Source of the DNA: an uncultured Gemmatimonadales bacterium
GTDB lineage: Bacteria > Gemmatimonadota > Gemmatimonadetes > Longimicrobiales > RSA9
Assembly: GCA_963708135.1 (NCBI GenBank)
Contig: OY970192.1
Location: 4,224,001-4,288,000, forward strand
Reading direction: 5' to 3'
DNA length: 64,000 bases
In this document: piece after piece, positions 1 to 64,000 of the stretch
How the letters are laid out: every line of letters starts with the position of its first letter
Numbering within the stretch: position 1 is the first letter of the stretch
The notes under the pieces: generated by a model
What the model was told of the DNA's origin: nothing
The model's input: the letters and a program-made list of their open reading frames with translations, nothing else
The model's database searches: none
Position numbers and translations under genes: made by a program

Positions 1-1480
1 GCCAGCCAACGGGCTTGTGCGTGGCGGTGAAGCTGTACGTCGTGCGGTCCAGGTTCTGGTAGCCGAAGATGTCGTTCTGCTCCACCTCCGGCAGATAGCC
101 GATGTAGCCCCGGAACGCGCCGTCGAGCGCGTTCGGCAGACCGCTCCCCGGCGCGCAGCCCGGCGCGGGACACGCCCAGATGATCGACGTCGTGATCGGC
201 TGCTGCGCGGACGCGGTGCGCAAGGTGCTCCGCACGGCGCCGATCCCGAAGTCGAGCGTCAGCTTGTCCGTGGGCACCCAGTTGAGGGTGCCACGGCCGT
301 TCAGCTGGTTCTTCCAGTTGTACGACACCACCCCTTCGTTCCGGTCCCAGTCGAAGGAGAAGTAGTAGTTCACCTGCTCGCCGCCCCCGGAAAGATTGGC
401 GCCGTAGCCGCGCGGCAGGCCCGTGCTGAACACGGAGCCCTTGCACACGTCCCCCGCCTGGCTGTACGGCGCCGGACAGTAACCGTACTGGGTCACGGGG
501 AAGCCGACCGTGCGGTCGTGCGTCAGCACGTTCACGGCGACGGCCTGGCCGTCGGCGCCCTTGTAGTAGACGGGGCCGAAGAGCTCCTCCGGGTTGGGCA
601 GCCAGTTGGCCCCCTGACGCGCCTGGAAGTGGAAGGTCGGCTTTCCGGCGTGCCCCTTCTTCGTGATGATGTTGATCACCCCGTTCGAGGCTTCGGTGCC
701 GTACAGCGTGGCCGCCGACGGCCCCTTGATGATCTCGATGCTCTGGATGTCCTCCGGGTCGATGTCGTTCAGCCGCGACGGCGGCGTGCGCGCGTCCGTC
801 CCCACGCCCGCCGCGCCGCCGAAGTCCGCGTTGTTGTTGTTCACCCGCACCCCGTCAATGTAGATCAGTGGCTCCGAGCTCAGGCTCATGCTGCTCACGC
901 CGCGAATCCGGATGTTCGAGCCCGCACCGATCTCGCCGCGTGAGCGCGCCACCTGAACCCCCGCCACCTGCCCGCCGAGCAGCGATTCGAGGTTCGGCGG
1001 AGGCGCCTCCGCCACCAGCTGGTCCGCCCGCACCTTGCCCACCGAGTTCCCCAGCGAGCGCACCTGCTGCGCACCCGGCGTCCCCGTCACCACCAGCTCG
1101 TTCAGCGTCAGCGCCGCTTGCGACAGCGCGATCCGGATCGCCAGATCGCCCACGCGTGCATCCTGCTCCGCCGTCCGGTAGCCCAGCATGACCACCTGGA
1201 GCCGCACGTCGTTCCCCGAAACGCCCTCGATCCGGAACCGCCCGTCCGCTGTCGTCAGTGCACCGCTCTGCGTCCCCATCACCACGACCTGGGCCCCCGC
1301 CAGCGGCCGCGCGGACGCCGCGTCCACCACCTGCCCGCCCACCGCCTGCTGAGCCCGCACCGCGGCCGGCGCCCAGAACCCCAGCAGCACCGCCGCCGCG
1401 ACCACCGCCCGGCCCGGCACTCCACCACCGCGCCCGGCACGACAACCCCGGAAGCTTCCCGGAGAGCGTCTGCTTGTCAT
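1..1480 (-). CDS. SusC/RagA-family TonB-linked outer membrane receptor (3' part runs off the window)
   Basis: Not in the ORF track because it is open at the window edge. Manual translation from ATG 1480 (GGAGGA RBS upstream): signal peptide ending AVRAQQ, CarboxypepD_reg-like GQVVDAASARPLAGAQV...GRFRI, ELVVTG TonB-box-like motif, plug motifs IRIRG, PLIYIDGV and DIQSIEIIKGPSAATLYGTEASNGVINIITKKG. Confidence 0.93.
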   Translation of the reverse strand, partial: MTSRRSPGSFRGCRAGRGGGVPGRAVVAAAVLLGFWAPAAVRAQQAVGGQVVDAASARPLAGAQVVVMGTQSGALTTADGRFRIEGVSGNDVRLQVVMLGYRTAEQDARVGDLAIRIALSQAALTLNELVVTGTPGAQQVRSLGNSVGKVRADQLVAEAPPPNLESLLGGQVAGVQVARSRGEIGAGSNIRIRGVSSMSLSSEPLIYIDGVRVNNNNADFGGAAGVGTDARTPPSRLNDIDPEDIQSIEIIKGPSAATLYGTEASNGVINIITKKGHAGKPTFHFQARQGANWLPNPEELFGPVYYKGADGQAVAVNVLTHDRTVGFPVTQYGYCPAPYSQAGDVCKGSVFSTGLPRGYGANLSGGGEQVNYYFSFDWDRNEGVVSYNWKNQLNGRGTLNWVPTDKLTLDFGIGAVRSTLRTASAQQPITTSIIWACPAPGCAPGSGLPNALDGAFRGYIGYLPEVEQNDIFGYQNLDRTTYSFTATHKPVGW

Positions 1481-1696
1481 CGACTCCTCCTGTGTCTCGC
1501 TGGGGGATCAACGCACGCTAAAGGCGGCAGGCCGGCATCGGCTGTCGCTGACGTCCGGGCGCGCCCCTCCCGCGGGAGGAGCGTCCCATCGACTGGGTGG
1601 TTGTCTGGGCAAAAGCGTCAACGGAGGCCGCGGCAACGCGGGACACCCCCGTCCACCGGCAGGCGAGCCCCACAGCGTGCGGGCCGCGGGGGATCC

Positions 1697-1733
1697 TGTA
1701 CACTAGCTTGTACACGGCTGCCCCTGCGGTCAA
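1697..1733 (-). promoter_or_regulatory. Putative sigma70 promoter of the SusC gene overlapped by two TGTACAC operator-like sites
   Basis: Minus strand TTGACC (1733-1728), 17 bp spacer, CAAGCT (1710-1705). TGTACA at 1697-1702 and 1709-1714. Confidence 0.55.
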
Positions 1734-1770
1734 GGGTTTTGGCGGCGGGGGGGGGGTGGGCACGGGGGGC

Positions 1771-1817
1771 TTGCGCGGGGGCCGCGCGGCGGCTTACTGT
1801 GCCCGTGTCTGTATACA
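1771..1817 (+). promoter_or_regulatory. Putative sigma70 promoter of the hydrolase operon with downstream palindrome TGTATACA
   Basis: TTGCGC (1771-1776), 18 bp spacer, TACTGT (1795-1800). Perfect palindrome TGTATACA at 1810-1817. Confidence 0.45.
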
Positions 1818-1955
1818 ATGCCGCTTCCCCATCGAACGATCCACTCCGCTCACGCGCCGCAGCCGAGGCCACGGGGCCGAAGCCGCGGGCGGGGCCGGAC
1901 CGGGCGCCGTCGCGGGAAGCGCACGCTCGCCGCGCGACCACATCGAGGAGGACTC

Positions 1956-3527
1956 GTGCGAACGCTCCGTCAGCCGTGGCTATCCGTCCTGGCGCTCCTG
2001 CTGGCGTGCGCGGCTCCCGCGCTCGGCCAGCAGCAGCGCGCGCCGAAGGGGCTGGATGCCTACATCGAGAGCGCCATGAGAGCCTGGCAGGTGCCGGGGG
2101 TCGCGCTGGCCGTGGTGCGGAACGACTCGGTGGTGTACGCGCGCGGCTATGGTGTGCGGCAGCTGGGGAAGCCTGACCGCGTGGACACGCACACGATCTT
2201 CGCGATCGGCTCGTCGTCGAAGGCGTTCACGGTGGCGGCGATGGGGATGCTGGTGGATGAGGGGAAGGTGAAGTGGGACGACCGGGTGACGGAGGAGCTT
2301 CCGGGGTTCCAGATGTACGACCCGTGGGTGACGCGGGAGATCCGGGTGCGGGACCTCATGTGCCACCGGGCGGATGTCGAGCGGGCGGACGGGGTGTGGT
2401 ACGGCACGCCGTACGGCCGCGAGGACCTGGTGCGGCGGGTGCGGTTCCTGAAGCCGATTGCGAGCTTCCGGAGCGAGTACAGCTACAACAACATGATGTT
2501 TCTGACGGCCGGGCAGATCGTGGCGCGCGAGTTCGGGGCGTCGTGGGACGACGTGGTGCGCACGCGCATCTTCGAGCCGCTGGGGATGACGCGGACGGTG
2601 ACGACGACGAAGGTGCTGCCGTCGATGCAGGACGTTGCCACGCCGCACGAGCGCGTGGACGGGAAGGTGGTCCCGATCCGGTGGCGGAACCTGGACAACG
2701 TCGCGCCGGCGGGGGCGATCAACTCGGACGTGCTGGACATGGCGCAGTGGGTCCGCTTCCAGCTGGGCGATGGCACGTTCGGCGGCAAGCGGCTGCTGGC
2801 CGCGAAGACGCTCTCGGAGATGCACTCGCCGCAGACGATCATCCACCTGAGCCCGTGGCCGGAGAGCGAGCCGGACCCGGTGCGCGCGCTGATGGTGCCG
2901 GGCACGCACTTCATGGCGTACGGGCTCGGCTGGTTCCTGCAGGACTACCACGGCAGCCTGCTGGTGGGGCACGGCGGCGCGATCGACGGCATGCGCGCGC
3001 AGGTGGCCTTCCTCCCGGAGCGGCACCTGGGTCTCGTGATCCTGACCAATCTGGACAACAGCTCGAACAACCTTCCCGAGGCGCTGCTCTTCCGGGTGCT
3101 CGATGCCTACGCGGGCGAGCCGACGCGGGACTACGCGGGCGAGGAGCTGGCGGCGCTGCACGCCAACGATGCGAAGGTGGAGGCGGCGAAGGCGAAGGCG
3201 ATCGCGGAGCGCAACGCCGCGGCGGGGCCGTCGCTTCCGCTGGCCGGCTACGCGGGAGAGTACGCTGACAGCCTGATGGGGAGCGCGCAGGTGGCGGAGG
3301 AAGGCGGAAAGCTGACGCTGCGGCTGCCGGCGTTCTTCGGGGACCTGACGCACTGGCAGTACGACACGTTCCGCTTCACGGAGCGTGATGCGCCGGCGCC
3401 GCTGGACGTGCTGGTCACCTTCCAGATCGACGCCAGCGGCAAGGTAGTGTCGATGCAGGTGCCGGGGCTGACGACGTTCGGCCGGGTGGCGGAGCCGCTC
3501 AAGGCGGCGCCGGGAGGTGGCCGATGA
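1956..3527 (+). CDS. Exported serine hydrolase (beta-lactamase/AmpC-like family) with C-terminal DUF3471-like domain, paralog 1
   Basis: GTG 1956 after GAGGAG RBS, signal peptide, SxxK (GSSSK), YxN (YNN), HGG, C-terminal YAGEY...LTHWQYDTF. Confidence 0.9.
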   Translation: MRTLRQPWLSVLALLLACAAPALGQQQRAPKGLDAYIESAMRAWQVPGVALAVVRNDSVVYARGYGVRQLGKPDRVDTHTIFAIGSSSKAFTVAAMGMLVDEGKVKWDDRVTEELPGFQMYDPWVTREIRVRDLMCHRADVERADGVWYGTPYGREDLVRRVRFLKPIASFRSEYSYNNMMFLTAGQIVAREFGASWDDVVRTRIFEPLGMTRTVTTTKVLPSMQDVATPHERVDGKVVPIRWRNLDNVAPAGAINSDVLDMAQWVRFQLGDGTFGGKRLLAAKTLSEMHSPQTIIHLSPWPESEPDPVRALMVPGTHFMAYGLGWFLQDYHGSLLVGHGGAIDGMRAQVAFLPERHLGLVILTNLDNSSNNLPEALLFRVLDAYAGEPTRDYAGEELAALHANDAKVEAAKAKAIAERNAAAGPSLPLAGYAGEYADSLMGSAQVAEEGGKLTLRLPAFFGDLTHWQYDTFRFTERDAPAPLDVLVTFQIDASGKVVSMQVPGLTTFGRVAEPLKAAPGGGR

Positions 3528-4741
3528 GTGTCGCCGGGATCACGCGCCGGGAGGCGCTCCGGCGGGTGGGGCTCGCGGGCGCCGCCGTCGTCGCCGCGCC
3601 GATGGTGAACCTCGGTCGCTACCGCCTGTTTGCCGGCATTCCCACGGAGTACTCGGCGCGCGCGGTGAAGCTGGTCACGGAGTCGCTGGTGATCGACATG
3701 CTCGGTCCGATGCAGCTCGCGGACTCGATCGAGAGGAAGTGGTTCGGGACGCCGGACGGCTTCACGGCTGCGGACTTCCAGCGCTTCCGCGACTCGCAGA
3801 TCAACGTCTTCCACATCGCGGTGGGGATCGGCGGCCGGCAGGCGTACGAGTCGGTGCTGCTATTCGTGGCCGCGTGGAACTCGTTCATCGCGGCGCACCC
3901 CGAGTGGCTGGTGCGGATCGACCAGGCGGGGGACCTCGACACGGTGCTCGGCTCGGGGCACGTGGGCGTGCTGATCGGGCTGCAGGACTCCGACCACTTC
4001 CGCCGGCCGGAGGACGTGGACCTCTTCCACTCCCTCGGCCAGCGCGTGTCGCAGCTGACCTACAACAGCCGCAACCTCATCGGCAACGGCTCGACCGAGC
4101 GGGTGGACGGTGGCGTGAGCGACTTCGGCGCCGCGATCATCGCGCGCATGAACCAGGTCGGCATGGCCGTGGACGTCTCCCACAGCGGGGACCGCACGAC
4201 GCTGGACGCGTTGGACCTCTCGAAGCGCGCCGTCCTCTTCACGCACTCGAACTGCCGCGCCCTGAACCCGGGACACCCGCGCTGCAAGACGGACGAGGCG
4301 ATCCGCAAGATGGCCGCGCAGGGCGGCGTCATGGGGATCACCGCCGTGCGCATGTTCGTGAAGGCGACGGAGCCCACGACGATCGAGGACCTCCTCGACC
4401 ACTACGACCACGTGCGCGACCTGGTCGGCCCCGAGCACCTCGGCATCGGCACCGACAGCGATCTGGACGGCTACGACAGGATGCCGGCCGACGAGAACAA
4501 GCGGCTGCGCGCCGGCTACAAGGGCAGCTACGGCTTCCGGGACCGGATCGACATCGACGGCATGAACCACCCGAAGAAGGTGTTCGACCTCACGGAGGGG
4601 CTGATTCGCCGGAAGTACTCGGACGCCGACATCCGCGCCATCCTCGGCGGCAACTTCAAGCGCGCGCTGACGGAGATCTGGGCGGGTATGCCCGCGCCGG
4701 AGACGGCGTCGGGCACGGGGTCGGGGCAAGCCGGATCGTAG
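3524..4741 (+). CDS. Membrane/renal dipeptidase family (peptidase M19), Tat-exported
   Basis: TRREALRR twin-arginine signal, QLTYNSRN, MNQVGMAVDVSH, THSN, HPRCKTDE, GIGTD. ATGA overlap with the upstream gene. Confidence 0.88.
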   Translation: MSVAGITRREALRRVGLAGAAVVAAPMVNLGRYRLFAGIPTEYSARAVKLVTESLVIDMLGPMQLADSIERKWFGTPDGFTAADFQRFRDSQINVFHIAVGIGGRQAYESVLLFVAAWNSFIAAHPEWLVRIDQAGDLDTVLGSGHVGVLIGLQDSDHFRRPEDVDLFHSLGQRVSQLTYNSRNLIGNGSTERVDGGVSDFGAAIIARMNQVGMAVDVSHSGDRTTLDALDLSKRAVLFTHSNCRALNPGHPRCKTDEAIRKMAAQGGVMGITAVRMFVKATEPTTIEDLLDHYDHVRDLVGPEHLGIGTDSDLDGYDRMPADENKRLRAGYKGSYGFRDRIDIDGMNHPKKVFDLTEGLIRRKYSDADIRAILGGNFKRALTEIWAGMPAPETASGTGSGQAGS

Positions 4742-4791
4742 GGTCCGGATTTCCGGGCGTGGGCACGGGCCGAAAGCGAAAGCGAAAGAGA

Positions 4792-6366
4792 ATGCGAATG
4801 CGTGACGGGAGCGGGATCCGGAGGGGGGCACGCGCGGGGGTGCTCGCGGTGGCGGTGCTCTGCTCTGCGGCGCTGCCGACGGCGGGGCAGAAGGCGCCGC
4901 TCCAGGGGCTGGACGCCTACATCGGGCGGGCCATGACGGACTGGGGCGTGGCCGGGCTGTCGATCGCGGTCGTGCAGGATGACAGCGTCGTGTTCATCAA
5001 GGGGTACGGCGTGCGTGAGGCGGGCAAGCCGGCCCCGGTGGATGCCAACACGGTGTTCGCCATCGGCTCGAACACGAAGTTCTTCACGGCGGTGGCTGCC
5101 GGCACGCTGGTGGACGAGGGCCGCTTCTCCTTCGATGACCACGCCACGAAGTGGCTGCCGGACTTCCGGCTCTACGATCCGTGGGTCACGCGCGAGATCA
5201 CGATCCGGGACATGCTCTCGCACCGGAGCGGGCTGGGCCGCCGCGGCGACCTCCTCTGGTACGGCTCGCCGTACTCGCGCGCCGAGGTGCTGCGCCGGAT
5301 CCGCTACCTCGAGCCGAACACGAGCTTCCGCTCGCAGTTCGGCTATCAGAACATCATGGTGATGGGGGCGGGCCAGGCGGCCGCCGCCGCGGCGGGGATG
5401 AGCTGGGACGCCCTGGTGAAGGAGCGCATCCTCCAGCCGCTCGGCATGAGCTCCACGACCACCAGCGTGCGCGAGCTGGCGGCCATGTCGGACGTGGCCT
5501 CGCCGCACATCTGGATCGACGGCCACCCGGTGCCGATCGCCTACCGCGACATCGACAACATCGCGCCCGCCGGCTCGATCAACTCGAGCGCGCGCGACAT
5601 GGCGCAATGGCTGCGCCTGATCCTGGGCGACGGCCGCTACGCCGGCCACCAGGTGATCAAGCCCGCCACGCTGCACGACATCGAGTCGCCGCAGACGATC
5701 TCCGGCGCGCCGCACGACACGCTGCGGCCGTCCACCCACTTCGTCATGTACGGCCTCGGCATCGGCATGAGCGACTACAAGGGCGTGAAGGTCCTCCAGC
5801 ACACGGGCGGGATCGACGGCATGCTGTCGCTCGTGGCCATGGTGCCGGAGCGGCACTTCGGGCTCGTCGTGCTCACCAACACGCAGGGCCACAACGATCT
5901 GTTCACCGCGCTCATGTACCGGGTGCTCGACGCCTATCTGGGCGGCCCGACACGCGACTGGAGCGCCATCGGCCTCGCCCAGGCGAAGCGGGACGAGGTG
6001 CGCGCGGTGGAGATGGAGAAGAAGCTCGAGGCGGCGCGGGTCCCGAACACCACGCCGTCGCTGGCGCTCGAGAAGTACGCCGGCACGTACACGAGCGAGC
6101 TGTACGGCGACGCCGTGGTCACCCTCGCGGGCGACACCCTCTCGCTCCGCTTCGGGCCGAGCTTCGCGGGCACGCTCGAGCACTGGAACTACGACACCTT
6201 CCGCGCCCACTGGACGACCGGCGGCCGCGCGGCCGAGACGCTGCTGGGGCGGCCGCTCGTGACCTTCACGCTCGGCGCGGATGGGCGGCCGGCCAGCCTG
6301 GAGATCCAGGGCATCGCCACCTTCGAGCGGGCGAAGGAGAAGGCGGCGGAGCAGGAGAGGGACTAG
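4792..6366 (+). CDS. Exported serine hydrolase with DUF3471-like domain, paralog 2
   Basis: Signal peptide, GSNTK, YQN, HTGG, LEHWNYDTF. Start at 4792 or 4798. Confidence 0.9.
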   Translation: MRMRDGSGIRRGARAGVLAVAVLCSAALPTAGQKAPLQGLDAYIGRAMTDWGVAGLSIAVVQDDSVVFIKGYGVREAGKPAPVDANTVFAIGSNTKFFTAVAAGTLVDEGRFSFDDHATKWLPDFRLYDPWVTREITIRDMLSHRSGLGRRGDLLWYGSPYSRAEVLRRIRYLEPNTSFRSQFGYQNIMVMGAGQAAAAAAGMSWDALVKERILQPLGMSSTTTSVRELAAMSDVASPHIWIDGHPVPIAYRDIDNIAPAGSINSSARDMAQWLRLILGDGRYAGHQVIKPATLHDIESPQTISGAPHDTLRPSTHFVMYGLGIGMSDYKGVKVLQHTGGIDGMLSLVAMVPERHFGLVVLTNTQGHNDLFTALMYRVLDAYLGGPTRDWSAIGLAQAKRDEVRAVEMEKKLEAARVPNTTPSLALEKYAGTYTSELYGDAVVTLAGDTLSLRFGPSFAGTLEHWNYDTFRAHWTTGGRAAETLLGRPLVTFTLGADGRPASLEIQGIATFERAKEKAAEQERD

Positions 6367-6389
6367 GCTCGGGCTTCGCGGTTCGGGGG

Positions 6390-8075
6390 ATGACAGGGAA
6401 CGGACGAAAGCGAATGCGAATGCGAAAGCGTGACAACCGCTGGGCCGCGGCGATGCTCGTGGCCGCCGTGCTGCTGCCTGCAGCGCTGCGGGCGCAGGCG
6501 CCGGAGTACGACATCGTGATCCGGAACGGCCGGGTGCTGGACGGGGCCGGCAACCCGTGGATCCGCGCCGACGTCGCCATCCGGGATGGCCGTTTCGCGA
6601 AGCTCGGCCACGTGACGGGCAGGGGGAAGGTCGAGATCGACGCCGCGGGCAAGTACGTGTCGCCGGGCTGGATCGACATGATGGACCAGTCGGGCGATGC
6701 CCTGCTCCAGAACGGGCTGGCGGAGAACAAGCTCCAGGAGGGCGTGACCACGGCCATCGGCGGCGAGGGCGGCTTCCCGGTGCCGGCGGAATCGATCCCG
6801 GACTACTGGGCCCGGCTACGGAAGCAGGGCATCAGCATCAACTTCGGCAGCTACTTCAACGAGGCGCAGGCGCGCGTCCCGCTGCTCGGCTACTCGGCGC
6901 GGGAGCCCACGCCGGTCGAGCTGGACAGCATGAAGCGGATCATGGCCACGGCCATGAGGAACGGCGCGATGGGGATGAGCACGGCGCTGATCTACCCGCC
7001 GCTGTCGTACGCGAAGACGCCGGAGCTCGTGGCGGTGGCGAAGGTGGCGGGCGAGTACGGCGGCATCTACGCGAGCCACATGCGGGATGAGGGCAAGGGG
7101 ATCCTGGGCGCGGTGCACGAGGCGATCGAGATCGGGGAGGAGGGTCATCTGCCGGTCGAGATCTTCCACCTGAAGGTCGCCTACGCGCCGGGCTGGGGCG
7201 TGCTGATGCCGAAGCTCGCCGCGCTGGTGGACAGCGCGCGCGGGCGCGGCGTGGACATCGCCGCGGACCTGTACGTCTACACGGCCGGCGGCACGGGGCT
7301 CGAGGCCACCATCCCGGCGTGGGCGCACGAGGGCGGGACGGATTCGCTGAAGGCGCGCCTGGCCCGGCCGGAGGTGCGCGCGCGGCTGAAGCGCGAGATC
7401 CGCACCGGCTCGCCCGGCTGGTGGAACATCGTGGAGGCGTCGGGCGGGTGGAAGAACATCATCCTCGTGAACGCGCGCAACGAGGCGAACGCGAAGTACG
7501 AGAACAAGTCGCTCGAGGAGATCGCGAAGGCGATGGGAAAGAGCCCGGCGGACGCGGCCTTTGACCTGGTGTCGGAGGGCCACGGCCGGGTCATGGCGCT
7601 CTACTTCATGATGACGGACAGGGACATCCGGACGGCGCTCCAGCTCCCGTGGACGAGCATCGGCAGCGACGCGGGGGCCTCCGTGACCCGCGGCGGCGTC
7701 GGGCCGACCGGGCTCACCCACCCGCGCGCGTACGGCAACTTCCCGCGCTTCCTCTCGCACTACGTGCGTGACGAGCACCTGATGTCGCTGCCGCAGGCGA
7801 TCCGGAAGATCACCTCGTGGCCGGCCACGCGCATGCGCCTGGACGACCGCGGCGTCATCCGCGAGGGGGCGTGGGCCGACGCCGTCGTCTTCGACTATCA
7901 GAAGCTCACGGACCGGGCCACCTACGAGCACCCGATGGAGTATCCGGAGGGCATCGACTACGTGCTCGTGAACGGCCGGGTCGTGATCGACCACGGCCGG
8001 CACACGGGCGCCCGCCCCGGCATGCCGCTCTATGGACCCGGCTACGACGGCCAGCGGGTGAGCAGCCGAGACTGA
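6390..8075 (+). CDS. N-acyl-D-amino-acid deacylase (D-aminoacylase)-like amidohydrolase, exported
   Basis: YDIVIRNGRVLDGAG, SPGWID, GVTT, YASHMRDE, IFHLK, IGSD, HPRAYGNFPR, GIDYVLVNG. Signal peptide. Start at 6390 or 6414. Confidence 0.88.
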   Translation: MTGNGRKRMRMRKRDNRWAAAMLVAAVLLPAALRAQAPEYDIVIRNGRVLDGAGNPWIRADVAIRDGRFAKLGHVTGRGKVEIDAAGKYVSPGWIDMMDQSGDALLQNGLAENKLQEGVTTAIGGEGGFPVPAESIPDYWARLRKQGISINFGSYFNEAQARVPLLGYSAREPTPVELDSMKRIMATAMRNGAMGMSTALIYPPLSYAKTPELVAVAKVAGEYGGIYASHMRDEGKGILGAVHEAIEIGEEGHLPVEIFHLKVAYAPGWGVLMPKLAALVDSARGRGVDIAADLYVYTAGGTGLEATIPAWAHEGGTDSLKARLARPEVRARLKREIRTGSPGWWNIVEASGGWKNIILVNARNEANAKYENKSLEEIAKAMGKSPADAAFDLVSEGHGRVMALYFMMTDRDIRTALQLPWTSIGSDAGASVTRGGVGPTGLTHPRAYGNFPRFLSHYVRDEHLMSLPQAIRKITSWPATRMRLDDRGVIREGAWADAVVFDYQKLTDRATYEHPMEYPEGIDYVLVNGRVVIDHGRHTGARPGMPLYGPGYDGQRVSSRD

Positions 8076-8107
8076 ACACGGACGCACCCTACAGGAGGAC
8101 GAGAGTC

Positions 8108-10012
8108 ATGCGAATCCAGGACACGCGTCCCGGCCGCGCGGCGGCCGCGCTCACGCTCGCCGTCGCGCTGCTCGCCGGCGCCGCGCCGCGGGCGGGCGCG
8201 CAGCAGGCGGAGGACATCGCCGCGCGCTTCGATCGGCAGGAGGTGATGATCCCCTCGCGCGACGGCGTCAAGCTGCACACGCTGATCTTCGTGCCGAAGG
8301 CGCAGCACGGGCCGCTGCCCTTCATCCTCACGCGCACGCCCTACGGCATCGGCAACGGCGCCGCGGAGCGGGCCATCGCCAACTCGTACCGCGAGATGGC
8401 GCAGGACGGCGATGGCTACATCTTCGCCTTCCAGGACATCCGCGGCCGCTACGGCTCCGAGGGCCAGTTCGTCATGCAGCGGCCGGCGCGCAGGCCGGGG
8501 GACACGAAATCGATCGACGAGGGGACGGACACCTACGACACGATCGACTGGCTGCTCGAGCACGTGCCGAACAACAACGGCCGGGTCGGCATGCTGGGCG
8601 TCTCCTACCCCGGCTGGCTCACGGCCATGGCCACGCTCGAGCCGCACCCGGCGCTCAAGGCGGTCTCCGAGCAGGCCTCGCCCGCGGACATGTGGCTGGG
8701 CGACGACTTCCACCACAACGGCGCGTTCCGGCTGAGCTACGGCTTCGAGTACGCCGCCATGATGGAGACGTCGAAGGAGAACGAGCAGTTCCACTTCGAC
8801 CGCTACGACACCTACCAGTGGTACCTGGACCTCGGCTCGCTGGCCAACGCCAACAGCAAGGTGCTGCACGGGAAGATCCCGACCTGGAACGACTACGTGG
8901 CGCACCCGAACTGGGATGAGTTCTGGCAGCGCCAGACGCTGGTGCCGTACCTGACGTCCGTGAAGGTGCCGGAGCTGAACGTGGCGGGCTGGTGGGACCA
9001 GGAGGACTTCTACGGGCCCGTCCGCATCTACGAGGCGCTCGAGAAGCACGACACCAGGCACATGAACTACCTGGTGGTCGGCCCCTGGAACCACGGCGGC
9101 TGGGCCCACGGCGAGGGCCAGAAGCTGGGCGACATCGACTTCGGCAGCGCCACCTCGAGGTATTTCCGCGAGAAGGTCGAGGCGCCCTGGTTCGCCTACT
9201 GGCTGAAGGACCAGGGCACGCTCGACCAGCCGGAGGCGCTCACCTTCCAGTCGGGCACCAACAGCTGGGAGCGCTGGGACAGCTGGCCGCCCCGGGCGCG
9301 CACGCAGGACCGCCCGCTCTACTTCGGTCCGCACCGCGAGCTCGGCTGGGCGAAGCCCGCCGCGGCCGGCGCCGCGCCGTACGACAGCTACGTCTCGGAT
9401 CCGGCGCACCCCGTGCCCTACCGGCACCGCCCGATCCAGGCGACGTACTTCCCGGGTGGATCGGGATGGTACACCTGGCTGACCGAGGACCAGCGCTTCG
9501 TCGATGAGCGGCCGGATGTCCTGAGCTGGGAGACGGCGCCGCTGGACAGCGATGTGACCGTCGCGGGCGATATCGTCGCCGACCTCTTCGCGGCCACCAC
9601 GGGCAGCGACGCCGACTTCGTCGTGAAGCTGATCGACGTCTATCCGGAGGACTTCCCGCAGGACTGGAAGTGGGCCGGCCGCGAGCTCATGGTCTCGAAC
9701 GAGGTCTTCCGGGGCCGCTACCGCAACAGCTTCGAGCACCCGGAGGCGATCACGCCCGGCAAGGTGACGCACTTCAGCTGGAGCCTGCACACGCAGGATC
9801 ACACGTTCCTCAAGGGCCACCGCATCATGATCCAGGTGCAGAGCACCTGGTTCCCGATCATCGACCGGAACCCGCAGACCTTCGTGCCCAACATCTTCGA
9901 GGCGAAGGACTCGGACTTCAGGAAGGCGACGATCCGCATCTATCGCTCGCCGCAGTTCCCGTCCCACGTAACCGTGCCGGTGGTGGTGAAGCCGTCAACC
10001 GCCACGCAGTGA
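8108..10012 (+). CDS. CocE/NonD-family hydrolase (alpha-amino acid ester hydrolase / glutaryl-7-ACA acylase-like, S15)
   Basis: AGGAGG RBS, signal peptide, RDGVKL, RTPY, QDIRGRYGSEG, nucleophile GVSYPG, GWWDQED, GPWNHG, C-terminal jelly-roll HTFLKGHRIMIQVQS. Confidence 0.92.
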   Translation: MRIQDTRPGRAAAALTLAVALLAGAAPRAGAQQAEDIAARFDRQEVMIPSRDGVKLHTLIFVPKAQHGPLPFILTRTPYGIGNGAAERAIANSYREMAQDGDGYIFAFQDIRGRYGSEGQFVMQRPARRPGDTKSIDEGTDTYDTIDWLLEHVPNNNGRVGMLGVSYPGWLTAMATLEPHPALKAVSEQASPADMWLGDDFHHNGAFRLSYGFEYAAMMETSKENEQFHFDRYDTYQWYLDLGSLANANSKVLHGKIPTWNDYVAHPNWDEFWQRQTLVPYLTSVKVPELNVAGWWDQEDFYGPVRIYEALEKHDTRHMNYLVVGPWNHGGWAHGEGQKLGDIDFGSATSRYFREKVEAPWFAYWLKDQGTLDQPEALTFQSGTNSWERWDSWPPRARTQDRPLYFGPHRELGWAKPAAAGAAPYDSYVSDPAHPVPYRHRPIQATYFPGGSGWYTWLTEDQRFVDERPDVLSWETAPLDSDVTVAGDIVADLFAATTGSDADFVVKLIDVYPEDFPQDWKWAGRELMVSNEVFRGRYRNSFEHPEAITPGKVTHFSWSLHTQDHTFLKGHRIMIQVQSTWFPIIDRNPQTFVPNIFEAKDSDFRKATIRIYRSPQFPSHVTVPVVVKPSTATQ

Positions 10013-10038
10013 ACGACCCAGCAACCGGGGACCCCACC

Positions 10039-11574
10039 ATGATCCAGAGCCGGATCCACGCGCGTCGCGCACTGCCTCTCCTGCTCCTCGCCCTGGCTGC
10101 CGCCGCGCCGGCGGCGGCGCAGAAGGCGCCCTTCAAGGGGCTGGATGCGTACGTCGAGAAGTCGATGAAGGACTGGGAGGTGCCGGGCCTCGCGCTCGCC
10201 ATCGTGAAGGACGGGCAGGTCGTCTACGAGAAGGGCTACGGCGTGCGCGAGCTGGGCAAGCCGGACGCGGTGGATCCGCAGACGCTCTTCGCCATCGGCA
10301 GCTCGAGCAAGGCGTTCACGGCCACGCTCATGGCCATGCTCGTGGACTCCGGGAAGGTCAAGTGGACGGACCCGGTCACGGACTACCTGCCGTGGTTCAG
10401 GACCTACGACCCGTACGTGACGCGGGAGATGACGATTCGCGACCTGCTCACGCACCGGAGCGGCCTGTCGCGCGGGGACGAGCTCTGGTACGGCACCACG
10501 TTGCCGCGTGACTCGATCATCTGGCGCATCCGCTGGCAGAAGCCGAGCTGGGGCTTCCGCTCCCGCTTCGGCTACAACAACATCATGTTCCTCACGGCGG
10601 GCCAGGTCGAGGCCGCGGTGACGGGCCGGACCTGGGACGAGCTGGTCCGCGAGCGCATCTTCCAGCCGCTCGGCATGGCGCGCACGGTGACGAGCACGGA
10701 GGCGCTGCCGCGCATGAGCGACGTGGCCACGCCGCACGAGAAGATCGACGGCACGGTCAAGCCGATCCGCTGGCGCAACATCGACAACATCGCGCCCGCC
10801 GGCTCGATCGTCTCGGATGTCGAGGACATGTCGAAGTGGCTGCGCCTGCAGCTGGCGGACGGGGCGTGGCAGGGGAAGCAGCTGGTGAGCGCGAAGCAGC
10901 TGGAGCAGACGCACGCGCCGCAGATGCTGATCGACATCTCGGCCGAGGCCAGGAAGCTGCACCCCACCACCCACTTCTCCACGTACGGCAACGGCTGGTT
11001 CCTCGTGGACTACCGCGGCCGCGAGGTCATCCACCACGGCGGCAACATCGACGGCTTCAGCGCCGAGGTCGACCTCGTGCCGGAGGAGAAGCTCGGGATC
11101 GTGATCCTCACGAACCTGAACGGCACGGCCCTGCGCGACGCGCTGCCGTACCGGATCTACGACATGGTCTTCGGCGGCCCGCAGAAGGACTGGAGCACCG
11201 CCTACCTCGCGCTGCGCGACAAGGCGCTCCAGCGGGCGGATTCCGTCCGGGAGGCAATGGAGAAGAAGCGGGTGGCGGGAACCAAGCCGACGCTCGCGCT
11301 GCCGGCCTACGTCGGCACCTACCGGGACACGATGTACGGGGACGTCGCCGTCACGCTCGAGGACGGGCACCTGGTCCTGCGCCGGGGGCCGGGCTTCACC
11401 TACGACCTCGAGCACTGGCAGTACGACACGTTCCGCGCGATCTCGCGCTACGAAGCCGACGCCAAGTCGTTCGTCACGTTCGATCTCGACGCCACCGGCA
11501 CGCCGGCCGTGCTGCGGATCCGCAACCTCGCCGACTTCGAGCGCGTGCCGGACACGAAGGAAGGGAGCCGGTGA
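10039..11574 (+). CDS. Exported serine hydrolase with DUF3471-like domain, paralog 3
   Basis: Signal peptide, GSSSK, YNN, HGG, LEHWQYDTF. Confidence 0.9.
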   Translation: MIQSRIHARRALPLLLLALAAAAPAAAQKAPFKGLDAYVEKSMKDWEVPGLALAIVKDGQVVYEKGYGVRELGKPDAVDPQTLFAIGSSSKAFTATLMAMLVDSGKVKWTDPVTDYLPWFRTYDPYVTREMTIRDLLTHRSGLSRGDELWYGTTLPRDSIIWRIRWQKPSWGFRSRFGYNNIMFLTAGQVEAAVTGRTWDELVRERIFQPLGMARTVTSTEALPRMSDVATPHEKIDGTVKPIRWRNIDNIAPAGSIVSDVEDMSKWLRLQLADGAWQGKQLVSAKQLEQTHAPQMLIDISAEARKLHPTTHFSTYGNGWFLVDYRGREVIHHGGNIDGFSAEVDLVPEEKLGIVILTNLNGTALRDALPYRIYDMVFGGPQKDWSTAYLALRDKALQRADSVREAMEKKRVAGTKPTLALPAYVGTYRDTMYGDVAVTLEDGHLVLRRGPGFTYDLEHWQYDTFRAISRYEADAKSFVTFDLDATGTPAVLRIRNLADFERVPDTKEGSR

Positions 11575-14111
11575 TGCGGCGCGCGGCGCGGCCGCCGCTC
11601 CTCCCCGCCCTGCTCGCGGGCGCCGGGGCCCTCTCCATCGCGCTGGGCGGGTGCACGGCGCGCAAGTCGGCACCCGAGGCGGGGGGGGCGGCGGGCAACA
11701 TCGCGGCCACGTCGCAATACGCGCCCGTGGCCGCGGCGCTCGAGCCGTTCATCCGCCACGAGCGGGCGCAGAAGGGGATCCCGGCCATCTCCGTCGCCCT
11801 GGTGGACGGGCAACACATCGTCTGGGCGCAGGGCTTCGGGATGGCGGATTCCGCGGCCGGCGTTCCGGCCACGGCGGAGACGGTCTACCGCGTCGGCTCG
11901 GTCTCGAAGCTGTTCACGGACATCGGCATCATGCAGCTGGTGGAGAAGGGGAAGCTGGACCTGGATGCGCCGGTCGAGCGCTACGTCCCGGAGTTCCACC
12001 CGCGCAACCCGTTTGGCACGCCGATCACGATCCGGGAGCTGACCTCCCACCTGGCCGGCCTGACCCGGGAGCCGCCGGTCGGCAACTACTTCGATGACAC
12101 GGAGCCCTCGCTGCGTGCGACGGTCGAGAGCCTCGACAGCACCACCCTCGTGTACGCGCCGCGCACCCACACCAAGTACTCGAACGCGGGCATCGCGGTG
12201 CTCGGCTACGTGCTCGAGAAGACGCAGGGCGAGTCCTTCTATCCGTACCTGAAGAAGGCCGTGCTCGACCCGATGGGGCTGGCCCACAGCGCATTCCAGC
12301 CGCTGCCGGCGCTCCAGGCCCGGCTGGCGAAGGCGTACATGTGGAGCTGGGACGGCAAGCGCTTCGAGGCACCCACCTTCCAGCTCGGGATCGGCCCGGC
12401 CGGCAGCCTGTACACGACCGTCGAGGACATGGGCCGCTTCATGTCCGTGCTGTTCGACGGCGGGCGCAGCGCCGATGGCCGGCAGATCGTCACCACGGCC
12501 ACCCTCGACTCGATGTGGACGCCGCAGTTCACGCCGGCGGGGCAGACGTCGGGCTACGGGATCGGTTTCCACATCGGCACGCTGGACGGGCACCGCGCCG
12601 TGGGCCACGATGGCGCGATCTACGGCTTCGCGACGGCGCTCGAGGCGCTGCCGGACGACCGGCTCGGCGTCGTGGTCGTGGCCACGCTGGACGGCGCGAA
12701 CACGACCGCAGACCGGATCGCGGCCGCCGCGCTCCGCATGATGCTGGCGCAGAAGGCGGGAACCCCGCTGCCGGTGCCGGACACCACGCGCGCGCTGCCG
12801 CCCGGCAGGGCGCTGGCGCTTCAGGGGCGCTACGCGGCCGGCGGGACGGAGGCCGCGGCGCGCGCGGCGATCAATGCGGCGCCGACTCACGACCTGTCGA
12901 GCGGCAGCTCGTCCCACTTCGGCGCCCCCGAGGTCAGGGCCGTCGATCTGACCGAATACGAGGGCCGTCTCTACCTGATGCCGCTGCGCGGCGGCAGCCG
13001 CGCCGAGATCCGGCAGGCCGCGGACGGCGGCCTCATCGTGGATGACGCGCTGGACTACGGTCAGCGCATCGGGACGCCGACGGAGGGGAGGATCGTGATC
13101 GGTGCGGACACGCTCTCGCGCGTACCGACGCGGCGTCCCGTCGCACTGGTCACCGATCCCCAGCCCGCGCAGCCCGACGCCGCGTTCACGGGCCTCATCG
13201 GCGAGTACGGCTGGGACCACGACGTGCTCTACATCCTGGAGAAGGACGGGCGGCTGAACGCGCTGATCGAGTGGTTCACGGAGTACCCGCTGACGCGCGT
13301 GTCGAAGGACGTCTATGCCTTCCCCCACTGGGGGCTCTACGACGGGCAGAAGATCGTCTTCCACCGCGACGCGCACGGGCAGGCGTACGAGGCCGTGGCC
13401 GCGAACGTCCGCTTCCGCCGCCGCCCGCTGCCCGGGGACGACAACGCGGTCTCGTTCCGCATTACCCCCGTGAAGCCCGTGGCCGAGCTGCGCAAGGAGG
13501 CGCTCGCCGCCCACCCGCCCGCGGAGAAGGGTGAGTTCCGCAAGCCCGACCTGGTCGAGCTGAGGAGTCTCGACCCGACCATCCGCTACGAGATCCGTTA
13601 CGCGGGCACCAACAACTTCATGGGCGCGCCGTTCTACACCTCCTCGCACGCCTTCATGCAGCGGCCGGCGGCGGAGGCGGTGGCGCGCGTCAGCGCGAAG
13701 CTGCGCGCGCTCGGCTACGGGCTCCTCGTCCACGACGCCTACCGCCCGTGGTACGTCACGAAGATGTTCTGGGACGGCACCCCGGTGGACAAGCACGACT
13801 TCGTGGCGGACCCCTCCCAGGGCTCCCGCCACAACCGCGGCTGCGCGGTGGACATCACGCTCTACGACCTCGGGACAGGCCGGTCGCTGCGCATGCCCGG
13901 CGGCTACGACGAGATGTCGGAGCGCTCCTTTCCGCTCTACCCGGGCGGGACCTCGCTCCAGCGCTGGCAGCGCGACGTGCTCCGCCACGCCATGGAGTCC
14001 GAGGGCTTCAACGTCTACGAGTTCGAGTGGTGGCACTTCGACTACAAGGACTGGCGCCACTACCCGATCCTGAACGTCCGCTTCGAGGACCTGGCGCGGA
14101 CGAGCGCGTGA
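11574..14111 (+). CDS. Lipoprotein fusing a serine hydrolase (beta-lactamase-like) to a C-terminal D-alanyl-D-alanine dipeptidase (VanX/DdpX, M15D)
   Basis: Lipobox LGGC. N-terminal domain GSVSK, YSN, HDG. C-terminal domain DAYRP, SRHNRGCAVD, EWWHF. Confidence 0.9.
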   Translation: MRRAARPPLLPALLAGAGALSIALGGCTARKSAPEAGGAAGNIAATSQYAPVAAALEPFIRHERAQKGIPAISVALVDGQHIVWAQGFGMADSAAGVPATAETVYRVGSVSKLFTDIGIMQLVEKGKLDLDAPVERYVPEFHPRNPFGTPITIRELTSHLAGLTREPPVGNYFDDTEPSLRATVESLDSTTLVYAPRTHTKYSNAGIAVLGYVLEKTQGESFYPYLKKAVLDPMGLAHSAFQPLPALQARLAKAYMWSWDGKRFEAPTFQLGIGPAGSLYTTVEDMGRFMSVLFDGGRSADGRQIVTTATLDSMWTPQFTPAGQTSGYGIGFHIGTLDGHRAVGHDGAIYGFATALEALPDDRLGVVVVATLDGANTTADRIAAAALRMMLAQKAGTPLPVPDTTRALPPGRALALQGRYAAGGTEAAARAAINAAPTHDLSSGSSSHFGAPEVRAVDLTEYEGRLYLMPLRGGSRAEIRQAADGGLIVDDALDYGQRIGTPTEGRIVIGADTLSRVPTRRPVALVTDPQPAQPDAAFTGLIGEYGWDHDVLYILEKDGRLNALIEWFTEYPLTRVSKDVYAFPHWGLYDGQKIVFHRDAHGQAYEAVAANVRFRRRPLPGDDNAVSFRITPVKPVAELRKEALAAHPPAEKGEFRKPDLVELRSLDPTIRYEIRYAGTNNFMGAPFYTSSHAFMQRPAAEAVARVSAKLRALGYGLLVHDAYRPWYVTKMFWDGTPVDKHDFVADPSQGSRHNRGCAVDITLYDLGTGRSLRMPGGYDEMSERSFPLYPGGTSLQRWQRDVLRHAMESEGFNVYEFEWWHFDYKDWRHYPILNVRFEDLARTSA

Positions 14112-15115
14112 GCGAGACCGTCCGCGTGGCCGTGGTACAGGCGGCGCCGCGCCCGTTCGACCGCGAGGCGGCCGTCCTCCGGGTGCGCGAGCTCGCCCTC
14201 GAGGCGGCCCGCCGCGGCGCGCGGCTCGCCCTCTTCCCCGAGGCCTACATCCCCGCCTACCCGTGGGGCCTCATCTTCGGCACCCGCGTCGGCGGCCGCA
14301 GCGAGGAGGGGCGCCGGCTGTGGCAACGCTACTGGGAGAACGCGGTCGCGGTGGACGAGGAGGGCGACGTCGCCGGCTCCGCCCGCCACGCCCTCTCCGA
14401 CGCCGCCCGCGAGGCGGGGCTCCACCTGGCCGTAGGCGTGGTGGAGCGGGACGCCCGCCACTCCCGCGGCACGCTCTACTGCACGCTGCTTCACTTCGGC
14501 CCCGACGGCCGGCTGCTCGGGAGGCATCGGAAGCTCAAGCCGACCGCCGCCGAGCGCATCATCTGGGGCGAGGGTGATGGCAGCACGCTCCCGGTCGTGG
14601 CGACGCCGCTCGGCCGCGTGGGCGGGCTGATCTGCTGGGAGAACTACATGCCGCTGGCCCGCATGGCCCTCTACGACCGCGGCGTCGAGATCTACCTGGC
14701 GCCCACGGCCGATGCCCGCGACGCGTGGCAGGCCACCATGCGCCACATTGCCGTCGAGGGGCGCTGCTTCGTCCTCGGCTGCAACCAGTACGTGACGCGC
14801 GACCTCTACCCGGCCGACCTGCCCGGGCTCGCCGAGGTCGAGGGCCTCGACCGCGCCGACGGCACGCCCGGCCGGCCGAAGGTGCTCTGCCGGGGCGGCA
14901 GCGTGATCGTCGGCCCGCTGGGGGACGTGCTGGCCGGCCCGCTCTGGGACGAGGAGGGGATCCTCACGGCCGACCTCGACATGGGCGCGCTGCCGCGCGC
15001 GAAGTTCGACTTCGATGTCGTCGGGCACTACGCGCGCCCCGACGTGTTCCGGCTGATCGTGAACGAGGCGCCCGCCGAGCCGGTCGAGCGGCAGGGCGCC
15101 GGGGAGGAAACATGA
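14108..15115 (+). CDS. Nitrilase (carbon-nitrogen hydrolase, branch 1-like)
   Basis: Catalytic triad motifs FPEAY, HRKLKPT and LICWENYMPLAR, C-terminal FDVVGHYARPDVF. No signal peptide. Confidence 0.92.
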   Translation: MSETVRVAVVQAAPRPFDREAAVLRVRELALEAARRGARLALFPEAYIPAYPWGLIFGTRVGGRSEEGRRLWQRYWENAVAVDEEGDVAGSARHALSDAAREAGLHLAVGVVERDARHSRGTLYCTLLHFGPDGRLLGRHRKLKPTAAERIIWGEGDGSTLPVVATPLGRVGGLICWENYMPLARMALYDRGVEIYLAPTADARDAWQATMRHIAVEGRCFVLGCNQYVTRDLYPADLPGLAEVEGLDRADGTPGRPKVLCRGGSVIVGPLGDVLAGPLWDEEGILTADLDMGALPRAKFDFDVVGHYARPDVFRLIVNEAPAEPVERQGAGEET

Positions 15116-16086
15116 GACGATCACGTCTGGCCACGGCGGCGCTTCTCGCCGGCGTGGGGTCGGCGGCGGCGGGCGTGAGCGCGGCGGCGCAGTCGCCGCT
15201 CGAGGACTCCGTGCGGGCGGTGCTGGCGGGCATCCCGGCGTCGAGCTCCGTCTACGCGCAGCACCTGCCGGACGGGCGCACGCTCGCGATCCGCGCGGAC
15301 GTGCCGATGAACACGGCCAGCGTGATCAAGATCCCGGTCATGGTGCGGGCGTTCCGGGATGCCGAGGCGGGCAGGCTCGACCTCGACGCCCGCTACACCA
15401 TCCGGCCGGAGGACCAGCGCCGCGGATCGGGGCTGCTACAGACGTTTCAGCCGGGGCTCGCGCCGACGTACCGCGACCTGATCACGCAGATGATCATCAC
15501 GAGCGACAACACCGCCACCGACATCATGATCCACACCGTCGGCCTCGCCCGTGTGAACGCGCTCCTCGATTCCCTCGGCTACCGGCAGACGCGGCTGCGC
15601 GAGACCGTCGGCGACGCGTTCCGCGCCGTCTGGGAGCTCGCGAGCCCCGCCAACCAGAAGATGACGGACCGCGAGGTCTTCGAGCGCGGCTTCCCCGCGG
15701 ACAGCGTAGTCGCCCGCAAGATGCCGGCGTTCGTGGCCGACTCCTCCGAGTGGCTGGGCCGAACGACGGCGCGGGAGATCGCGCGCCTGCTCGGGCAGAT
15801 CTACGGCGGCAACCTGGCCAACGCCGAGCACACGAAGGAGATGGTGGGTATCCTGCGCCGGCAGTTCTACACCTCGCGCCTGCCGCGCTACATCCAGGAG
15901 AAGGCGTCCGTCGCCCACAAGACCGGGGACTGGCCGCCCTTCCTGGCCAACGATGTGGGCATCCTGTTCTACAACGGCGGCCCGACCATCGCCGCGGTGT
16001 TCACGAACGGCAACACCGGTCCCTACATCGACGTCGAGCGCGCCATCGGCCGCGTGGCCGAGCTGCTCGTCAACGGCTGGCGCTGA
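15112..16086 (+). CDS. Class A beta-lactamase-like serine hydrolase (Beta-lactamase2 family), exported
   Basis: Signal peptide, TASVIK, SDN, HKTG, NDVG. Confidence 0.88.
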   Translation: MRRSRLATAALLAGVGSAAAGVSAAAQSPLEDSVRAVLAGIPASSSVYAQHLPDGRTLAIRADVPMNTASVIKIPVMVRAFRDAEAGRLDLDARYTIRPEDQRRGSGLLQTFQPGLAPTYRDLITQMIITSDNTATDIMIHTVGLARVNALLDSLGYRQTRLRETVGDAFRAVWELASPANQKMTDREVFERGFPADSVVARKMPAFVADSSEWLGRTTAREIARLLGQIYGGNLANAEHTKEMVGILRRQFYTSRLPRYIQEKASVAHKTGDWPPFLANDVGILFYNGGPTIAAVFTNGNTGPYIDVERAIGRVAELLVNGWR

Positions 16087-16103
16087 AAGGCCGCCGGCCC
16101 GGT

Positions 16104-16232
16104 GCGGCCGGCGCATCCGGCGGCAGCCAGCGCACCCGCCCCGCCGCCGCGCGCGGCCGGCGCACCCGGCGCACCCGGCGCACCCGGCGCACCCGGCGCA
16201 TGTCCGCGCGGCCGGCGCATTCGGCGCCAGCC
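16104..16232. repeat. Tandem 9-bp GCACCCGGC repeats (4+ copies) between imperfect ~24-bp direct repeats
   Basis: GCACCCGGC at 16162, 16171, 16180 and 16189. CGGCCGGCGCATYCGGCGSCAGCC near 16105 and 16209. Confidence 0.8.
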
Positions 16233-16267
16233 CCCTTTGCGAGCGGCGGCCGTTGCGTACGCGGGCC

Positions 16268-16437
16268 GTGAACTCCCCACCCGAGCCCCGGCGCGGAGAC
16301 CGTTGGGGAGTTGACCGCGCTATTCGTTGTCAACTCCCCACGGGTCGGAGGTCCACGGGAACGATCGGGGACTTTACCACGCTATTCGCAGTCAAATCCC
16401 CAACGGTCCATTCCACCACCGATCCGTGAGGACTTTC
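16268..16437. repeat. REP/BIME- or MITE-like palindromic repeat cluster with ~62-bp period
   Basis: TGGGGAGTTGAC-13 nt-GTCAACTCCCCA (16304-16340) and a degenerate copy at 16366-16402 sharing the loop CGCTATTCG. 17/18 terminal inverted repeat at 16298-16315 and 16391-16408. Half copies at 16268 and 16426. Confidence 0.75.
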
Positions 16438-16723
16438 CTACCCTCGCGACCCTCGCGGGCCGATACGTCGGCACGGACAACGCTCGACGGATGGTCGAGC
16501 CGGACAGCGCCCGGCGGAATCGACGCCCGAGCCGGGACCGTCTCTTTTCCGGCCCGCCGGGCCCGCTCACGATCGCCTGGCCGGCCGCGGGCGCCGCCAC
16601 GTCGGGCTGGCCCCCGGGCGGCCGTCCTCCGGGCCCGCGCATGATCGCCACGCCTCCCACGCACCGCCGTCGCGAGATGGGCCCGCCGGCGCGCGCGCCG
16701 GTCCGGGCCCCGGGCGCTGAACG

Positions 16724-17824
16724 TCAACGGGGCGTCCCCGCGCCCGTCCCCGACTCCCCCGGATTGAACGTGAAGTAGTCGTAGACCGCGCGCGCGATCT
16801 GCGCGATCCCCTTCACCCGCTCCTCTTCCCGCAGCTTCGAGTCCTTGATGAAGAGCGCGACGGCGACGTGTCCGGCGCCGTCCGGCAGCGTGATGATGCC
16901 CACGTCATTGGCCGTGCCGCCGATGGTGCCGGTCTTGTGCGCCACCACGGTGCCGGGCGGGAGCATCCCCTTGATGCGGTCGGGCCCCGTCTGGCAGCGG
17001 CTCATGATGTCGAGCAGCAGGCTCGTGCTCGCGGGGGAGAGCGCCTTGCCGCGCCAGATCCGCGTCAGCAGCGCGAGCATGGCGTCCGGCGTCAACTGGT
17101 CGCGCGGGTCCGAGCTGAAGGCCGCCTCGGCCGCCTGGCGCCGGTCCGCCGGCACCGCCCTGGCCAGCTCGCGGAAGCGCTCCGGCGAGATCGCGCCGTC
17201 GGCCGGGACGTCGGCTACGCCCAGCCAGTCCCCGATGAGCTGCGAGGTGTAGCGGTCCACCCGCAGGCCATCCACCCCCAGCGCCCGCACGCGTGCCGTC
17301 ACCGCGGCGGGGCCGCCCGACAGCCGGTCGCTGAGGTCGGCGGCGCTGTTGTCGCTGATCAGCATCATCAGCTCGAGGATGTTGCGCACCGAGAGGGCGA
17401 CGCCCGGCTTGTTGAACAGGTCGGTCAGCGTGCCGCTGCCCGGGTGCAGGTCCTCGGGCTGGATCGTGACCATGCTGTCGAGCCGGAGCTCGCCCCGATC
17501 GACCCGCGTCAGCACCGCGGTGGCGATCGCCACCTTGTACGTGCTGGCCATGGGGAAGGGCATGTCCGCGTGCAGCGCCACGCGCCGTCCGGTCTCCAGG
17601 TGGACGGCGACGACGCCCATGGTGCCTCCGGAGACCGGCTCCAGCCGCGCGATCTCCCGCTCGAGGCGCGCGAGGCCCGGGTCGGCGGCACGGACCTCGG
17701 CGCGCGCGGCGGCCGGCCGGGCGCCCGTCGCCTGCGCGACGGCTCCGCTCGAGGAGAGGGAGAGCAGCGCGGCGGCGAGCAGCGGCCCGCCCGCGCGGCG
17801 GATGCGCATCGGGTTCACCTTCAT
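16724..17824 (-). CDS. Class A beta-lactamase-like serine hydrolase, exported
   Basis: Signal peptide, FPMASTYK, SDN, RCQTG, HKTGT, NDVGII. Confidence 0.9.
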   Translation of the reverse strand: MKVNPMRIRRAGGPLLAAALLSLSSSGAVAQATGARPAAARAEVRAADPGLARLEREIARLEPVSGGTMGVVAVHLETGRRVALHADMPFPMASTYKVAIATAVLTRVDRGELRLDSMVTIQPEDLHPGSGTLTDLFNKPGVALSVRNILELMMLISDNSAADLSDRLSGGPAAVTARVRALGVDGLRVDRYTSQLIGDWLGVADVPADGAISPERFRELARAVPADRRQAAEAAFSSDPRDQLTPDAMLALLTRIWRGKALSPASTSLLLDIMSRCQTGPDRIKGMLPPGTVVAHKTGTIGGTANDVGIITLPDGAGHVAVALFIKDSKLREEERVKGIAQIARAVYDYFTFNPGESGTGAGTPR

Positions 17825-17936
17825 GGCGGACCTCCTGGATGGATGGGCGGATGCACGGCGCGCGGGCTCGGCGCCAGGCGGGTTCCTCGCGTGGGGGCGG
17901 CGTGGTGCGGCGGACGGCCGGTCGACCGCCCCCCGT

Positions 17937-19058
17937 CTAGCGTGCGAGGGTGGCGCGGCGCACGGTCAGGTCCTCGATCCGGTCGAGGTCCACCTCCACC
18001 CCGAGGCCAGGCCGGTCCAGGGGCACGGCCACCATCCCGTCGGCGTCCATGGTCCATTCCGGCTTCACGATGTCGCGCGCCCAGTAGCGTGCGCTCGGCG
18101 AGAGGTCGCCCGGGATCCGGAAGTTCGGCAGCGAGGCGAGAGCCACGTTGTGCGCCCGTCCGATCCCGCTCTCCAGCATCCCGCCGCACCATACCGGGAT
18201 GTCGTTCTTCGCGCACAGGTCGTGGATCGCGATCGAGACCGCGAAGCCGCCCACCCGGCCCGGCTTGATGTTGATGATGCGGCCGCTGCCGAGCGTGATC
18301 ATGTCCTCCGCCCGGTTGAGCGAGGTGATCGACTCATCGAGGCAGATCGGCGTCCGCAGGCGTCGCTGCAGCGCCGCGTGGCGCACCAGGTCCTCGCGCT
18401 CGAGCGGCTGCTCGATCATGACCAGCTCGAAGGCGTCGAGCTCCGCCAGGTGATCCGCATCCTCGAGGGTGTAGGCGTTGTTGGCGTCTGCCATGAGCGG
18501 CGCGTCGGGAAGCGCCCGCCGCACCGCCCCTACGTACTCCACGTCGTGGCCCGGCTCGATCTTCAGCTTGATCTTGTGGTAGCCCTCCTGGTAGGCGCTC
18601 CGCGCGCGCAGCACGAGGTCCTGCGGCGTCGCCTGGATCCCCAGCGAGATCCCCACCTCGATGCGCGGCCGCGTCCCCCCGAGCCGCCTCGCCAGCGGCA
18701 CCCCCTCCAGCTCCGCCGCGAGCGCCCATACTCCCATCTCGATCGCGGCCTTCGCCATCCGATGGCCGCGGATGCCGTCGTCCAGCATCCCGATCGCATC
18801 CTCCGGGCTCGAGAGCTCGCGCCCCAGGATGCGCGGAGCCAGCCACTTCTCGAGCGCCAGCCACGCGGTGTCGATCGTCTCCGGGCTGTAGTTCGGCTGC
18901 TCGTCCGCCACGCACTCCGACCACGACGTCGCCCCGTCGGGGTGATGCAGCTCCAGCAGACAGATCCGCCGCTCCGACATCACTCCCGACGAGATGCGGA
19001 ACGGCTCCTTGAGCGGAAGATGGATCTCCCGCAGATCGATCGCGTCCACGCGCAGCAT
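17937..19058 (-). CDS. menC: o-succinylbenzoate synthase / N-succinylamino-acid racemase (NSAR/OSBS subfamily, enolase superfamily)
   Basis: KIKLKI, DAN, EQP, DES, NIKPGRVGG, WCGGMLES, PGDLS. ATG overlaps the upstream TGA. No other men genes nearby. Confidence 0.9.
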   Translation of the reverse strand: MLRVDAIDLREIHLPLKEPFRISSGVMSERRICLLELHHPDGATSWSECVADEQPNYSPETIDTAWLALEKWLAPRILGRELSSPEDAIGMLDDGIRGHRMAKAAIEMGVWALAAELEGVPLARRLGGTRPRIEVGISLGIQATPQDLVLRARSAYQEGYHKIKLKIEPGHDVEYVGAVRRALPDAPLMADANNAYTLEDADHLAELDAFELVMIEQPLEREDLVRHAALQRRLRTPICLDESITSLNRAEDMITLGSGRIINIKPGRVGGFAVSIAIHDLCAKNDIPVWCGGMLESGIGRAHNVALASLPNFRIPGDLSPSARYWARDIVKPEWTMDADGMVAVPLDRPGLGVEVDLDRIEDLTVRRATLAR

Positions 19059-19930
19059 CAGGTCTTCGCCCCCCTCTCGGGTCCGGTCAGGACGTAGAAG
19101 CACCGCCCACTCGCCGGATCCCGGTAGAACCCCCGCACCCGGCACCCCGCGCCGAGCGCCCACGCCAGCGCCTCGCGCGTCGGAAGCCGCCAGCGCATCG
19201 CACCCGCACGCCCCGACTCCGCCACCACGGCATCAATGTCCTCCGGGATCTCCAGCCGGACCTCCCGCCCGTACGGCCGCAGCAGCGCGTTCCGCTCCGC
19301 GACCGACAGGCCGTTCAGCACCGGCGCTTCCCCGTGCGCCTGCGCCTGCGCATCCGGCCGCGGCGGCGAGGCCGGCTTCTGCGTGCCGACCTCCCATGAC
19401 ACGATGAAGCGGTCCGTGCCGAAGCCGTGCAGCTCGCTGCCGGTGTCCCCGTACATGTCCTCCACGTGGTCCGTCACCACCGCGCCGAGGAGGTTCAGGT
19501 TCAGGTGCGCGTTGCGCGCCACCAGCGGGTCGAACGTCCAGTATATCCGGCGGATCCCGCGCTCCGCGAGCACCTGCCACTGCAGCCGCTTCAGCCGCCG
19601 CCCGATCCCGTGGTCCCGCAGCTCCCGCCGCACCGCTAGCATGTGCGACCAGTGCACCAGCTCACCATCCTCGATCCCCGTCATCCCGAAGACGAAGCCC
19701 ACCAGCCGGCCCGTGCCATCGAACGCACCCGCCGTGACACCGCCGATCCGATTGGTGATCTTCAGGATCGTGGCGGGTATTACCTCGTTGAAGCCTTCGC
19801 CCCACGTGTCGCGCTGCAGCTCCAGGCACGCGTGGTATTCCTCCCGCGTGTGGAGCAGCCGGATCTCCATCGCGCGCAGCGCCGGATCCGGCGAGGCAGT
19901 CAGATGTGGAGAAGACTCGTAGGTAGCCAT
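19058..19930 (-). CDS. GNAT-family acyltransferase, probable amino-acid N-succinyltransferase partner of NSAR
   Basis: GAFD..LVGF, HWSHMLAV, GIGRRLK, WTFDPLVARNAHLNL, DMYG, TDRF. Translationally coupled to the racemase. Confidence 0.87.
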   Translation of the reverse strand: MATYESSPHLTASPDPALRAMEIRLLHTREEYHACLELQRDTWGEGFNEVIPATILKITNRIGGVTAGAFDGTGRLVGFVFGMTGIEDGELVHWSHMLAVRRELRDHGIGRRLKRLQWQVLAERGIRRIYWTFDPLVARNAHLNLNLLGAVVTDHVEDMYGDTGSELHGFGTDRFIVSWEVGTQKPASPPRPDAQAQAHGEAPVLNGLSVAERNALLRPYGREVRLEIPEDIDAVVAESGRAGAMRWRLPTREALAWALGAGCRVRGFYRDPASGRCFYVLTGPERGAKT

Positions 19931-20006
19931 GCAGCGGTCGTTTGGGTGGGCGGCTCTGGCAGCGCGTGCAGGCGCTTGGCAGCGCGCACTGGCGGTGCCG
20001 GCCAGG

Positions 20007-20050
20007 TGTGTACATGCTAACACGCGTCATGGTATCCGGCAAGGTATACA
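20007..20050 (-). promoter_or_regulatory. Sigma70 promoter of the GNAT-NSAR operon flanked by two TGTAYAC operator-like sites
   Basis: Minus strand TTGCCG (20042-20037), 17 bp spacer, TAGCAT (20019-20014). TGTACAC begins at the last base of the -10 box and TGTATAC lies just upstream of the -35 box. Confidence 0.6.
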
Positions 20051-20110
20051 GAGGGCGAACGTGGGCGCGCGCCGCGCGAGGCGCCCAACGTTTCCGGGGA
20101 GGGGCCTGTA

Positions 20111-20668
20111 ATGGAAGGTAGCGTGGATGAGGCGCGGCTGGTCGAGCGGGTGCGCCGGGGAGATGCGGAGGCGTACGGCGAGCTGGTGGAGCGGCACGCG
20201 CGGCGGGCCTTCTCCATCGCCTATCGGCTGCTGGCGCACCGGGAGGACGCGGAGGACCTCGTGCAGGACGCGTTCATCGCTGCGCTGGAGGGGATCGACG
20301 GGTTCGACAGCGGGCGTCCGTTCGGGCCGTGGCTGTACCGGATCGTGACGAACCGGGGGCTGAACGCCCGGAAGGCGCGGGCGCTGCGGACGACGGAGGA
20401 GGTGCCGGTGGATGCGGCGAGCTCGCTGCCGCCGCCGGATCGGTCGGTGGAGCGGGCGGAGGCGCGGGCTCGGCTCGGCGCGGCGCTGTCGGCGCTGCCG
20501 GAGCGGCAGCGGGTGGTGGTGCAGCTGTACGAGCTGGACGGGTTCTCGGGGCCGGAGATCGCGGAGCTGCTGGGGCTATCGGAGGGAACGGTGCGCTGGC
20601 ACCTGCACGAGGCGCGGAAGGCGCTGCGGGCGGAGCTGGAGCCGGAGACAGGAGGGGCGACGGAATGA
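20111..20668 (+). CDS. ECF RNA polymerase sigma factor
   Basis: DAEDLVQDAF, FGPWLYRIVTN, LPERQR, EIAELLG..EGTVRWHLHEAR. Confidence 0.93.
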   Translation: MEGSVDEARLVERVRRGDAEAYGELVERHARRAFSIAYRLLAHREDAEDLVQDAFIAALEGIDGFDSGRPFGPWLYRIVTNRGLNARKARALRTTEEVPVDAASSLPPPDRSVERAEARARLGAALSALPERQRVVVQLYELDGFSGPEIAELLGLSEGTVRWHLHEARKALRAELEPETGGATE

Positions 20669-21207
20669 TGGATCGAGCGAACGGCGGCGCGCCGGTTCCG
20701 CGGCGGGATGGCGCGGAGCGGGCGCTGCCCGGCGGCGGCTGGCCGGAGCCGGATGAGGCGCTCGGCTCGGCGCTCCGGGAAGTGGTGCCGGAGGCACCGG
20801 TGGAGCGCGTGGACTGGCGGGCGTTCCGGGCGGCGGTCCTGGCGCGTGCGGAGCTGCCGCTGGCGCGGCTGCGTCGGCGGCAGCGGCAGCGGTGGTGGGA
20901 AGTGACGGCGGGGTGGGCGCGGGCGGCGGTGCCGGCGGCGGCGGCGGCGGGGGTGGTGCTGGCGCTGGCGCTGGGAGCGTTCGACCGGCTGGGCGCTGGC
21001 GGCAAGGTGGCGGAGCGGGGCGGGGAGGCGGAGATGACGCAGGTGGCATCGGCGCGGGGTGGGCGGGCGCGGCTGGTGACGGCCTCGTCGCGGATCCCGC
21101 TGGAGCAGGCGTTGTCGGCGGGGACGCCGCAGGATGCGATCACGAACGTGCTGTTCGAGACGGCGGGTCCGGATGCACTGATCCGGGCGGCCGTGGAGTC
21201 GAGATGA
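20665..21207 (+). CDS. Single-TM membrane protein, probable anti-sigma factor
   Basis: Overlaps the sigma stop codon. One hydrophobic segment (AVPAAAAAGVVLALALG). Confidence 0.65.
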   Translation: MMDRANGGAPVPRRDGAERALPGGGWPEPDEALGSALREVVPEAPVERVDWRAFRAAVLARAELPLARLRRRQRQRWWEVTAGWARAAVPAAAAAGVVLALALGAFDRLGAGGKVAERGGEAEMTQVASARGGRARLVTASSRIPLEQALSAGTPQDAITNVLFETAGPDALIRAAVESR

Positions 21208-21686
21208 TGGAATCGAGCGAGAAGGGGAGCGGTCTGGGTCCGCGCTTTACGGCGGCGCTGCTGCTGGGGCTGGTTCTGGTGGTGGGGGCGCTGGGCGGCG
21301 TTGTGGTCGACCGGCTGGTGCTGAGGCCGCCGGTGGCGCGGGCGGCGGAGGCGGCGGCGGACACGTCGCGGTCGGCGATGACGGAGCGCGGCCGGGGCAG
21401 GGAGCGGGGCCGGGAGCGCTACGTCCAGCAGCTCACGCGCGAGCTGGAGCTGACGCCGGCGCAGCGGGCGCGAGTGGATTCGATCACGGTGGTGCGGGAG
21501 GCGCGCATGCAGGCGCTGATCCAGGAGGTGCACCCGCGCTTCCACGCGCTGATCGAGCAGACGCGGGCGGAGATCGACAGCGTGCTCACGCCGGCGCAGC
21601 GCGAGAAGCTGGAGGCGCTGCGGGAGGCGCACGAGAGAAAACAGCGGGCCGAGCGCGGGGATAGCGCGCGCGACACGGCTCGATAG
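21204..21686 (+). CDS. Membrane-anchored periplasmic Spy/CpxP-like helical protein
   Basis: N-terminal TM and two LTxxQ motifs (ELELTPAQ, VLTPAQ). Confidence 0.7.
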   Translation: MMESSEKGSGLGPRFTAALLLGLVLVVGALGGVVVDRLVLRPPVARAAEAAADTSRSAMTERGRGRERGRERYVQQLTRELELTPAQRARVDSITVVREARMQALIQEVHPRFHALIEQTRAEIDSVLTPAQREKLEALREAHERKQRAERGDSARDTAR

Positions 21687-21704
21687 CACGGGAGACGTGA
21701 CGGG

Positions 21705-23096
21705 ATGACGAAGCAGAGGACTTTCTGGCCGGGGGCGGCGCTGGCCCTGGTGGCCGTGGTCGGTGCGGCGGCGCCGGGGAGGGCGCAGCAGCCCTCGAAG
21801 CCGAAGGTGGCCGCGGACACGGCGCTGCCGACGGCGGCGGCGGACACGGCGCTACCGCCGAGCGTGGGCGCTGAGGACCGGCGGACGGTGACGCTGGAGG
21901 AGGCGGTGCGGCTTGCGATGCAGGCGAGCCCGGCGATCACGCAGAGCGAGGGGCAGATGCGACAGGCGTCGGCGGCGGAGCGGACGGCGTACGGCAACTT
22001 CCTGCCGAGCCTGAGCCTTTCGACGACGGCGGCGGTGAACAGCACGCAGCGCTACAACCCGACGACGAACACGTCGGTGAGCGGCTCGTCCGACTCCTAC
22101 ACGACCGGCTTCTCGGGGTCGTGGGACATCTTCACGGGGCGCCGCTTCGCGCAGCTGAAGCAGGCGAAGGCGGGCGAGCAGTCGGCGCAGGCCGGGCTCG
22201 TGACACAGCAGTTCGCGGTCGCGCTCTCGGCCAAGACGACCTTCTTCAACGTGCTGCGCGCGGACGAGCTGATCCGCGTGGCGCAGAGCCAGCTGGCCAC
22301 CGCCCAGGAGGGGCTGGACGCGGCGAACCAGCGCCTCAAGGTCGGCTCGGCCACGCGCTCCGACGTGCTGCGCGCGCGGCTCTCCGTCACGCAGGCCAAG
22401 CAGGCGCTGGCGCAGGCGGAGAACCAGCGGCGCACGGGAGCGTACGCGCTGGGCCGGACGGTGGGCGTGGACGGCGCCGTGGGCGCGCGTCTGGAGACCC
22501 CCCTCGAGCCGACGCCGCTGGCCTACACGCCGGAACAGCTCGCGCAGATGATCGAGGCGGAGGCGCCCTCGGTGCGGGCCGCCGCGGCGGCCGCCCGCGC
22601 CAGCGGCGCGGGCGTCACCGTGGCGCGCGCCCAGTACATCCCGTCGCTACGGCTGTCAACCGGCTACGACTGGTACAACGACACTCCGGCGTTCTCGAGC
22701 GCGCAGGCGAGCTGGAACGTCCGGTTCGGCCTCTCCTACCCCCTGTTCAACGGCTTCCAGCGGGAGCAGACGGTGGAGCAGGCGAACGTGGCGGCGGATG
22801 TGGCGAACGCGCAGCTGGCGGACGCGCGGCGGGCGGCGCACTCGGAGCTGGAGAGCGCGCTCGGCGCGCTGCGCCTGGCGGAGCAGCAGCTGGAGCTGAA
22901 CCAGGAGGCGGTGCAGGTCGCCGCGGAGGATCTGCGCGTGCAGCAGGAGCGATACCGGCTGGGCGCCTCCACGATCCTGGACCAGATCACGTCGCAGTCG
23001 GCGCTGGTCCAGGCGCAGACGAACCTCGTGAACGCCCGCTACGACTACCAGATCGCGCGCGCGCAGCTCGACGCGCTGGTCGGGAAGGATCTGTAA
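21705..23096 (+). CDS. TolC-family outer membrane efflux protein
   Basis: TLEEAVRLA, two OEP repeats, [15 protein letters not shown]. Confidence 0.9.
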
Positions 23097-23854
23097 TGGC
23101 CACCGCCGAGCGCACGGTCCAGGACGTCATCATCAAGACCGAGGGGCTGGAGAAGAAGTACCTGCTCGGCTCCGAGACCGTCCATGCGCTGCGGGGCGTG
23201 GACCTGGTGGTGGCCCGCAACGAGTACGTGGCGATCATGGGCCCGTCGGGCTCGGGCAAGTCGACGCTCATGAACCTGATCGGCTGCCTGGACACGCCGA
23301 CCGCGGGCGAGTACTGGCTGAACGGGCAGCCCGTGGCGCGGCTCAGCGACGACGAGCTGGCGCGCGTGCGCAACCGCGAGATCGGCTTCGTGTTCCAGAC
23401 CTTCAACCTGCTGCCGCGGGCCACGGCGCTGCACAACGTGGAGCTGCCGCTGATCTACGCGGGAGTGAGCGCGAAGGAGCGCCGGGCGCGCGCGGAGCAG
23501 ATGCTGGAGAAGGTGGGGCTCGGCGACCGCATGACGCACCGGCCCACGGAGCTTTCGGGCGGGCAGCGCCAGCGGGTGGCGGTGGCGCGCGCGCTGATCG
23601 CCGGGCCCGCGATCCTGCTGGCGGACGAGCCGACGGGGAACCTGGACAGTCAGACGAGCGAGGAGATCATGGCGCTGTTCTCCGAGCTGCACGACGGCGG
23701 CCAGACGATCGTGCTGGTCACCCACGAGCACGACATCGCCGCGCACGCGCAGCGCCAGATCCATCTGCGTGACGGCGTGATCGAGCGCGATGAGCGTACC
23801 GAGGTATGGAACCGGGCGGGGACAGCCCCGCTGAACCCTGGAGGTGTGGCGTGA
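23096..23854 (+). CDS. ABC transporter ATP-binding protein (MacB/LolD-like)
   Basis: [41 protein letters not shown]. Confidence 0.95.
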
Positions 23855-25350
23855 GGGCAGGCATGAAGCGGTGGTTGGCCGGCGCGGTCATGGCGCTCGT
23901 CGGGGTGGCGCTGGCCGCGTGTGGGGCGGCGTCGCCGAAGGCGGATCCGCAGGCCGCGGACCAGGTGGCCGAGGTGACCCACCGCCCGCTGGACGTGAAG
24001 GCGGAGGCCTCGGGAACGGTGCAGCCGGTCCTGATCGTGGAGGTCAAGTCCAAGGCATCGGGCGAGATCCTGAAGCTGCACGCGGAGACGGGCGAGGAGG
24101 TCAAGAAGGGGACGCTCCTGGCGGAGATCGATCCGCGCGACGTGAGCAACGCCCTCTCGCAGGCGCAGGCGGACCTCGAGGTCGCCCGCGTCCGGCTGCA
24201 GACCTCGAGCGAGCAGCTCAAGCGCTCCGAGCAGCTGCGCAAGAGCAACGTCATCACGGAGCAGGAGTACGAGACCGCGGCGCTGGACGAGGCGAACGCC
24301 CGCGCGCAGCTCGTGAAGGCGCAGACCAACCTCGAGCTGGCGCAGCAGCGGATGGGCGACGTGACGATCCGGGCGCCGATCGACGGCACGCTGATCGAGA
24401 AGGACGTCGAGGCGGGCCAGATCATCGCCTCGGCGAGCCAGACCGTCTCGGGCGGCACGACGCTGTTCAAGATGGCCGACCTCTCGACCATGCAGGTGCG
24501 GGCGCTCGTGGACGAGACCGACATCGGGCGGGTGCAGCCGCACCAGGTCGCCCGCGTCACGGTGGACGCCTACCCGAACCGCGTCTTCACGGGCGCGGTC
24601 GAGAAGATCGAGCCGCAGGCGGTGGTCGACCAGAACGTGACCATGTTCCCCGTCCTGATCACGCTCGACAACGGCGAGAAGCTGCTCAAGCCGGGCATGA
24701 ACGCGGACGTCGAGGTGCAGGTGGCCCGGCGCGACAACGCGCTCGTGGTGCCGAACGACGCGGTCGTCTCGATGCGCGAGGCGGCCACGGTCGGCACGGC
24801 GCTCGGGCTCTCGGAGGACCAGGTGCAGAAGCAGCTGGCCGGCACCGTGCCGGTCTCCGATCCGCCCGCGCAGGGGGCCAAGGCCGCACCGGGCCAGGCG
24901 CCGCAGGGCGCCGCGGGCCAGCAGCCGGCGGCGCCGGGGCAGGTGGCGGCCGCGGGCGCGCCCGGCCAGGGAGCGTCGGCCGACTGCATGGCGCTGGTGC
25001 AGAAGATCCGGGCCGCCGGCGGCTTCCAGGCGATGTCGTCGCTTAGCGAGCAGGACCGGACGAAGCTGCGCGCCTGCCGGGGCCAGTTCGGTGGCGGGCG
25101 CGGTGGACCGGGTGGCCGCGGTGACGGCACGCGGCCGGCCGTCGTGTTCGTGCAGACGGCGCAGGGGCCGGAGGCGCGGCGCGTGGTCCTTGGCGTGAAC
25201 GACTTCGACTACACGGAGGTGCTGCGCGGGCTGAAGGATGGGGAGAAGGTGATCCTCGCCTCCGTGGCCCGGCTGCAGCAGCAGCAGACGGACATGCAGA
25301 ACCGGATCAGGGAGCGCACGGGTGGCCCGCTGCGCTCGGGAGGTCGTTGA
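23851..25350 (+). CDS. Efflux periplasmic adaptor subunit (MacA-like)
   Basis: Lipobox [36 protein letters not shown]. Start at 23851 (GTG) or 23863. Confidence 0.9.
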
Positions 25351-25351
25351 C

Positions 25352-26563
25352 ATGCTCTGGGGCGAGATCCTGCGGGTCGCCATCGCGTCGATCCGGGCGA
25401 ACAAGCTGAGGTCGTTCCTGACCATGCTCGGCATCATCATCGGCATTGCCGCGGTGATCGCGATGGTGGCGCTGGGCGAGGGCGCGCAGCGGTCCGTGCA
25501 GGAGCGGCTCTCGCAGCTCGGCACGAACGTGCTGACGGTCCGGCCGGGGCAGGGTTTCATGGGCGGCGTGGACCGCGGGGACGCCAAGCTGACCACGCAG
25601 GATGCGGAGGGGCTGGTCCGCGCGCCTGTGTACGTGCAGCGGGTGGCGCCCGAGATGCAGCGGCGCTACCAGGTCACGTTCGGCAGCGGCAACGCCAACC
25701 TGACGGCGCTCGGCACGTGGCCGGACTACTTCCCGATCAACAACAGCAAGGTGGCGGCGGGCCGGCTGTTCACGATGGGCGAGGAGCGCGGCCGCCGGCG
25801 CGTGGCGGTGGTGGGCGCGAACGTCGGCGATCGGCTGGGCGGGGTGGCCAGCGCATCGCTCATCGGGCAGAGCATCCAGATCCGCGGCATCCCCTTCGAG
25901 GTCGTCGGCGTGCTCGAGTCGAAGGGCGACGAGGGCTGGCGCAGTCCCGATGACATGGTCTACATCCCGCTGTCAACGGCGCAGTTCCGCGTTTTCGGCA
26001 CGGACCGGGTGAACCAGATCGACGCGCAGGCGGTCGATGAGAAGTCGATGGACCTGGCCACGGCGGAGATCGACCGGGTGCTGCGCCGCGAGCACCGGAT
26101 CAAGCCGGGTGAGGCGAGCGACGTCAGCGTTCGCAACCAGACGGCGCTCATGAGCACGTTCCAGGAGACCACGAAGACGTTCTCGATGTTGCTCGCGGGC
26201 ATCGCCTTCGTCTCGCTCGTCGTGGGCGGGATCGGCATCATGAACATCATGCTGGTCTCGGTGACGGAGCGGACGCGCGAGATCGGGGTGCGCAAGGCGC
26301 TGGGCGCGCGCCGCAAGGACATCCTGATGCAGTTCCTCATCGAGGCGCTGGTGCTCTGCCTGGCCGGCGGCGCGCTGGGCCTCGCGCTGGGCGCGGGCGG
26401 CGCGTACCTCATGCACCGCATCGCGCAGTGGAACACGGCGGTGGCGCCGAGCGCGGCGGCCATGGCGCTGGTCTTCTCCTCGGTGGTCGGCCTCTTCTTC
26501 GGGCTGTGGCCGGCGCGGCGCGCCGCGCGGCTGGACCCGATCGTCGCATTGCGGTACGAGTAG
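25352..26563 (+). CDS. ABC transporter permease (MacB/FtsX-like)
   Basis: NKLRSFLTMLGIIIG, VGGIGIMNIMLVSVTERTREIG, PARRAARLDPIVALRYE. Confidence 0.95.
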   Translation: MLWGEILRVAIASIRANKLRSFLTMLGIIIGIAAVIAMVALGEGAQRSVQERLSQLGTNVLTVRPGQGFMGGVDRGDAKLTTQDAEGLVRAPVYVQRVAPEMQRRYQVTFGSGNANLTALGTWPDYFPINNSKVAAGRLFTMGEERGRRRVAVVGANVGDRLGGVASASLIGQSIQIRGIPFEVVGVLESKGDEGWRSPDDMVYIPLSTAQFRVFGTDRVNQIDAQAVDEKSMDLATAEIDRVLRREHRIKPGEASDVSVRNQTALMSTFQETTKTFSMLLAGIAFVSLVVGGIGIMNIMLVSVTERTREIGVRKALGARRKDILMQFLIEALVLCLAGGALGLALGAGGAYLMHRIAQWNTAVAPSAAAMALVFSSVVGLFFGLWPARRAARLDPIVALRYE

Positions 26564-26718
26564 AACCATCCACGGAGCCAGGTTCCCGTACCCACCGCCA
26601 CGCCGGTCGTGGCGGAGCAGGAGCCGAGAGGGCGTGGTCGCGAGGCGGCCCGCCCTCTCGTGCATCCGGCGGGGCCGCCGCTATGGACGCCCTGCCGTCG
26701 AAGGCGTAGCATCCGGGC

Positions 26719-28023
26719 ATGGCACAGCGCGAGCAGAAGAGGCTTCGCGGGGATACGGACACCGTCGATCGGGCGGTCGAGATCCTCGAGGGGCGCGGCG
26801 AGCGGGGCTTTGTTGCGCGCACGCTGCCGTTCCTGGGGCCCGCCTTCGTGGCGAGCGTCGCCTACATCGACCCGGGCAACTTCGCCACCAACATCCAGGG
26901 CGGCGCCGAGTTCGGCTACATGCTGCTTTGGGTCGTGGTGGCGAGCAATCTCACGGCGATGCTCGTGCAGGCCCTCAGCGCGAAGCTCGGGATCGCCACG
27001 GGAAGGAACCTGGCCGAGCTCTGCCGCGACCGCTTTCCCCGCCCCGTCGTCTGGGGCATGTGGGCGGTCAGCGAGCTGGTGGCCATGGCCACGGACCTGG
27101 CCGAGTTCCTGGGCGCTGCGCTCGGCTTCTACCTGCTCTTTCACATCCCGCTGCTGCTCGCCGCGTTGCTCACCGGCCTGGTCACGCTCGTGATCCTGGC
27201 GCTCGAGCGGCATGGCTTCCGGCCGGTGGAGGCGGTGATCACCGGGTTCGTGGGGGTCATCGCCGTCGCCTACCTGATCGAGACCGTGCTCGACCGGCCG
27301 GATTGGGGAGCGCTCGCCGTGGGCGCGTTCGTGCCTCGCTTCGCCGGCAAGGAGAGCGTGCTCCTGGCGACGGGGATCCTGGGCGCCACGGTGATGCCGC
27401 ACGTGGTCTTCCTGCACTCCGCGCTCACGCAGCACCGCATCGTGCCGCGCAGCGACGAGCAGGCGCGCCGGCTGTTCCGCTTCGAGGTGATGGACGTGAT
27501 CATCGCGATGGGGCTGGCGGGGCTGGTGAACGCGGCCATGCTGATCATGGCCGCGGCCACCTTCCACTCGCACGGGCTCACCGGCATCGCCACCATCGAG
27601 GAGGCGCACCGCACGCTCGCGCCGCTGCTCGGCGCCGCCTCGAGCGTCGTCTTCGCCGTCTCGCTCCTGGCCTCGGGGCTCTCCTCCTCCACGGTCGGCA
27701 CCATGGCGGGGCAGGTGATCATGCAGGGCTTCCTGCACTACCAGATCCCCGTCTGGGTCCGGCGCCTGTTCACCATGGTGCCCGCGATCGTCGTGATCGC
27801 CACCGGGCTGGACCCCACGCGCACGCTCGTGCTCAGCCAGGTCGTGCTCAGCTTCGGGCTCCCGTTCGCGCTCGTCCCGCTCGTCCTGTTCACGGCGCGC
27901 CGCGACGTCATGGGCGCGCTCGCCAACCGCCGCGCCACGACCTGGATGGCCTGGGCCGTCACGGCGGTGATCGTGCTGCTCAACCTCTTCCTCCTGTACC
28001 AGATCGCGCTCTCCGGAGGATGA
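26719..28023 (+). CDS. mntH: Nramp-family divalent metal (Mn2+/Fe2+) transporter
   Basis: AYIDPGNFATN, GATVMPH, GTMAGQ, LVLSQV. Confidence 0.95.
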   Translation: MAQREQKRLRGDTDTVDRAVEILEGRGERGFVARTLPFLGPAFVASVAYIDPGNFATNIQGGAEFGYMLLWVVVASNLTAMLVQALSAKLGIATGRNLAELCRDRFPRPVVWGMWAVSELVAMATDLAEFLGAALGFYLLFHIPLLLAALLTGLVTLVILALERHGFRPVEAVITGFVGVIAVAYLIETVLDRPDWGALAVGAFVPRFAGKESVLLATGILGATVMPHVVFLHSALTQHRIVPRSDEQARRLFRFEVMDVIIAMGLAGLVNAAMLIMAAATFHSHGLTGIATIEEAHRTLAPLLGAASSVVFAVSLLASGLSSSTVGTMAGQVIMQGFLHYQIPVWVRRLFTMVPAIVVIATGLDPTRTLVLSQVVLSFGLPFALVPLVLFTARRDVMGALANRRATTWMAWAVTAVIVLLNLFLLYQIALSGG

Positions 28024-28946
28024 CCATGTTCGCCCACCTGCTCGTCCCGCTCGACGGCTCTGCCACGGCCGAATCGGTGCTCCCCGCGGCCTCGCTCCTG
28101 GCCCGCCGCATGGACGCGCGCCTGACGCTGGTCCACGTGCTCGAGCCCGCGCCGCCGGCGCGCATCCACGGCGAGCGCCATCTCGGCCGCAAGGACGAGG
28201 CGGAGGCGTACCTGCGGGAGGTGGCGGCGTGGCTGGAGGCGCACGGGGCGAGCGCGCAGACGCGCGTGGAGCGTGGTGGAGGCGACGTCGCCCTGCAGAT
28301 CTTCCGGGGTGCGCGCGCGGTCGGTGCCGACCTGGTGGCGCTGTGCACCCATGGGGGCCGCGGCGTGCGCGGGTTCCTCTTCGGCCGCGTGGCGCAGCAG
28401 GTCCTCTCTCACGGCGACATCCCGGTGCTGCTCGTGCCGCCGCGCGGGGCGGGGCGGGAGGACCCCTTCGACGTGCGCCGGATCCTGCTCCCCCTCGACG
28501 GCAGCCCGACGGCGGAGACCGCGATCCCGGCCGCGACGTCGCTGGCCCGGCAGCTCGATGCCGCGCTGCTCCTGGACTGGATCGTCCCCACCGTGGGCAC
28601 GCTCATGGGCGAGCGCGGCGTGGCCAGCCGGCTCATGCCGACCGCGGCCGCGAAGCTGCTCGAGGATGAGGCCCGCCAGGCGGCGGCCTACCTCCAGCGC
28701 ACGGCGGCCCGGCTGCGCGAGGGGGGAGTCGAGGTGGGCGGCGTGGTGGAGCGGGGGGACGTCGGGCGCGTGCTCGGCGATGCCGCGAGCCGGCACCGCA
28801 CCGACATGACCGTCATGGCCACGCACGGCCGCTCCGGCGTCTCGGCCGTCTGGGCCGGCAGCGTGGCCTCCCGCGTGCTCGAGCGGAGCAGCCGGCCGGT
28901 GTTGCTCGTCCGCATTGCCCCCGTGCCCGCGGGCGCGCCGCGCTGA
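28020..28946 (+). CDS. Universal stress protein (tandem USP domains)
   Basis: LVPLDGS and LLPLDGS, THG.RG...GRVA, ATHGRSG...GSVA. Confidence 0.92.
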   Translation: MTMFAHLLVPLDGSATAESVLPAASLLARRMDARLTLVHVLEPAPPARIHGERHLGRKDEAEAYLREVAAWLEAHGASAQTRVERGGGDVALQIFRGARAVGADLVALCTHGGRGVRGFLFGRVAQQVLSHGDIPVLLVPPRGAGREDPFDVRRILLPLDGSPTAETAIPAATSLARQLDAALLLDWIVPTVGTLMGERGVASRLMPTAAAKLLEDEARQAAAYLQRTAARLREGGVEVGGVVERGDVGRVLGDAASRHRTDMTVMATHGRSGVSAVWAGSVASRVLERSSRPVLLVRIAPVPAGAPR

Positions 28947-28985
28947 CGAGAGATCCCGCCGCGCGGCGCCCGGGCGCCGGCGCGG

Positions 28986-30311
28986 CTACGGCTCGACCGA
29001 GTACTTCCAGCCGGCCATCTGCGCCGTTATCGGGATCGATGCCTGGAACTCCGCGGCCGGCGGCTCCTCGGCGGGTGCCTTCCCGCTCGCCGCCGCCGGC
29101 CGGTCGGGCGCGTTCAGTGTCACCGTCACCACGTCCGAGCCGACCTCCTTGCCGTCGAGCCCCAGGAACGAGAAGCGGAGCTTCACGACGTCGCCGGCCT
29201 TGAGCGAATGGTTCTTGACCTTGCCGGCGACCTTGACCGTGTCCGCGCCCGGAGTGAGCGAGACGTCGGTCACCTCGAACGGCAGCGCCTGTGCCTTCGT
29301 GAGCACGGCCAGCGTCGAGTCCTGCAGCGCCTTCTTGGCCCCCGGGCTCGTGGCCGCCAGCGCCAGGCCACGATAGGCGCGCCCGACCATCAGGTACAGC
29401 TCGGTGTTGTTCGGGTCCATTGCCTGCACCTTGCGCGTGATGGCGATCAGGTCGCGGAAGAGCGGCTCGAGCTGCTTGTGGTACTGCGCCTGATCGGCCG
29501 GCTTGGCCGCCTTCCGCTGCTCATCGATCTTCTGCGCCTCCGAGTAGATCGACTGCGCCAGGTTGTAGGCGTAATCGCGCGAGTACGGGTTCACCTCGAG
29601 CGCCTTGCGGAACTCGGCCGCCGCTACCGTGAAGCTGTCGGCGTTGAACGCCGTGATGGCATCCTGCGCATCCATCTGCGCGAGGTTCATCTTCGCCACC
29701 GCCTCGTACTGCTTCCACTGCGCCTGGTCCTCCGGCTTCAGCTTGTCGCGCAGCGGGCCGTTCAGCCGCTCGATCGCGGTGCGGAACGCCGCACGCGCCT
29801 GCTCGGGCTTGTTGTTGTTGGCGTACAGCATGCCCAGGTTCAGCTCGGCCTCGGGACGCGCGTCGTAGATCGTCTCCGCCTTCTCCATGTAGTAGATGGC
29901 GGAGTCGGGCTTCTGCGCGTCCATCGCGCTCGCCCCCGCCTGGAACGCCTTCAGCCAGGCCTGCTCGCGCGACGGCGTGACCTCGTCCTTGTAGTCGGGG
30001 TACAGCTGGACCGCCTTGTCGAACGCGGAGTCCGCCGCCGCGTAGCGGTCCAGTCCCGCGTAGACCTGCCCCGCAAGCAGCCAGACCTTGGCGTTGTCCG
30101 GCTCCTTCTGCATGCCTTCCTGAAGCGACTGCAGCGCCTGGTTGTAGAGGTCCTGCTTCTCTTCCGGCTTCTGCTTCAGCTCGGCCAGCGTCAGGTACTT
30201 GGTGGCGTCCTTCGTCCACTTGTTGTCCTTCGGCTCCTGCGCCCGCAGCCCCGTCGGGACGAAGGCGAGGGCCAGGACGAGGACCCACCCGAATCTCTGC
30301 AACCGTGCCAT
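28986..30311 (-). CDS. Exported tetratricopeptide-repeat protein with small C-terminal beta domain
   Basis: Signal peptide and several TPR-like helices (PDNAKVWLLAGQVY, FDKAVQLYP, FRKALEVNPY). Confidence 0.85.
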   Translation of the reverse strand: MARLQRFGWVLVLALAFVPTGLRAQEPKDNKWTKDATKYLTLAELKQKPEEKQDLYNQALQSLQEGMQKEPDNAKVWLLAGQVYAGLDRYAAADSAFDKAVQLYPDYKDEVTPSREQAWLKAFQAGASAMDAQKPDSAIYYMEKAETIYDARPEAELNLGMLYANNNKPEQARAAFRTAIERLNGPLRDKLKPEDQAQWKQYEAVAKMNLAQMDAQDAITAFNADSFTVAAAEFRKALEVNPYSRDYAYNLAQSIYSEAQKIDEQRKAAKPADQAQYHKQLEPLFRDLIAITRKVQAMDPNNTELYLMVGRAYRGLALAATSPGAKKALQDSTLAVLTKAQALPFEVTDVSLTPGADTVKVAGKVKNHSLKAGDVVKLRFSFLGLDGKEVGSDVVTVTLNAPDRPAAASGKAPAEEPPAAEFQASIPITAQMAGWKYSVEP

Positions 30312-30540
30312 TGTGTCCCGCCTCCAGTATTGGGCTTACTCCGTGTGGCGCCGATACTTCCGAATGCGGCGCAACGACCGTTCGCATACCTGGCAGACCG
30401 CCCGAACGTTCCGCGCGCGCGAGGAGCGCCCGCAGCCACGGACTCAGTGCGGCGGCGCGACGCTCGACTGCTACGGCGGCTCTCTGAAAGGGGTTACAGA
30501 ATAATCGGCCACGCCGCCTTTCACAAGGCAAGCCGCGCCG

Positions 30541-31872
30541 CTACTGCTTCTCCGGCGGCACCATGAGCGCCGTGGCCGCGTGCAGCCCGGCTGCCACCTC
30601 GGGGACGATGCCGAGACGTACGAAGACCGGCCGGATCTCGACGCGGAGGGCGGGCAGCCGATGCGCGAACCAGAACGCACCCAGGATCGAGGCGACGCCG
30701 CCCGCCGCGATCGTCCAGGGCGCGCCGATCCTCGCGGCGGCCGCGCCCGCCAGGAGGCTGCCGAGCGGGACGGTGCCGGTGAACGCCATGGTGTAGAGGC
30801 TCATGACCCGTCCGCGCTTGTCCTCGTCCACGATGGTCTGGAGTATGGTGTTGCTCGCGGCCATCTGCACCATCATGCCGAAGCCGGTCACGAGCAGGAG
30901 CGGCAGCGAGAGCCAGAGCCGTGTGGAGAAGGAGAAGGCGACGAGTCCCGCGCCGAAGACCGCGGCGGCCATGACGATGACCCGGCCGAGCCCCACCACG
31001 GAGCTGCGCGCGGCCAGGTAGAGCGCGCCGATGAGGGCGCCCAGCCCGGTCGCCCCCATGAGCGCGCCGAGCGTGCTCGGCCCGCCGTGCAGCACCCGGG
31101 TGGCGATGACCGGCATGAGGACGGTGTACGGCACGCCCACGATGCTGACCAGTGCGAGCAGGGTCAGCACGGCGCGGATCGGGCCGAAGCCGAAGGCGTA
31201 GGTGAAACCCTCGCGCAGCCGGGCGACGACTCGCGGCCGCCGCTCCGGGCGGGCGGGCGGCGGCAGGCGCATGGCCAGCAGCGCTGCAATCACGGCCAGA
31301 TAGCTCAGGCCGTTCAGCAGGAAGCAGGCGCCCTCGCCGACGAGGGCGATGAGCATGCCGGCGAGCGCGGGTCCCACGAGCCGGGCGCCGTTGAACATGG
31401 AGGAGTTCAGCGCGATGGCGTTGGCGAGGTCCTGCTTCTTCTCGACCATCTGGACGAGGAAGGCCTGGCGGGTGGGCGTGTCGAAGCCGTTGACCACGCC
31501 GAGCAACATGCTGAGGACGAGGATCTCCGGGACCGTGATGCGGCCGGCGAGCACGAGGCCCGCCAGGAGCAGCGCCTGTACCATCGAGAGCGCCTGCGTC
31601 GCCACGATCGTGCGGTGCCGGTCCCAGTGGTCGGCGAGCACGCCGGCCACGGGCGAGACGATGAAGGCGGGGATCTGTCCGAAGAAGCCGACCAGGCCGA
31701 GCATGAAGGCGGAGCCGGTCAGGCGGTAGACCAGCCAGCTCAGCGCGACCTGCTGCAGCCAGGTGCCGACGAGCGAGATGCTCTGCCCGGCGAAGAAGAG
31801 GCGGAAGTTGCGCGAGCCGAGCGCGCGCACGGCGAGCCGCGGCGCGGGCGCCGCGGCCGGGCGGCGGCTCAT
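30541..31872 (-). CDS. MFS transporter (MFS_3 / macrolide-efflux-like)
   Basis: RNFRLFFAGQSIS, GVLADHWDR, PTRQAF, NAIALNS, RGRVMS. About 12 TM segments. Confidence 0.92.
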   Translation of the reverse strand: MSRRPAAAPAPRLAVRALGSRNFRLFFAGQSISLVGTWLQQVALSWLVYRLTGSAFMLGLVGFFGQIPAFIVSPVAGVLADHWDRHRTIVATQALSMVQALLLAGLVLAGRITVPEILVLSMLLGVVNGFDTPTRQAFLVQMVEKKQDLANAIALNSSMFNGARLVGPALAGMLIALVGEGACFLLNGLSYLAVIAALLAMRLPPPARPERRPRVVARLREGFTYAFGFGPIRAVLTLLALVSIVGVPYTVLMPVIATRVLHGGPSTLGALMGATGLGALIGALYLAARSSVVGLGRVIVMAAAVFGAGLVAFSFSTRLWLSLPLLLVTGFGMMVQMAASNTILQTIVDEDKRGRVMSLYTMAFTGTVPLGSLLAGAAAARIGAPWTIAAGGVASILGAFWFAHRLPALRVEIRPVFVRLGIVPEVAAGLHAATALMVPPEKQ

Positions 31873-31952
31873 CGCTCGGCCTCGCGTCGGCGGGCGCCGC
31901 CGTCCCCGCGCGGCGGCGCTCCCGGCGCGTTCCTCACCGCCGCGTCACGCGC

Positions 31953-33509
<1,557 letters not shown>

Positions 33510-33672
33510 GGCGAGAGCTCCGGAGAATGGGCGGAGGCAGGGATGGGGGGAAAGCGCCTCACGCACAGCGTACCCCCACGTGCGCGCGGCCGCAAGAAGC
33601 GACGGGCACGGCGCCCGGCCGTGCCCGTCCGTTCCTCCTGGCGAAGGGCTCCGCGAGCCCCGCCCGCCCGCC

Positions 33673-34536
33673 TCAGTGCGAGGGGCCGCCGCCCATCATC
33701 TTCGACATCGGGACCTGCGTGAAATCGGCGGGAATCTCGAACAGCGAGGCATCCAGCGGCTTCCGGTCCACGGATTGGACCATGGTGTGGACGAAGACGT
33801 AGCCGCCGCCCGCGCCCGGCACTCCGGCCGGCGCCTTCATGACGACCTTCGACTCCATCGGGTAGCCCTTGTCCTGGATGGCGGCCTGCGGGTTCGTGCC
33901 CATCCGGTTCATCGCCCGCATGTCGTTCTGCATGGTCTCGAACTGCCCCATGGACTCGCGCAGCTCGGGCGAGACCCACGCGATGGCGGCGAAGGTCTTC
34001 CCATCCACCTCGTACCCGGTGGTCTTCACCCCGGCCACCGTCTTCTGGCCGAGCGGCTTGACCGGCGCGTCCTGCGCGTCCTCCGGCGCCTCCACGCCCA
34101 TCTGCTGGCGCATCTGCTCCATGCGCTCGCCCAGCTGCTTCATCTCGTCCTTCGACATCGTCATCACGCGCTTGTTGTCCGGCATGACGATGTAGACCAT
34201 CTCCTTTTCGGCATCGATGATCGTGTAGCTCTTGCCCATCATCGGGCTCGCCATCGCCCCGTCCACCCGCATCTTCTTGCCCTTGATGTAGAGCGTGGCG
34301 TCCTGCGCCGTCAACTCGCCCGGATCGCTGGCCTCGACCTTGTCCAGCGGCAGCTTGACCACCGCCGCCGGGTCCACCGCCTTGCCGCCCGCGAGCTTCG
34401 ATACCGCCGCCGGCAATGCCATGAGCATGTGCTGCTTGATCACCCCTTCGAAGGGGCCCTGCGCCCGCGCGCCCACCGGCAGCGCGAGGACCAGCGGCAG
34501 GGCGAGCCCCGCGAGCTTGAGTGGTGCGGATCTCAT
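33673..34536 (-). CDS. Exported DUF4412-like protein
   Basis: Signal peptide ending ARAQ, FEGVI, LYIKGKKMRVD, LG..TVAG, LFEIPADF. Confidence 0.75.
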   Translation of the reverse strand: MRSAPLKLAGLALPLVLALPVGARAQGPFEGVIKQHMLMALPAAVSKLAGGKAVDPAAVVKLPLDKVEASDPGELTAQDATLYIKGKKMRVDGAMASPMMGKSYTIIDAEKEMVYIVMPDNKRVMTMSKDEMKQLGERMEQMRQQMGVEAPEDAQDAPVKPLGQKTVAGVKTTGYEVDGKTFAAIAWVSPELRESMGQFETMQNDMRAMNRMGTNPQAAIQDKGYPMESKVVMKAPAGVPGAGGGYVFVHTMVQSVDRKPLDASLFEIPADFTQVPMSKMMGGGPSH

Positions 34537-34683
34537 GAATGACCTCCGGTCATGGTTCGTGTCGCGCCCGTGAAAGATAGCCGCTCGGGTGGTGCGGCGG
34601 TATCGGGGGCGCCATCCCACGCCACCGTGGACGCGCGGGGCGCGCCGCGTTACCATGGGGCTGCCACCATCCCGGAGGCCTTC

Positions 34684-35565
34684 ATGAAGCGGACCATCCA
34701 TCCCGCGCTTCGGCGCGCGCTCGCGCCGTTGGCGCTGGGCGCGCTCGTGGCGGGCGGCTGTGCGCGGCCCGCGGCCGGCGGCGCCGCGCAGGCTTCGCCG
34801 CCGGCGGGCGACGTCGCCATCCACCCGACGGCGCCCGACTCGCTGCCCGCGGCGGTCCTGGGCAAGGCGCCGCCGCCGCAGGGGCACGACCTGGCCTACT
34901 TCCCGGGGCACCCGCAGACGCGCGGCTACCTGGCCGTGCCGAAGGGGAGCGGTCCGTTCCCGGCGCTCATCCTGATCCACGAGTGGAACGGGCTGAACGA
35001 CCGGGTGCGGCAGGTGGCGGACGCGATGGCGGCGGAAGGCTACGTCGCGCTGGCGGCGGACCTGTACTCGGGCCGCACGGGCAGCACGCCGCAGGAGAAC
35101 ACTGCGCTCGTGCGGGAGACGCTGGCGGACAGCGCCACGTTGATCGCCAACCTGGACGCGGCGGCGGCGTACCTGCGCGCGCGGCCGGACGTGAGCGGGA
35201 AGGTGGCGGCGATCGGCTGGTGCTTCGGCGGCGGCGTCGCCCTCAGCTACGGCGTGGGGGGCGCCCACCACGAGGGCACGGCCATGTTCTACGGCCGCCT
35301 GCTGCAGGACCCGGCAGTGCTCGCGCGCATGCGACACCCGCTCTACGGCACATTCGCCGGGCTGGACCGCGGTATCCGGCCGGACCAGGTGGCGAAGTTC
35401 GTCACCGCGCTGCGGGCGGCCAGGATCCCGAACGACGTGCACGTCTACGACGACGTGAACCACGGCTTCTGGCTCTGGGTGGACCGCGATCCGGAGCACA
35501 ACACCGGGCCGGCACTGGACGCGTGGCGCCGTCTCAAGACGTACCTCCGGCGCACGCTGGGCTGA
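34684..35565 (+). CDS. Dienelactone hydrolase-family lipoprotein
   Basis: Lipobox VAGGC, IHEWNGLN, GWCFGG, HGF. Confidence 0.9.
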   Translation: MKRTIHPALRRALAPLALGALVAGGCARPAAGGAAQASPPAGDVAIHPTAPDSLPAAVLGKAPPPQGHDLAYFPGHPQTRGYLAVPKGSGPFPALILIHEWNGLNDRVRQVADAMAAEGYVALAADLYSGRTGSTPQENTALVRETLADSATLIANLDAAAAYLRARPDVSGKVAAIGWCFGGGVALSYGVGGAHHEGTAMFYGRLLQDPAVLARMRHPLYGTFAGLDRGIRPDQVAKFVTALRAARIPNDVHVYDDVNHGFWLWVDRDPEHNTGPALDAWRRLKTYLRRTLG

Positions 35566-35572
35566 GGCGGCC

Positions 35573-36091
35573 GTGGCGGATCCGGACCGGGCGTCGAGCG
35601 CGGCAGGTCTCGTCGTCGCGCTCTCGATCGGGGCGGAGCGGCTGCAGCCGCTCGTGTCGGTGCCGCGTGTCACGGCACGGGCCGGCCGAGGCGTGGAAGG
35701 CGACCGCTACTTCGACCACGCGCGGCGCCTCTCGCGCGACCCGCACCGGGCGTGCGGCATCACGCTGATCGAGATGGAGGCGCTCGAAGCGCTCGAGCGG
35801 GAGCACGGCATCGCCATGACGCCGGCCGAGAGCCGGCGCACCGTGGCGGTCCGCGGCATCGACCTGAACGCGCTCGTCGGCCACGAGTTCCGAGTGGGCT
35901 CGGCGCGGCTGCGCGGGCTCCTCCTGTGCGAGCCGTGCGTCCACCTCGAACGGCTCAGCGGCAAGAAGGTCGTGCGCGGCCTCGTCCACCGCGGCGGGCT
36001 GCGCGCCGCCATCATCGAGGACGGCGAGATCGCCGTCGGCGACACCCTTGCCGTACCGGACCTCGCGGTCCGAACGAAAGGCGGCCGGTGA
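35573..36091 (+). CDS. MOSC-domain protein
   Basis: GVEGDRY, ITLIE, SRR, LCEPC, GGLRA, GEIAVGD. Confidence 0.88.
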   Translation: MADPDRASSAAGLVVALSIGAERLQPLVSVPRVTARAGRGVEGDRYFDHARRLSRDPHRACGITLIEMEALEALEREHGIAMTPAESRRTVAVRGIDLNALVGHEFRVGSARLRGLLLCEPCVHLERLSGKKVVRGLVHRGGLRAAIIEDGEIAVGDTLAVPDLAVRTKGGR

Positions 36092-36299
36092 GGCTGGTCG
36101 AGGCTGCACCTTGATCGAACCGGCCTGAGTCGTTATATGATTGTCATCCGGATCGTCCGCGCCGCTCCCCCGGCGCGCAAAGGATCCGGGCTCCCTCATC
36201 CCCGGCAGGGAATCCAGCACAGCGCGTCGCGCGGTTGCGAACTGCGGAGAGGCTCTCTCCGCGCCGTGCGGCCATCCGTGAACCGAACCGCGAAGAGCC

Positions 36300-37091
36300 G
36301 TGAAGGTAACGACCGCCAGTCTCGTCCTGCTCGTCCCCGTGCTTGCCGGCGCTTCCGGTGCCGGTGCGCAGAGCCTGCACGGGTCCTCTCACTCCATGGC
36401 GGTGCAGAACGCCGCCGCCCATCGCAACGACTTCACCTACATCGAGACGGCCGCGCAACTGAGGCGGTTCGTGCGGCTGGGGCTGCTCGTGGAGCTGCCG
36501 GGGAACCGCGACTACGGGCTGGAGGGGGTCTCGTTCCCCTACACTCGCCCGCAGGTCCGGACCTTCGTGGAGCGGCTCGCGCGACAGTACCACGATGCCT
36601 GCGGCGAGCCGCTGGTGGTGACGAGCGCGACACGGCCGATCAATGACCAGCCGGCGAACGCCTCCGAGATCTCCGTCCACCCCACCGGGATGGCGCTGGA
36701 CCTGCGCGTGAGCAACCGCTCGGCGTGCCGCTCCTGGCTCGCGCGTGTGCTCCTCTCGCTCGAGAACCAGGGCCTGCTCGAGGCCACGCGCGAGCACTAC
36801 CCGTCCCACTTCCACGTTGCGGTGTTCCCGGCGCGCTACCACCGCTACGTGGCGGCGCTGGAGCGGAAGTCCCACCGCAGCGAGGCGCGCCTGGCGTCGT
36901 CCTCGACGTCGGGCGGCATGCTCCAGAAGGCAGCGCCGTCCGCGCGGGTCTACGAGGTGCAGAGCGGCGACTCGCTCTGGTCGATCGCGCAGGACCACGG
37001 CACCACGGTGCGCGCCATCAAGGAGCTGAACGGCCTGAGCGACTCCCGCATCGACCCCGGCCAGGTGCTCCGCCTGCCGCTCGCGTCCTAG
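36300..37091 (+). CDS. DUF5715 (M15 peptidase-like) plus LysM exported cell-wall protein
   Basis: Signal peptide, VTSATR, SVHPTGMALDL, HFHV, C-terminal LysM YEVQSGDSLWSIA...IDPGQVL. Confidence 0.85.
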   Translation: MKVTTASLVLLVPVLAGASGAGAQSLHGSSHSMAVQNAAAHRNDFTYIETAAQLRRFVRLGLLVELPGNRDYGLEGVSFPYTRPQVRTFVERLARQYHDACGEPLVVTSATRPINDQPANASEISVHPTGMALDLRVSNRSACRSWLARVLLSLENQGLLEATREHYPSHFHVAVFPARYHRYVAALERKSHRSEARLASSSTSGGMLQKAAPSARVYEVQSGDSLWSIAQDHGTTVRAIKELNGLSDSRIDPGQVLRLPLAS

Positions 37092-37157
37092 GCACCGCAT
37101 CCGAAGCGGCGATGTCGGTCGCCGGCGGATCGGTGCTCACCCAGCTCCCGGTCTCCT

Positions 37158-37538
37158 CTAGCCCGGCACCGCGGCGATCGCCTGGATCTCGATCTGGTAG
37201 CCGTGGTGCAGCTCCTTGACCGGCACCACGGCCCGGGCCGGGCGGGCGTCGCCGAGGACGCGGGCGTAGGCCGCGTTGACGGCGTCCCACAGCGACATGT
37301 CGGAGACGTAGATCGTCATCTGGAGCGCGTGCTCGAGGCCGCTGCCCGCCGCGCGCAGGATCGCCTCCACGTTGCGCAGCGCCCGCTCCGTCTGCGCCTC
37401 GATCGCCCCGACGGGCGCGCCGGGCTGCGCGGGATCGATCGGCAGCTGCCCCGCCACGAAGACCAATCCCCCGTGCACCACCGCCTGCGAGTAGTGGCCC
37501 GCCGGCCGCGGCGCGCCCTCCGTATCGACTCTCCTCAC
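37158..37538 (-). CDS. RidA/YjgF-family protein
   Basis: AP.PAGHYSQAV, VAGQLPIDP, VN..Y, RPAR, IEIQAIA. Confidence 0.92.
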   Translation of the reverse strand: MRRVDTEGAPRPAGHYSQAVVHGGLVFVAGQLPIDPAQPGAPVGAIEAQTERALRNVEAILRAAGSGLEHALQMTIYVSDMSLWDAVNAAYARVLGDARPARAVVPVKELHHGYQIEIQAIAAVPG

Positions 37539-37660
37539 GCGCTCCTCCGATCGCTGTTGTCGTGACCCGGGACGGGTGATCCGGCAAGATAGGGCGGCCG
37601 GCCGGGCTCGGGCAGGGCGCGGCGGGCCGCGCGCACTCGCGGAGGCCCGCCCGGGCTGCT

Positions 37661-37948
37661 ATGGTGTCGTGGAAACGCGGCCACTCGGATGGGGGATCGG
37701 CGCTCGTGGCATCGAGAGGCAGGCTCTGGACGGCGCTGTTCCTGGTCGTCGTCGTCGTGGGGATCCTGTTCGCGCTGTACCGGGAGGCGTTCAACGGCCC
37801 GGTGTTCGATCCCCGCGCGTACCCGACGCTCCAGGCGTGCATGGCGGCGATCCCGGCCGAGTGGCAGCCGGGCAGCCTCGATCGCCAGCAGGCGGAGGCC
37901 GGCTGCCGGGACGCGGCGGAGCGGCGCGCGGGCGGCGGCTCCCGCTGA
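37661..37948 (+). CDS. Small single-TM hypothetical protein with two Cys
   Basis: TM LWTALFLVVVVVGILFALY followed by ACMAAIPAEW...EAGC. Fills the gap between RidA and ferritin. Start uncertain. Confidence 0.55.
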   Translation: MVSWKRGHSDGGSALVASRGRLWTALFLVVVVVGILFALYREAFNGPVFDPRAYPTLQACMAAIPAEWQPGSLDRQQAEAGCRDAAERRAGGGSR

Positions 37949-38043
37949 GGCGCGGCCCCTGTCCGCATCGCGCGGCAGGGGCCACGGGGCGCGACGACAC
38001 ACGGACGAGGGCGGCCAGGCCGCCCGGGGCAAGGGAGGATGGA

Positions 38044-38544
38044 ATGCTGAGCGAGGCGCTGCAGGATGCCGTGAACGAGCAGATCAGGAACGAGCTCTAC
38101 TCCGCGTACCTCTACCTGGCGATGTCGGCGCACTTCGACGAGCAGAGCCTGCTCGGGTTCGCGAAGTGGATGCGGATGCAGGCGCGCGAGGAGGTGACGC
38201 ACGCCATGAAGCTGTTCGACTACATGGGCGACCGCGGCGGGCACATCGCCCTGAAGTCGATCGACGGGCCGCCCGCCACCTTCGACTCGCCGCTCGAGAT
38301 CTTCCGCCAGGCGCTCGCGCACGAGCAGGAGGTCACCCGCATGATCCACGACCTGTACGCGCTCGCCGGGCGGGAGAACGACTATCCCACCCAGGTGGCG
38401 CTACAGTGGTTCGTGAGCGAGCAGGTCGAGGAGGAGAAGACGGCCACCGACATCGTGGACCAGCTCGAGATGGCGGGCGACAACCGCGGCGCGCTGCTCC
38501 TGCTCGACCGCGAGATGGCCGGGCGCGGGGCCGTCGCGGAGTGA
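38044..38544 (+). CDS. ftnA: Non-heme ferritin
   Basis: NEQIRNELYSAYLYLAMS, EEVTHAMKL, HEQEVT, WFVSEQVEEE. GGGAGG RBS. Confidence 0.93.
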   Translation: MLSEALQDAVNEQIRNELYSAYLYLAMSAHFDEQSLLGFAKWMRMQAREEVTHAMKLFDYMGDRGGHIALKSIDGPPATFDSPLEIFRQALAHEQEVTRMIHDLYALAGRENDYPTQVALQWFVSEQVEEEKTATDIVDQLEMAGDNRGALLLLDREMAGRGAVAE

Positions 38545-38549
38545 GGGCC

Positions 38550-39341
38550 GTGGCGCTGCCGATCGTGCAGGTGGACGCCTTCACGGCGGAGCCGTTCCGC
38601 GGCAACCCCGCGGCCGTGTGCGTGCTGCCGGAGCCGCGCGAGGCGGAGTGGATGCAGCGGGTCGCGCGCGAGATGAACCTCTCCGAGACCGCTTTCCTCC
38701 ACCGCCACGGCGATGCCTTCGACCTGCGCTGGTTCACCCCCGCCGTCGAGGTGGACCTGTGCGGCCACGCCACCCTGGCCAGCGCGCACGTGCTCTGGGA
38801 AGCCGGCCACGCGGCCGAGGGGGAGCCGCTGCTCTTCCACACCCGGAGCGGCGTGCTCACCGCCGAGTGCGCGGGCGAATGGATCGAGCTCGACTTTCCG
38901 GCCAAGGCGGTCGAGCCGGCGGAGCCGCCGGACGGGCTGCTCCAGGCACTCGGCGTCGAGCCGCTGGCGGTCACGAAGAACGTGTGGGACTACCTCGTCG
39001 AGGTCGGCTCCGAGGAGGCCGTGCGCGCGCTTCGCCCCGACATCGGCCGGCTCGGCGCCGTGCACGCCCGCGGCATCATCGTGACCGCGCGGGCGACGAC
39101 GGCACCGTACGACTTCGTCTCCCGCTTCTTCGCGCCGCGCGCTGGCGTGCCGGAGGATCCGGTGACCGGCTCGGCCCACGTGGCGCTCGGGCCGTACTGG
39201 CGCGACAGGCTCGGCAGGGACGAGTTGCTGGCCTACCAGGCCTCGGCGCGCGGCGGGGTGGTGCGCGTCACGGTGCGCGGTGAGCGCGTGCTGCTGGGCG
39301 GGCAGGCGGTCACGGTGCTGCGCGGCGAGCTCGTCGCGTAG
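38550..39341 (+). CDS. PhzF-family isomerase
   Basis: QVDAF...GNPAAV, EMNLSETAF, EVDLCGHATLA, EDPVTGSAH. Confidence 0.93.
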   Translation: MALPIVQVDAFTAEPFRGNPAAVCVLPEPREAEWMQRVAREMNLSETAFLHRHGDAFDLRWFTPAVEVDLCGHATLASAHVLWEAGHAAEGEPLLFHTRSGVLTAECAGEWIELDFPAKAVEPAEPPDGLLQALGVEPLAVTKNVWDYLVEVGSEEAVRALRPDIGRLGAVHARGIIVTARATTAPYDFVSRFFAPRAGVPEDPVTGSAHVALGPYWRDRLGRDELLAYQASARGGVVRVTVRGERVLLGGQAVTVLRGELVA

Positions 39342-39350
39342 CGCCCCGCC

Positions 39351-39375
39351 GAAACCCGGCGGGCTCCGAGCCGTA
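39351..39375 (+). promoter_or_regulatory. ECF-sigma-type promoter candidate upstream of the ABC pair
   Basis: GAAAC-N16-CGTA about 35 nt upstream of ATG 39409. Confidence 0.35.
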
Positions 39376-39408
39376 GGGGCCGAGCCCCTCTCACCGGGAT
39401 CCGCGAAG

Positions 39409-40335
39409 ATGCCCTACGCCATCCGCACGCACGAGCTCACCCGCCGGTTCGGTCCCGTCGTCGCCGTGGACCGACTCTGCCTGGCCGTGCCGCGCGGCGG
39501 CGTATACGCCTTCCTCGGCCCGAACGGGGCCGGCAAGACCACCACGATCCGCATGCTGCTCGGGCTCATCCGCCCCGATGCCGGCGCCATCTACCTGATG
39601 GGCGAATCCCACGCCGGCACGCGGCGGCGGCTGCTCGCGCGTGTGGGTGCGCTCGTGGAGTCGCCCTCGCTCTATCCGCACCTGACCGGCCGGGAGAACC
39701 TCGAGGCGACGCGCCTGCTGCTGGGCGCGCCGCGGGACCGCATCGACCGCGTGCTCGACCTCGTCCGGCTGCGCTCCGACGCCGCTCGGCTGGTGCGCGG
39801 CTATTCGCTCGGCATGCGGCAGCGGCTGGGCCTCGCCCTCGCGCTCCTCGGCGAGCCGGAGCTGCTGATCCTGGATGAGCCGACCAACGGGCTGGATCCC
39901 GCGGGCATCCAGGAGATGCGCGCGCTCGTCCGCTCGCTCCCCGAGCGGGTCGGCGCCACGGTCTTCCTGTCGAGCCACCTGCTGGGCGAGATCGAGCAGA
40001 TGGCGACCCACCTCGGCATTGTGCGCGCGGGGCGGCTCCTCTTCGAGGGGACGCTCGACGCGCTCGCCGCCCGCGAGCACGACGTGGTGCGGGTCGAGGC
40101 GGACCCGCCGGGCGACGCGCTGGCGCTCCTCGAGCGCGAAGGCTGGCCGGCGACGCTGGCGCCCGACGGCGCACTTCTCGTCCCCGCCGGCCGCGCCGAC
40201 GCCGCGCGCGTGAACGCGCTCCTCGTCGCAGGCGGCATCGCCGTCCACCACCTGGCGGCGCAGCGGCCCTCGCTCGAGCGCGCATTCCTGCGCCTGACCG
40301 GCGAGCCGGCCGGCGTCGAGAAGGCGGCGCAATGA
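39409..40335 (+). CDS. ABC ATP-binding protein (BcrA/LanF-like peptide-antibiotic resistance type)
   Basis: GPNGAGKTT, GALVESP (E-loop), YSLGMRQRLG, LDEPTNGLDP, SSHLL. Confidence 0.92.
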   Translation: MPYAIRTHELTRRFGPVVAVDRLCLAVPRGGVYAFLGPNGAGKTTTIRMLLGLIRPDAGAIYLMGESHAGTRRRLLARVGALVESPSLYPHLTGRENLEATRLLLGAPRDRIDRVLDLVRLRSDAARLVRGYSLGMRQRLGLALALLGEPELLILDEPTNGLDPAGIQEMRALVRSLPERVGATVFLSSHLLGEIEQMATHLGIVRAGRLLFEGTLDALAAREHDVVRVEADPPGDALALLEREGWPATLAPDGALLVPAGRADAARVNALLVAGGIAVHHLAAQRPSLERAFLRLTGEPAGVEKAAQ

Positions 40336-41174
40336 GCGCGCCGGATGGCACGAGCGAGGTCGGTGCCCGGGGCGCCCCCCGTCGCCCCGGCGCGCCCGAT
40401 GCCAGGCCGGCGCGCGCGGGCGTGAGCGCGATCGCGGCGGCGATCGCGGCCGAGGCGCTCAAGCTGCGCCGCACCCTCGCCCTGTGGATGGTGCTGCTCG
40501 CGCCGCTCATCGTGGTGCTCTTCCAGTTCTTCAACTTCCACCAGCGCGGCACGCTCATGGTGCGCGCGCGAGCGGACGCGTGGGCGCTCTACTCCCGGAG
40601 CGCCTTCGCCGTCTGGGCGGTGTTCATGCTGCCGCTCTTCCTCACCCTCGAGACGGCCCTGCTGAACGGCATCGAGCACGGCGTGCGCGGCTGGACGCAC
40701 CTCTTCGCGCTCCCCGTTCCGCGCTGGACGATCTACGCCGCCAAGCTGCTGGTGGCGCTCGCGCTGATGCTGGGCGCGGCCTTCACGCTCGTGCTCGGTC
40801 TCGCGGCCAGCGGCGAGGCGCTCCACCTGCTGCGGCCGGAGCTCGGCTTCGGGGCCTCCGTGCCGTGGACGCCGCTGCTCCGCCTGGCCGCGCTCTCGAG
40901 CGCCGCGGCGCTCCTCATCCTGTCCATCCACATGTGGATCTCGAGCCGGTGGGCCAGCATGACCGTCGCCCTCGGGGCCGGCGTGGCAGGGACCTTCTTC
41001 GCGCTCTTCGCCGCCGGCCAGCGGCTCGCCTCCTTCTACCCCTGGCTCCAGCCGCTCCGCGCCGTGGCCCGGCCGCCCGAGGAGGCCCGCGCCGCCGTCC
41101 TGATCGGCGTCGTCGGTGGGGCCGTGGTGGCGCTGGCGGGCGCCTGGGACGTGCTGCGCCGGGACACGGCCTAA
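40332..41174 (+). CDS. ABC-2 permease (LanE/G-like)
   Basis: AEALKLRRT, IEH..GW..LFALPV.R..IY.AK. Six TM segments. Confidence 0.85.
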   Translation: MSAPDGTSEVGARGAPRRPGAPDARPARAGVSAIAAAIAAEALKLRRTLALWMVLLAPLIVVLFQFFNFHQRGTLMVRARADAWALYSRSAFAVWAVFMLPLFLTLETALLNGIEHGVRGWTHLFALPVPRWTIYAAKLLVALALMLGAAFTLVLGLAASGEALHLLRPELGFGASVPWTPLLRLAALSSAAALLILSIHMWISSRWASMTVALGAGVAGTFFALFAAGQRLASFYPWLQPLRAVARPPEEARAAVLIGVVGGAVVALAGAWDVLRRDTA

Positions 41175-41175
41175 C

Positions 41176-41242
41176 GGACCGTATCCGAAGTAATCCGAAG
41201 TAGCGATGGGATTCGGTGCTCACGGAACTTCAGATACGGCTC
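41176..41242. mobile_element. Possible 67-bp MITE / IS-end remnant
   Basis: Imperfect 16-bp inverted repeats GGACCGTATCCGAAGT and ACTTCAGATACGGCTC (13/16). Lower GC than flanks. Confidence 0.5.
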
Positions 41243-41251
41243 ACTGGACTA

Positions 41252-42458
41252 GTACTCAGCCATCATGATTGTGAGGACTAAAGTTCCGTGCTATATTGTT
41301 GGCCCATTCTGTCGGACCCCCAGCGAGGAGGGCAGATGGCCAAGAAGTATATCGTGGACCTCACGGACGACGAGCGGGCCGAACTCAAGCGCCTGCTCCA
41401 GGGCGGCAAGGCGCGGGTGCGCCGGGTGAACCGCGCGCGCATCCTGTTGCTGGCCGACGAGGGCGTGACCGACAAGGCGATTGCGGCCGCGCTGCACCTG
41501 GGGAAGTGCACGGTGGAGCGCACGCGGCTGCGCTTCGTCGAGGGCGGTTTGGAGCGGGCGCTCAACGATCGGCCTCGGCCGGGCAAAGCCCGGCTGCTGG
41601 ACGGCAAGCAGGAAGCCTTCCTGGTCGCGCTGGCGTGCAGCGCGCCTCCGGAGGGGCGCGTGCGCTGGACCATGCAGCTCCTGGCCGACAAGCTGATCGA
41701 GTTGCGTGTGGTGGACGCGATCACGGACGAGACGGTCCGACGGCTTCTAAAAAAAACGACCTGAAGCCCTGGCAGAAGGAAGCGTGGTGCATCCCGACGG
41801 TGAGTTGGGACTTCGTCTGCCGCATGGAGGACGTGCTCGACCTCTACCAGGAGCCCTACGACCCCCGGCGCCCGGTGGTGTGCTTCGATGAAGTGCCCTA
41901 CCAGCTCATCGGGGAAACCCGCCTGCCGGTGCCGGCCGCTCCGGGTCGGCGCCAACGCGTCGACTACGAGTACGTGCGCCGCGGGACCGCCAACCTCTTC
42001 CTGCTCGTGGAGCCGCTGCGAGGCTGGCGGCATGTGGACGTCACCGCCCGTCGCACGAATGCGGACTTCGCCCAGCAGATGCGCGCACTGGTCGACGTGC
42101 ATTGCGCGGACGCCGACAAGATCCGCGTCGTGCTCGACAACCTGAGCAGCCACACGGGCGCAGCCCTGTACGAGACCTTCGAGGCCGCCGAAGCGCGCCG
42201 TATCCTGCGCAAGCTCGAGTTCCATTACACGCCCAAGCACGGGAGCTGGCTCAACATGGCCGAAATCGAGATCTCGATCCTCGGTCGCCAGTGCCTGCAC
42301 CGCCGCCTTGACAACGTCAACCGGCTGCGGGCCGAGACCCTCGCCTGGGAGACCCCCCGCAACGCCGTCCGAGCTCCCACCACCTGGCGTTTCACTGTCT
42401 CCGATGCGCGATCCAAGCTCCACCGCCTTTACGCATCATGACCACTGTGGCGCGGTAC
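41252..42458 (+). mobile_element. IS630-family insertion sequence
   Basis: Both ends sit in CTAG with a TA duplication (41250-51, 42459-60). Imperfect TIRs GTACTCAGCCATCATGATTGTGA and GTACCGCGCCACAGTGGTCATGA (reverse complement). Internal transposase. Confidence 0.92.
41336..42441 (+). CDS. IS630 transposase (orfA HTH + orfB DDE joined by a -1 frameshift)
   Basis: orfA RARILLL, PRPG, WT..LLA. A8 slippery run at 41749-41756. orfB CFDE, DYEY.R.GT, VLDN, YTPKHGSWLNMAEIE. Confidence 0.92.
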
Positions 42459-42587
42459 TAGCGCACCGCGCCGCCCGCTCCGCCGGCTCGCTGCTCACCA
42501 TGCCCGGATACGGTACACTGGCGGACCCTATGTGCAGTCGCAATGGCTCGGCCCTCGCCGAGCTCCGGATGCGGTCCACCGGCGGGG

Positions 42588-42759
42588 TTCACAACCCGCC
42601 GCTCGCCGGCTCGCCCGCTTCGAGCAGCGGGTTGTGCACGTCACGCCTGCACAATCCACCACTGCCTCTCGCGACGCCCAACGAGCGGCGACTTCGGCCG
42701 CGCGGACAGGTAAGAGTCGCCTGTGGAGCTGTGAAGCGCGGCGTCCGGCGAGTTGTGCA
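42588..42759. repeat. REP-like inverted repeat cluster (CACAAC / GTTGTG core)
   Basis: CACAACCCGC (42590-99) pairs with GCGGGTTGTG (42627-36). Degenerate copies at 42648, 42723 and 42748. Confidence 0.55.
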
Positions 42760-42770
42760 TCCTCCAGCGA

Positions 42771-42906
42771 GGGCCGTGCGCCCCGTCAGCACGCCGCCGC
42801 CTCCGGGCCGGGCGCCCCGTCAGCACGCCGCCGCCTCCGGGCGAGCGCGTTCCGTCAGCGCGCCGCCGCCTCCGGGCCGCGCGCCCCGTCAGCGCGCCGC
42901 CGCCTC
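42771..42906. repeat. Four ~34-bp tandem repeats overlapping a gene 3' end
   Basis: GGGCCG.GCGCCCCGTCAGCRCGCCGCCGCCTCC at 42771, 42805, 42839 and 42874. Confidence 0.85.
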
Positions 42907-43745
42907 TCGCCGCCGAGCGAGTCGAGCCGTTCCACGCGGATGTCCAGCAGCACGTCGCCGCCGGCCACGATCTGCCCTGCGCCATCCAGCGAGAGGGGGA
43001 GCCGGTTGCCGGAGACCTCGAAGCGCGCCGAGTCGCGCCCCAGCCGGCGGATGACGGGGAAGAGCCGGTAGCCGAGGCCGATCACGTAGAGCGGCGTGCG
43101 CATGGTGTCCGCGCCCGCCGCCCGGGCTCGCCGCAGCAGCTGCTCGGCCATGGCCACCGAGGCGAGGATGTAGGGCTGCGTCCCGGGAGCGACGTGGATC
43201 CGCCTCTCCTCGCCGCCGGCGCGGCGGCCGATCCGCAGCACCAGCGTGTCGCCGTGCACCACGGCCGTCTGTCGCTGGGACGGCCCCGCGGCGTGGCGGC
43301 CCGGGAGGTACCAGGCCACCTCCAGCCGGCCGATCCCGCCGCGCGGGCCGAGGATCGCGGTGTAGGCCAGCCGGCTTCCCGCCGTGTCGCGCACCTCGCC
43401 CTCGATCCGTTCGGCGGTCCGCACGAAGCGCTCGACCGCCAGGGTGTCGCCGCCGCGGAGGACCACGAAGATGCCGGACGAGTCGCGAACGGGGCGGGGG
43501 GGCGGCGCCGGCCGGGCCGCTGCCGCGCCATCCGCCCCGCCACCGCGCGCCCCGGCGCGGTCCCCGCAGCCGGCGGCCGCCAGCGCGAGCGTCGCCGCGG
43601 AGAGGACGAAGCGCGGGAGGCGGGACGCGACCCGCCGCCGGCCGGTGGCGGCTGCCAACGCGGTGTTCGGCGCGGTGGAAAACGCGGGGCCGGGCGCCGC
43701 GGCTAACCTGGCCTCGGTCGGGGCGGTGAGCGCGGCGTCGGCCAC
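42855..43745 (-). CDS. Hypothetical lipoprotein (start uncertain)
   Basis: Lipobox LAAAGC, then FVVLRGGDTLAVERFVRT and a beta-rich body. Confidence 0.6.
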   Translation of the reverse strand: MADAALTAPTEARLAAAPGPAFSTAPNTALAAATGRRRVASRLPRFVLSAATLALAAAGCGDRAGARGGGADGAAAARPAPPPRPVRDSSGIFVVLRGGDTLAVERFVRTAERIEGEVRDTAGSRLAYTAILGPRGGIGRLEVAWYLPGRHAAGPSQRQTAVVHGDTLVLRIGRRAGGEERRIHVAPGTQPYILASVAMAEQLLRRARAAGADTMRTPLYVIGLGYRLFPVIRRLGRDSARFEVSGNRLPLSLDGAGQIVAGGDVLLDIRVERLDSLGGERRRRADGARGPEAAAR

Positions 43746-43750
43746 GGCGG

Positions 43751-44470
43751 CTAGTTCGGCATCTGGCGGCGGAGTGCGGCGAGATGGCGCTGCCAGGACT
43801 CGACGATCGGCTGGAGCATGGCGTTGTAGGTGACGGCCCGCCTCGTGGCGCGCTCCGCTTCGGGGTGGGCGCGGAACCGGCGCGCCAGAGTGGATCCGGC
43901 GCCGCTCCCGGCGCCCTGGGGCGAACGCGCTCCCTGGCCGAGGTTCACGGCGTAAGAGCCGGCGGGATCGAACGCGCGGATGTCCCAGCCGACCTCGCCC
44001 AGCGGGTCCCTGCCCCGCTGCATCACGGTCTCGAGGCTGCGCTCGGCCCAGACCAGCGAGGCGTAATAGGAGAGGATCGCGTCGCGCAGGCCGTCGCTCC
44101 TCAGCACCCGCAGGTTGCCCGTGCTCTTCAGCTCGTCGATTGTCGGCGTGTTCGGCGCGAGATAGGCACCGCGCGTCGCCTCGCTGAACTCCCGCGCCAC
44201 GGTCGAGTCGGGGACGGGGCTGCCGCCGGCCAGGACCGCCAGGAGCTGGCGGGCGGCGGACTCGCCGGCCAGGGCGGAGCGCTGGTACTGCGCCAGCATC
44301 GCGCTGTCCGCGCGCAGGTCGCGGGTGAGCCGCCGGAGGTACTGCGCCTCGAGGCGGCGGTCGGCGCGCTCGGAGGTCCAGTCGCCGACGGCGAGCGCGA
44401 TCAGGACGCCGAGGATGACGACGACAATGTCGCGAGCGAACGCCGACCAGGCGCGCCGGGCGAGCTCCAT
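43751..44470 (-). CDS. Hypothetical protein, DUF6090-like (N-terminal TM + helical bundle)
   Basis: DIVVVILGVLIALAV..W, YL..L..DL..D, ELKSTGNL..L...LR..I..YY. Confidence 0.75.
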   Translation of the reverse strand: MELARRAWSAFARDIVVVILGVLIALAVGDWTSERADRRLEAQYLRRLTRDLRADSAMLAQYQRSALAGESAARQLLAVLAGGSPVPDSTVAREFSEATRGAYLAPNTPTIDELKSTGNLRVLRSDGLRDAILSYYASLVWAERSLETVMQRGRDPLGEVGWDIRAFDPAGSYAVNLGQGARSPQGAGSGAGSTLARRFRAHPEAERATRRAVTYNAMLQPIVESWQRHLAALRRQMPN

Positions 44471-44562
44471 TGCGCATTCCTTCCGGCACGCGGCCGTGGG
44501 GGGAGCGGAGGTGCGGGGGTGAAGACGCGCGAAGATAGAGAATCGCCGGGGCGGAATCAAAC

Positions 44563-44703
44563 GGATCGGGATCGGGGCGCGAGGATCGGGGCGCGCGGAT
44601 CCGGGGCGCGCGGATCCGGGGCGCGCGGATCGCGGCTCGCGGATCGGGCGCCGTGCTGCCGGGGGAAGTCCCGGGCGACGCGCAGTCCCCAGTCCCCAGT
44701 CCC
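44563..44703. repeat. Tandem ~14-15-bp GGATC(C)GGGGCGCGC repeats plus (CAGTCCC)3
   Basis: Read directly in the divergent intergenic region. Confidence 0.8.
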
Positions 44704-44794
44704 GGGCCCCCGAGTGCGTGGTCCCTAGTCGCTCGTGCCTCGATTCCTTACTTTTCGCGGCCACCGAGCTCCTCAACCCGGACCCCTGGCGACC

Positions 44795-46690
44795 ATGCAC
44801 CGAAACACCCTCGCCGTGGCCGCGGCGCTGGCGGCCGCCCTGGCGGCGGCTCCGGCCGCGCGCGCGCAGAAGACGCCGGAGCCGGCGCGGCAGCGGCCGG
44901 CGGCGGTGCGCTATGACGTCGCATTCCCGGATGCGGTGCACCACCAGGTGCGGATCACCGTCACGTTCCCGGGCCTCACGCCGGGCGGCACGCTGGCGGC
45001 GCTCATGCCGCGCTCCTCGCCGGGTCGTTACGCGCTGCACGAGTTCGCGAAGAACGTCTACGACCTCTCGGCGGTGGACGGGCGGGGGCGGCCGCTGCAG
45101 GTGACGCGGGTCTCGACGTCGGAGTGGGACGTGAAGGCGGACGACGGCACCGTCGCCATCAGCTACACCGTCTTCGGCGACCACGCGGACGGCACGTACG
45201 CGGGCATCGATTCGACGCACGCGCACTTCAACATGCCGGCGGCGTTCATGTTCGCGCGCGGGCTGGAGCGCCGGCCGATCCGGATCACGTTCCACCCGAT
45301 CCACGGCTGGAAGATCGCGACCCAGCTCGTCCGCACGGCGGATCCGAACACCTTCGAGGCGCCGGACCTGCAGTACTTCATGGACTCGCCCACGGAGCTC
45401 TCCGACTACACGCTGAGCGAGTGGCACGAGGGGCCGGCGGGCAAGCTGCTCTTCCGCATGGCGCTGCACCACGAGGGCACGGACTCGCAGGCCACGCAAT
45501 ACGCCGCGATGGCGAAGCGCGTGGTCGAGGAGGAGGCCGCGGTCTGGGGCACGTTCCCGCAGTATGACTTCGGCAGCTACACCTTCATCATCGACTATCT
45601 GCCGTGGGTCTTCGGCGACGGCATGGAGCACCGCAACTCGACGCTGATCACGGGCAGCCGGCCGCTCGCGCCCGACGCCGTGCGCAACCTGGGCACCGTC
45701 GCGCACGAGTACTTCCACTCCTGGAACATGGAGCGGCTGCGCTCGAAGGGCATCGAGCCGTTCGACTTCGAGCGCGCGAACATGTCGAGCGGGCTCTGGT
45801 TCGGCGAGGGCTTCACCAACTACTACGGCCACCTGGTGCTGGCGCGCGCCGGCTTCGTTCCGCTCGCCGACTTCGCGCGCGGCGAGGGCTACGCGATCAA
45901 TGCGGTGGTGAACTCGCCCGCGCGCCGCTTCCGCTCGCCGGTGCAGATGAGCCAGGAGGCGCCGTTCACGGACGCCGCGGTCTCGATCGACCTGGTGGAC
46001 CGGCCGAACACCTTCATCTCCTACTATACGTGGGGCGAAGTGGTCGCGCTCGGGCTCGATCTCACGCTGCGCGAGAAGTACCGCACCACCCTCGACGACT
46101 ACATGCGCGCGATGTGGCGCTCCTACGGCCAGTATCAGGAGAACGAGACGCCGCAGCGGCCCTACACCGTGGACGACCTCGAGCGTGTGCTCGGCCAGGT
46201 GACGAAGGATCCCGCGTTCGCGAAGAGCTTCTTCACCCACTACGTCCGCGGCCACGACGTCGTGGACTACGCCGCGCTGCTCGCGCCCGCGGGCCTGCTG
46301 CTGCGCAAGGCGAACGCCGGCCGGCCCTGGCTCGGCCTGGAGTCACGCGGCGTGGCGTTCCGGGACAGCGCCGCCGTGCTCCTGGCGCCCGTCCTGATCG
46401 GCACGCCGCTCTACCAGGCCGGCATCGCCGAGGGCGACCGCATCATGGAGATCGACGGGCAGCGCACCGGCAGCGCGGAGGAGATTGCCGCGGCGCTCTC
46501 CGGCCACCAGCCGGGCGACACCGTGCTCGTCCGCTTCTGGCAGCGCGGCGAAGTGAAGCGGGCGCCGCTCGTGCTGGGCGAGGCCCCGGCGCTCGAGCTC
46601 GTGACCTACGAGAGCGCGGGGATGCCCGTCACCGACGCCATGCGCGCGCTGCGCGAGGCGTGGCTCGGCTCGGCGCGGCACGGAGGTTGA
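44795..46690 (+). CDS. M61 glycyl aminopeptidase with C-terminal PDZ domain, exported
   Basis: SPGRYA..EFAKNV, DSPTE, GMEHRNS, HEYFHSWN, LWFGEGFTNYY, ISYY, PDZ AGIAEGDRI. Confidence 0.93.
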   Translation: MHRNTLAVAAALAAALAAAPAARAQKTPEPARQRPAAVRYDVAFPDAVHHQVRITVTFPGLTPGGTLAALMPRSSPGRYALHEFAKNVYDLSAVDGRGRPLQVTRVSTSEWDVKADDGTVAISYTVFGDHADGTYAGIDSTHAHFNMPAAFMFARGLERRPIRITFHPIHGWKIATQLVRTADPNTFEAPDLQYFMDSPTELSDYTLSEWHEGPAGKLLFRMALHHEGTDSQATQYAAMAKRVVEEEAAVWGTFPQYDFGSYTFIIDYLPWVFGDGMEHRNSTLITGSRPLAPDAVRNLGTVAHEYFHSWNMERLRSKGIEPFDFERANMSSGLWFGEGFTNYYGHLVLARAGFVPLADFARGEGYAINAVVNSPARRFRSPVQMSQEAPFTDAAVSIDLVDRPNTFISYYTWGEVVALGLDLTLREKYRTTLDDYMRAMWRSYGQYQENETPQRPYTVDDLERVLGQVTKDPAFAKSFFTHYVRGHDVVDYAALLAPAGLLLRKANAGRPWLGLESRGVAFRDSAAVLLAPVLIGTPLYQAGIAEGDRIMEIDGQRTGSAEEIAAALSGHQPGDTVLVRFWQRGEVKRAPLVLGEAPALELVTYESAGMPVTDAMRALREAWLGSARHGG

Positions 46691-46754
46691 CGGCGGCAGG
46701 GCGCGGGGCGGCGCGGAGGCCGCTCCCGAGTGATCCCGAAACGAGGAGCGAGGG

Positions 46755-47156
46755 ATGAGAGCCAACGTGATGCGGTGGGTGGTTTCAGGGTTTATGCTCG
46801 TGCTGCTGGCGGCGATGCCGGCCCACGCGCAGTCGCTTACCGGTTCCGGCGCCGTGGTGCCGGCGGCTCCCGCGGCGGGGGCGGCCTCCGGCGGCGTGGA
46901 TGCGGCCGCGGCGCTCCGGCCGACCGCCTCGCCTCTTCTGGCCCGCGACGCGGCGGCGCCGCTCGCGCCGGCGCGCGCCGACCTGGCGGATGCCCGCGTC
47001 GCGGAGCGGCTGCACGAGGGCACCGACTTCGCGCTGATGGTGGTCGGCGGCGCCCTCTTCGTGGCGGGCGCGATCATGGGCGGCGACGCGGGCACCGTGT
47101 TCATGGTGGGCGGCGCCGTCATCGGAGCGTACGGGCTCTACCAGTACCTCAGGTGA
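46755..47156 (+). CDS. Small exported protein with C-terminal Gly-rich hydrophobic hairpin
   Basis: GAGGAG RBS, signal peptide ending AHAQ, ALMVVGG...GLYQYLR. Confidence 0.75.
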   Translation: MRANVMRWVVSGFMLVLLAAMPAHAQSLTGSGAVVPAAPAAGAASGGVDAAAALRPTASPLLARDAAAPLAPARADLADARVAERLHEGTDFALMVVGGALFVAGAIMGGDAGTVFMVGGAVIGAYGLYQYLR

Positions 47157-47235
47157 TCGCCGCGGCGGCCCGGCGGCGAGCGCAGCCGCCGGCCGCCGCG
47201 CCCGGGCGGGAACGGCTCCTGCGTTCTCGCCGGGC

Positions 47236-48549
47236 ATGCAGATCCGGAAGTGGTGGGGCGAGATCCGCGACAGCCTGTGGTTCCTGCCGGCGCTGTTCAC
47301 GGTGGGCGCGATCGGGGCGGCCGTGGCGCTGGTTCACGCGGACGAGTCCCTCGTCGGGATGGGACGGATCTCCTACGGCGTGCTGTTCAGCGGCGGGCCG
47401 GAGGCCGCGCGGGCGATCCTGAGCGTGATCGCGGGCAGCATCATCACCGTCACGGGCGTGGTCTTCTCGATCACGATCGTGGCCATCCAGCTCGCCTCCA
47501 GCCAGTACACGCCGCGGGTGCTGCGCAACTTCATGGCGGACCGCGCCAACCAGTGGGTGCTGGCCATCTTCATCGGCACCTTCGCCTACTCGCTGATGGT
47601 GCTCCGCCGCATCCGCTTCCCCGGCGAGCAGGCCACGCTGTTCGTGCCTTCGCTGGCCGTCACGGGTGCGCTGCTGCTCGCGCTCGTGAGCATCGGCTTC
47701 CTCATCTTCTTCGTGAACCACGCCGCCCGTTCGATGCAGGCGTCCACCATCATCGACCGCGTGACCGGGGACACGCTCCGGCGCATCGAGCACCTCTTCC
47801 CCGACCCGGTTGGCGAGGCGATCGAGGAGCCGGCAGAGGCGGTGGTGCCGGACGCGGAGCCGGCGCGCGTGGCGGCGCAGGAGAGCGGCTACCTGCAGGC
47901 GGTGGATGAGGGCGCGCTCTCCGACCTGGCGGAGCGCGGCCGGCTGGTGGTGCGGATGGAGGTCTCGATCGGCGCCTTCGTCCTCCCGGGCGACGCGCTG
48001 GCCAGCGTCTGGCCGGCCGGCGCGCTCGACGAGGCGATGGGGGACGATGTGCGCGGCGCGTTCGTACTGGGACACCAGCGCACGCCGGACCAGGACGTCG
48101 AGTTCGGCGTGATCGAGCTGGTGGACATCGCGCTCAAGGCGCTGTCCCCCGCCGTGAACGACCCCACGACCGCCCTCATGGCCATCGACCGGCTCGGCCA
48201 GATCCTGGTCACCTTCGGCAACCGCAGCCCGCCCCGCCTCGCCCGCGCCGCCGGGGCGGGGGACGGGCCCATTCGCTTCGTTGCGCGTCGCACCGAGTAC
48301 ACCCACGTCGTGGGGATGGCCTTCGACCAGCTCGCGCGCGCGGTGGACGGGAAGGTGGCGGTCGCGCGGCGGCTGCTGGAGACGCTCGGGCGCGTGGCCG
48401 AGAAGGTCCCGCCCCACCGGCGGCCGCCGCTGATGAAGCAGGCGGAGGCCGTGGTGCGCTCCGCCACCCTCACGCTCCACGACCGGGTCGACCTCGACGC
48501 CGTCGAGGCCGCCGCCGCGAGCGCGCGCGCCCGCGCCCGGATCGAGTGA
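47236..48549 (+). CDS. DUF2254-family membrane protein
   Basis: SLWFLPAL, QLASSQYTPR, SGYLQ, RTPDQD, LVDIALKALSPAVNDPTTA. Confidence 0.9.
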   Translation: MQIRKWWGEIRDSLWFLPALFTVGAIGAAVALVHADESLVGMGRISYGVLFSGGPEAARAILSVIAGSIITVTGVVFSITIVAIQLASSQYTPRVLRNFMADRANQWVLAIFIGTFAYSLMVLRRIRFPGEQATLFVPSLAVTGALLLALVSIGFLIFFVNHAARSMQASTIIDRVTGDTLRRIEHLFPDPVGEAIEEPAEAVVPDAEPARVAAQESGYLQAVDEGALSDLAERGRLVVRMEVSIGAFVLPGDALASVWPAGALDEAMGDDVRGAFVLGHQRTPDQDVEFGVIELVDIALKALSPAVNDPTTALMAIDRLGQILVTFGNRSPPRLARAAGAGDGPIRFVARRTEYTHVVGMAFDQLARAVDGKVAVARRLLETLGRVAEKVPPHRRPPLMKQAEAVVRSATLTLHDRVDLDAVEAAAASARARARIE

Positions 48550-48562
48550 GCCGGACCGCGTC

Positions 48563-49081
48563 CTACCTGGCGCGCTCGATCCGCTGGCGCCACTCCCGGA
48601 CCACGGCATCGAGCGACTCCGGCCACTCGCCGCGCGCCTCCAGCTCCTCGCGGTGGAACCCGCGCAGGGAGCCGCCCGTCGCGGCGGTGATCGAGCTGTC
48701 CACCCGCGCCAGCACGTCGAAGACGCCGGGCTCGGCGCCCCAGCGCGCCTCGAGCACGGTCCAGAGCGCCGACCGCAGCAGGTAGTACTCCCGGAAGATG
48801 AGGCCCTCGGCGAACCCCGCCGCCCTGCGCTGGTCGCCGTGCTCGGCCGCGGCCATCACCACGGCTCGGAGGGGCGCCTCCGCGAACTCGGTGCATACCG
48901 CGGCTTCGATCACCGCCGCGACGAGATCGGGCAGATGATCGTGCGAGAGCTCATCCGGCAGCTCCAGCCAGTGCTCGGCCTTCCGGATCGTGTCCCAACG
49001 CTCGAGGACGCCGTCCACGATCGGCCCGTTGGCGGCGCGCATCTCCCTGCATATCTCGTCGCGCCGTTCCTGGTCGTCCAC
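48563..49081 (-). CDS. Stand-alone RsbRD N-terminal-like (non-heme globin-like) domain protein
   Basis: GGAGGAAGG RBS, DHLPDL, AAEHGDQRRAAGF...IFREYYLLR. Confidence 0.65.
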   Translation of the reverse strand: MDDQERRDEICREMRAANGPIVDGVLERWDTIRKAEHWLELPDELSHDHLPDLVAAVIEAAVCTEFAEAPLRAVVMAAAEHGDQRRAAGFAEGLIFREYYLLRSALWTVLEARWGAEPGVFDVLARVDSSITAATGGSLRGFHREELEARGEWPESLDAVVREWRQRIERAR

Positions 49082-49122
49082 GATCCTTCCTCCTTCCGGC
49101 GGTGCTCGCGCCCGGAAGGAAC

Positions 49123-49137
49123 GCAAGACTTCGCCCA
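49123..49137 (-). promoter_or_regulatory. Sigma54-type promoter candidate
   Basis: Minus strand TGGGCGAAGTCTTGC (GG-N10-GC) about 40 nt upstream of GTG 49081. Confidence 0.45.
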
Positions 49138-49283
49138 CCCTCGCTCGCCCGCCCGGGCGCGCGTCGCCGCCGGCGGGGCCGCGACGGGCGCGCACCTCGC
49201 GCGGCGCGCGGCGGCGGCGCTACCTTCCGGCATGCGGCGCCCCCCGCCGCTCCCCCGCCCCCCGCCCCGAGACGCCACGAGCC

Positions 49284-50954
49284 ATGACACGAGCCGCCGA
49301 CCGACAGACGAAGCGCGCGCGGAGGCGCGCCGCCCGCGCGCCGAGGACCCTGCTGCGCCGGGGGCGCCGACCGCTGGCGCGAGTGCTCGCGGCCGCCGCC
49401 GTCGCCTGCGGCACGGCCGCGTGTCACCCCCACATGCCGGGCTCGCCCGCGCCGCGATTCCCGGTCGAGGAGACCACCGTCGCGCGGGTCCACCGGGCCA
49501 TGGCCGCCGGGCAGCTGACGGCGCACGCGCTCGTGCGGGATTACCTGGACCGGATCGCCGCCAACGACAAGCGGGGCGTGTCGCTGAACGCCATCATCGA
49601 GCTCGACCCGCGCGCCCTGGCGGTGGCCGACTCGCTGGACGCGATCTACGCCCGCGCCCACACCTTCGTCGGCCCGCTGCACGGAATCCCCGTGATCGTC
49701 AAGGACAATTACGACACGAGCGACATGCCCACCTCCGCCGGCTCCCTCTCGCTGGCGGACAACCGCCCGGCGCGGGACGCCACGCAGGTGGCGCGCATCC
49801 GGGCGGCTGGCGGCATCGTGCTGGCGAAGTCGAACATGGCCGAGTTCGCCTTCTCGCCCTACGAGACCGTCGGCTCGCGCCTGCCCGGCTATACCCGCAA
49901 CCCGTACGACACCCGCCGGGTCACGGCCGGCTCGAGCGGCGGCACGGCGGCGGCCGTGGCGGCCAACTTCGGCGAGGTCGGCCTGGGGACGGACACCGGC
50001 AACTCGATCCGCGGGCCGTCCTCGCACCAGGCGCTGGTCGGCATCCGCTCGACCATGGGCCTGGCCAGCCGGGCCGGCATCGTGCCGCTCTACCTCGACC
50101 GCGACGTGGGCGGGCCGATCGCCCGCACCGTGGCCGATGCCGCCACCGTCCTCCAGGTCCTCGCCGGCTCCGATCCGCGCGACCCGGTCACCGCCGCCGC
50201 CGACGCGCACGTCCCGCCCGAGGGCTACCTGGCCCACCTGAAGCTCGACGGGCTGCGCGGCGCCCGGATCGGCGTGGTCCGCCAGCTCTCGAACCGCGCC
50301 GGCGCCGATCCCGAGGTGCTCGCCCGCTTCGAGACCGCGCTCTCCGACCTGCGCCGCGCCGGCGCCACGGTGGTCGACTCGGTGCGCATCGCCGAGCTCG
50401 ACACGATCCAGGGGCCGATGTCCTGCCCCCGCTTCAAGCCCGACCTCGAGGCGTACCTCGCCGCCGAGGGGCCGACGGCCCCGGTCCACACGCTCGATGA
50501 GATCGTGAAGAGCGGCAAGTACCACCCATCGATCGGCGCGCGGCTCCGCTCCTACGCCCGCTTCGAGGGCACGCCCGACACCAACGAGACCTGTCGCCGC
50601 GCCGAGGCCGATGCCGCCGAGCTGCGCGCCGGCGTGCGCCGCGTGCTCGCCGCCGACCGCCTCGACGCGCTCGTCTACCCGACCTGGAACGATCCGCCCC
50701 GCCTGATCGGCGACCTCAACACGCCCGACGGCAACAACAGCTACCAGCTCTCGCCGCCCACCGGGTTCCCGGCCATCACCGTCCCGATGGGCTGGGTCCG
50801 CGACGGCACCCTCCCCGTCGGCCTGCAGATCCTCGGCGACGCCTGGACGGAGCCCCGCCTCATCGAGCTCGCCTACGCCTACGAGCAGGCGACGCGCCAC
50901 CGCCGGCCGCCCGCGCTCGACGCCCCCGCCCGCCGCGGACCCACCGCGCCTTGA
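49284..50954 (+). CDS. Amidase signature family enzyme (probable lipoprotein)
   Basis: GPLHGIPVIVKDN, AGSSGGT, GTDTGNSIRGP, LPVGLQ. Confidence 0.92.
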   Translation: MTRAADRQTKRARRRAARAPRTLLRRGRRPLARVLAAAAVACGTAACHPHMPGSPAPRFPVEETTVARVHRAMAAGQLTAHALVRDYLDRIAANDKRGVSLNAIIELDPRALAVADSLDAIYARAHTFVGPLHGIPVIVKDNYDTSDMPTSAGSLSLADNRPARDATQVARIRAAGGIVLAKSNMAEFAFSPYETVGSRLPGYTRNPYDTRRVTAGSSGGTAAAVAANFGEVGLGTDTGNSIRGPSSHQALVGIRSTMGLASRAGIVPLYLDRDVGGPIARTVADAATVLQVLAGSDPRDPVTAAADAHVPPEGYLAHLKLDGLRGARIGVVRQLSNRAGADPEVLARFETALSDLRRAGATVVDSVRIAELDTIQGPMSCPRFKPDLEAYLAAEGPTAPVHTLDEIVKSGKYHPSIGARLRSYARFEGTPDTNETCRRAEADAAELRAGVRRVLAADRLDALVYPTWNDPPRLIGDLNTPDGNNSYQLSPPTGFPAITVPMGWVRDGTLPVGLQILGDAWTEPRLIELAYAYEQATRHRRPPALDAPARRGPTAP

Positions 50955-52375
50955 ACCCGGCATCCGCGGCTTCGCGCCCCCGCCGGGCACTGGCGCTGGG
51001 TTGTCTCGTGCTGGCGTCGCTCGCCCACGCCGCGGGCGCGCGGCCGTTGCAGGCGGCGCCGCAGCCGTTGCGGGCTCCGCCGCAGCCGTTGCAGGCGGCG
51101 CCGCACTCCCGCACCGCCGCCGCGGAGCACCGGCGCGGCCCGGCGCAGGCCGCGCAGGCGCCCGACTCGGCCACGGGCCCCGTCGCCGTCCCGCCGGCCA
51201 CCCCGAAGGCCATCCGCTACTACCGCTCGGGCAACGTGCTCTGGGCCGTGGGCATGCTCTGGTCGCTGCTGGTGCCGGCGCTGCTCCTCTTCACCGGGCT
51301 CTCCGCCCGCATGCGCGACGTGGCCGCCCGCGCCGCTCGCGGCCGACGCTTCCCGACCATCGCGCTCTACGGCGTCCTCTTCGTCCTGGCCACGTTCCTC
51401 CTCGACCTGCCGCTCGACTGGTACGCCGGCTTCGCGCGCGCCCACGCGTACGGCCTCTCCACGGAGAGCGCCGGCCACTGGGTGGCGAACACCCTGAAGG
51501 GGCTCGCGCTCTCGCTCGCCGGCGCCGCGCTGCTGCTCTGGATCCCTTACCTGCTGCTGCGGCGGAGCCCCCGACGCTGGTGGCTCTGGGGCGGGCTGCT
51601 CGCCGTGCCGTTCCTGCTGCTCGTGAACCTCCTCGCGCCGATCTGGATCGCGCCGCTCTTCAATCGCTTCGAGCCGATGCAGCCGGGGCCGCTGCGCGCC
51701 GGCATCCTCGCCCTCGCGCGCCGCGCCGGCATCGAGAGCTCGCGCGTCTACGTCGTCGACATGAGCGTCGAGACGAACGCCGTGAACGCATACGTGGCCG
51801 GCGTCGGCGGCACCACGCGGATCGTCTTCTGGGACACGATCCTCGACAGGCTCACGCCGCGCCAGCTGCGCGCCGTGCTCGGCCACGAGATGGGCCACTA
51901 CGTGCTCGGCCACGTCTGGAAGGGCGTGGTCTTCCTCTCCGCCTTCCTCATGCTCTCGCTCTACCTGGCCTACCTGATGGCCGGGTGGGCCATCCGGCGC
52001 TGGACGCGACGCTTCGGCTTCGACTCCCTCGCCGATGTGGCCTCGCTGCCGCTCCTCGTCCTGCTGCTCGGGATGGTCTCCTTCGTCCTCGCCCCCCTGC
52101 CCACCGCCTGGTCCCGCCACCAGGAGCACGAGGCCGACCGCTTCTCGCTCGAGCTGACCCACGACAACCACGCGCTCGCCAGCGCCTTCGCACGGCTCCA
52201 GGCGACGAACCTCGCCGTCCCCGATCCAGGCTGGCTCTACGTCCTCTGGCGCGGAGGCCACCCGTCCCTCGGCGCGCGCATCCGCTTCGCCAACGCCTAC
52301 CACCCGTGGACCGAGGGGCGGCCGGGGCGCTACTCGGACCGCTTCCGCGCGCCGCCGGAGGGGACCCGCCCGTGA
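50951..52375 (+). CDS. M48 (Ste24/HtpX-like) membrane metalloprotease
   Basis: NAYVAG, AVLGHEMGH, EHEADRF, HPSLGARI. Several TM segments. Start uncertain. Confidence 0.9.
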   Translation: MNPASAASRPRRALALGCLVLASLAHAAGARPLQAAPQPLRAPPQPLQAAPHSRTAAAEHRRGPAQAAQAPDSATGPVAVPPATPKAIRYYRSGNVLWAVGMLWSLLVPALLLFTGLSARMRDVAARAARGRRFPTIALYGVLFVLATFLLDLPLDWYAGFARAHAYGLSTESAGHWVANTLKGLALSLAGAALLLWIPYLLLRRSPRRWWLWGGLLAVPFLLLVNLLAPIWIAPLFNRFEPMQPGPLRAGILALARRAGIESSRVYVVDMSVETNAVNAYVAGVGGTTRIVFWDTILDRLTPRQLRAVLGHEMGHYVLGHVWKGVVFLSAFLMLSLYLAYLMAGWAIRRWTRRFGFDSLADVASLPLLVLLLGMVSFVLAPLPTAWSRHQEHEADRFSLELTHDNHALASAFARLQATNLAVPDPGWLYVLWRGGHPSLGARIRFANAYHPWTEGRPGRYSDRFRAPPEGTRP

Positions 52376-52495
52376 ACGGACGCGCGCCCGCGCCGCACCC
52401 CGGTGCGCCGGGCGCAACTTGATGGCCACGGTCTGCCCTGTCCCGACGACGGCGATGCCCGGGCCCGCCGCCGCATCCGCGTCCCATCCTCTTCG

Positions 52496-52510
52496 CGGCA
52501 CTCGACTTGC
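52496..52510 (+). promoter_or_regulatory. Sigma54 promoter
   Basis: CGGCAC-TCGAC-TTGC, near consensus YGGCAC-N5-TTGC, 70 nt upstream of the YciF-like gene. Confidence 0.65.
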
Positions 52511-52579
52511 GCCTCTGGCAAGGCGGTGCCGGCACCCCGGCCGGCCCCAGGGCAGCAACCGCAGCACAGGAGGACCCAC

Positions 52580-53071
52580 GTGTCGAAGGACTCCCTCAGG
52601 AAGCTCTACGTCGATGAGCTGAAGGACCTGCACAGCGCCGAGAGCCAGATCCTCGACGCACTCCCGAAGATGGCCGAGCGCGCCACCGATTCCTCTCTCT
52701 CCGACGCCTTCACCGAGCACCGCCGCCAGACCGAGGAGCAGGTCCGCCGCCTCGAGACCATCTTCGACGACCTCGGCGAGAAGCCCGACGGCAAGACCTG
52801 CAAGGGCATCGCCGGCATCATCTCCGAGGGCGAGGACATGATGAAGGAGGACATGGATGACGATGTCCTCGACGCCGCCCTCATCTCCGCCGGCCAGCGC
52901 GTCGAGCACTACGAGATGGCCGCGTACGGCACCGTCCGCACCTTCGCCCGCGAGCTCGGCCTCCAGCGCCACGCCGAGCTCCTCCAGCGCACCCTCGACG
53001 AGGAGGGCGAGACCGACAAGAAGCTCACCTCCATCGCCGAGGCACGCGTCAACGACGAGGCGCGATCCTAG
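52580..53071 (+). CDS. YciE/YciF ferritin-like stress protein (DUF892)
   Basis: ELKDLHSAESQ, H..QT..Q..RL, CKGIAGIISE, DAALISAGQRVEHYE.A.YG, TLDEE..TD..LT. Confidence 0.93.
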   Translation: MSKDSLRKLYVDELKDLHSAESQILDALPKMAERATDSSLSDAFTEHRRQTEEQVRRLETIFDDLGEKPDGKTCKGIAGIISEGEDMMKEDMDDDVLDAALISAGQRVEHYEMAAYGTVRTFARELGLQRHAELLQRTLDEEGETDKKLTSIAEARVNDEARS

Positions 53072-53327
53072 GCCCGCGACGGTGATCCGCGGGTGAGGGC
53101 CGTTCCCGTCCGGGCTCCCGCGCGCCGGGTCGGCCCGGTCGCGTCCGCCCTCACCCGCGCTTCCCCCGCCCACCCGCGGGTTCGTCGTCGAGGTGACAGG
53201 ATGTCGCCTTCCTCCCGGGACACGCCTTCCCATCGCCCTCGCGCCGGGACGTAACGCCCCGGCCCGTCGAGTCACCTAACCGATTGGCTGTAGCGGAGTT
53301 ACGCGGACATTCCGGGCAGGTCGCCTG

Positions 53328-53343
53328 CGGTATGTGCGTTGCA
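53328..53343 (+). promoter_or_regulatory. Sigma54-type promoter candidate upstream of the porin pair
   Basis: CGGTAT-GTGCG-TTGCA (GG-N10-GC). Confidence 0.5.
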
Positions 53344-53458
53344 CCTTCCGCAGCGTCCATTCTGACGGACGGAGCGGGCGCGTCGAAGGGCGGTGGCCCC
53401 GGCGCGGCCGGAATGCGCCCCGTCGCGTGTGCGCCGGGGCGACCTCGACGGAGGGCGT

Positions 53459-54139
53459 ATGAAGAAGACGATGATGGCGACGGCTTCGGCGCTCGTGCTG
53501 GGACTGGCGCTCGCGGCCGGCGCGCAGGCACAGGCGGTGTCGCTTGGGCTCAAGGGCGGGCTGAACAGCTCGACGCTGAAGGGCGCGGACGTGGCGGATG
53601 TGGGCCGGACGGTGTCGGCCCGGCAGGGGTTCGGCGGCGGCGGGTTCATGCAGGTGCGCCTGCACAAGTACTTCGCCGTGCAGCCGGAGGTGCTCTTCAT
53701 GCGGAAGGGCGCGGACTTCGCGGACACCGGCCTGACCGGCAGCTTCAAGGTCGACTACATCGAGATCCCGCTGCTCGCCAGGGTGCTGGTGCCCACGGCG
53801 ACGCCGGTGATGCCGTATTTCTTCGCCGGCCCCGCGCTCTCCTTCAAGTCGAAGTGCAACGTCGAGGCGACGGAGTCGGGGGTCACGGTCAGCGTCCAGT
53901 GCGATGATCCGTCGCTCGGTACCAACCTGAAGTCCACGGACTTCTCCGGGACGTTCGGCGGCGGGTTCGACTTCGACGCGCGCTTCGCGGTGCTCAGCCT
54001 GGACGCGCGCTACACCGTCGGCTTCACGAAGATCGCGGACCAGTCCGCGAACAACGACGTCAAGAACCGGACGTTCTCGGTGATGCTCGGCGTGGCGATG
54101 CCGCTGACCACGAGGACCTTCGCGCTCCGCAGCCACTGA
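53459..54139 (+). CDS. Porin-family outer membrane beta-barrel protein, paralog 1
   Basis: Signal peptide, GLKGGLN, VQPEVLFMRKG, DYIEIPLL, LDARYTVG. Confidence 0.85.
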   Translation: MKKTMMATASALVLGLALAAGAQAQAVSLGLKGGLNSSTLKGADVADVGRTVSARQGFGGGGFMQVRLHKYFAVQPEVLFMRKGADFADTGLTGSFKVDYIEIPLLARVLVPTATPVMPYFFAGPALSFKSKCNVEATESGVTVSVQCDDPSLGTNLKSTDFSGTFGGGFDFDARFAVLSLDARYTVGFTKIADQSANNDVKNRTFSVMLGVAMPLTTRTFALRSH

Positions 54140-54165
54140 GGCGGCGGCGCGGGAGCTTTGACGTG

Positions 54166-54813
54166 ATGCGGCACCTCGAGGCGGGCGCCGCGGTGGCCGC
54201 GGCGCTCGCACTCCTTCTTGCGGCGGGCGGTGCCAGCGCCCAGCGCCTCTCGACGGGCGTCAAGGGCGGCTTCAACAGCTCGACCGTGGCCGGCCCCGAT
54301 GCGGCCGACGCCACCGCCGTCCAGGCCTTCTCGGGCGGCGCCTTCCTCACGCTCCGCGCGCGCCGCACGCTGGCCTTCCGCGCCGAGCTGCTCTACACCC
54401 GCCGGGGCGGCGCCTGGAGCCTGACCGAGAAGCGCAACCGCGTGCGCCTCGATTACATCGAGGTGCCGCTCCTGGCCAAGCTTTCCCTGCCCCTCGAGGG
54501 CGCCGCCGCGCAGCCCCACCTCCTCGCCGGGCCCGACCTGGCGCTTCGCGTCCGCTGCCGAATCGAGGCGCCTGAGCAGGGAATCCCCGGCGGCACCCCG
54601 TGCGAGGACGTGGACGGCGCTACATTCACCCGCTACGACGTCGGCGTCGCGATGGGCGGCGGCTTCGACTTCCTCTTCGGCCACACGCGCCTGACGCTCG
54701 ACGCCCGTTACGTGCGCGGCCTGACCCGCATGGTCCACGACGTCGCCCGCGACAGGATCCGCAGCCGCACCTTCACCGCCATGATGGGGGTCGCCCTGCC
54801 CCTCCTCCGCTGA
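54166..54813 (+). CDS. Porin-family outer membrane beta-barrel protein, paralog 2
   Basis: GVKGGFN, AELLYTRRG, DYIEVPLL, LDARYVRGL. Confidence 0.82.
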   Translation: MRHLEAGAAVAAALALLLAAGGASAQRLSTGVKGGFNSSTVAGPDAADATAVQAFSGGAFLTLRARRTLAFRAELLYTRRGGAWSLTEKRNRVRLDYIEVPLLAKLSLPLEGAAAQPHLLAGPDLALRVRCRIEAPEQGIPGGTPCEDVDGATFTRYDVGVAMGGGFDFLFGHTRLTLDARYVRGLTRMVHDVARDRIRSRTFTAMMGVALPLLR

Positions 54814-54820
54814 GCGTCCC

Positions 54821-54882
54821 TTCCCGTTGAGACGGCCGGGCGGCGCAGCTTCCGTTTCCCGTCGAGACCGCCGAGCGGCGCA
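54821..54882. repeat. Two 27-bp direct repeats (24/27 identical)
   Basis: TTCCCGTTGAGACGGCCGGGCGGCGCA (54821) and TTCCCGTCGAGACCGCCGAGCGGCGCA (54856). Confidence 0.7.
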
Positions 54883-54949
54883 CCGCTCGGTAGCTTCCGG
54901 TCCCGGGAACGCCCTCGCCCCCCCGGGCGCCGCGGCTTAGAATCCACCG

Positions 54950-56335
54950 ATGCGAATCCGGAGCACACTGTTCGGGTTGGGGATCGCCGCCCTCGCCGGC
55001 TGCGTGGGCGCGACGCCGAAGCCGGCGGAGCCTGGGCTCGGGCCCGCCGGCGTCGCACCCACCGTCCCCTCGCCCGGGCCGGCGGCCGACTCGCTGCGCA
55101 TCTACCTCATGACCTTCGGGCCGGGCAGCGACGTCTGGGAGAAGTTCGGCCACAGCGCCATCTGGGTGCACGACCCCGTGCGCGGCACCGACCAGGCGTA
55201 CAACTACGGCATGTTCGACTTCAGCCAGGCGCACTTCTTCCGCCGCTTCCTGCAGGGCGAGATGCTGTACTGGATGCAGGGGTTCGACGCCACGCTGTTC
55301 GCCGACCTCTACGTACGCGAGGACCGCTCCGTCTGGGTCCAGGAGCTCGCGCTCACGCCCGCGCAGCGGGAGGCGCTGCGCGAGTTCCTCGTCTGGAACG
55401 AGCGCCCCGGGCACCGCTTCTACCGCTACGACTACTACCGCGACGGCTGCGCCACCCGCGTCCGGGACGCCCTCGACCGCGTGCTCGGCGGCCGCATCTA
55501 CGCCGAGACCGACACCGTTCCGTCCGGCACCACCTACCGCTCCCACTCGCTCCAGCTGGTGGAGGACGACCCGTGGGTCTACACCGGCCTGCTGCTCGGC
55601 CTGGCCCAGCCCACCGACCGCCCGATCTCGGTCTGGGAGGAGATGTTCCTGCCGCTGAAGCTCCGGGACTCCATCCGCCGCGTAAGGGTGCGGGCGCCGG
55701 ACGGGCACCTCATCCCGCTCGTCGCCTCGGAGCGCACGTACTACGCGAGCACCCGTCCGCCCGAGCCGACACGGCCGCCCGAGCGCACGTGGATGTACCT
55801 GCTCATCGGGCTCCTCATCGGCGGCGCGCTGGCGCTGTTCGGGGAGCTGGTCCGGCGAGGCCGGATGGGGACCCCAGGCGACGTTGCCGCCGCCGAGCCC
55901 CCGTCCGACGCGGCCCGCGCGGCGCCGGGCGCGCTCCCCCGCGGCGCGCGCGCGGCGCGCCTGGCGCTCGCGCTGGGAGGCGTCGCATGGACGCTGCTCA
56001 CGGGGGTCCTCGGCCTCGTCCTCGTCCTGCTCTGGGCCGTCACCGCCCACGTCACCTCGTACCGCAACGAGAACGTGCTTCAGTTCGACGCGCTGGCGCT
56101 GGCGCTCGTGGCGCTCCTGCCCGCGGCCCTTTACGGCGCGCGCTGGACGGTGCGGCCCGCGCGCCTGATCGCGCTGCTCGTCGCCGCGCTGTCCGTGCTC
56201 GGCCTGCTGCTCAAGGCGACGCCGTGGTTCTTCCAGGTGAACGGGCCCATCCTCGCCCTCGCCGTGCCCGCCAACCTCGGGCTGGCGTGGGCGGTGTGGC
56301 GGGCCGTGCCGGCGGCCGTGGGCGAGAAGCGCTGA
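54950..56335 (+). CDS. DUF4105 / Lnb-like protein (putative lipoprotein N-acyltransferase) with C-terminal TM helices
   Basis: GPG..VWEKFGHSAI, YNYGMFDF, YRYDYYRDGCATRVRD, MFLP, four to five C-terminal TM segments. Confidence 0.82.
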   Translation: MRIRSTLFGLGIAALAGCVGATPKPAEPGLGPAGVAPTVPSPGPAADSLRIYLMTFGPGSDVWEKFGHSAIWVHDPVRGTDQAYNYGMFDFSQAHFFRRFLQGEMLYWMQGFDATLFADLYVREDRSVWVQELALTPAQREALREFLVWNERPGHRFYRYDYYRDGCATRVRDALDRVLGGRIYAETDTVPSGTTYRSHSLQLVEDDPWVYTGLLLGLAQPTDRPISVWEEMFLPLKLRDSIRRVRVRAPDGHLIPLVASERTYYASTRPPEPTRPPERTWMYLLIGLLIGGALALFGELVRRGRMGTPGDVAAAEPPSDAARAAPGALPRGARAARLALALGGVAWTLLTGVLGLVLVLLWAVTAHVTSYRNENVLQFDALALALVALLPAALYGARWTVRPARLIALLVAALSVLGLLLKATPWFFQVNGPILALAVPANLGLAWAVWRAVPAAVGEKR

Positions 56336-56366
56336 CGGGGGAGGATAAGAAAAACGGGGCGGCATC

Positions 56367-57365
56367 TCACCGCCCCAGCAGGAACTCCAGCGGCTCGGCC
56401 ACGCGCACGCGCCACGACCGCTCCGAGTGGTCGGCGCCGGGGTAGACGCGCGTGATCCAGCTCTTCCCCTCCACGTAGCCGCGCGCCTTCATGGCCGCGT
56501 CCACACGGCGCTGGTACGGCGCGTAGAGGGAGTCCAGCGTGGCCGTGCCGTGGTCGAACCAGATTCGATGCGACGCCGGGTCCGGCAGCGCCCCGCGCAC
56601 CCAGCTCACCACCGCGCCGCCGGCCACCGGCCAGTGCGTCGACAGGCAGGCCGCTCCGCCGAACACGCGCGGGTACTCCGCCACCGCGTACAATGCGATC
56701 AGCCCGCCCATGCTCGAGCCCATGACGAACGTGTCGCCGGGCCCGGTGCGCGTCCGATAGGTGCGGTCGATGAACGGCTTCAGCTCCTCGACGATGAAGC
56801 GCAGGTAGGCGTCCGAGAGGATCGGCCCCTGGAACGGGGCGAGTCCCGGCACGCCCGACCCGATGTCCTTCTCCGAGGAGGCGGCCGTCTCCGGCGAGAT
56901 GGCCTTCTGCGGCGTGTATTCCTGGAACCGCTCGGGCGTGTTCCAGACCGCCACCACGATGGCCGGCCGCACCCGTCCCTCGGCGATCAGCCGCGTCATC
57001 GTCTCGTCCACGCCCCAGTCCACGCCCGTGTAGGACGTGGCCGGCGAGAACACGTTCTGCCCGTCCTGCGCGTACACCACCGGGTAGCGCGCCGCCGTGT
57101 CCCGCGCGTACCCCGGCGGCAGCCACACCTCCACGTTCCGCGAGGCGACGTACCGCGACGGAAAGGCCCCGTACCACCGCACCGTACCGGTGACGCCGAG
57201 CGGCGGGCCGGGTACGGGCGTGTCGGCCTGGGCGGCGAGCGGCCCGGCGGCGAGCAGCGTCGCGGCTGCGGCCGTCGCGGTCGCGGCGCACGCGAGGCGG
57301 AGAGCGAGCGGCTCGGCCCGCACCAAACGAGCAAATCGGCGCGGAGATGACGACGATTTCGACAT
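56367..57365 (-). CDS. Exported alpha/beta-hydrolase-fold esterase (IroE/Fes-like)
   Basis: VWLPPGY, YPVVYAQDGQN, ELKPFID..YRT, GSSMGG, DHGT, ADHSE..W. Confidence 0.9.
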   Translation of the reverse strand: MSKSSSSPRRFARLVRAEPLALRLACAATATAAAATLLAAGPLAAQADTPVPGPPLGVTGTVRWYGAFPSRYVASRNVEVWLPPGYARDTAARYPVVYAQDGQNVFSPATSYTGVDWGVDETMTRLIAEGRVRPAIVVAVWNTPERFQEYTPQKAISPETAASSEKDIGSGVPGLAPFQGPILSDAYLRFIVEELKPFIDRTYRTRTGPGDTFVMGSSMGGLIALYAVAEYPRVFGGAACLSTHWPVAGGAVVSWVRGALPDPASHRIWFDHGTATLDSLYAPYQRRVDAAMKARGYVEGKSWITRVYPGADHSERSWRVRVAEPLEFLLGR

Positions 57366-57601
57366 CGTGTACGCTATGAGGATACAAGGTGCAGCGCGCT
57401 CGGCGCCGCCGCGAGTCATTGGCGCTTGTGTACGCCATGCGCACAGAATGCGTCGTTCGCGCTCCGGGCACCAGCGATGGGTCGATTTCGTCCGCGCCGA
57501 CGCGCCGCGCCCGGAACCGCGGCCCGCGCCGTGCGGCCGGCACGGCCCTGCAGGGCCCGGCGAGCTGCGGGACGCGTGACATCGACAGCGGAGGACGGCG
57601 A

Positions 57602-58417
57602 ATGAGCGGTGGAGTGGGCGGCAGGGTCGTGCTCGTCACCGGCGCCTCCTCCGGCATCGGCCGGGCCACCGCGCGCGCCTTCGCCGCCGCGGGCGCCCGC
57701 GTCCTCGGCACCAGCCGGCGCATGCTGCCGGACGCCGACGGCGTCGAGATGCTCCGCCTCGACGTGCGCTCGGACGCGTCCGTACGCGAGTGCGTCGCGG
57801 AGGCGCGCGCGCGCGCCGGCCGCATCGACGTGCTCGTGAACAACGCTGGCGTCGAGCATCTGGGGATGGCCGAGGAGACGTCGCTCGAGCAGGCGCACGA
57901 CCTCTTCGAGACCAACTTCTTCGGCGTCGTCCGCGTGACGAACGCCGTCCTGCCCGGAATGCGCGCGCGCCGCGCCGGCCGGATCGTGAACGTCGGCTCC
58001 GCCGCCGCCTGGGTCGGCGAGCCGGGCGAGGCGTTCTACGCCGCGTCCAAGCGCGCGCTGGCCGCCTACACCGAGGCGCTCCGCCACGAGGTCCGCCACC
58101 TCGGCATCGCCGTCTCCCTCGTCGAGCCCGGCGCCTTCCGCACCGGCGTGATGGACGCCGCCTCCACCGCCCGGGCCACGATCCCCGACTACGACCCGGT
58201 ACGCGACGCCGCGCTCCGCACCCTGCGCGGCGCCCTCGAGCGCGGCCGCGACCCCGCCGCCGTGGCGGAGCTCGTCGTCCGTGTCGCCGCCGCCCGCTCG
58301 CCGCGGCTGCGCTACGCCGCGGGCGGCGAGGCTCGCTGGCTGCCGTACCTGAGCGTGCTGCTGCCGCAGCGGCTTTTCGAGAGATTGGTGCGGCGGGGGT
58401 TCGGGCTGCCGGGGTGA
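57602..58417 (+). CDS. Short-chain dehydrogenase/reductase
   Basis: VTGASSGIG, IDVLVNNAG, FETNFFG, YAASK, VEPG. Confidence 0.93.
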   Translation: MSGGVGGRVVLVTGASSGIGRATARAFAAAGARVLGTSRRMLPDADGVEMLRLDVRSDASVRECVAEARARAGRIDVLVNNAGVEHLGMAEETSLEQAHDLFETNFFGVVRVTNAVLPGMRARRAGRIVNVGSAAAWVGEPGEAFYAASKRALAAYTEALRHEVRHLGIAVSLVEPGAFRTGVMDAASTARATIPDYDPVRDAALRTLRGALERGRDPAAVAELVVRVAAARSPRLRYAAGGEARWLPYLSVLLPQRLFERLVRRGFGLPG

Positions 58418-58429
58418 GGCGGAGCATCT

Positions 58430-58878
58430 GAATAGCGGTATTCATCGACGAGGCCGGTGGCGATCAGGGTCTGCAGCAGATTGCCGCTGCCCCAGATGTG
58501 CAGCTCGGGTCCAGCCGCCGCCTTCAGCCGGCGCACCCCCTCGACGACGTCGCCGTCGATGGGCCGCGAGCCCTGCCAATCGAGCCGGTCGAGCGTGCGC
58601 GTGACGACGTATTTCGTCGCCCCGTTGAACGCCTTGCCGATGGCATTGTCACCGTGGCCCGGCCAGTAGCCGGCGAAGATCTCGTAGGTCCGGCGGCCCA
58701 GCAGCATGTCGAACTCGCCGGCCATGAGCTCGTCGATGACCCGGCCCAGGACGGCATCCCCGAACGACATGGCCCATCCGCCGTGGGTGAACCCGTCGCT
58801 CGGATCCTCCTCGGGGCCGCCCGGCGCCTGCATGACGCCGTCCACCGTGACCTGGGTGATGGCGATGAGCTTTCTCAC
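58430..58878 (-). pseudogene. Dihydrofolate reductase / RibD C-terminal family gene, 3'-truncated
   Basis: MRKL...TVDGVMQAPGGPEED, LLGRRTYEIF, KYVV, IWGSGNL, LVDEYR. The expected P.VLG.GKRLF tail is absent and the frame runs antisense into the SDR gene. Confidence 0.75.
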
Positions 58879-59060
58879 GGTTCGTCTCCACGTCTCTGGT
58901 GTGATCTCGCCGGCACGGTTGCCGGCTTCCACAGCAGCGACGAACGGGCGCGGGGGATTTCGACAGGGTGGGCTCGAATCAGCCGCGGCGGCACCGGGAG
59001 GGGTCAAGCTCGCCGCCACCGTCTGCTTCGGCCTGGAGCCGGAGTGTGCTCAAGTCAAGC

Positions 59061-59897
59061 TCATTCCTGAAGCACCCCCCACGCCACCTCCGCCAGCACC
59101 GCCCCCGGCGCCCGGGGGTCCAGCTCGCCCTCGTCCTCGATCCCCCACAGCGCCGAGAGCATCCCCTGCGCGAACGCCCACTCCAGGATGCGACGCGCGT
59201 CCAGCCCGAGCCCCGCCGCGAGCGATTCCGCCCGTCGCACCACATGCCGCGCGTCCGACCAGAGCTCCGGCCGCCCCGGCGGATTGCGCAGCATCGTCGC
59301 CGCCTCGAACGGTCCTCCCCGACCACGCCCTTCGGGTCGATCGCCGTCCAGCCGTGCCGCGCGTCCCACAGCACGTTCGTGTGCTGCAGGTCCCCGTGCA
59401 GCAGCCGCACCCGCTCCTGGGTGGCGACGAGCCGGCGGAAGAGCGCCGCCGCCGCCGTGACCCGCGCGCGCTCGAGCGACGCGTCGCCCGACGCCAGCCA
59501 ACGCTCGAACGAGCGCCCCCACTCCTCGAGCGACGGCGCATCGAAGGCGACGGGCGCCGCCGCGCGCGTGCGCGCGAGAACGTCCACGAGCACCCCCGTC
59601 GCCTGCTCGTCGTCCCCGGCGAGGACCAGCTCCGTGAGCGGCCGCCCGGGCACGAGCCGCTCGAGCAGCGCCGCGCCCGGCGCCCGCGCGAGCACCCGCA
59701 CCATCCCCTCCCCGCCGAACGGCCGCCGAGCGCCACTCGTCGCTCCCCGGCCGCGCCACCTTGAGCACCACGGGGCGCCGGTCGAGGGTGCCGAAGGCGA
59801 CGAGGCCCGCCGGCGTCGCCCGCGTTTCCGCCAGCTCCACGGACCAGGCGGCGGCGTGGCGGGTGAGGCGGGCGAGGAGGTTGTGCACACCGCTCAC
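59061..59897 (-). pseudogene. APH(6)/StrB-like aminoglycoside/hydroxyurea kinase with two frameshifts
   Basis: N-terminus (PVVLKV..DE) and C-terminus (FEAATMLRNP) lie in one frame. Core ALLERL, LLHGDLQHTNVL and AIDPKG lie in another frame between about 59720 and 59313. Confidence 0.8.
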
Positions 59898-59915
59898 GCG
59901 TTCCGGCAGTGCCGG

Positions 59916-60773
59916 TCAGCTCACGCGCGCGACGTAGCTGCTGGGGCTCAACGCGAACCGCTCGTCGAGTGCCCCCGCCAGCGTGAACAGGCTCGGCTTT
60001 ACCTCGAATGAGTGGACGCGGTAGAGGTGATAGCGGACCCGCTCGCGTCGCGAGACATCCAGCTCGTTGGCCGAGACGTAGAACGGGGTGTACTCGCCGA
60101 ACCGCGTGGTCTTCACCTCGATGAGCCGCTCGCGGCTGTCCGGCTCGAACGAGAGGACATCGTAGCCGGCGCCATCGCCACGCTCGACCGATACGTGCGA
60201 TACCTGTGTCGCCAGGCGATCCCGCCCCGCGGCCGCGAGTCGGGCGCGCTCCAGATTCACGACGAACCGCTCGCCCGCCAGTCCGAGCGCGCGGTTCGCC
60301 GCCTCGAGCCGGATGTAGTCCACGGGAGCACGGACCCGGCCAGGAGCCGCTGGGCCTTGGTGCGTCGCCATCCCGGGACGCGTCGGCGGTGGGGCAACGA
60401 GTGCGGAAAGAATGTCGTTGACGCTCGGTACGCGAGGTGCTCGCTCGATCTCGTTCTCGATGAGCGCGCGCGTGACCGCCCGCGCCGCGAGTTGCTCGAG
60501 AACGACATCGCGAAGCAATCCCTGGTAGTTCCCCAGGGGCTTGTAGCCGCTGATGTAGGGGATGCGCTCCTCGATGAGAATGGCGCTGATGTTCTGGTGC
60601 TTGCGCTCCACGGCGCCGGGCGTCCGGCCCGCCAGGAGCGGCAGGAGCGCCCTCCGATGCGCGGCCTTGTTGAGCGGCGCTCCGCGCAAGCCGATCTCGA
60701 GCATGTCGAAGTAGGAGGCGACCGTCGCCTCCACCTCGGCTCTCGACCACGCCGCGCCACGTGATGCCGCCAT
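59916..60773 (-). CDS. DUF3883 (NO VEIN C-terminal, PD-(D/E)xK) nuclease-domain protein
   Basis: N-terminus WS..EV...V..YF.ML, RT..AVE.KHQNISA, GYKP..NYQ. C-terminus G..GE, GDGAGYDVLS, IEVKTT, FYVS.NE. Confidence 0.85.
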   Translation of the reverse strand: MAASRGAAWSRAEVEATVASYFDMLEIGLRGAPLNKAAHRRALLPLLAGRTPGAVERKHQNISAILIEERIPYISGYKPLGNYQGLLRDVVLEQLAARAVTRALIENEIERAPRVPSVNDILSALVAPPPTRPGMATHQGPAAPGRVRAPVDYIRLEAANRALGLAGERFVVNLERARLAAAGRDRLATQVSHVSVERGDGAGYDVLSFEPDSRERLIEVKTTRFGEYTPFYVSANELDVSRRERVRYHLYRVHSFEVKPSLFTLAGALDERFALSPSSYVARVS

Positions 60774-60790
60774 GCGTTCTCCGTACGGCT

Positions 60791-61396
60791 TCAGGTGTCC
60801 AGGGCCTTCCAGGCCCACGCCAGCATCACCGCGTTCCGCGCCGCCCGTGCGTCGAAGTGGTAGGGATCGTAGTCCTCGCCCGCCCACCTCCTGTAGCTCT
60901 CGTGCTCGGGGTGATCCGGGTCTCCCAGTGCCTCCTTGAGGTCCGCGAATCCGGGCGCGCCTCCCGCGTCCTCCGGAGGTGCGGCGTTGGCGCCGCCTTC
61001 CACCCACGGCAGCCACATGTCCTCTCGCCAGCGCCCGATCTTCTCGACGACCACGTCGTGTTCCCAACTGTCGCCGAAGTCGTACTCGTACGCGAAGCGA
61101 TCCCCTTTCTCCAACCCCAGCGATCCGATCGTGACCGTTCGGGCGTCCTCGTTCTCGGCGCCTTCGACGCCCGCATCCTCGAAGCGCCGCTCGCCGACGG
61201 TGAACACGTACAGGTGGTAGTCGCTCCATTGCATGAGGAGCTGGAAGATCCTGTGGAGCGCGTGGAGCGTCAGATCCGACTGGACCAGGACCCGGCGCCA
61301 GACCTCCGGCTCCGTTTCGCGCAGCGACAGGCGCAGCGTCAGCACGTGCCGCGCTCTCCCCCGCCTACGCGTTCGCGTTGTCGATGCCTCGTCCAC
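60791..61396 (-). CDS. Plasmid pRiA4b ORF-3 family protein
   Basis: VWRR, TL..LH..FQ, W.DYHL..F, YEYDFGDSWEH, APPED.GG.PG. Confidence 0.9.
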   Translation of the reverse strand: MDEASTTRTRRRGRARHVLTLRLSLRETEPEVWRRVLVQSDLTLHALHRIFQLLMQWSDYHLYVFTVGERRFEDAGVEGAENEDARTVTIGSLGLEKGDRFAYEYDFGDSWEHDVVVEKIGRWREDMWLPWVEGGANAAPPEDAGGAPGFADLKEALGDPDHPEHESYRRWAGEDYDPYHFDARAARNAVMLAWAWKALDT

Positions 61397-61653
61397 GGTA
61401 ACCTCTAATCAGCAGTGCAGATAGACCAGATAGACCGCGTCATCACGCCGCCCTGGAGAACCTTGGCCTCCGCCAGCGGCGCGAGCAGTCACAGGAGCGC
61501 TTTGAAGACGACGAACGATTGACCCGCGTACGCGCGGTCGGGCGTCCCCCGCCCTCGGATTCGGGGTCTTACGGCCACACTGTCTCCGCCAGCGCCGCCG
61601 CCCGCGCAGCACGGGCTCCGGCCGCGCCACAGCTCCGGCCCCAAACACCAGGG

Positions 61654-62823
61654 TCACCCGGGCGTCGCGGCCGCCATCTCGGCGAGCTCCCGCAGGGGGA
61701 CCGCGGTGGTGTCGCGGCCGACCGGGAACGTATCGTCGCCCGGATACACCGCATAGCGCCTTTCGGGGCGCAGGTCTTCGCATGCTTCGTAAAACCCCCG
61801 GGCGGGGCGCGGGTCGAGCGAGCGCTTGACCTCGACCGCCCATTTCCGCCCATCCGGCCAGACGAGCAGCAGGTCGATCTCCGCGCCGCCGCTGGTGCGG
61901 TAGAAGTGGCCCGTCGCCTCGGGAGCCGCCGACAGCAGGTTCTCGAGCACGAAGCCCTCCCAGCTCGCGCCCACCACCGGGTGCGCAAGCAGGCCATCGG
62001 CGGCACCGATCCCGAGGAGCGCGTGGAGGATGCCGCTGTCCCGCAGGTACACCCGCGGCGACTTCACCAGGCGCTTCCCGACGTTGGCGTGCCAGGGCGG
62101 GAGCCGGCGTACGAGCAGGAGGTCCACCAGCAGGTCCACGTAGCCACGGGCGGTGCGCGCGTCCACCCCGACGTTGCGTGCGAGCTGCGCGACGTTGAGC
62201 AGCCCGCCCTGATTGTGCGCCAGCATCACCCAGAAGCGGCGCAGCGTCTCGGCCGGCACGCGCGGCCCGAGCGCCGGGATGTCCCGCTCCAGGTACGTGC
62301 GGATGAAGTCCGCCCGCCACCGCTGGCTCCGGGCATCGCTCGCCGCCAGGTAGCTCTCCGGGAAGCCGCCCCGCACCCAGAGATCCTCGGGTGGCGACTC
62401 CTCGCCCACCTCCAGCACCGAGAACGGCGTCAACTCGAGGTGACTCGTCCGCCCGGCCAGGCTCTCCCCGGCCTGCCGGAGCAGCTCGAGCGAGGCCGAG
62501 CCGAGCAGGAGATAGAGCCCCTGCCTGTAAGCCTCGCGCCGCGCGCGGTCGATGAGCCCGCGCAACACCGGAAGGAGTCCCGGGACGCGCTGGATCTCGT
62601 CCAGGATCACCAGCCGCCCGAAGTGGGCGGGCAGGTACAGCTCGGGCTCGCTCAACCGGGCCCGCCCGCCCTCGGACTCGAGGTCCAGGTAGAGCGCGCC
62701 CCGTCGCTCTCCCTCGGCGAGCGCGAGCGTCGTCTTCCCCACCTGCCGCGGGCCGGTGAGCACGACGGCGGGCCCCTCGTCGAGGCGGCGGGCCAGTTCC
62801 GGCGCGAGGCGTCTCTCGATCAT
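61654..62823 (-). CDS. AAA+ ATPase (AAA_14) with DUF4143 domain and C-terminal PD-(D/E)xK-like motif
   Basis: GPRQVGKTT, ILDEIQ, LLGSAS, ESLAGR, RGGFP, TYLERD, KSPRVYLRDSG, GASWEGF, EIDL..AVEVK. Confidence 0.92.
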   Translation of the reverse strand: MIERRLAPELARRLDEGPAVVLTGPRQVGKTTLALAEGERRGALYLDLESEGGRARLSEPELYLPAHFGRLVILDEIQRVPGLLPVLRGLIDRARREAYRQGLYLLLGSASLELLRQAGESLAGRTSHLELTPFSVLEVGEESPPEDLWVRGGFPESYLAASDARSQRWRADFIRTYLERDIPALGPRVPAETLRRFWVMLAHNQGGLLNVAQLARNVGVDARTARGYVDLLVDLLLVRRLPPWHANVGKRLVKSPRVYLRDSGILHALLGIGAADGLLAHPVVGASWEGFVLENLLSAAPEATGHFYRTSGGAEIDLLLVWPDGRKWAVEVKRSLDPRPARGFYEACEDLRPERRYAVYPGDDTFPVGRDTTAVPLRELAEMAAATPG

Positions 62824-62861
62824 CCTTGCAAATGATACATCGTGATGTAGGAATTGCAAGG
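62824..62861 (-). promoter_or_regulatory. 38-bp imperfect palindrome covering a leaderless sigma70-type promoter of the AAA-DUF4143 gene
   Basis: CCTTGCAAATGATACATCG|TGATGTAGGAATTGCAAGG (15/19 pairs). Minus strand TTGCAA-16 bp-TATCAT ends 8 nt before the ATG. Confidence 0.6.
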
Positions 62862-62889
62862 TTAACGCGGCCAGCCGGGCCGAGATCCT

Positions 62890-62980
62890 CCGGACAGGTC
62901 GCCCCCGCCGTCGCCTTTTCCACGGCCAGGATCTCCGCCGGGATCTCCTCCAGCGTGCGCGTGTCAGGTGACGGGAAGTT
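62890..62980 (-). pseudogene. Degenerate C-terminal fragment resembling a type I R-M methyltransferase (HsdM)
   Basis: Translates as RTLEEIPAEILAVEKATAG, which resembles from memory the HsdM C-terminal pattern R.LEEI.A.I.ALE.ET.G. Abuts the IS21 end. Confidence 0.45.
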
Positions 62981-64000
62981 TGCGTATTCCGGCCGAATCC
63001 GTCCAGTGATTCCGGTCGAAGCCGGCCACCGATTCCGGACCATTCCGTCCACCCGTTCCGGAGCAATCCGTCCACCGATTCCGGGGATTCCGTCCTGCCA
63101 TTCCGGCGGAATCCGTCCACCCTTGGGGGAGCGAAGCCGACGCTGGATGACCTGAACCAGACCAGCCGCCACCTTGTGCGGGTCCTGAACCCGGAGGAGA
63201 GATGGCGGCGGAGAGGTTGTCCATGCGGAAGATCAAGGAGGTGCTGCGGCTGAAGGCTGCAGGCCATGGGAACCGGGCGATCGCCCGGAGCCTGCGGATC
63301 GCGCACAGCACGGTCCGCGAGTACCTGAACCGGGCCGAGGCGGCGGAGCTGGGCTGGCCGCTGCCGGAGGGGCTGACGGAGGCGGAGCTCGAGGCCCGGC
63401 TTTTTCCGCCGCCGCAGCCGTCGAACGTGGCGCGTCCGCTGCCGGACTGGGCGGAGGTGCACCGGGAGCTGAAGTCGAAGAAGCGGAGCGGCGTCACGCT
63501 CCAGCTGCTCTGGCTCGAGTACAAGGAGGACCACCCGTACGGGCTCCAGTACAGCCAGTTCTGCGAGCGGTACCGGCGGTGGCGGGGCGGGCTCGACCTG
63601 GTGCTCCGGCAGGAGCACCGCGCCGGGGAGAAGGTCTTCGTGGACTTCGCCGGCCAGACGGTGCCGGTGGTGGACCGGGGCACCGGGGAGATCCGCGAGG
63701 CCGAGATCTTCGTCGGGGTGCTGGGCGCCAGCAACTACACCTACGCCGAAGCGTGCTGGAGCCAGGAGCTGCCCGAGTGGATCGGCGCGCACGTGCGCAT
63801 GTACGAGTACTTCGGCGGGGTGCCGCAGCTCACGGTCCCCGACAACCTGAAGGCAGGGGTCCGCCACGCCTGCTACTACGAGCCGGACCTGAACCCGACG
63901 TATCACGAGTTGGCGGTGCACTACGGCACGGCCGTGCTGCCAGCCCGGGTCCGGAAGCCGAGGGACAAGGCGAAGGCGGAAGCGGGCGTGCTCCTGGTGG
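62981..64000 (+). mobile_element. IS21-family element, left end (continues past the window)
   Basis: Starts TGCGTATTCCGG. Six ~23-bp sub-terminal repeats ATTCCGG....ATCCGTCCACC at 62986-63122, followed by istA. Confidence 0.92.
63202..64000 (+). CDS. istA: IS21 transposase IstA (partial)
   Basis: GGAGGAG RBS, MAAERLSMRKIKEVLRL..IARSL..STV, PDW..VHREL, GVTLQLLWLEY, YSQFC, H.AGEKVFVDFAG, FGGVP..VPDNLK, RKPRDKAKAE.GV. Confidence 0.95.
   Translation, partial: MAAERLSMRKIKEVLRLKAAGHGNRAIARSLRIAHSTVREYLNRAEAAELGWPLPEGLTEAELEARLFPPPQPSNVARPLPDWAEVHRELKSKKRSGVTLQLLWLEYKEDHPYGLQYSQFCERYRRWRGGLDLVLRQEHRAGEKVFVDFAGQTVPVVDRGTGEIREAEIFVGVLGASNYTYAEACWSQELPEWIGAHVRMYEYFGGVPQLTVPDNLKAGVRHACYYEPDLNPTYHELAVHYGTAVLPARVRKPRDKAKAEAGVLLV

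Follow-up and report, generated by a model that had tools for sequence, protein, structure and literature searches.

Polysaccharide utilisation loci (PULs) and, for peptides, the RagAB importer of Porphyromonas gingivalis are SusC/RagA plus SusD/RagB systems. The locus described here resembles them in that a SusC/RagA-family transporter, with an adjoining SusD/RagB lipoprotein, is transcribed divergently from an operon whose products are exported degradative enzymes and is accompanied by a local regulator; however, it lies in the phylum Gemmatimonadota, encodes no CAZyme, carries D-peptide-type hydrolases as its cargo, and has a GntR/FCD regulator instead of a hybrid two-component or SusR/ECF-anti-sigma system. 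In the E. coli ddp operon, the VanX homologue DdpX is joined by an ABC transporter for dipeptides, an arrangement that serves the use of D-Ala-D-Ala by starving cells. Here, too, a VanX/DdpX-type domain with intact zinc motifs is tied to an uptake system, but in g7 this domain forms a fusion with an S12 hydrolase, the product would be lipid-anchored outside the cytoplasm, and the transporter is of another type.

Pab87, a CubicO-type S12 D-peptidase of Pyrococcus abyssi, is encoded next to a D-aminoacylase and a peptide transporter, and the excerpt cited here proposes scavenging of D-amino-acid-containing cell-wall debris (PMC2651629). This combination is a precedent for an idea that the original prediction did not know as a described system. 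The two-domain architecture of Pab87, an S12 catalytic domain followed by a C-terminal lipocalin-like domain, recurs in g6, the model of which matches the Pab87 structure (2qmi) over ~495 columns. Unlike in P. abyssi, the enzymes here would be exported into a Gram-negative periplasm, uptake would involve SusCD rather than an ABC transporter, and far more enzyme types are present along with a D-to-L module. Such a module, consisting of a GNAT succinyltransferase, an N-succinylamino-acid racemase (NSAR), and an M20 L-desuccinylase, forms an operon in Geobacillus kaustophilus (Sakai et al. 2006, as relayed in an excerpt of PMC12006748). By family likeness, g12 and g11 correspond to its first two members: g12 is a GNAT, and g11 is a bona fide NSAR-type enolase in which every catalytic residue is present. 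An M20D gene directly follows this pair in 46 of 80 related loci; in the studied genome, however, an exported class A-like gene occupies that slot, and the module is connected to SusCD importers, exported hydrolases, and a putative GntR operator. S12 enzymes that act on non-ribosomal peptides include the D-stereospecific or DL-peptidases Lip3 and Lip7 (excerpt of PMC12903863) and BogQ/TriF-type resistance peptidases (cited in an excerpt of PMC12516957). These share the fold class of the S12 enzymes found here, and Lip3 (9sn1) is among the top matches of g6 and g7, but the roles given in those excerpts are defence or activation, whereas the genes studied here accompany importers and amino-acid salvage functions.

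Gene Content of the Locus

The features identified in and next to the window (the whole stretch of 64,000 nt that was analysed) are listed in Table 1; because the window has a GC content of ~70%, reading frames were picked by GC3 periodicity. The original prediction of a SusC gene divergent from a tight nine-gene operon, with eight exported products of the listed families, was borne out by reading frames, Pfam searches, and N-termini, as was, in domain searches, the predicted convergent minus-strand unit of g12, g11, and g10. The nine plus-strand genes are separated by gaps of at most 50 nt, with four overlaps. Judged by eye rather than with a signal-peptide predictor, six products have Sec-like signals, g2 has a twin-arginine signal, and g7 has a lipobox; g8, a NIT4-like nitrilase left unnamed in the earlier inventory, is the only one lacking an export signal. 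The block does not end at the window edge but continues ~11.6 kb further left, for a total of ~31.7 kb. This left flank contains the SusD and GntR/FCD regulator genes that had been foretold there, and also encodes another SusCD pair, an amino-acid permease, and one more PF00144 hydrolase, the fifth of the block. The window includes the N-terminal 493 aa of the 1053-aa SusC1, with the rest past its left edge; the full-length protein passes the TIGR04056 cut-off of 368 with 443 bits. A domain search of all 20 locus products found no CAZyme domain (glycoside hydrolase, lyase, or esterase).

Table 1. Positions of genes and putative regulatory elements of the block (window coordinates unless stated otherwise).
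Feature	Position	Strand	Evidence or remark
SusC1, SusC/RagA-type TonB-dependent transporter	2..1480	-	Pfam CarboxypepD_reg + Plug
SusD1, partner of SusC1	G000:C1:4220913-4222307, just left of window		PF07980 56 bits
Two TGTACA half-palindromes, 12 nt apart, SusC1/g1 divergent intergenic region	1697..1714	.	
TGTATACA, operator-like palindrome	1810..1817	.	139 nt upstream of likely g1 start
g1, exported S12 (PF00144) serine hydrolase + C-terminal DUF3471	1956..3527	+	Pfam 202 and 66 bits
g2, M19 membrane-dipeptidase family, twin-arginine-type signal	3524..4741	+	PF01244 240 bits
g3, exported S12 + DUF3471 hydrolase	4792..6366	+	48-50% identity to g1 and g6
g4, exported D-aminoacylase-like amidohydrolase, variant metal site	6414..8075	+	PDB 1m7j 5e-63
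g5, exported alpha-amino-acid ester hydrolase (AEH)-type S15 hydrolase, CocE/NonD	8108..10012	+	PDB 1mpx, 2b4k
g6, exported S12 + lipocalin-like (DUF3471) hydrolase, Pab87-like two-domain architecture	10039..11574	+	
g7, lipoprotein, S12 hydrolase domain fused to VanX/DdpX-type D-Ala-D-Ala dipeptidase domain	11574..14111	+	PF00144 230 bits + PF01427 (Peptidase_M15) 113 bits
g8, cytoplasmic NIT4-like nitrilase (CN_hydrolase), translationally coupled in operon	14108..15115	+	PDB 6i00 2.9e-89
g9, exported class A-fold, PBP-A-like serine hydrolase (Beta-lactamase2)	15112..16086	+	PF13354 202 bits
g10, exported class A beta-lactamase-like protein	16724..17824	-	bla_class_A 227.5, cut-off 200
g11, N-succinyl/N-acylamino-acid racemase (NSAR/OSBS subfamily)	17937..19058	-	TIGR01928 329 bits, cut-off 200.65
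g12, GNAT acyltransferase, overlaps g11 start region	19058..19930	-	PF00583 26.4 bits
GGTATACA, 7/8 match to operator palindrome	20043..20050	.	114 nt upstream of GNAT

Every S12 domain retains its catalytic motifs, as do the VanX domain, g8, g9, g10, and g11, while the substrates and stereochemistry of these hydrolases are suggested by family. The PF00144 family also holds esterases and beta-lactamases. For g1, which has SxxK, YxN, and HxG motifs and scores 87 bits against the class C beta-lactamase model (cut-off 415), the GTG at 1956 is the more likely start than the ATG at 1818, because a GGAGG ribosome-binding site precedes it and a proper signal peptide results. The AlphaFold model of g6 (pLDDT 89) has its best two-domain fold matches in IS11, Pab87, the Lip3 DL-peptidase, and SurE; the top match, IS11, is an esterase, and the catalytic residues of g6 are invariant across 15 homologues. 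Most of the solved structures nearest to the S12 enzymes are D-specific (Pab87, ClbP, R61 DD-peptidase, alkaline D-peptidase, DAP, SurE, and Lip3). In g7, the VanX domain retains the zinc motifs SRHNRGCAVD and EWWH, and its best NCBIfam match is the DdpX model PRK10178 (134.8 bits, under the equivalog cut-off of 176); full-length orthologues with 50-73% identity occur in relatives, and the architecture is also found in seven Atlas clusters.

PDB matches of g2 include 2i5g (2e-37) and Sco3058 (3id7, 1e-23), and those of g5 are full-length (1mpx, 3.5e-151; 2b4k, 1.5e-148), with 264 bits against TIGR00976 (cut-off 66). The predicted D-aminoacylase-like enzyme held at the level of family match, but g4 lacks three canonical metal ligands (H67 is M, H69 is Q, and C96 is E) while retaining H220, H250, and D366, a pattern that recurs in its orthologues and paralogues. 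The nitrilase g8 has the triad E43/K140/C176. SxxK, SDN, and KTG motifs are present in g9 and the E166 motif is absent; this protein scores 97 against bla_class_A (cut-off 200) and is nearest to PDB entries 4ewf and Tll2115. In g10, RVDRYTSQLI stands where the E166/N170 motif is expected. The racemase g11 matches PDB 1r0m/2ggg at about 1e-96 and retains the KxK, K-x-x-R, and D/E/D residues; a search of the PDB gave no sequence match for g12.

A Putative Operator Shared by the Transcription Units

The 5.45 Mb genome has 14 copies of the palindrome TGTATACA, as compared to a median of two copies for 64 palindromes of equal GC content; two of the 14 are in promoter regions of the locus, before SusC2 and before the operon. 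The related GGTATACA lies between g12 and a divergent ECF sigma gene, 62 nt upstream of the latter. At three other TGTATACA sites of the genome, both SusC and PF00144 are encoded nearby, and one of them heads a single co-directional unit of operator, SusC, SusD, PF00144, and a GntR paralogue. Among NSAR loci, 24 copies of TGTATACA were found, 21 of them directly upstream of GNAT; this placement was observed in 15 of 18 loci with a GntR orthologue versus 6 of 62 loci without one. The GntR/FCD regulator, with which the CAGAATTGTATACAATTCTG-type motif thus co-occurs, would probably control the units by binding this palindrome, and the TGTACA half-palindromes may represent a second regulator site. 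A common operator-like palindrome links the transcription units, one of several findings in partial support of the predicted import, cleavage, and racemisation of D-peptides.

Conservation in Related Loci

A total of 159 related loci were compared; counts around NSAR come from 80 NSAR orthologue loci, which are kin and thus not independent. The conserved core is GNAT-NSAR (73/80), in line with the GNAT plus NSAR conversion route originally put forward, with an M20D amidohydrolase (TIGR01891, 339 bits) usually next, as in the published pathway. Against rough expectations from the gene density of the studied genome alone, a D-aminoacylase-like lipoprotein gene was found around NSAR in 26/80 loci (~1.6 expected), GntR in 18/80 (0.5 expected), the PF00144-VanX fusion in 12/80 (0.2 expected), and M19 in 4/80 (0.5 expected). 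The first three, enriched 16- to 60-fold, are strongly attached to the core; SusC, SusD, and plain PF00144, enriched just ~2-fold and represented in the studied genome by 21 SusC, 13 SusD, and 26 S12 paralogues, are weakly attached. The predicted co-localisation in relatives hence stood for the former three and M19 and far less for the importers and plain S12 hydrolases, and membership of the whole block stood for the core but not throughout: the nitrilase was found in none of the 159 related loci, g9 and g10 are not conserved members either, and AEH is mostly a stand-alone gene outside Gemmatimonadota, with SusC near AEH not enriched (5 loci versus 5.1 expected).

One related locus (L075) is a compact version on a single contig, in which TGTATACA separates divergent GNAT and NSAR genes from SusC, SusD, AEH, and S12, and three Acidobacteriota loci (L049, L054, and L057) have the order NSAR, S12, AEH, permease, S12, and aminoacylase-like, with only the permease on the opposite strand. 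In three complete sister-family genomes, no other locus gene was found within ~20 kb before or 15 kb after the g7 orthologue.

Proposed Function and Alternative Explanations

We somewhat favor reading the locus as a CAZyme-free, PUL-like nutrient system for D-amino-acid-containing peptides. The two SusC/SusD pairs would carry oligopeptides through the outer membrane, and periplasmic breakdown would involve the four S12 enzymes and the fifth from the left flank, the VanX-type D-Ala-D-Ala dipeptidase domain, the M19 dipeptidase, the D-aminoacylase-like amidohydrolase, the AEH-type aminoacyl hydrolase, and the two class A-fold PBP-like enzymes; the APC-family permease would import free amino acids. 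In the cytoplasm, GNAT would N-acylate D-amino acids and NSAR would racemise the N-acyl derivative, from which an M20D amidohydrolase should free the L-amino acid. The foreseen D-to-L conversion is thus represented by its first two enzymes, while the M20D gene present in the locus of most relatives is missing from it here (best homologue elsewhere in the genome, 41.5% identical).

A preference for D-residues is suggested purely by family likeness, and the S12, S15, and M19 families each have L-acting or non-stereospecific members; these enzymes might be ordinary amino- or dipeptidases on L-peptides in general oligopeptide or protein scavenging, with GNAT-NSAR clearing stray D-amino acids. Other TGTATACA sites adjoin S9, M6, and gamma-glutamyl-transpeptidase genes, suggesting a broad peptide regulon, and AEH homologues mostly stand alone. 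General scavenging nevertheless appears rather unlikely given the intact zinc motifs of the VanX domain, the tight retention of aminoacylase-like, S12-VanX, and GntR genes beside GNAT-NSAR-M20D, and the predominantly D-specific nearest solved S12 relatives. An island for antibiotic detoxification or catabolism, in which class A- and C-like enzymes open beta-lactams, AEH removes aminoacyl side chains, and S12 D-peptidases cut lipopeptides, would accord with the above-cut-off score of g10, with AEHs known as beta-lactam acylases (PDB titles), and with lipopeptide-cleaving S12 DL-/D-peptidases described in excerpts of PMC12903863 and, by citation, PMC12516957. We consider it improbable, since every PF00144 protein scores 81-109 bits against the class C cut-off of 415, g9 is below the class A cut-off, g10 lacks the E166/N170 motif, both are unconserved, and the SusCD importers, permease, and D-to-L genes point to food uptake, not defence.

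It is very improbable that the block serves to remodel or recycle the peptidoglycan of the cell itself in the periplasm rather than to forage: DD-peptidase-like and VanX-like enzymes do act on own stem peptides in many bacteria, and the hydrolases are all periplasmic by their N-terminal signals, but the block has two TonB-dependent SusCD importers and an attached catabolic D-to-L module, and lacks AmpG, LdcA, Mpl, amidase, and lytic transglycosylase genes. We give equally little credence to a mostly accidental clustering of paralogues from very abundant families beside an unrelated GNAT-NSAR pair, even with the genome's many S12, SusC, and SusD copies, their ~2-fold enrichment near NSAR, and the mosaic architecture among relatives; five S12 genes fall within ~32 kb where ~0.15 would be expected (26 copies, 5.45 Mb), the operon shows translational coupling, the operator is common to the units and conserved, the enrichment of aminoacylase-like, GntR, and fusion genes is high, and the compact L075 version exists.

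The block is thus probably a real, co-regulated D-peptide scavenging system. Whole muropeptides are unlikely substrates because the block contains no murein amidase or glycosidase. With outer-membrane importers, ~10 exported hydrolases from families acting largely on D-amino-acid peptide bonds, a cytoplasmic D-to-L pair, and a common regulator site, this soil Gemmatimonadota would likely use peptidoglycan stem peptides of dead bacteria and possibly also non-ribosomal peptides.

Gene Content and Borders of the Locus

The window (contig positions 4224001-4288000) lies on a single 5.45-Mb contig of a metagenome assembly, with a GC content of ~70%, on which reading frames were picked by third-position GC. 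Domain and family searches confirmed the gene set of the original prediction, i.e., a SusC gene (SusC1) that crosses the left window edge, a nine-gene operon (g1–g9), and a GNAT/NSAR/class A-like unit (g10–g12). All gaps in the operon are ≤50 nt, with four overlaps, and eight of its nine products (all except g8) carry export signals on by-eye reading of the N-termini, as had been predicted. The SusD and GntR genes expected left of the window were both present in the 20 kb of left flank that was fetched, and the whole block spans ~31.7 kb. The left border was put at a permease gene, since the region G000:C1:4190001-4206000 (G000 being the genome under study and C1 its contig) contains one further aminoacylase-like gene and otherwise genes unrelated to the locus, and has no GTATAC site. 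Genes to the right of 20.1 kb, which encode an ECF sigma factor, a TolC/HlyD/MacB efflux set, Nramp, and others, were rejected as part of the locus. The ECF sigma factor gene is divergent from the GNAT gene and shares with it an intergenic region carrying a 7/8 palindrome; a TolC-HlyD-MacB/FtsX efflux set follows. On one related stretch (L100), an ECF sigma factor with 65% identity occupies the same place beside GNAT.

Location of the genes and other elements described here (window positions unless a contig, L stretch, or flank is named)
Feature	Location	Strand	Description
Whole block	G000:C1:4212349-4244050
Permease	left flank, outermost of block	minus	APC-family amino-acid permease
Flank S12	left flank, beside permease in gene order	minus	fifth PF00144 hydrolase
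GntR	left flank	plus	GntR/FCD-like regulator
SusC2, SusD2	left flank, after GntR	plus	importer pair
SusD1, SusC1	left flank into window	minus	importer pair
g1	1956-3527	plus	PF00144 + DUF3471
g2	3524-4741	plus	M19 dipeptidase
g3	4792-6366	plus	PF00144 + DUF3471
g4	6414-8075	plus	D-aminoacylase-like
g5	8108-10012	plus	AEH-like (CocE/NonD)
g6	10039-11574	plus	PF00144 + DUF3471
g7	11574-14111	plus	PF00144 + VanX
g8	14108-15115	plus	CN_hydrolase
g9	15112-16086	plus	class A-like
Tandem run	16155-16198		9-nt GGCGCACCC x4
Hairpin copies	16294-16408		53 nt, GGGGAGTTGAC...GTCAACTCCCC, two copies
g10	convergent unit	minus	class A-like
g11	convergent unit	minus	NSAR/OSBS
g12	convergent unit	minus	GNAT
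ECF sigma factor and efflux set	20111-26563		outside the locus
Palindrome	154 nt upstream of SusC2		TGTATACA copy
Palindrome	139 nt upstream of g1		TGTATACA copy
Palindrome	114 nt upstream of GNAT		7/8 copy of TGTATACA
TGTACA repeats	nearer to SusC1		two repeats
L186 sites	G000:C1:4107245 and 4107512		two TGTATACA sites, 267 nt apart
L191 unit	G000:C1:5147771-5155938 (L191 2771-10938)	one strand	paralogous unit
L192 region	G000:C1:305373-316586		TGTATACA site beside SusC-SusD pair
L120 protease gene	L120 282-3512		Tricorn-like S41/PDZ/PD40

An Rfam scan of window positions 1-21000 (E ≤ 0.1) returned no match. A search for sequencing runs containing this DNA gave one soil-metagenome DNA run and no RNA run. 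Between g9 and g10 lie 637 bp that include a 53-nt hairpin element in duplicate, just downstream of a 9-nt tandem run; with 33 blastn matches genome-wide, of which the best 20 are 94–100% identical, this hairpin is a dispersed REP-like extragenic palindrome.

SusCD Importers and Absence of CAZymes

SusC1 and SusC2 scored 443.3 and 457.6 bits, respectively, against the SusC/RagA model TIGR04056 (cut-off 368.25), and both contain an N-terminal CarboxypepD_reg domain, a Plug domain, and a barrel (Pfam); scores with the short signature model TIGR04057 were 41–42, just under the cut-off of 46.2. A SusD/RagB gene directly downstream of each SusC gene completes two SusCD pairs. SusD1 presented 56.0 bits and SusD2 a weak match of 24.6 bits with PF07980 (cut-off 23.1), and the N-termini of both carry a lipobox. 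A domain search of the 20 locus products identified no glycoside hydrolase, lyase, carbohydrate esterase, or CBM domains; the locus does not fall within the strict definition of a polysaccharide utilisation locus (PUL), which calls for CAZymes encoded together with a SusCD pair.

Exported Hydrolases and Their Neighbours

The S12 (PF00144) hydrolases g1, g3, and g6 share 48–51% pairwise identity, which points to old paralogues and not to recent duplication; across 15 homologues, the SxxK, YxN, and HxG residues do not vary. No PF00144 protein of the locus comes near the cut-off of the class C beta-lactamase model NF033085 (g1, 87; g3, 96; g6, 109; g7, 81; and flank S12, 91 bits versus 415). A structure model of g6 (pLDDT 89) had its best fold matches among two-domain S12 + lipocalin proteins, i.e., esterase IS11, D-peptidase Pab87, the Lip3 DL-peptidase, and SurE, followed by ClbP, DAP, and R61. 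Peptidases of the Pab87/CubicO type join an S12 domain to a C-terminal lipocalin-like barrel and form an octameric cage with D-specific exopeptidase activity; the g6 model has a two-domain match to Pab87 (2qmi; E = 2e-30, TM 0.61/0.69, 494 columns), and the match to esterase IS11 is equally good. In g7, the S12 motifs are intact, and two motifs typical of VanX-type dipeptidases (SxHxxGxAxD and ExxH) occur in a Peptidase_M15 domain (PF01427, 112.6 bits, cut-off 27), which scores below the equivalog cut-offs for DdpX (134.8 versus 176) and VanX (91.6 versus 320). This PF00144–VanX architecture is represented by seven Atlas clusters, none with a functional name; Gemmatimonadota, Bacteroidota, and Planctomycetota are the commonest phyla in the top three of them.

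The D-aminoacylase-like character originally assigned to g4 stands for overall similarity (4.7e-63 with 1m7j), but not for the metal site. In the numbering of the D-aminoacylase metal and catalytic residues, both histidines of the HxH motif (H67->M, H69->Q) and the zinc-binding cysteine (C96->E) are replaced, while H220, H250, and the catalytic D366 are retained. Because three ligands are replaced and the pattern recurs, with lipoprotein-type N-termini, in five homologues, g4 represents a distinct exported subfamily rather than a canonical D-aminoacylase. The g5 product, a putative AEH, matches solved alpha-amino-acid ester hydrolases (AEHs; 1mpx, 3.5e-151; 2b4k, 1.5e-148) and carries GVSYPG as its GxSYxG nucleophile motif; a carboxylate cluster is a further hallmark of these enzymes. 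The g10 product exceeds the cut-off of 200 of the class A model NF033103 (227.5) and has the STYK, SDN, and KTG motifs, with RVDRYTSQLI where the E166/N170 motif (E166xxLN) is expected; g9 scores 97 with the same model, is without the E166 motif, and resembles PBP-A-like class A-fold proteins. Left unnamed in the original prediction, g8 is a NIT4-type nitrilase (PDB 6i00, 2.9e-89). This cytoplasmic relative of beta-cyanoalanine nitrilases sits amid an operon of exported hydrolases and is translationally coupled, with a 4-nt overlap at each end.

The GNAT–NSAR Core

The g11 product scored 329 bits with TIGR01928 (cut-off 200.65) and matches the solved N-acylamino-acid racemases (NSARs) 1r0m and 2ggg over its full length (~1e-96). 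Alignment with 1r0m shows conservation of KLKIxPG, INIKPGRVGG, DAN, EQP, and DES; both catalytic lysines, the metal ligands, and an Arg three residues past the second lysine are kept. These residues (KxK, the second Lys, the metal ligands, and the R266-equivalent) are the catalytic features of an NSAR, and on this pattern and the family score g11 is assigned to the NSAR/OSBS subfamily with predicted NSAR function. The consulted part of PMC12006748 partly confirms these residue roles, and describes a D-to-L pathway that consists of a GNAT-NSAR-M20 triad. An M20D amidohydrolase gene (TIGR01891, 339 bits) directly follows NSAR in 46 of 80 related loci, which therefore hold this triad. The G000 locus differs in having the first two genes without M20D, whose position is occupied by g10; the nearest M20D copy elsewhere in the genome is 41.5% identical and 1.7 Mb away. 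The proposal that the locus encodes a known D-to-L route is thus upheld for the GNAT–NSAR pair, with the full triad in relatives, but not for the desuccinylation step at the G000 locus itself. The nitrilase g8 was considered as the missing desuccinylase and ruled out, being of the NIT4 type and absent from all 159 related loci. A PDB sequence search with g12 (E ≤ 0.01) gave no match.

Conservation among Related Loci

The 20 locus proteins were compared by tblastn (E ≤ 1e-15) with three sets of related loci, gathered around NSAR, AEH, and g7 homologues, from Gemmatimonadota plus some Acidobacteriota and other phyla. Four genomes with g7 orthologues are flagged as unpublished and supply two loci of the g1/g3/g6 comparison; no claim is built on these.

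Occurrence of locus genes in 80 NSAR loci, with rough expected counts based on the gene density of G000 itself
Gene	Loci	Expected
GNAT	73/80	0.7
Aminoacylase-like	26/80	1.6
GntR	18/80	0.5
S12-VanX fusion	12/80	0.2
Plain S12	11/80	5.7
SusC	9/80	4.7
SusD	6/80	2.9
Permease	6/80	1.8
M19	4/80	0.5
AEH/S15	1/80	1.4
Class A-like	0/80	0.7
Nitrilase	0/80	0.2

Three divergent layouts recur, in which GNAT–NSAR–M20D faces away from genes for the S12–VanX fusion, GntR, and the aminoacylase-like protein (in that order), or GNAT–NSAR from S12, SusD, and SusC, or from M19 and GntR. The co-localisation expected from the original prediction is borne out for GNAT-NSAR, the aminoacylase-like gene, GntR, S12-VanX, and M19; it is weak for SusCD and plain S12, and fails for the nitrilase and class A-like genes. 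The majority of the 79 loci around AEH homologues contain no other locus gene, and SusC is not enriched there (5/79 loci versus 5.1 expected). Parts of the block are repeated near AEH in Gemmatimonadota (L066, L069, L067, L075, L077, L082, and L096) and Acidobacteriota (L049, L054, and L057); in the clearest case, L075, NSAR and GNAT are divergent from SusC, SusD, AEH, and S12 genes on one contig. Around the g7 orthologues of three complete sister-family genomes (G025, G027, and G033), no other locus gene was found, a weak PF00144 match in G033 excepted; in another genome (G009), two GntR genes adjoin the g7 orthologue, with NSAR and GNAT ~12 kb off.

A Palindrome Associated with the GntR Regulator

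The AT-rich palindrome TGTATACA occurs 14 times in G000, compared to a median of 2 for 64 palindromes of equal GC. Across the 80 NSAR loci (1.25 Mb), 24 copies were identified, 21 of them in the intergenic stretch that immediately precedes GNAT, and the extended consensus in these loci is CAGAATTGTATACAATTCTG. A GNAT-upstream copy is present in 15/18 loci with a GntR orthologue versus 6/62 without. The locus regulator matches GntR-family NCBIfam models, with every score below cut-off, and is 47% identical to a G000 paralogue bearing PF00392 and PF07729. One type of GntR operator has the form GT-Nx-AC, and the palindrome fits this class as a putative GntR operator. Other G000 copies flank a gamma-glutamyl-transpeptidase–SusC pair, two S9 peptidase genes, an M6 peptidase gene, PF00144 genes, and a DAO-family oxidoreductase gene, suggesting that the motif marks a wider peptide-use regulon; three further sites have no evident link. 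Several marked loci couple SusCD with S12 hydrolases.

Outside the window, the compact L191 unit comprises, in this order, a PGA_cap protein gene, a TGTATACA site, and genes for SusC, SusD, a PF00144 hydrolase, and a GntR/FCD protein (47% identical to the locus regulator); an MR_MLE enolase-superfamily gene and an S12+DUF3471 gene lie ~4 kb away. In the L192 region, a gamma-glutamyl-transpeptidase gene and a SusC-SusD pair flank the site, and genes for a PF00144 protein, an S15-family protein (by tblastn only), and a GNAT with 50% identity to g12 are close by. The two L186 sites have an S12+DUF3471 gene on one side and, on the other, an Amidohydro_2 gene that a SusC gene follows. On a related Gemmatimonadota contig (L120), a Tricorn-like protease gene begins at a TGTATACA site; the locus further holds permease, S12, aminoacylase-like, GntR, GNAT, NSAR, SusD, and SusC genes.

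A Possible D-Peptide Utilisation Regulon

The ddp/DdpX operon and RagAB, whose co-purifying ligands have been identified by mass spectrometry, are precedents for parts of the locus. The Pab87 paper (PMC2651629), in the part consulted, proposes that an S12 D-peptidase acts together with a D-aminoacylase and a peptide transporter in the use of cell-wall debris, and S12 D-/DL-peptidases acting on lipopeptides are described in PMC12903863 and cited in PMC12516957; the consulted part of a D-acylase review (PMC12149444) has nothing on genomic context. The pieces of the system have precedents, while for the integrated SusCD-linked form, of which the original prediction also knew no example, neither the D-peptide locus nor the operator was found described in the full-text literature searched, where most subscription journals fall outside coverage and absence is unproven.

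The best-supported reading is that the locus is a co-regulated, CAZyme-free, PUL-like scavenger of D-amino-acid-containing peptides, whose stereospecificity, transport ligand, and regulation we infer. Its firm part is the GNAT-NSAR(-M20D) salvage core with a conserved attachment to the exported aminoacylase-like protein, the S12-VanX lipoprotein, M19, and GntR with its candidate operator. The SusCD importers and plain S12 enzymes are the link least backed by synteny, their membership resting more on the common palindrome, L075, and the paralogous loci; AEH, the nitrilase g8, and the class A-like g9 and g10 are accessory in G000. Amidase and glycosidase genes are absent, which makes free peptides a likelier substrate than whole muropeptides.

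The organic nitrogen of soil includes a large pool of D-amino acids bound in peptidoglycan and non-ribosomal peptides, closed to ordinary proteases, and to our knowledge the use of this pool by abundant, little-studied phyla such as Gemmatimonadota has been little documented. We tentatively raise the possibility, without counting it as the expected outcome, that soil Gemmatimonadota and some Acidobacteriota have a D-peptide utilisation regulon of CAZyme-free SusCD loci that share a GntR-type operator (CAGAATTGTATACAATTCTG) and link import, breakdown, and salvage. Several SusCD loci would import D-amino-acid peptides that stem from dead bacteria or are of non-ribosomal origin; periplasmic S12, VanX, M19, variant aminoacylase, and AEH enzymes would dismantle them; and the D-amino acids would enter the N-acylation/racemisation salvage route. 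If true, this regulon would be to D-configured peptides what polysaccharide utilisation loci are to glycans, widening the SusCD/PUL idea to D-peptides and another phylum, and would tie necromass-peptide recycling to a concrete set of genes and a candidate site for their regulator. It would also suggest natural roles for AEH, D-aminoacylase-like enzymes, and NSAR, which are known mainly from biotechnology, and for the uncharacterised PF00144-VanX fusion, and would account for the dozens of "beta-lactamase-family" genes per soil genome, which are probably not resistance genes.
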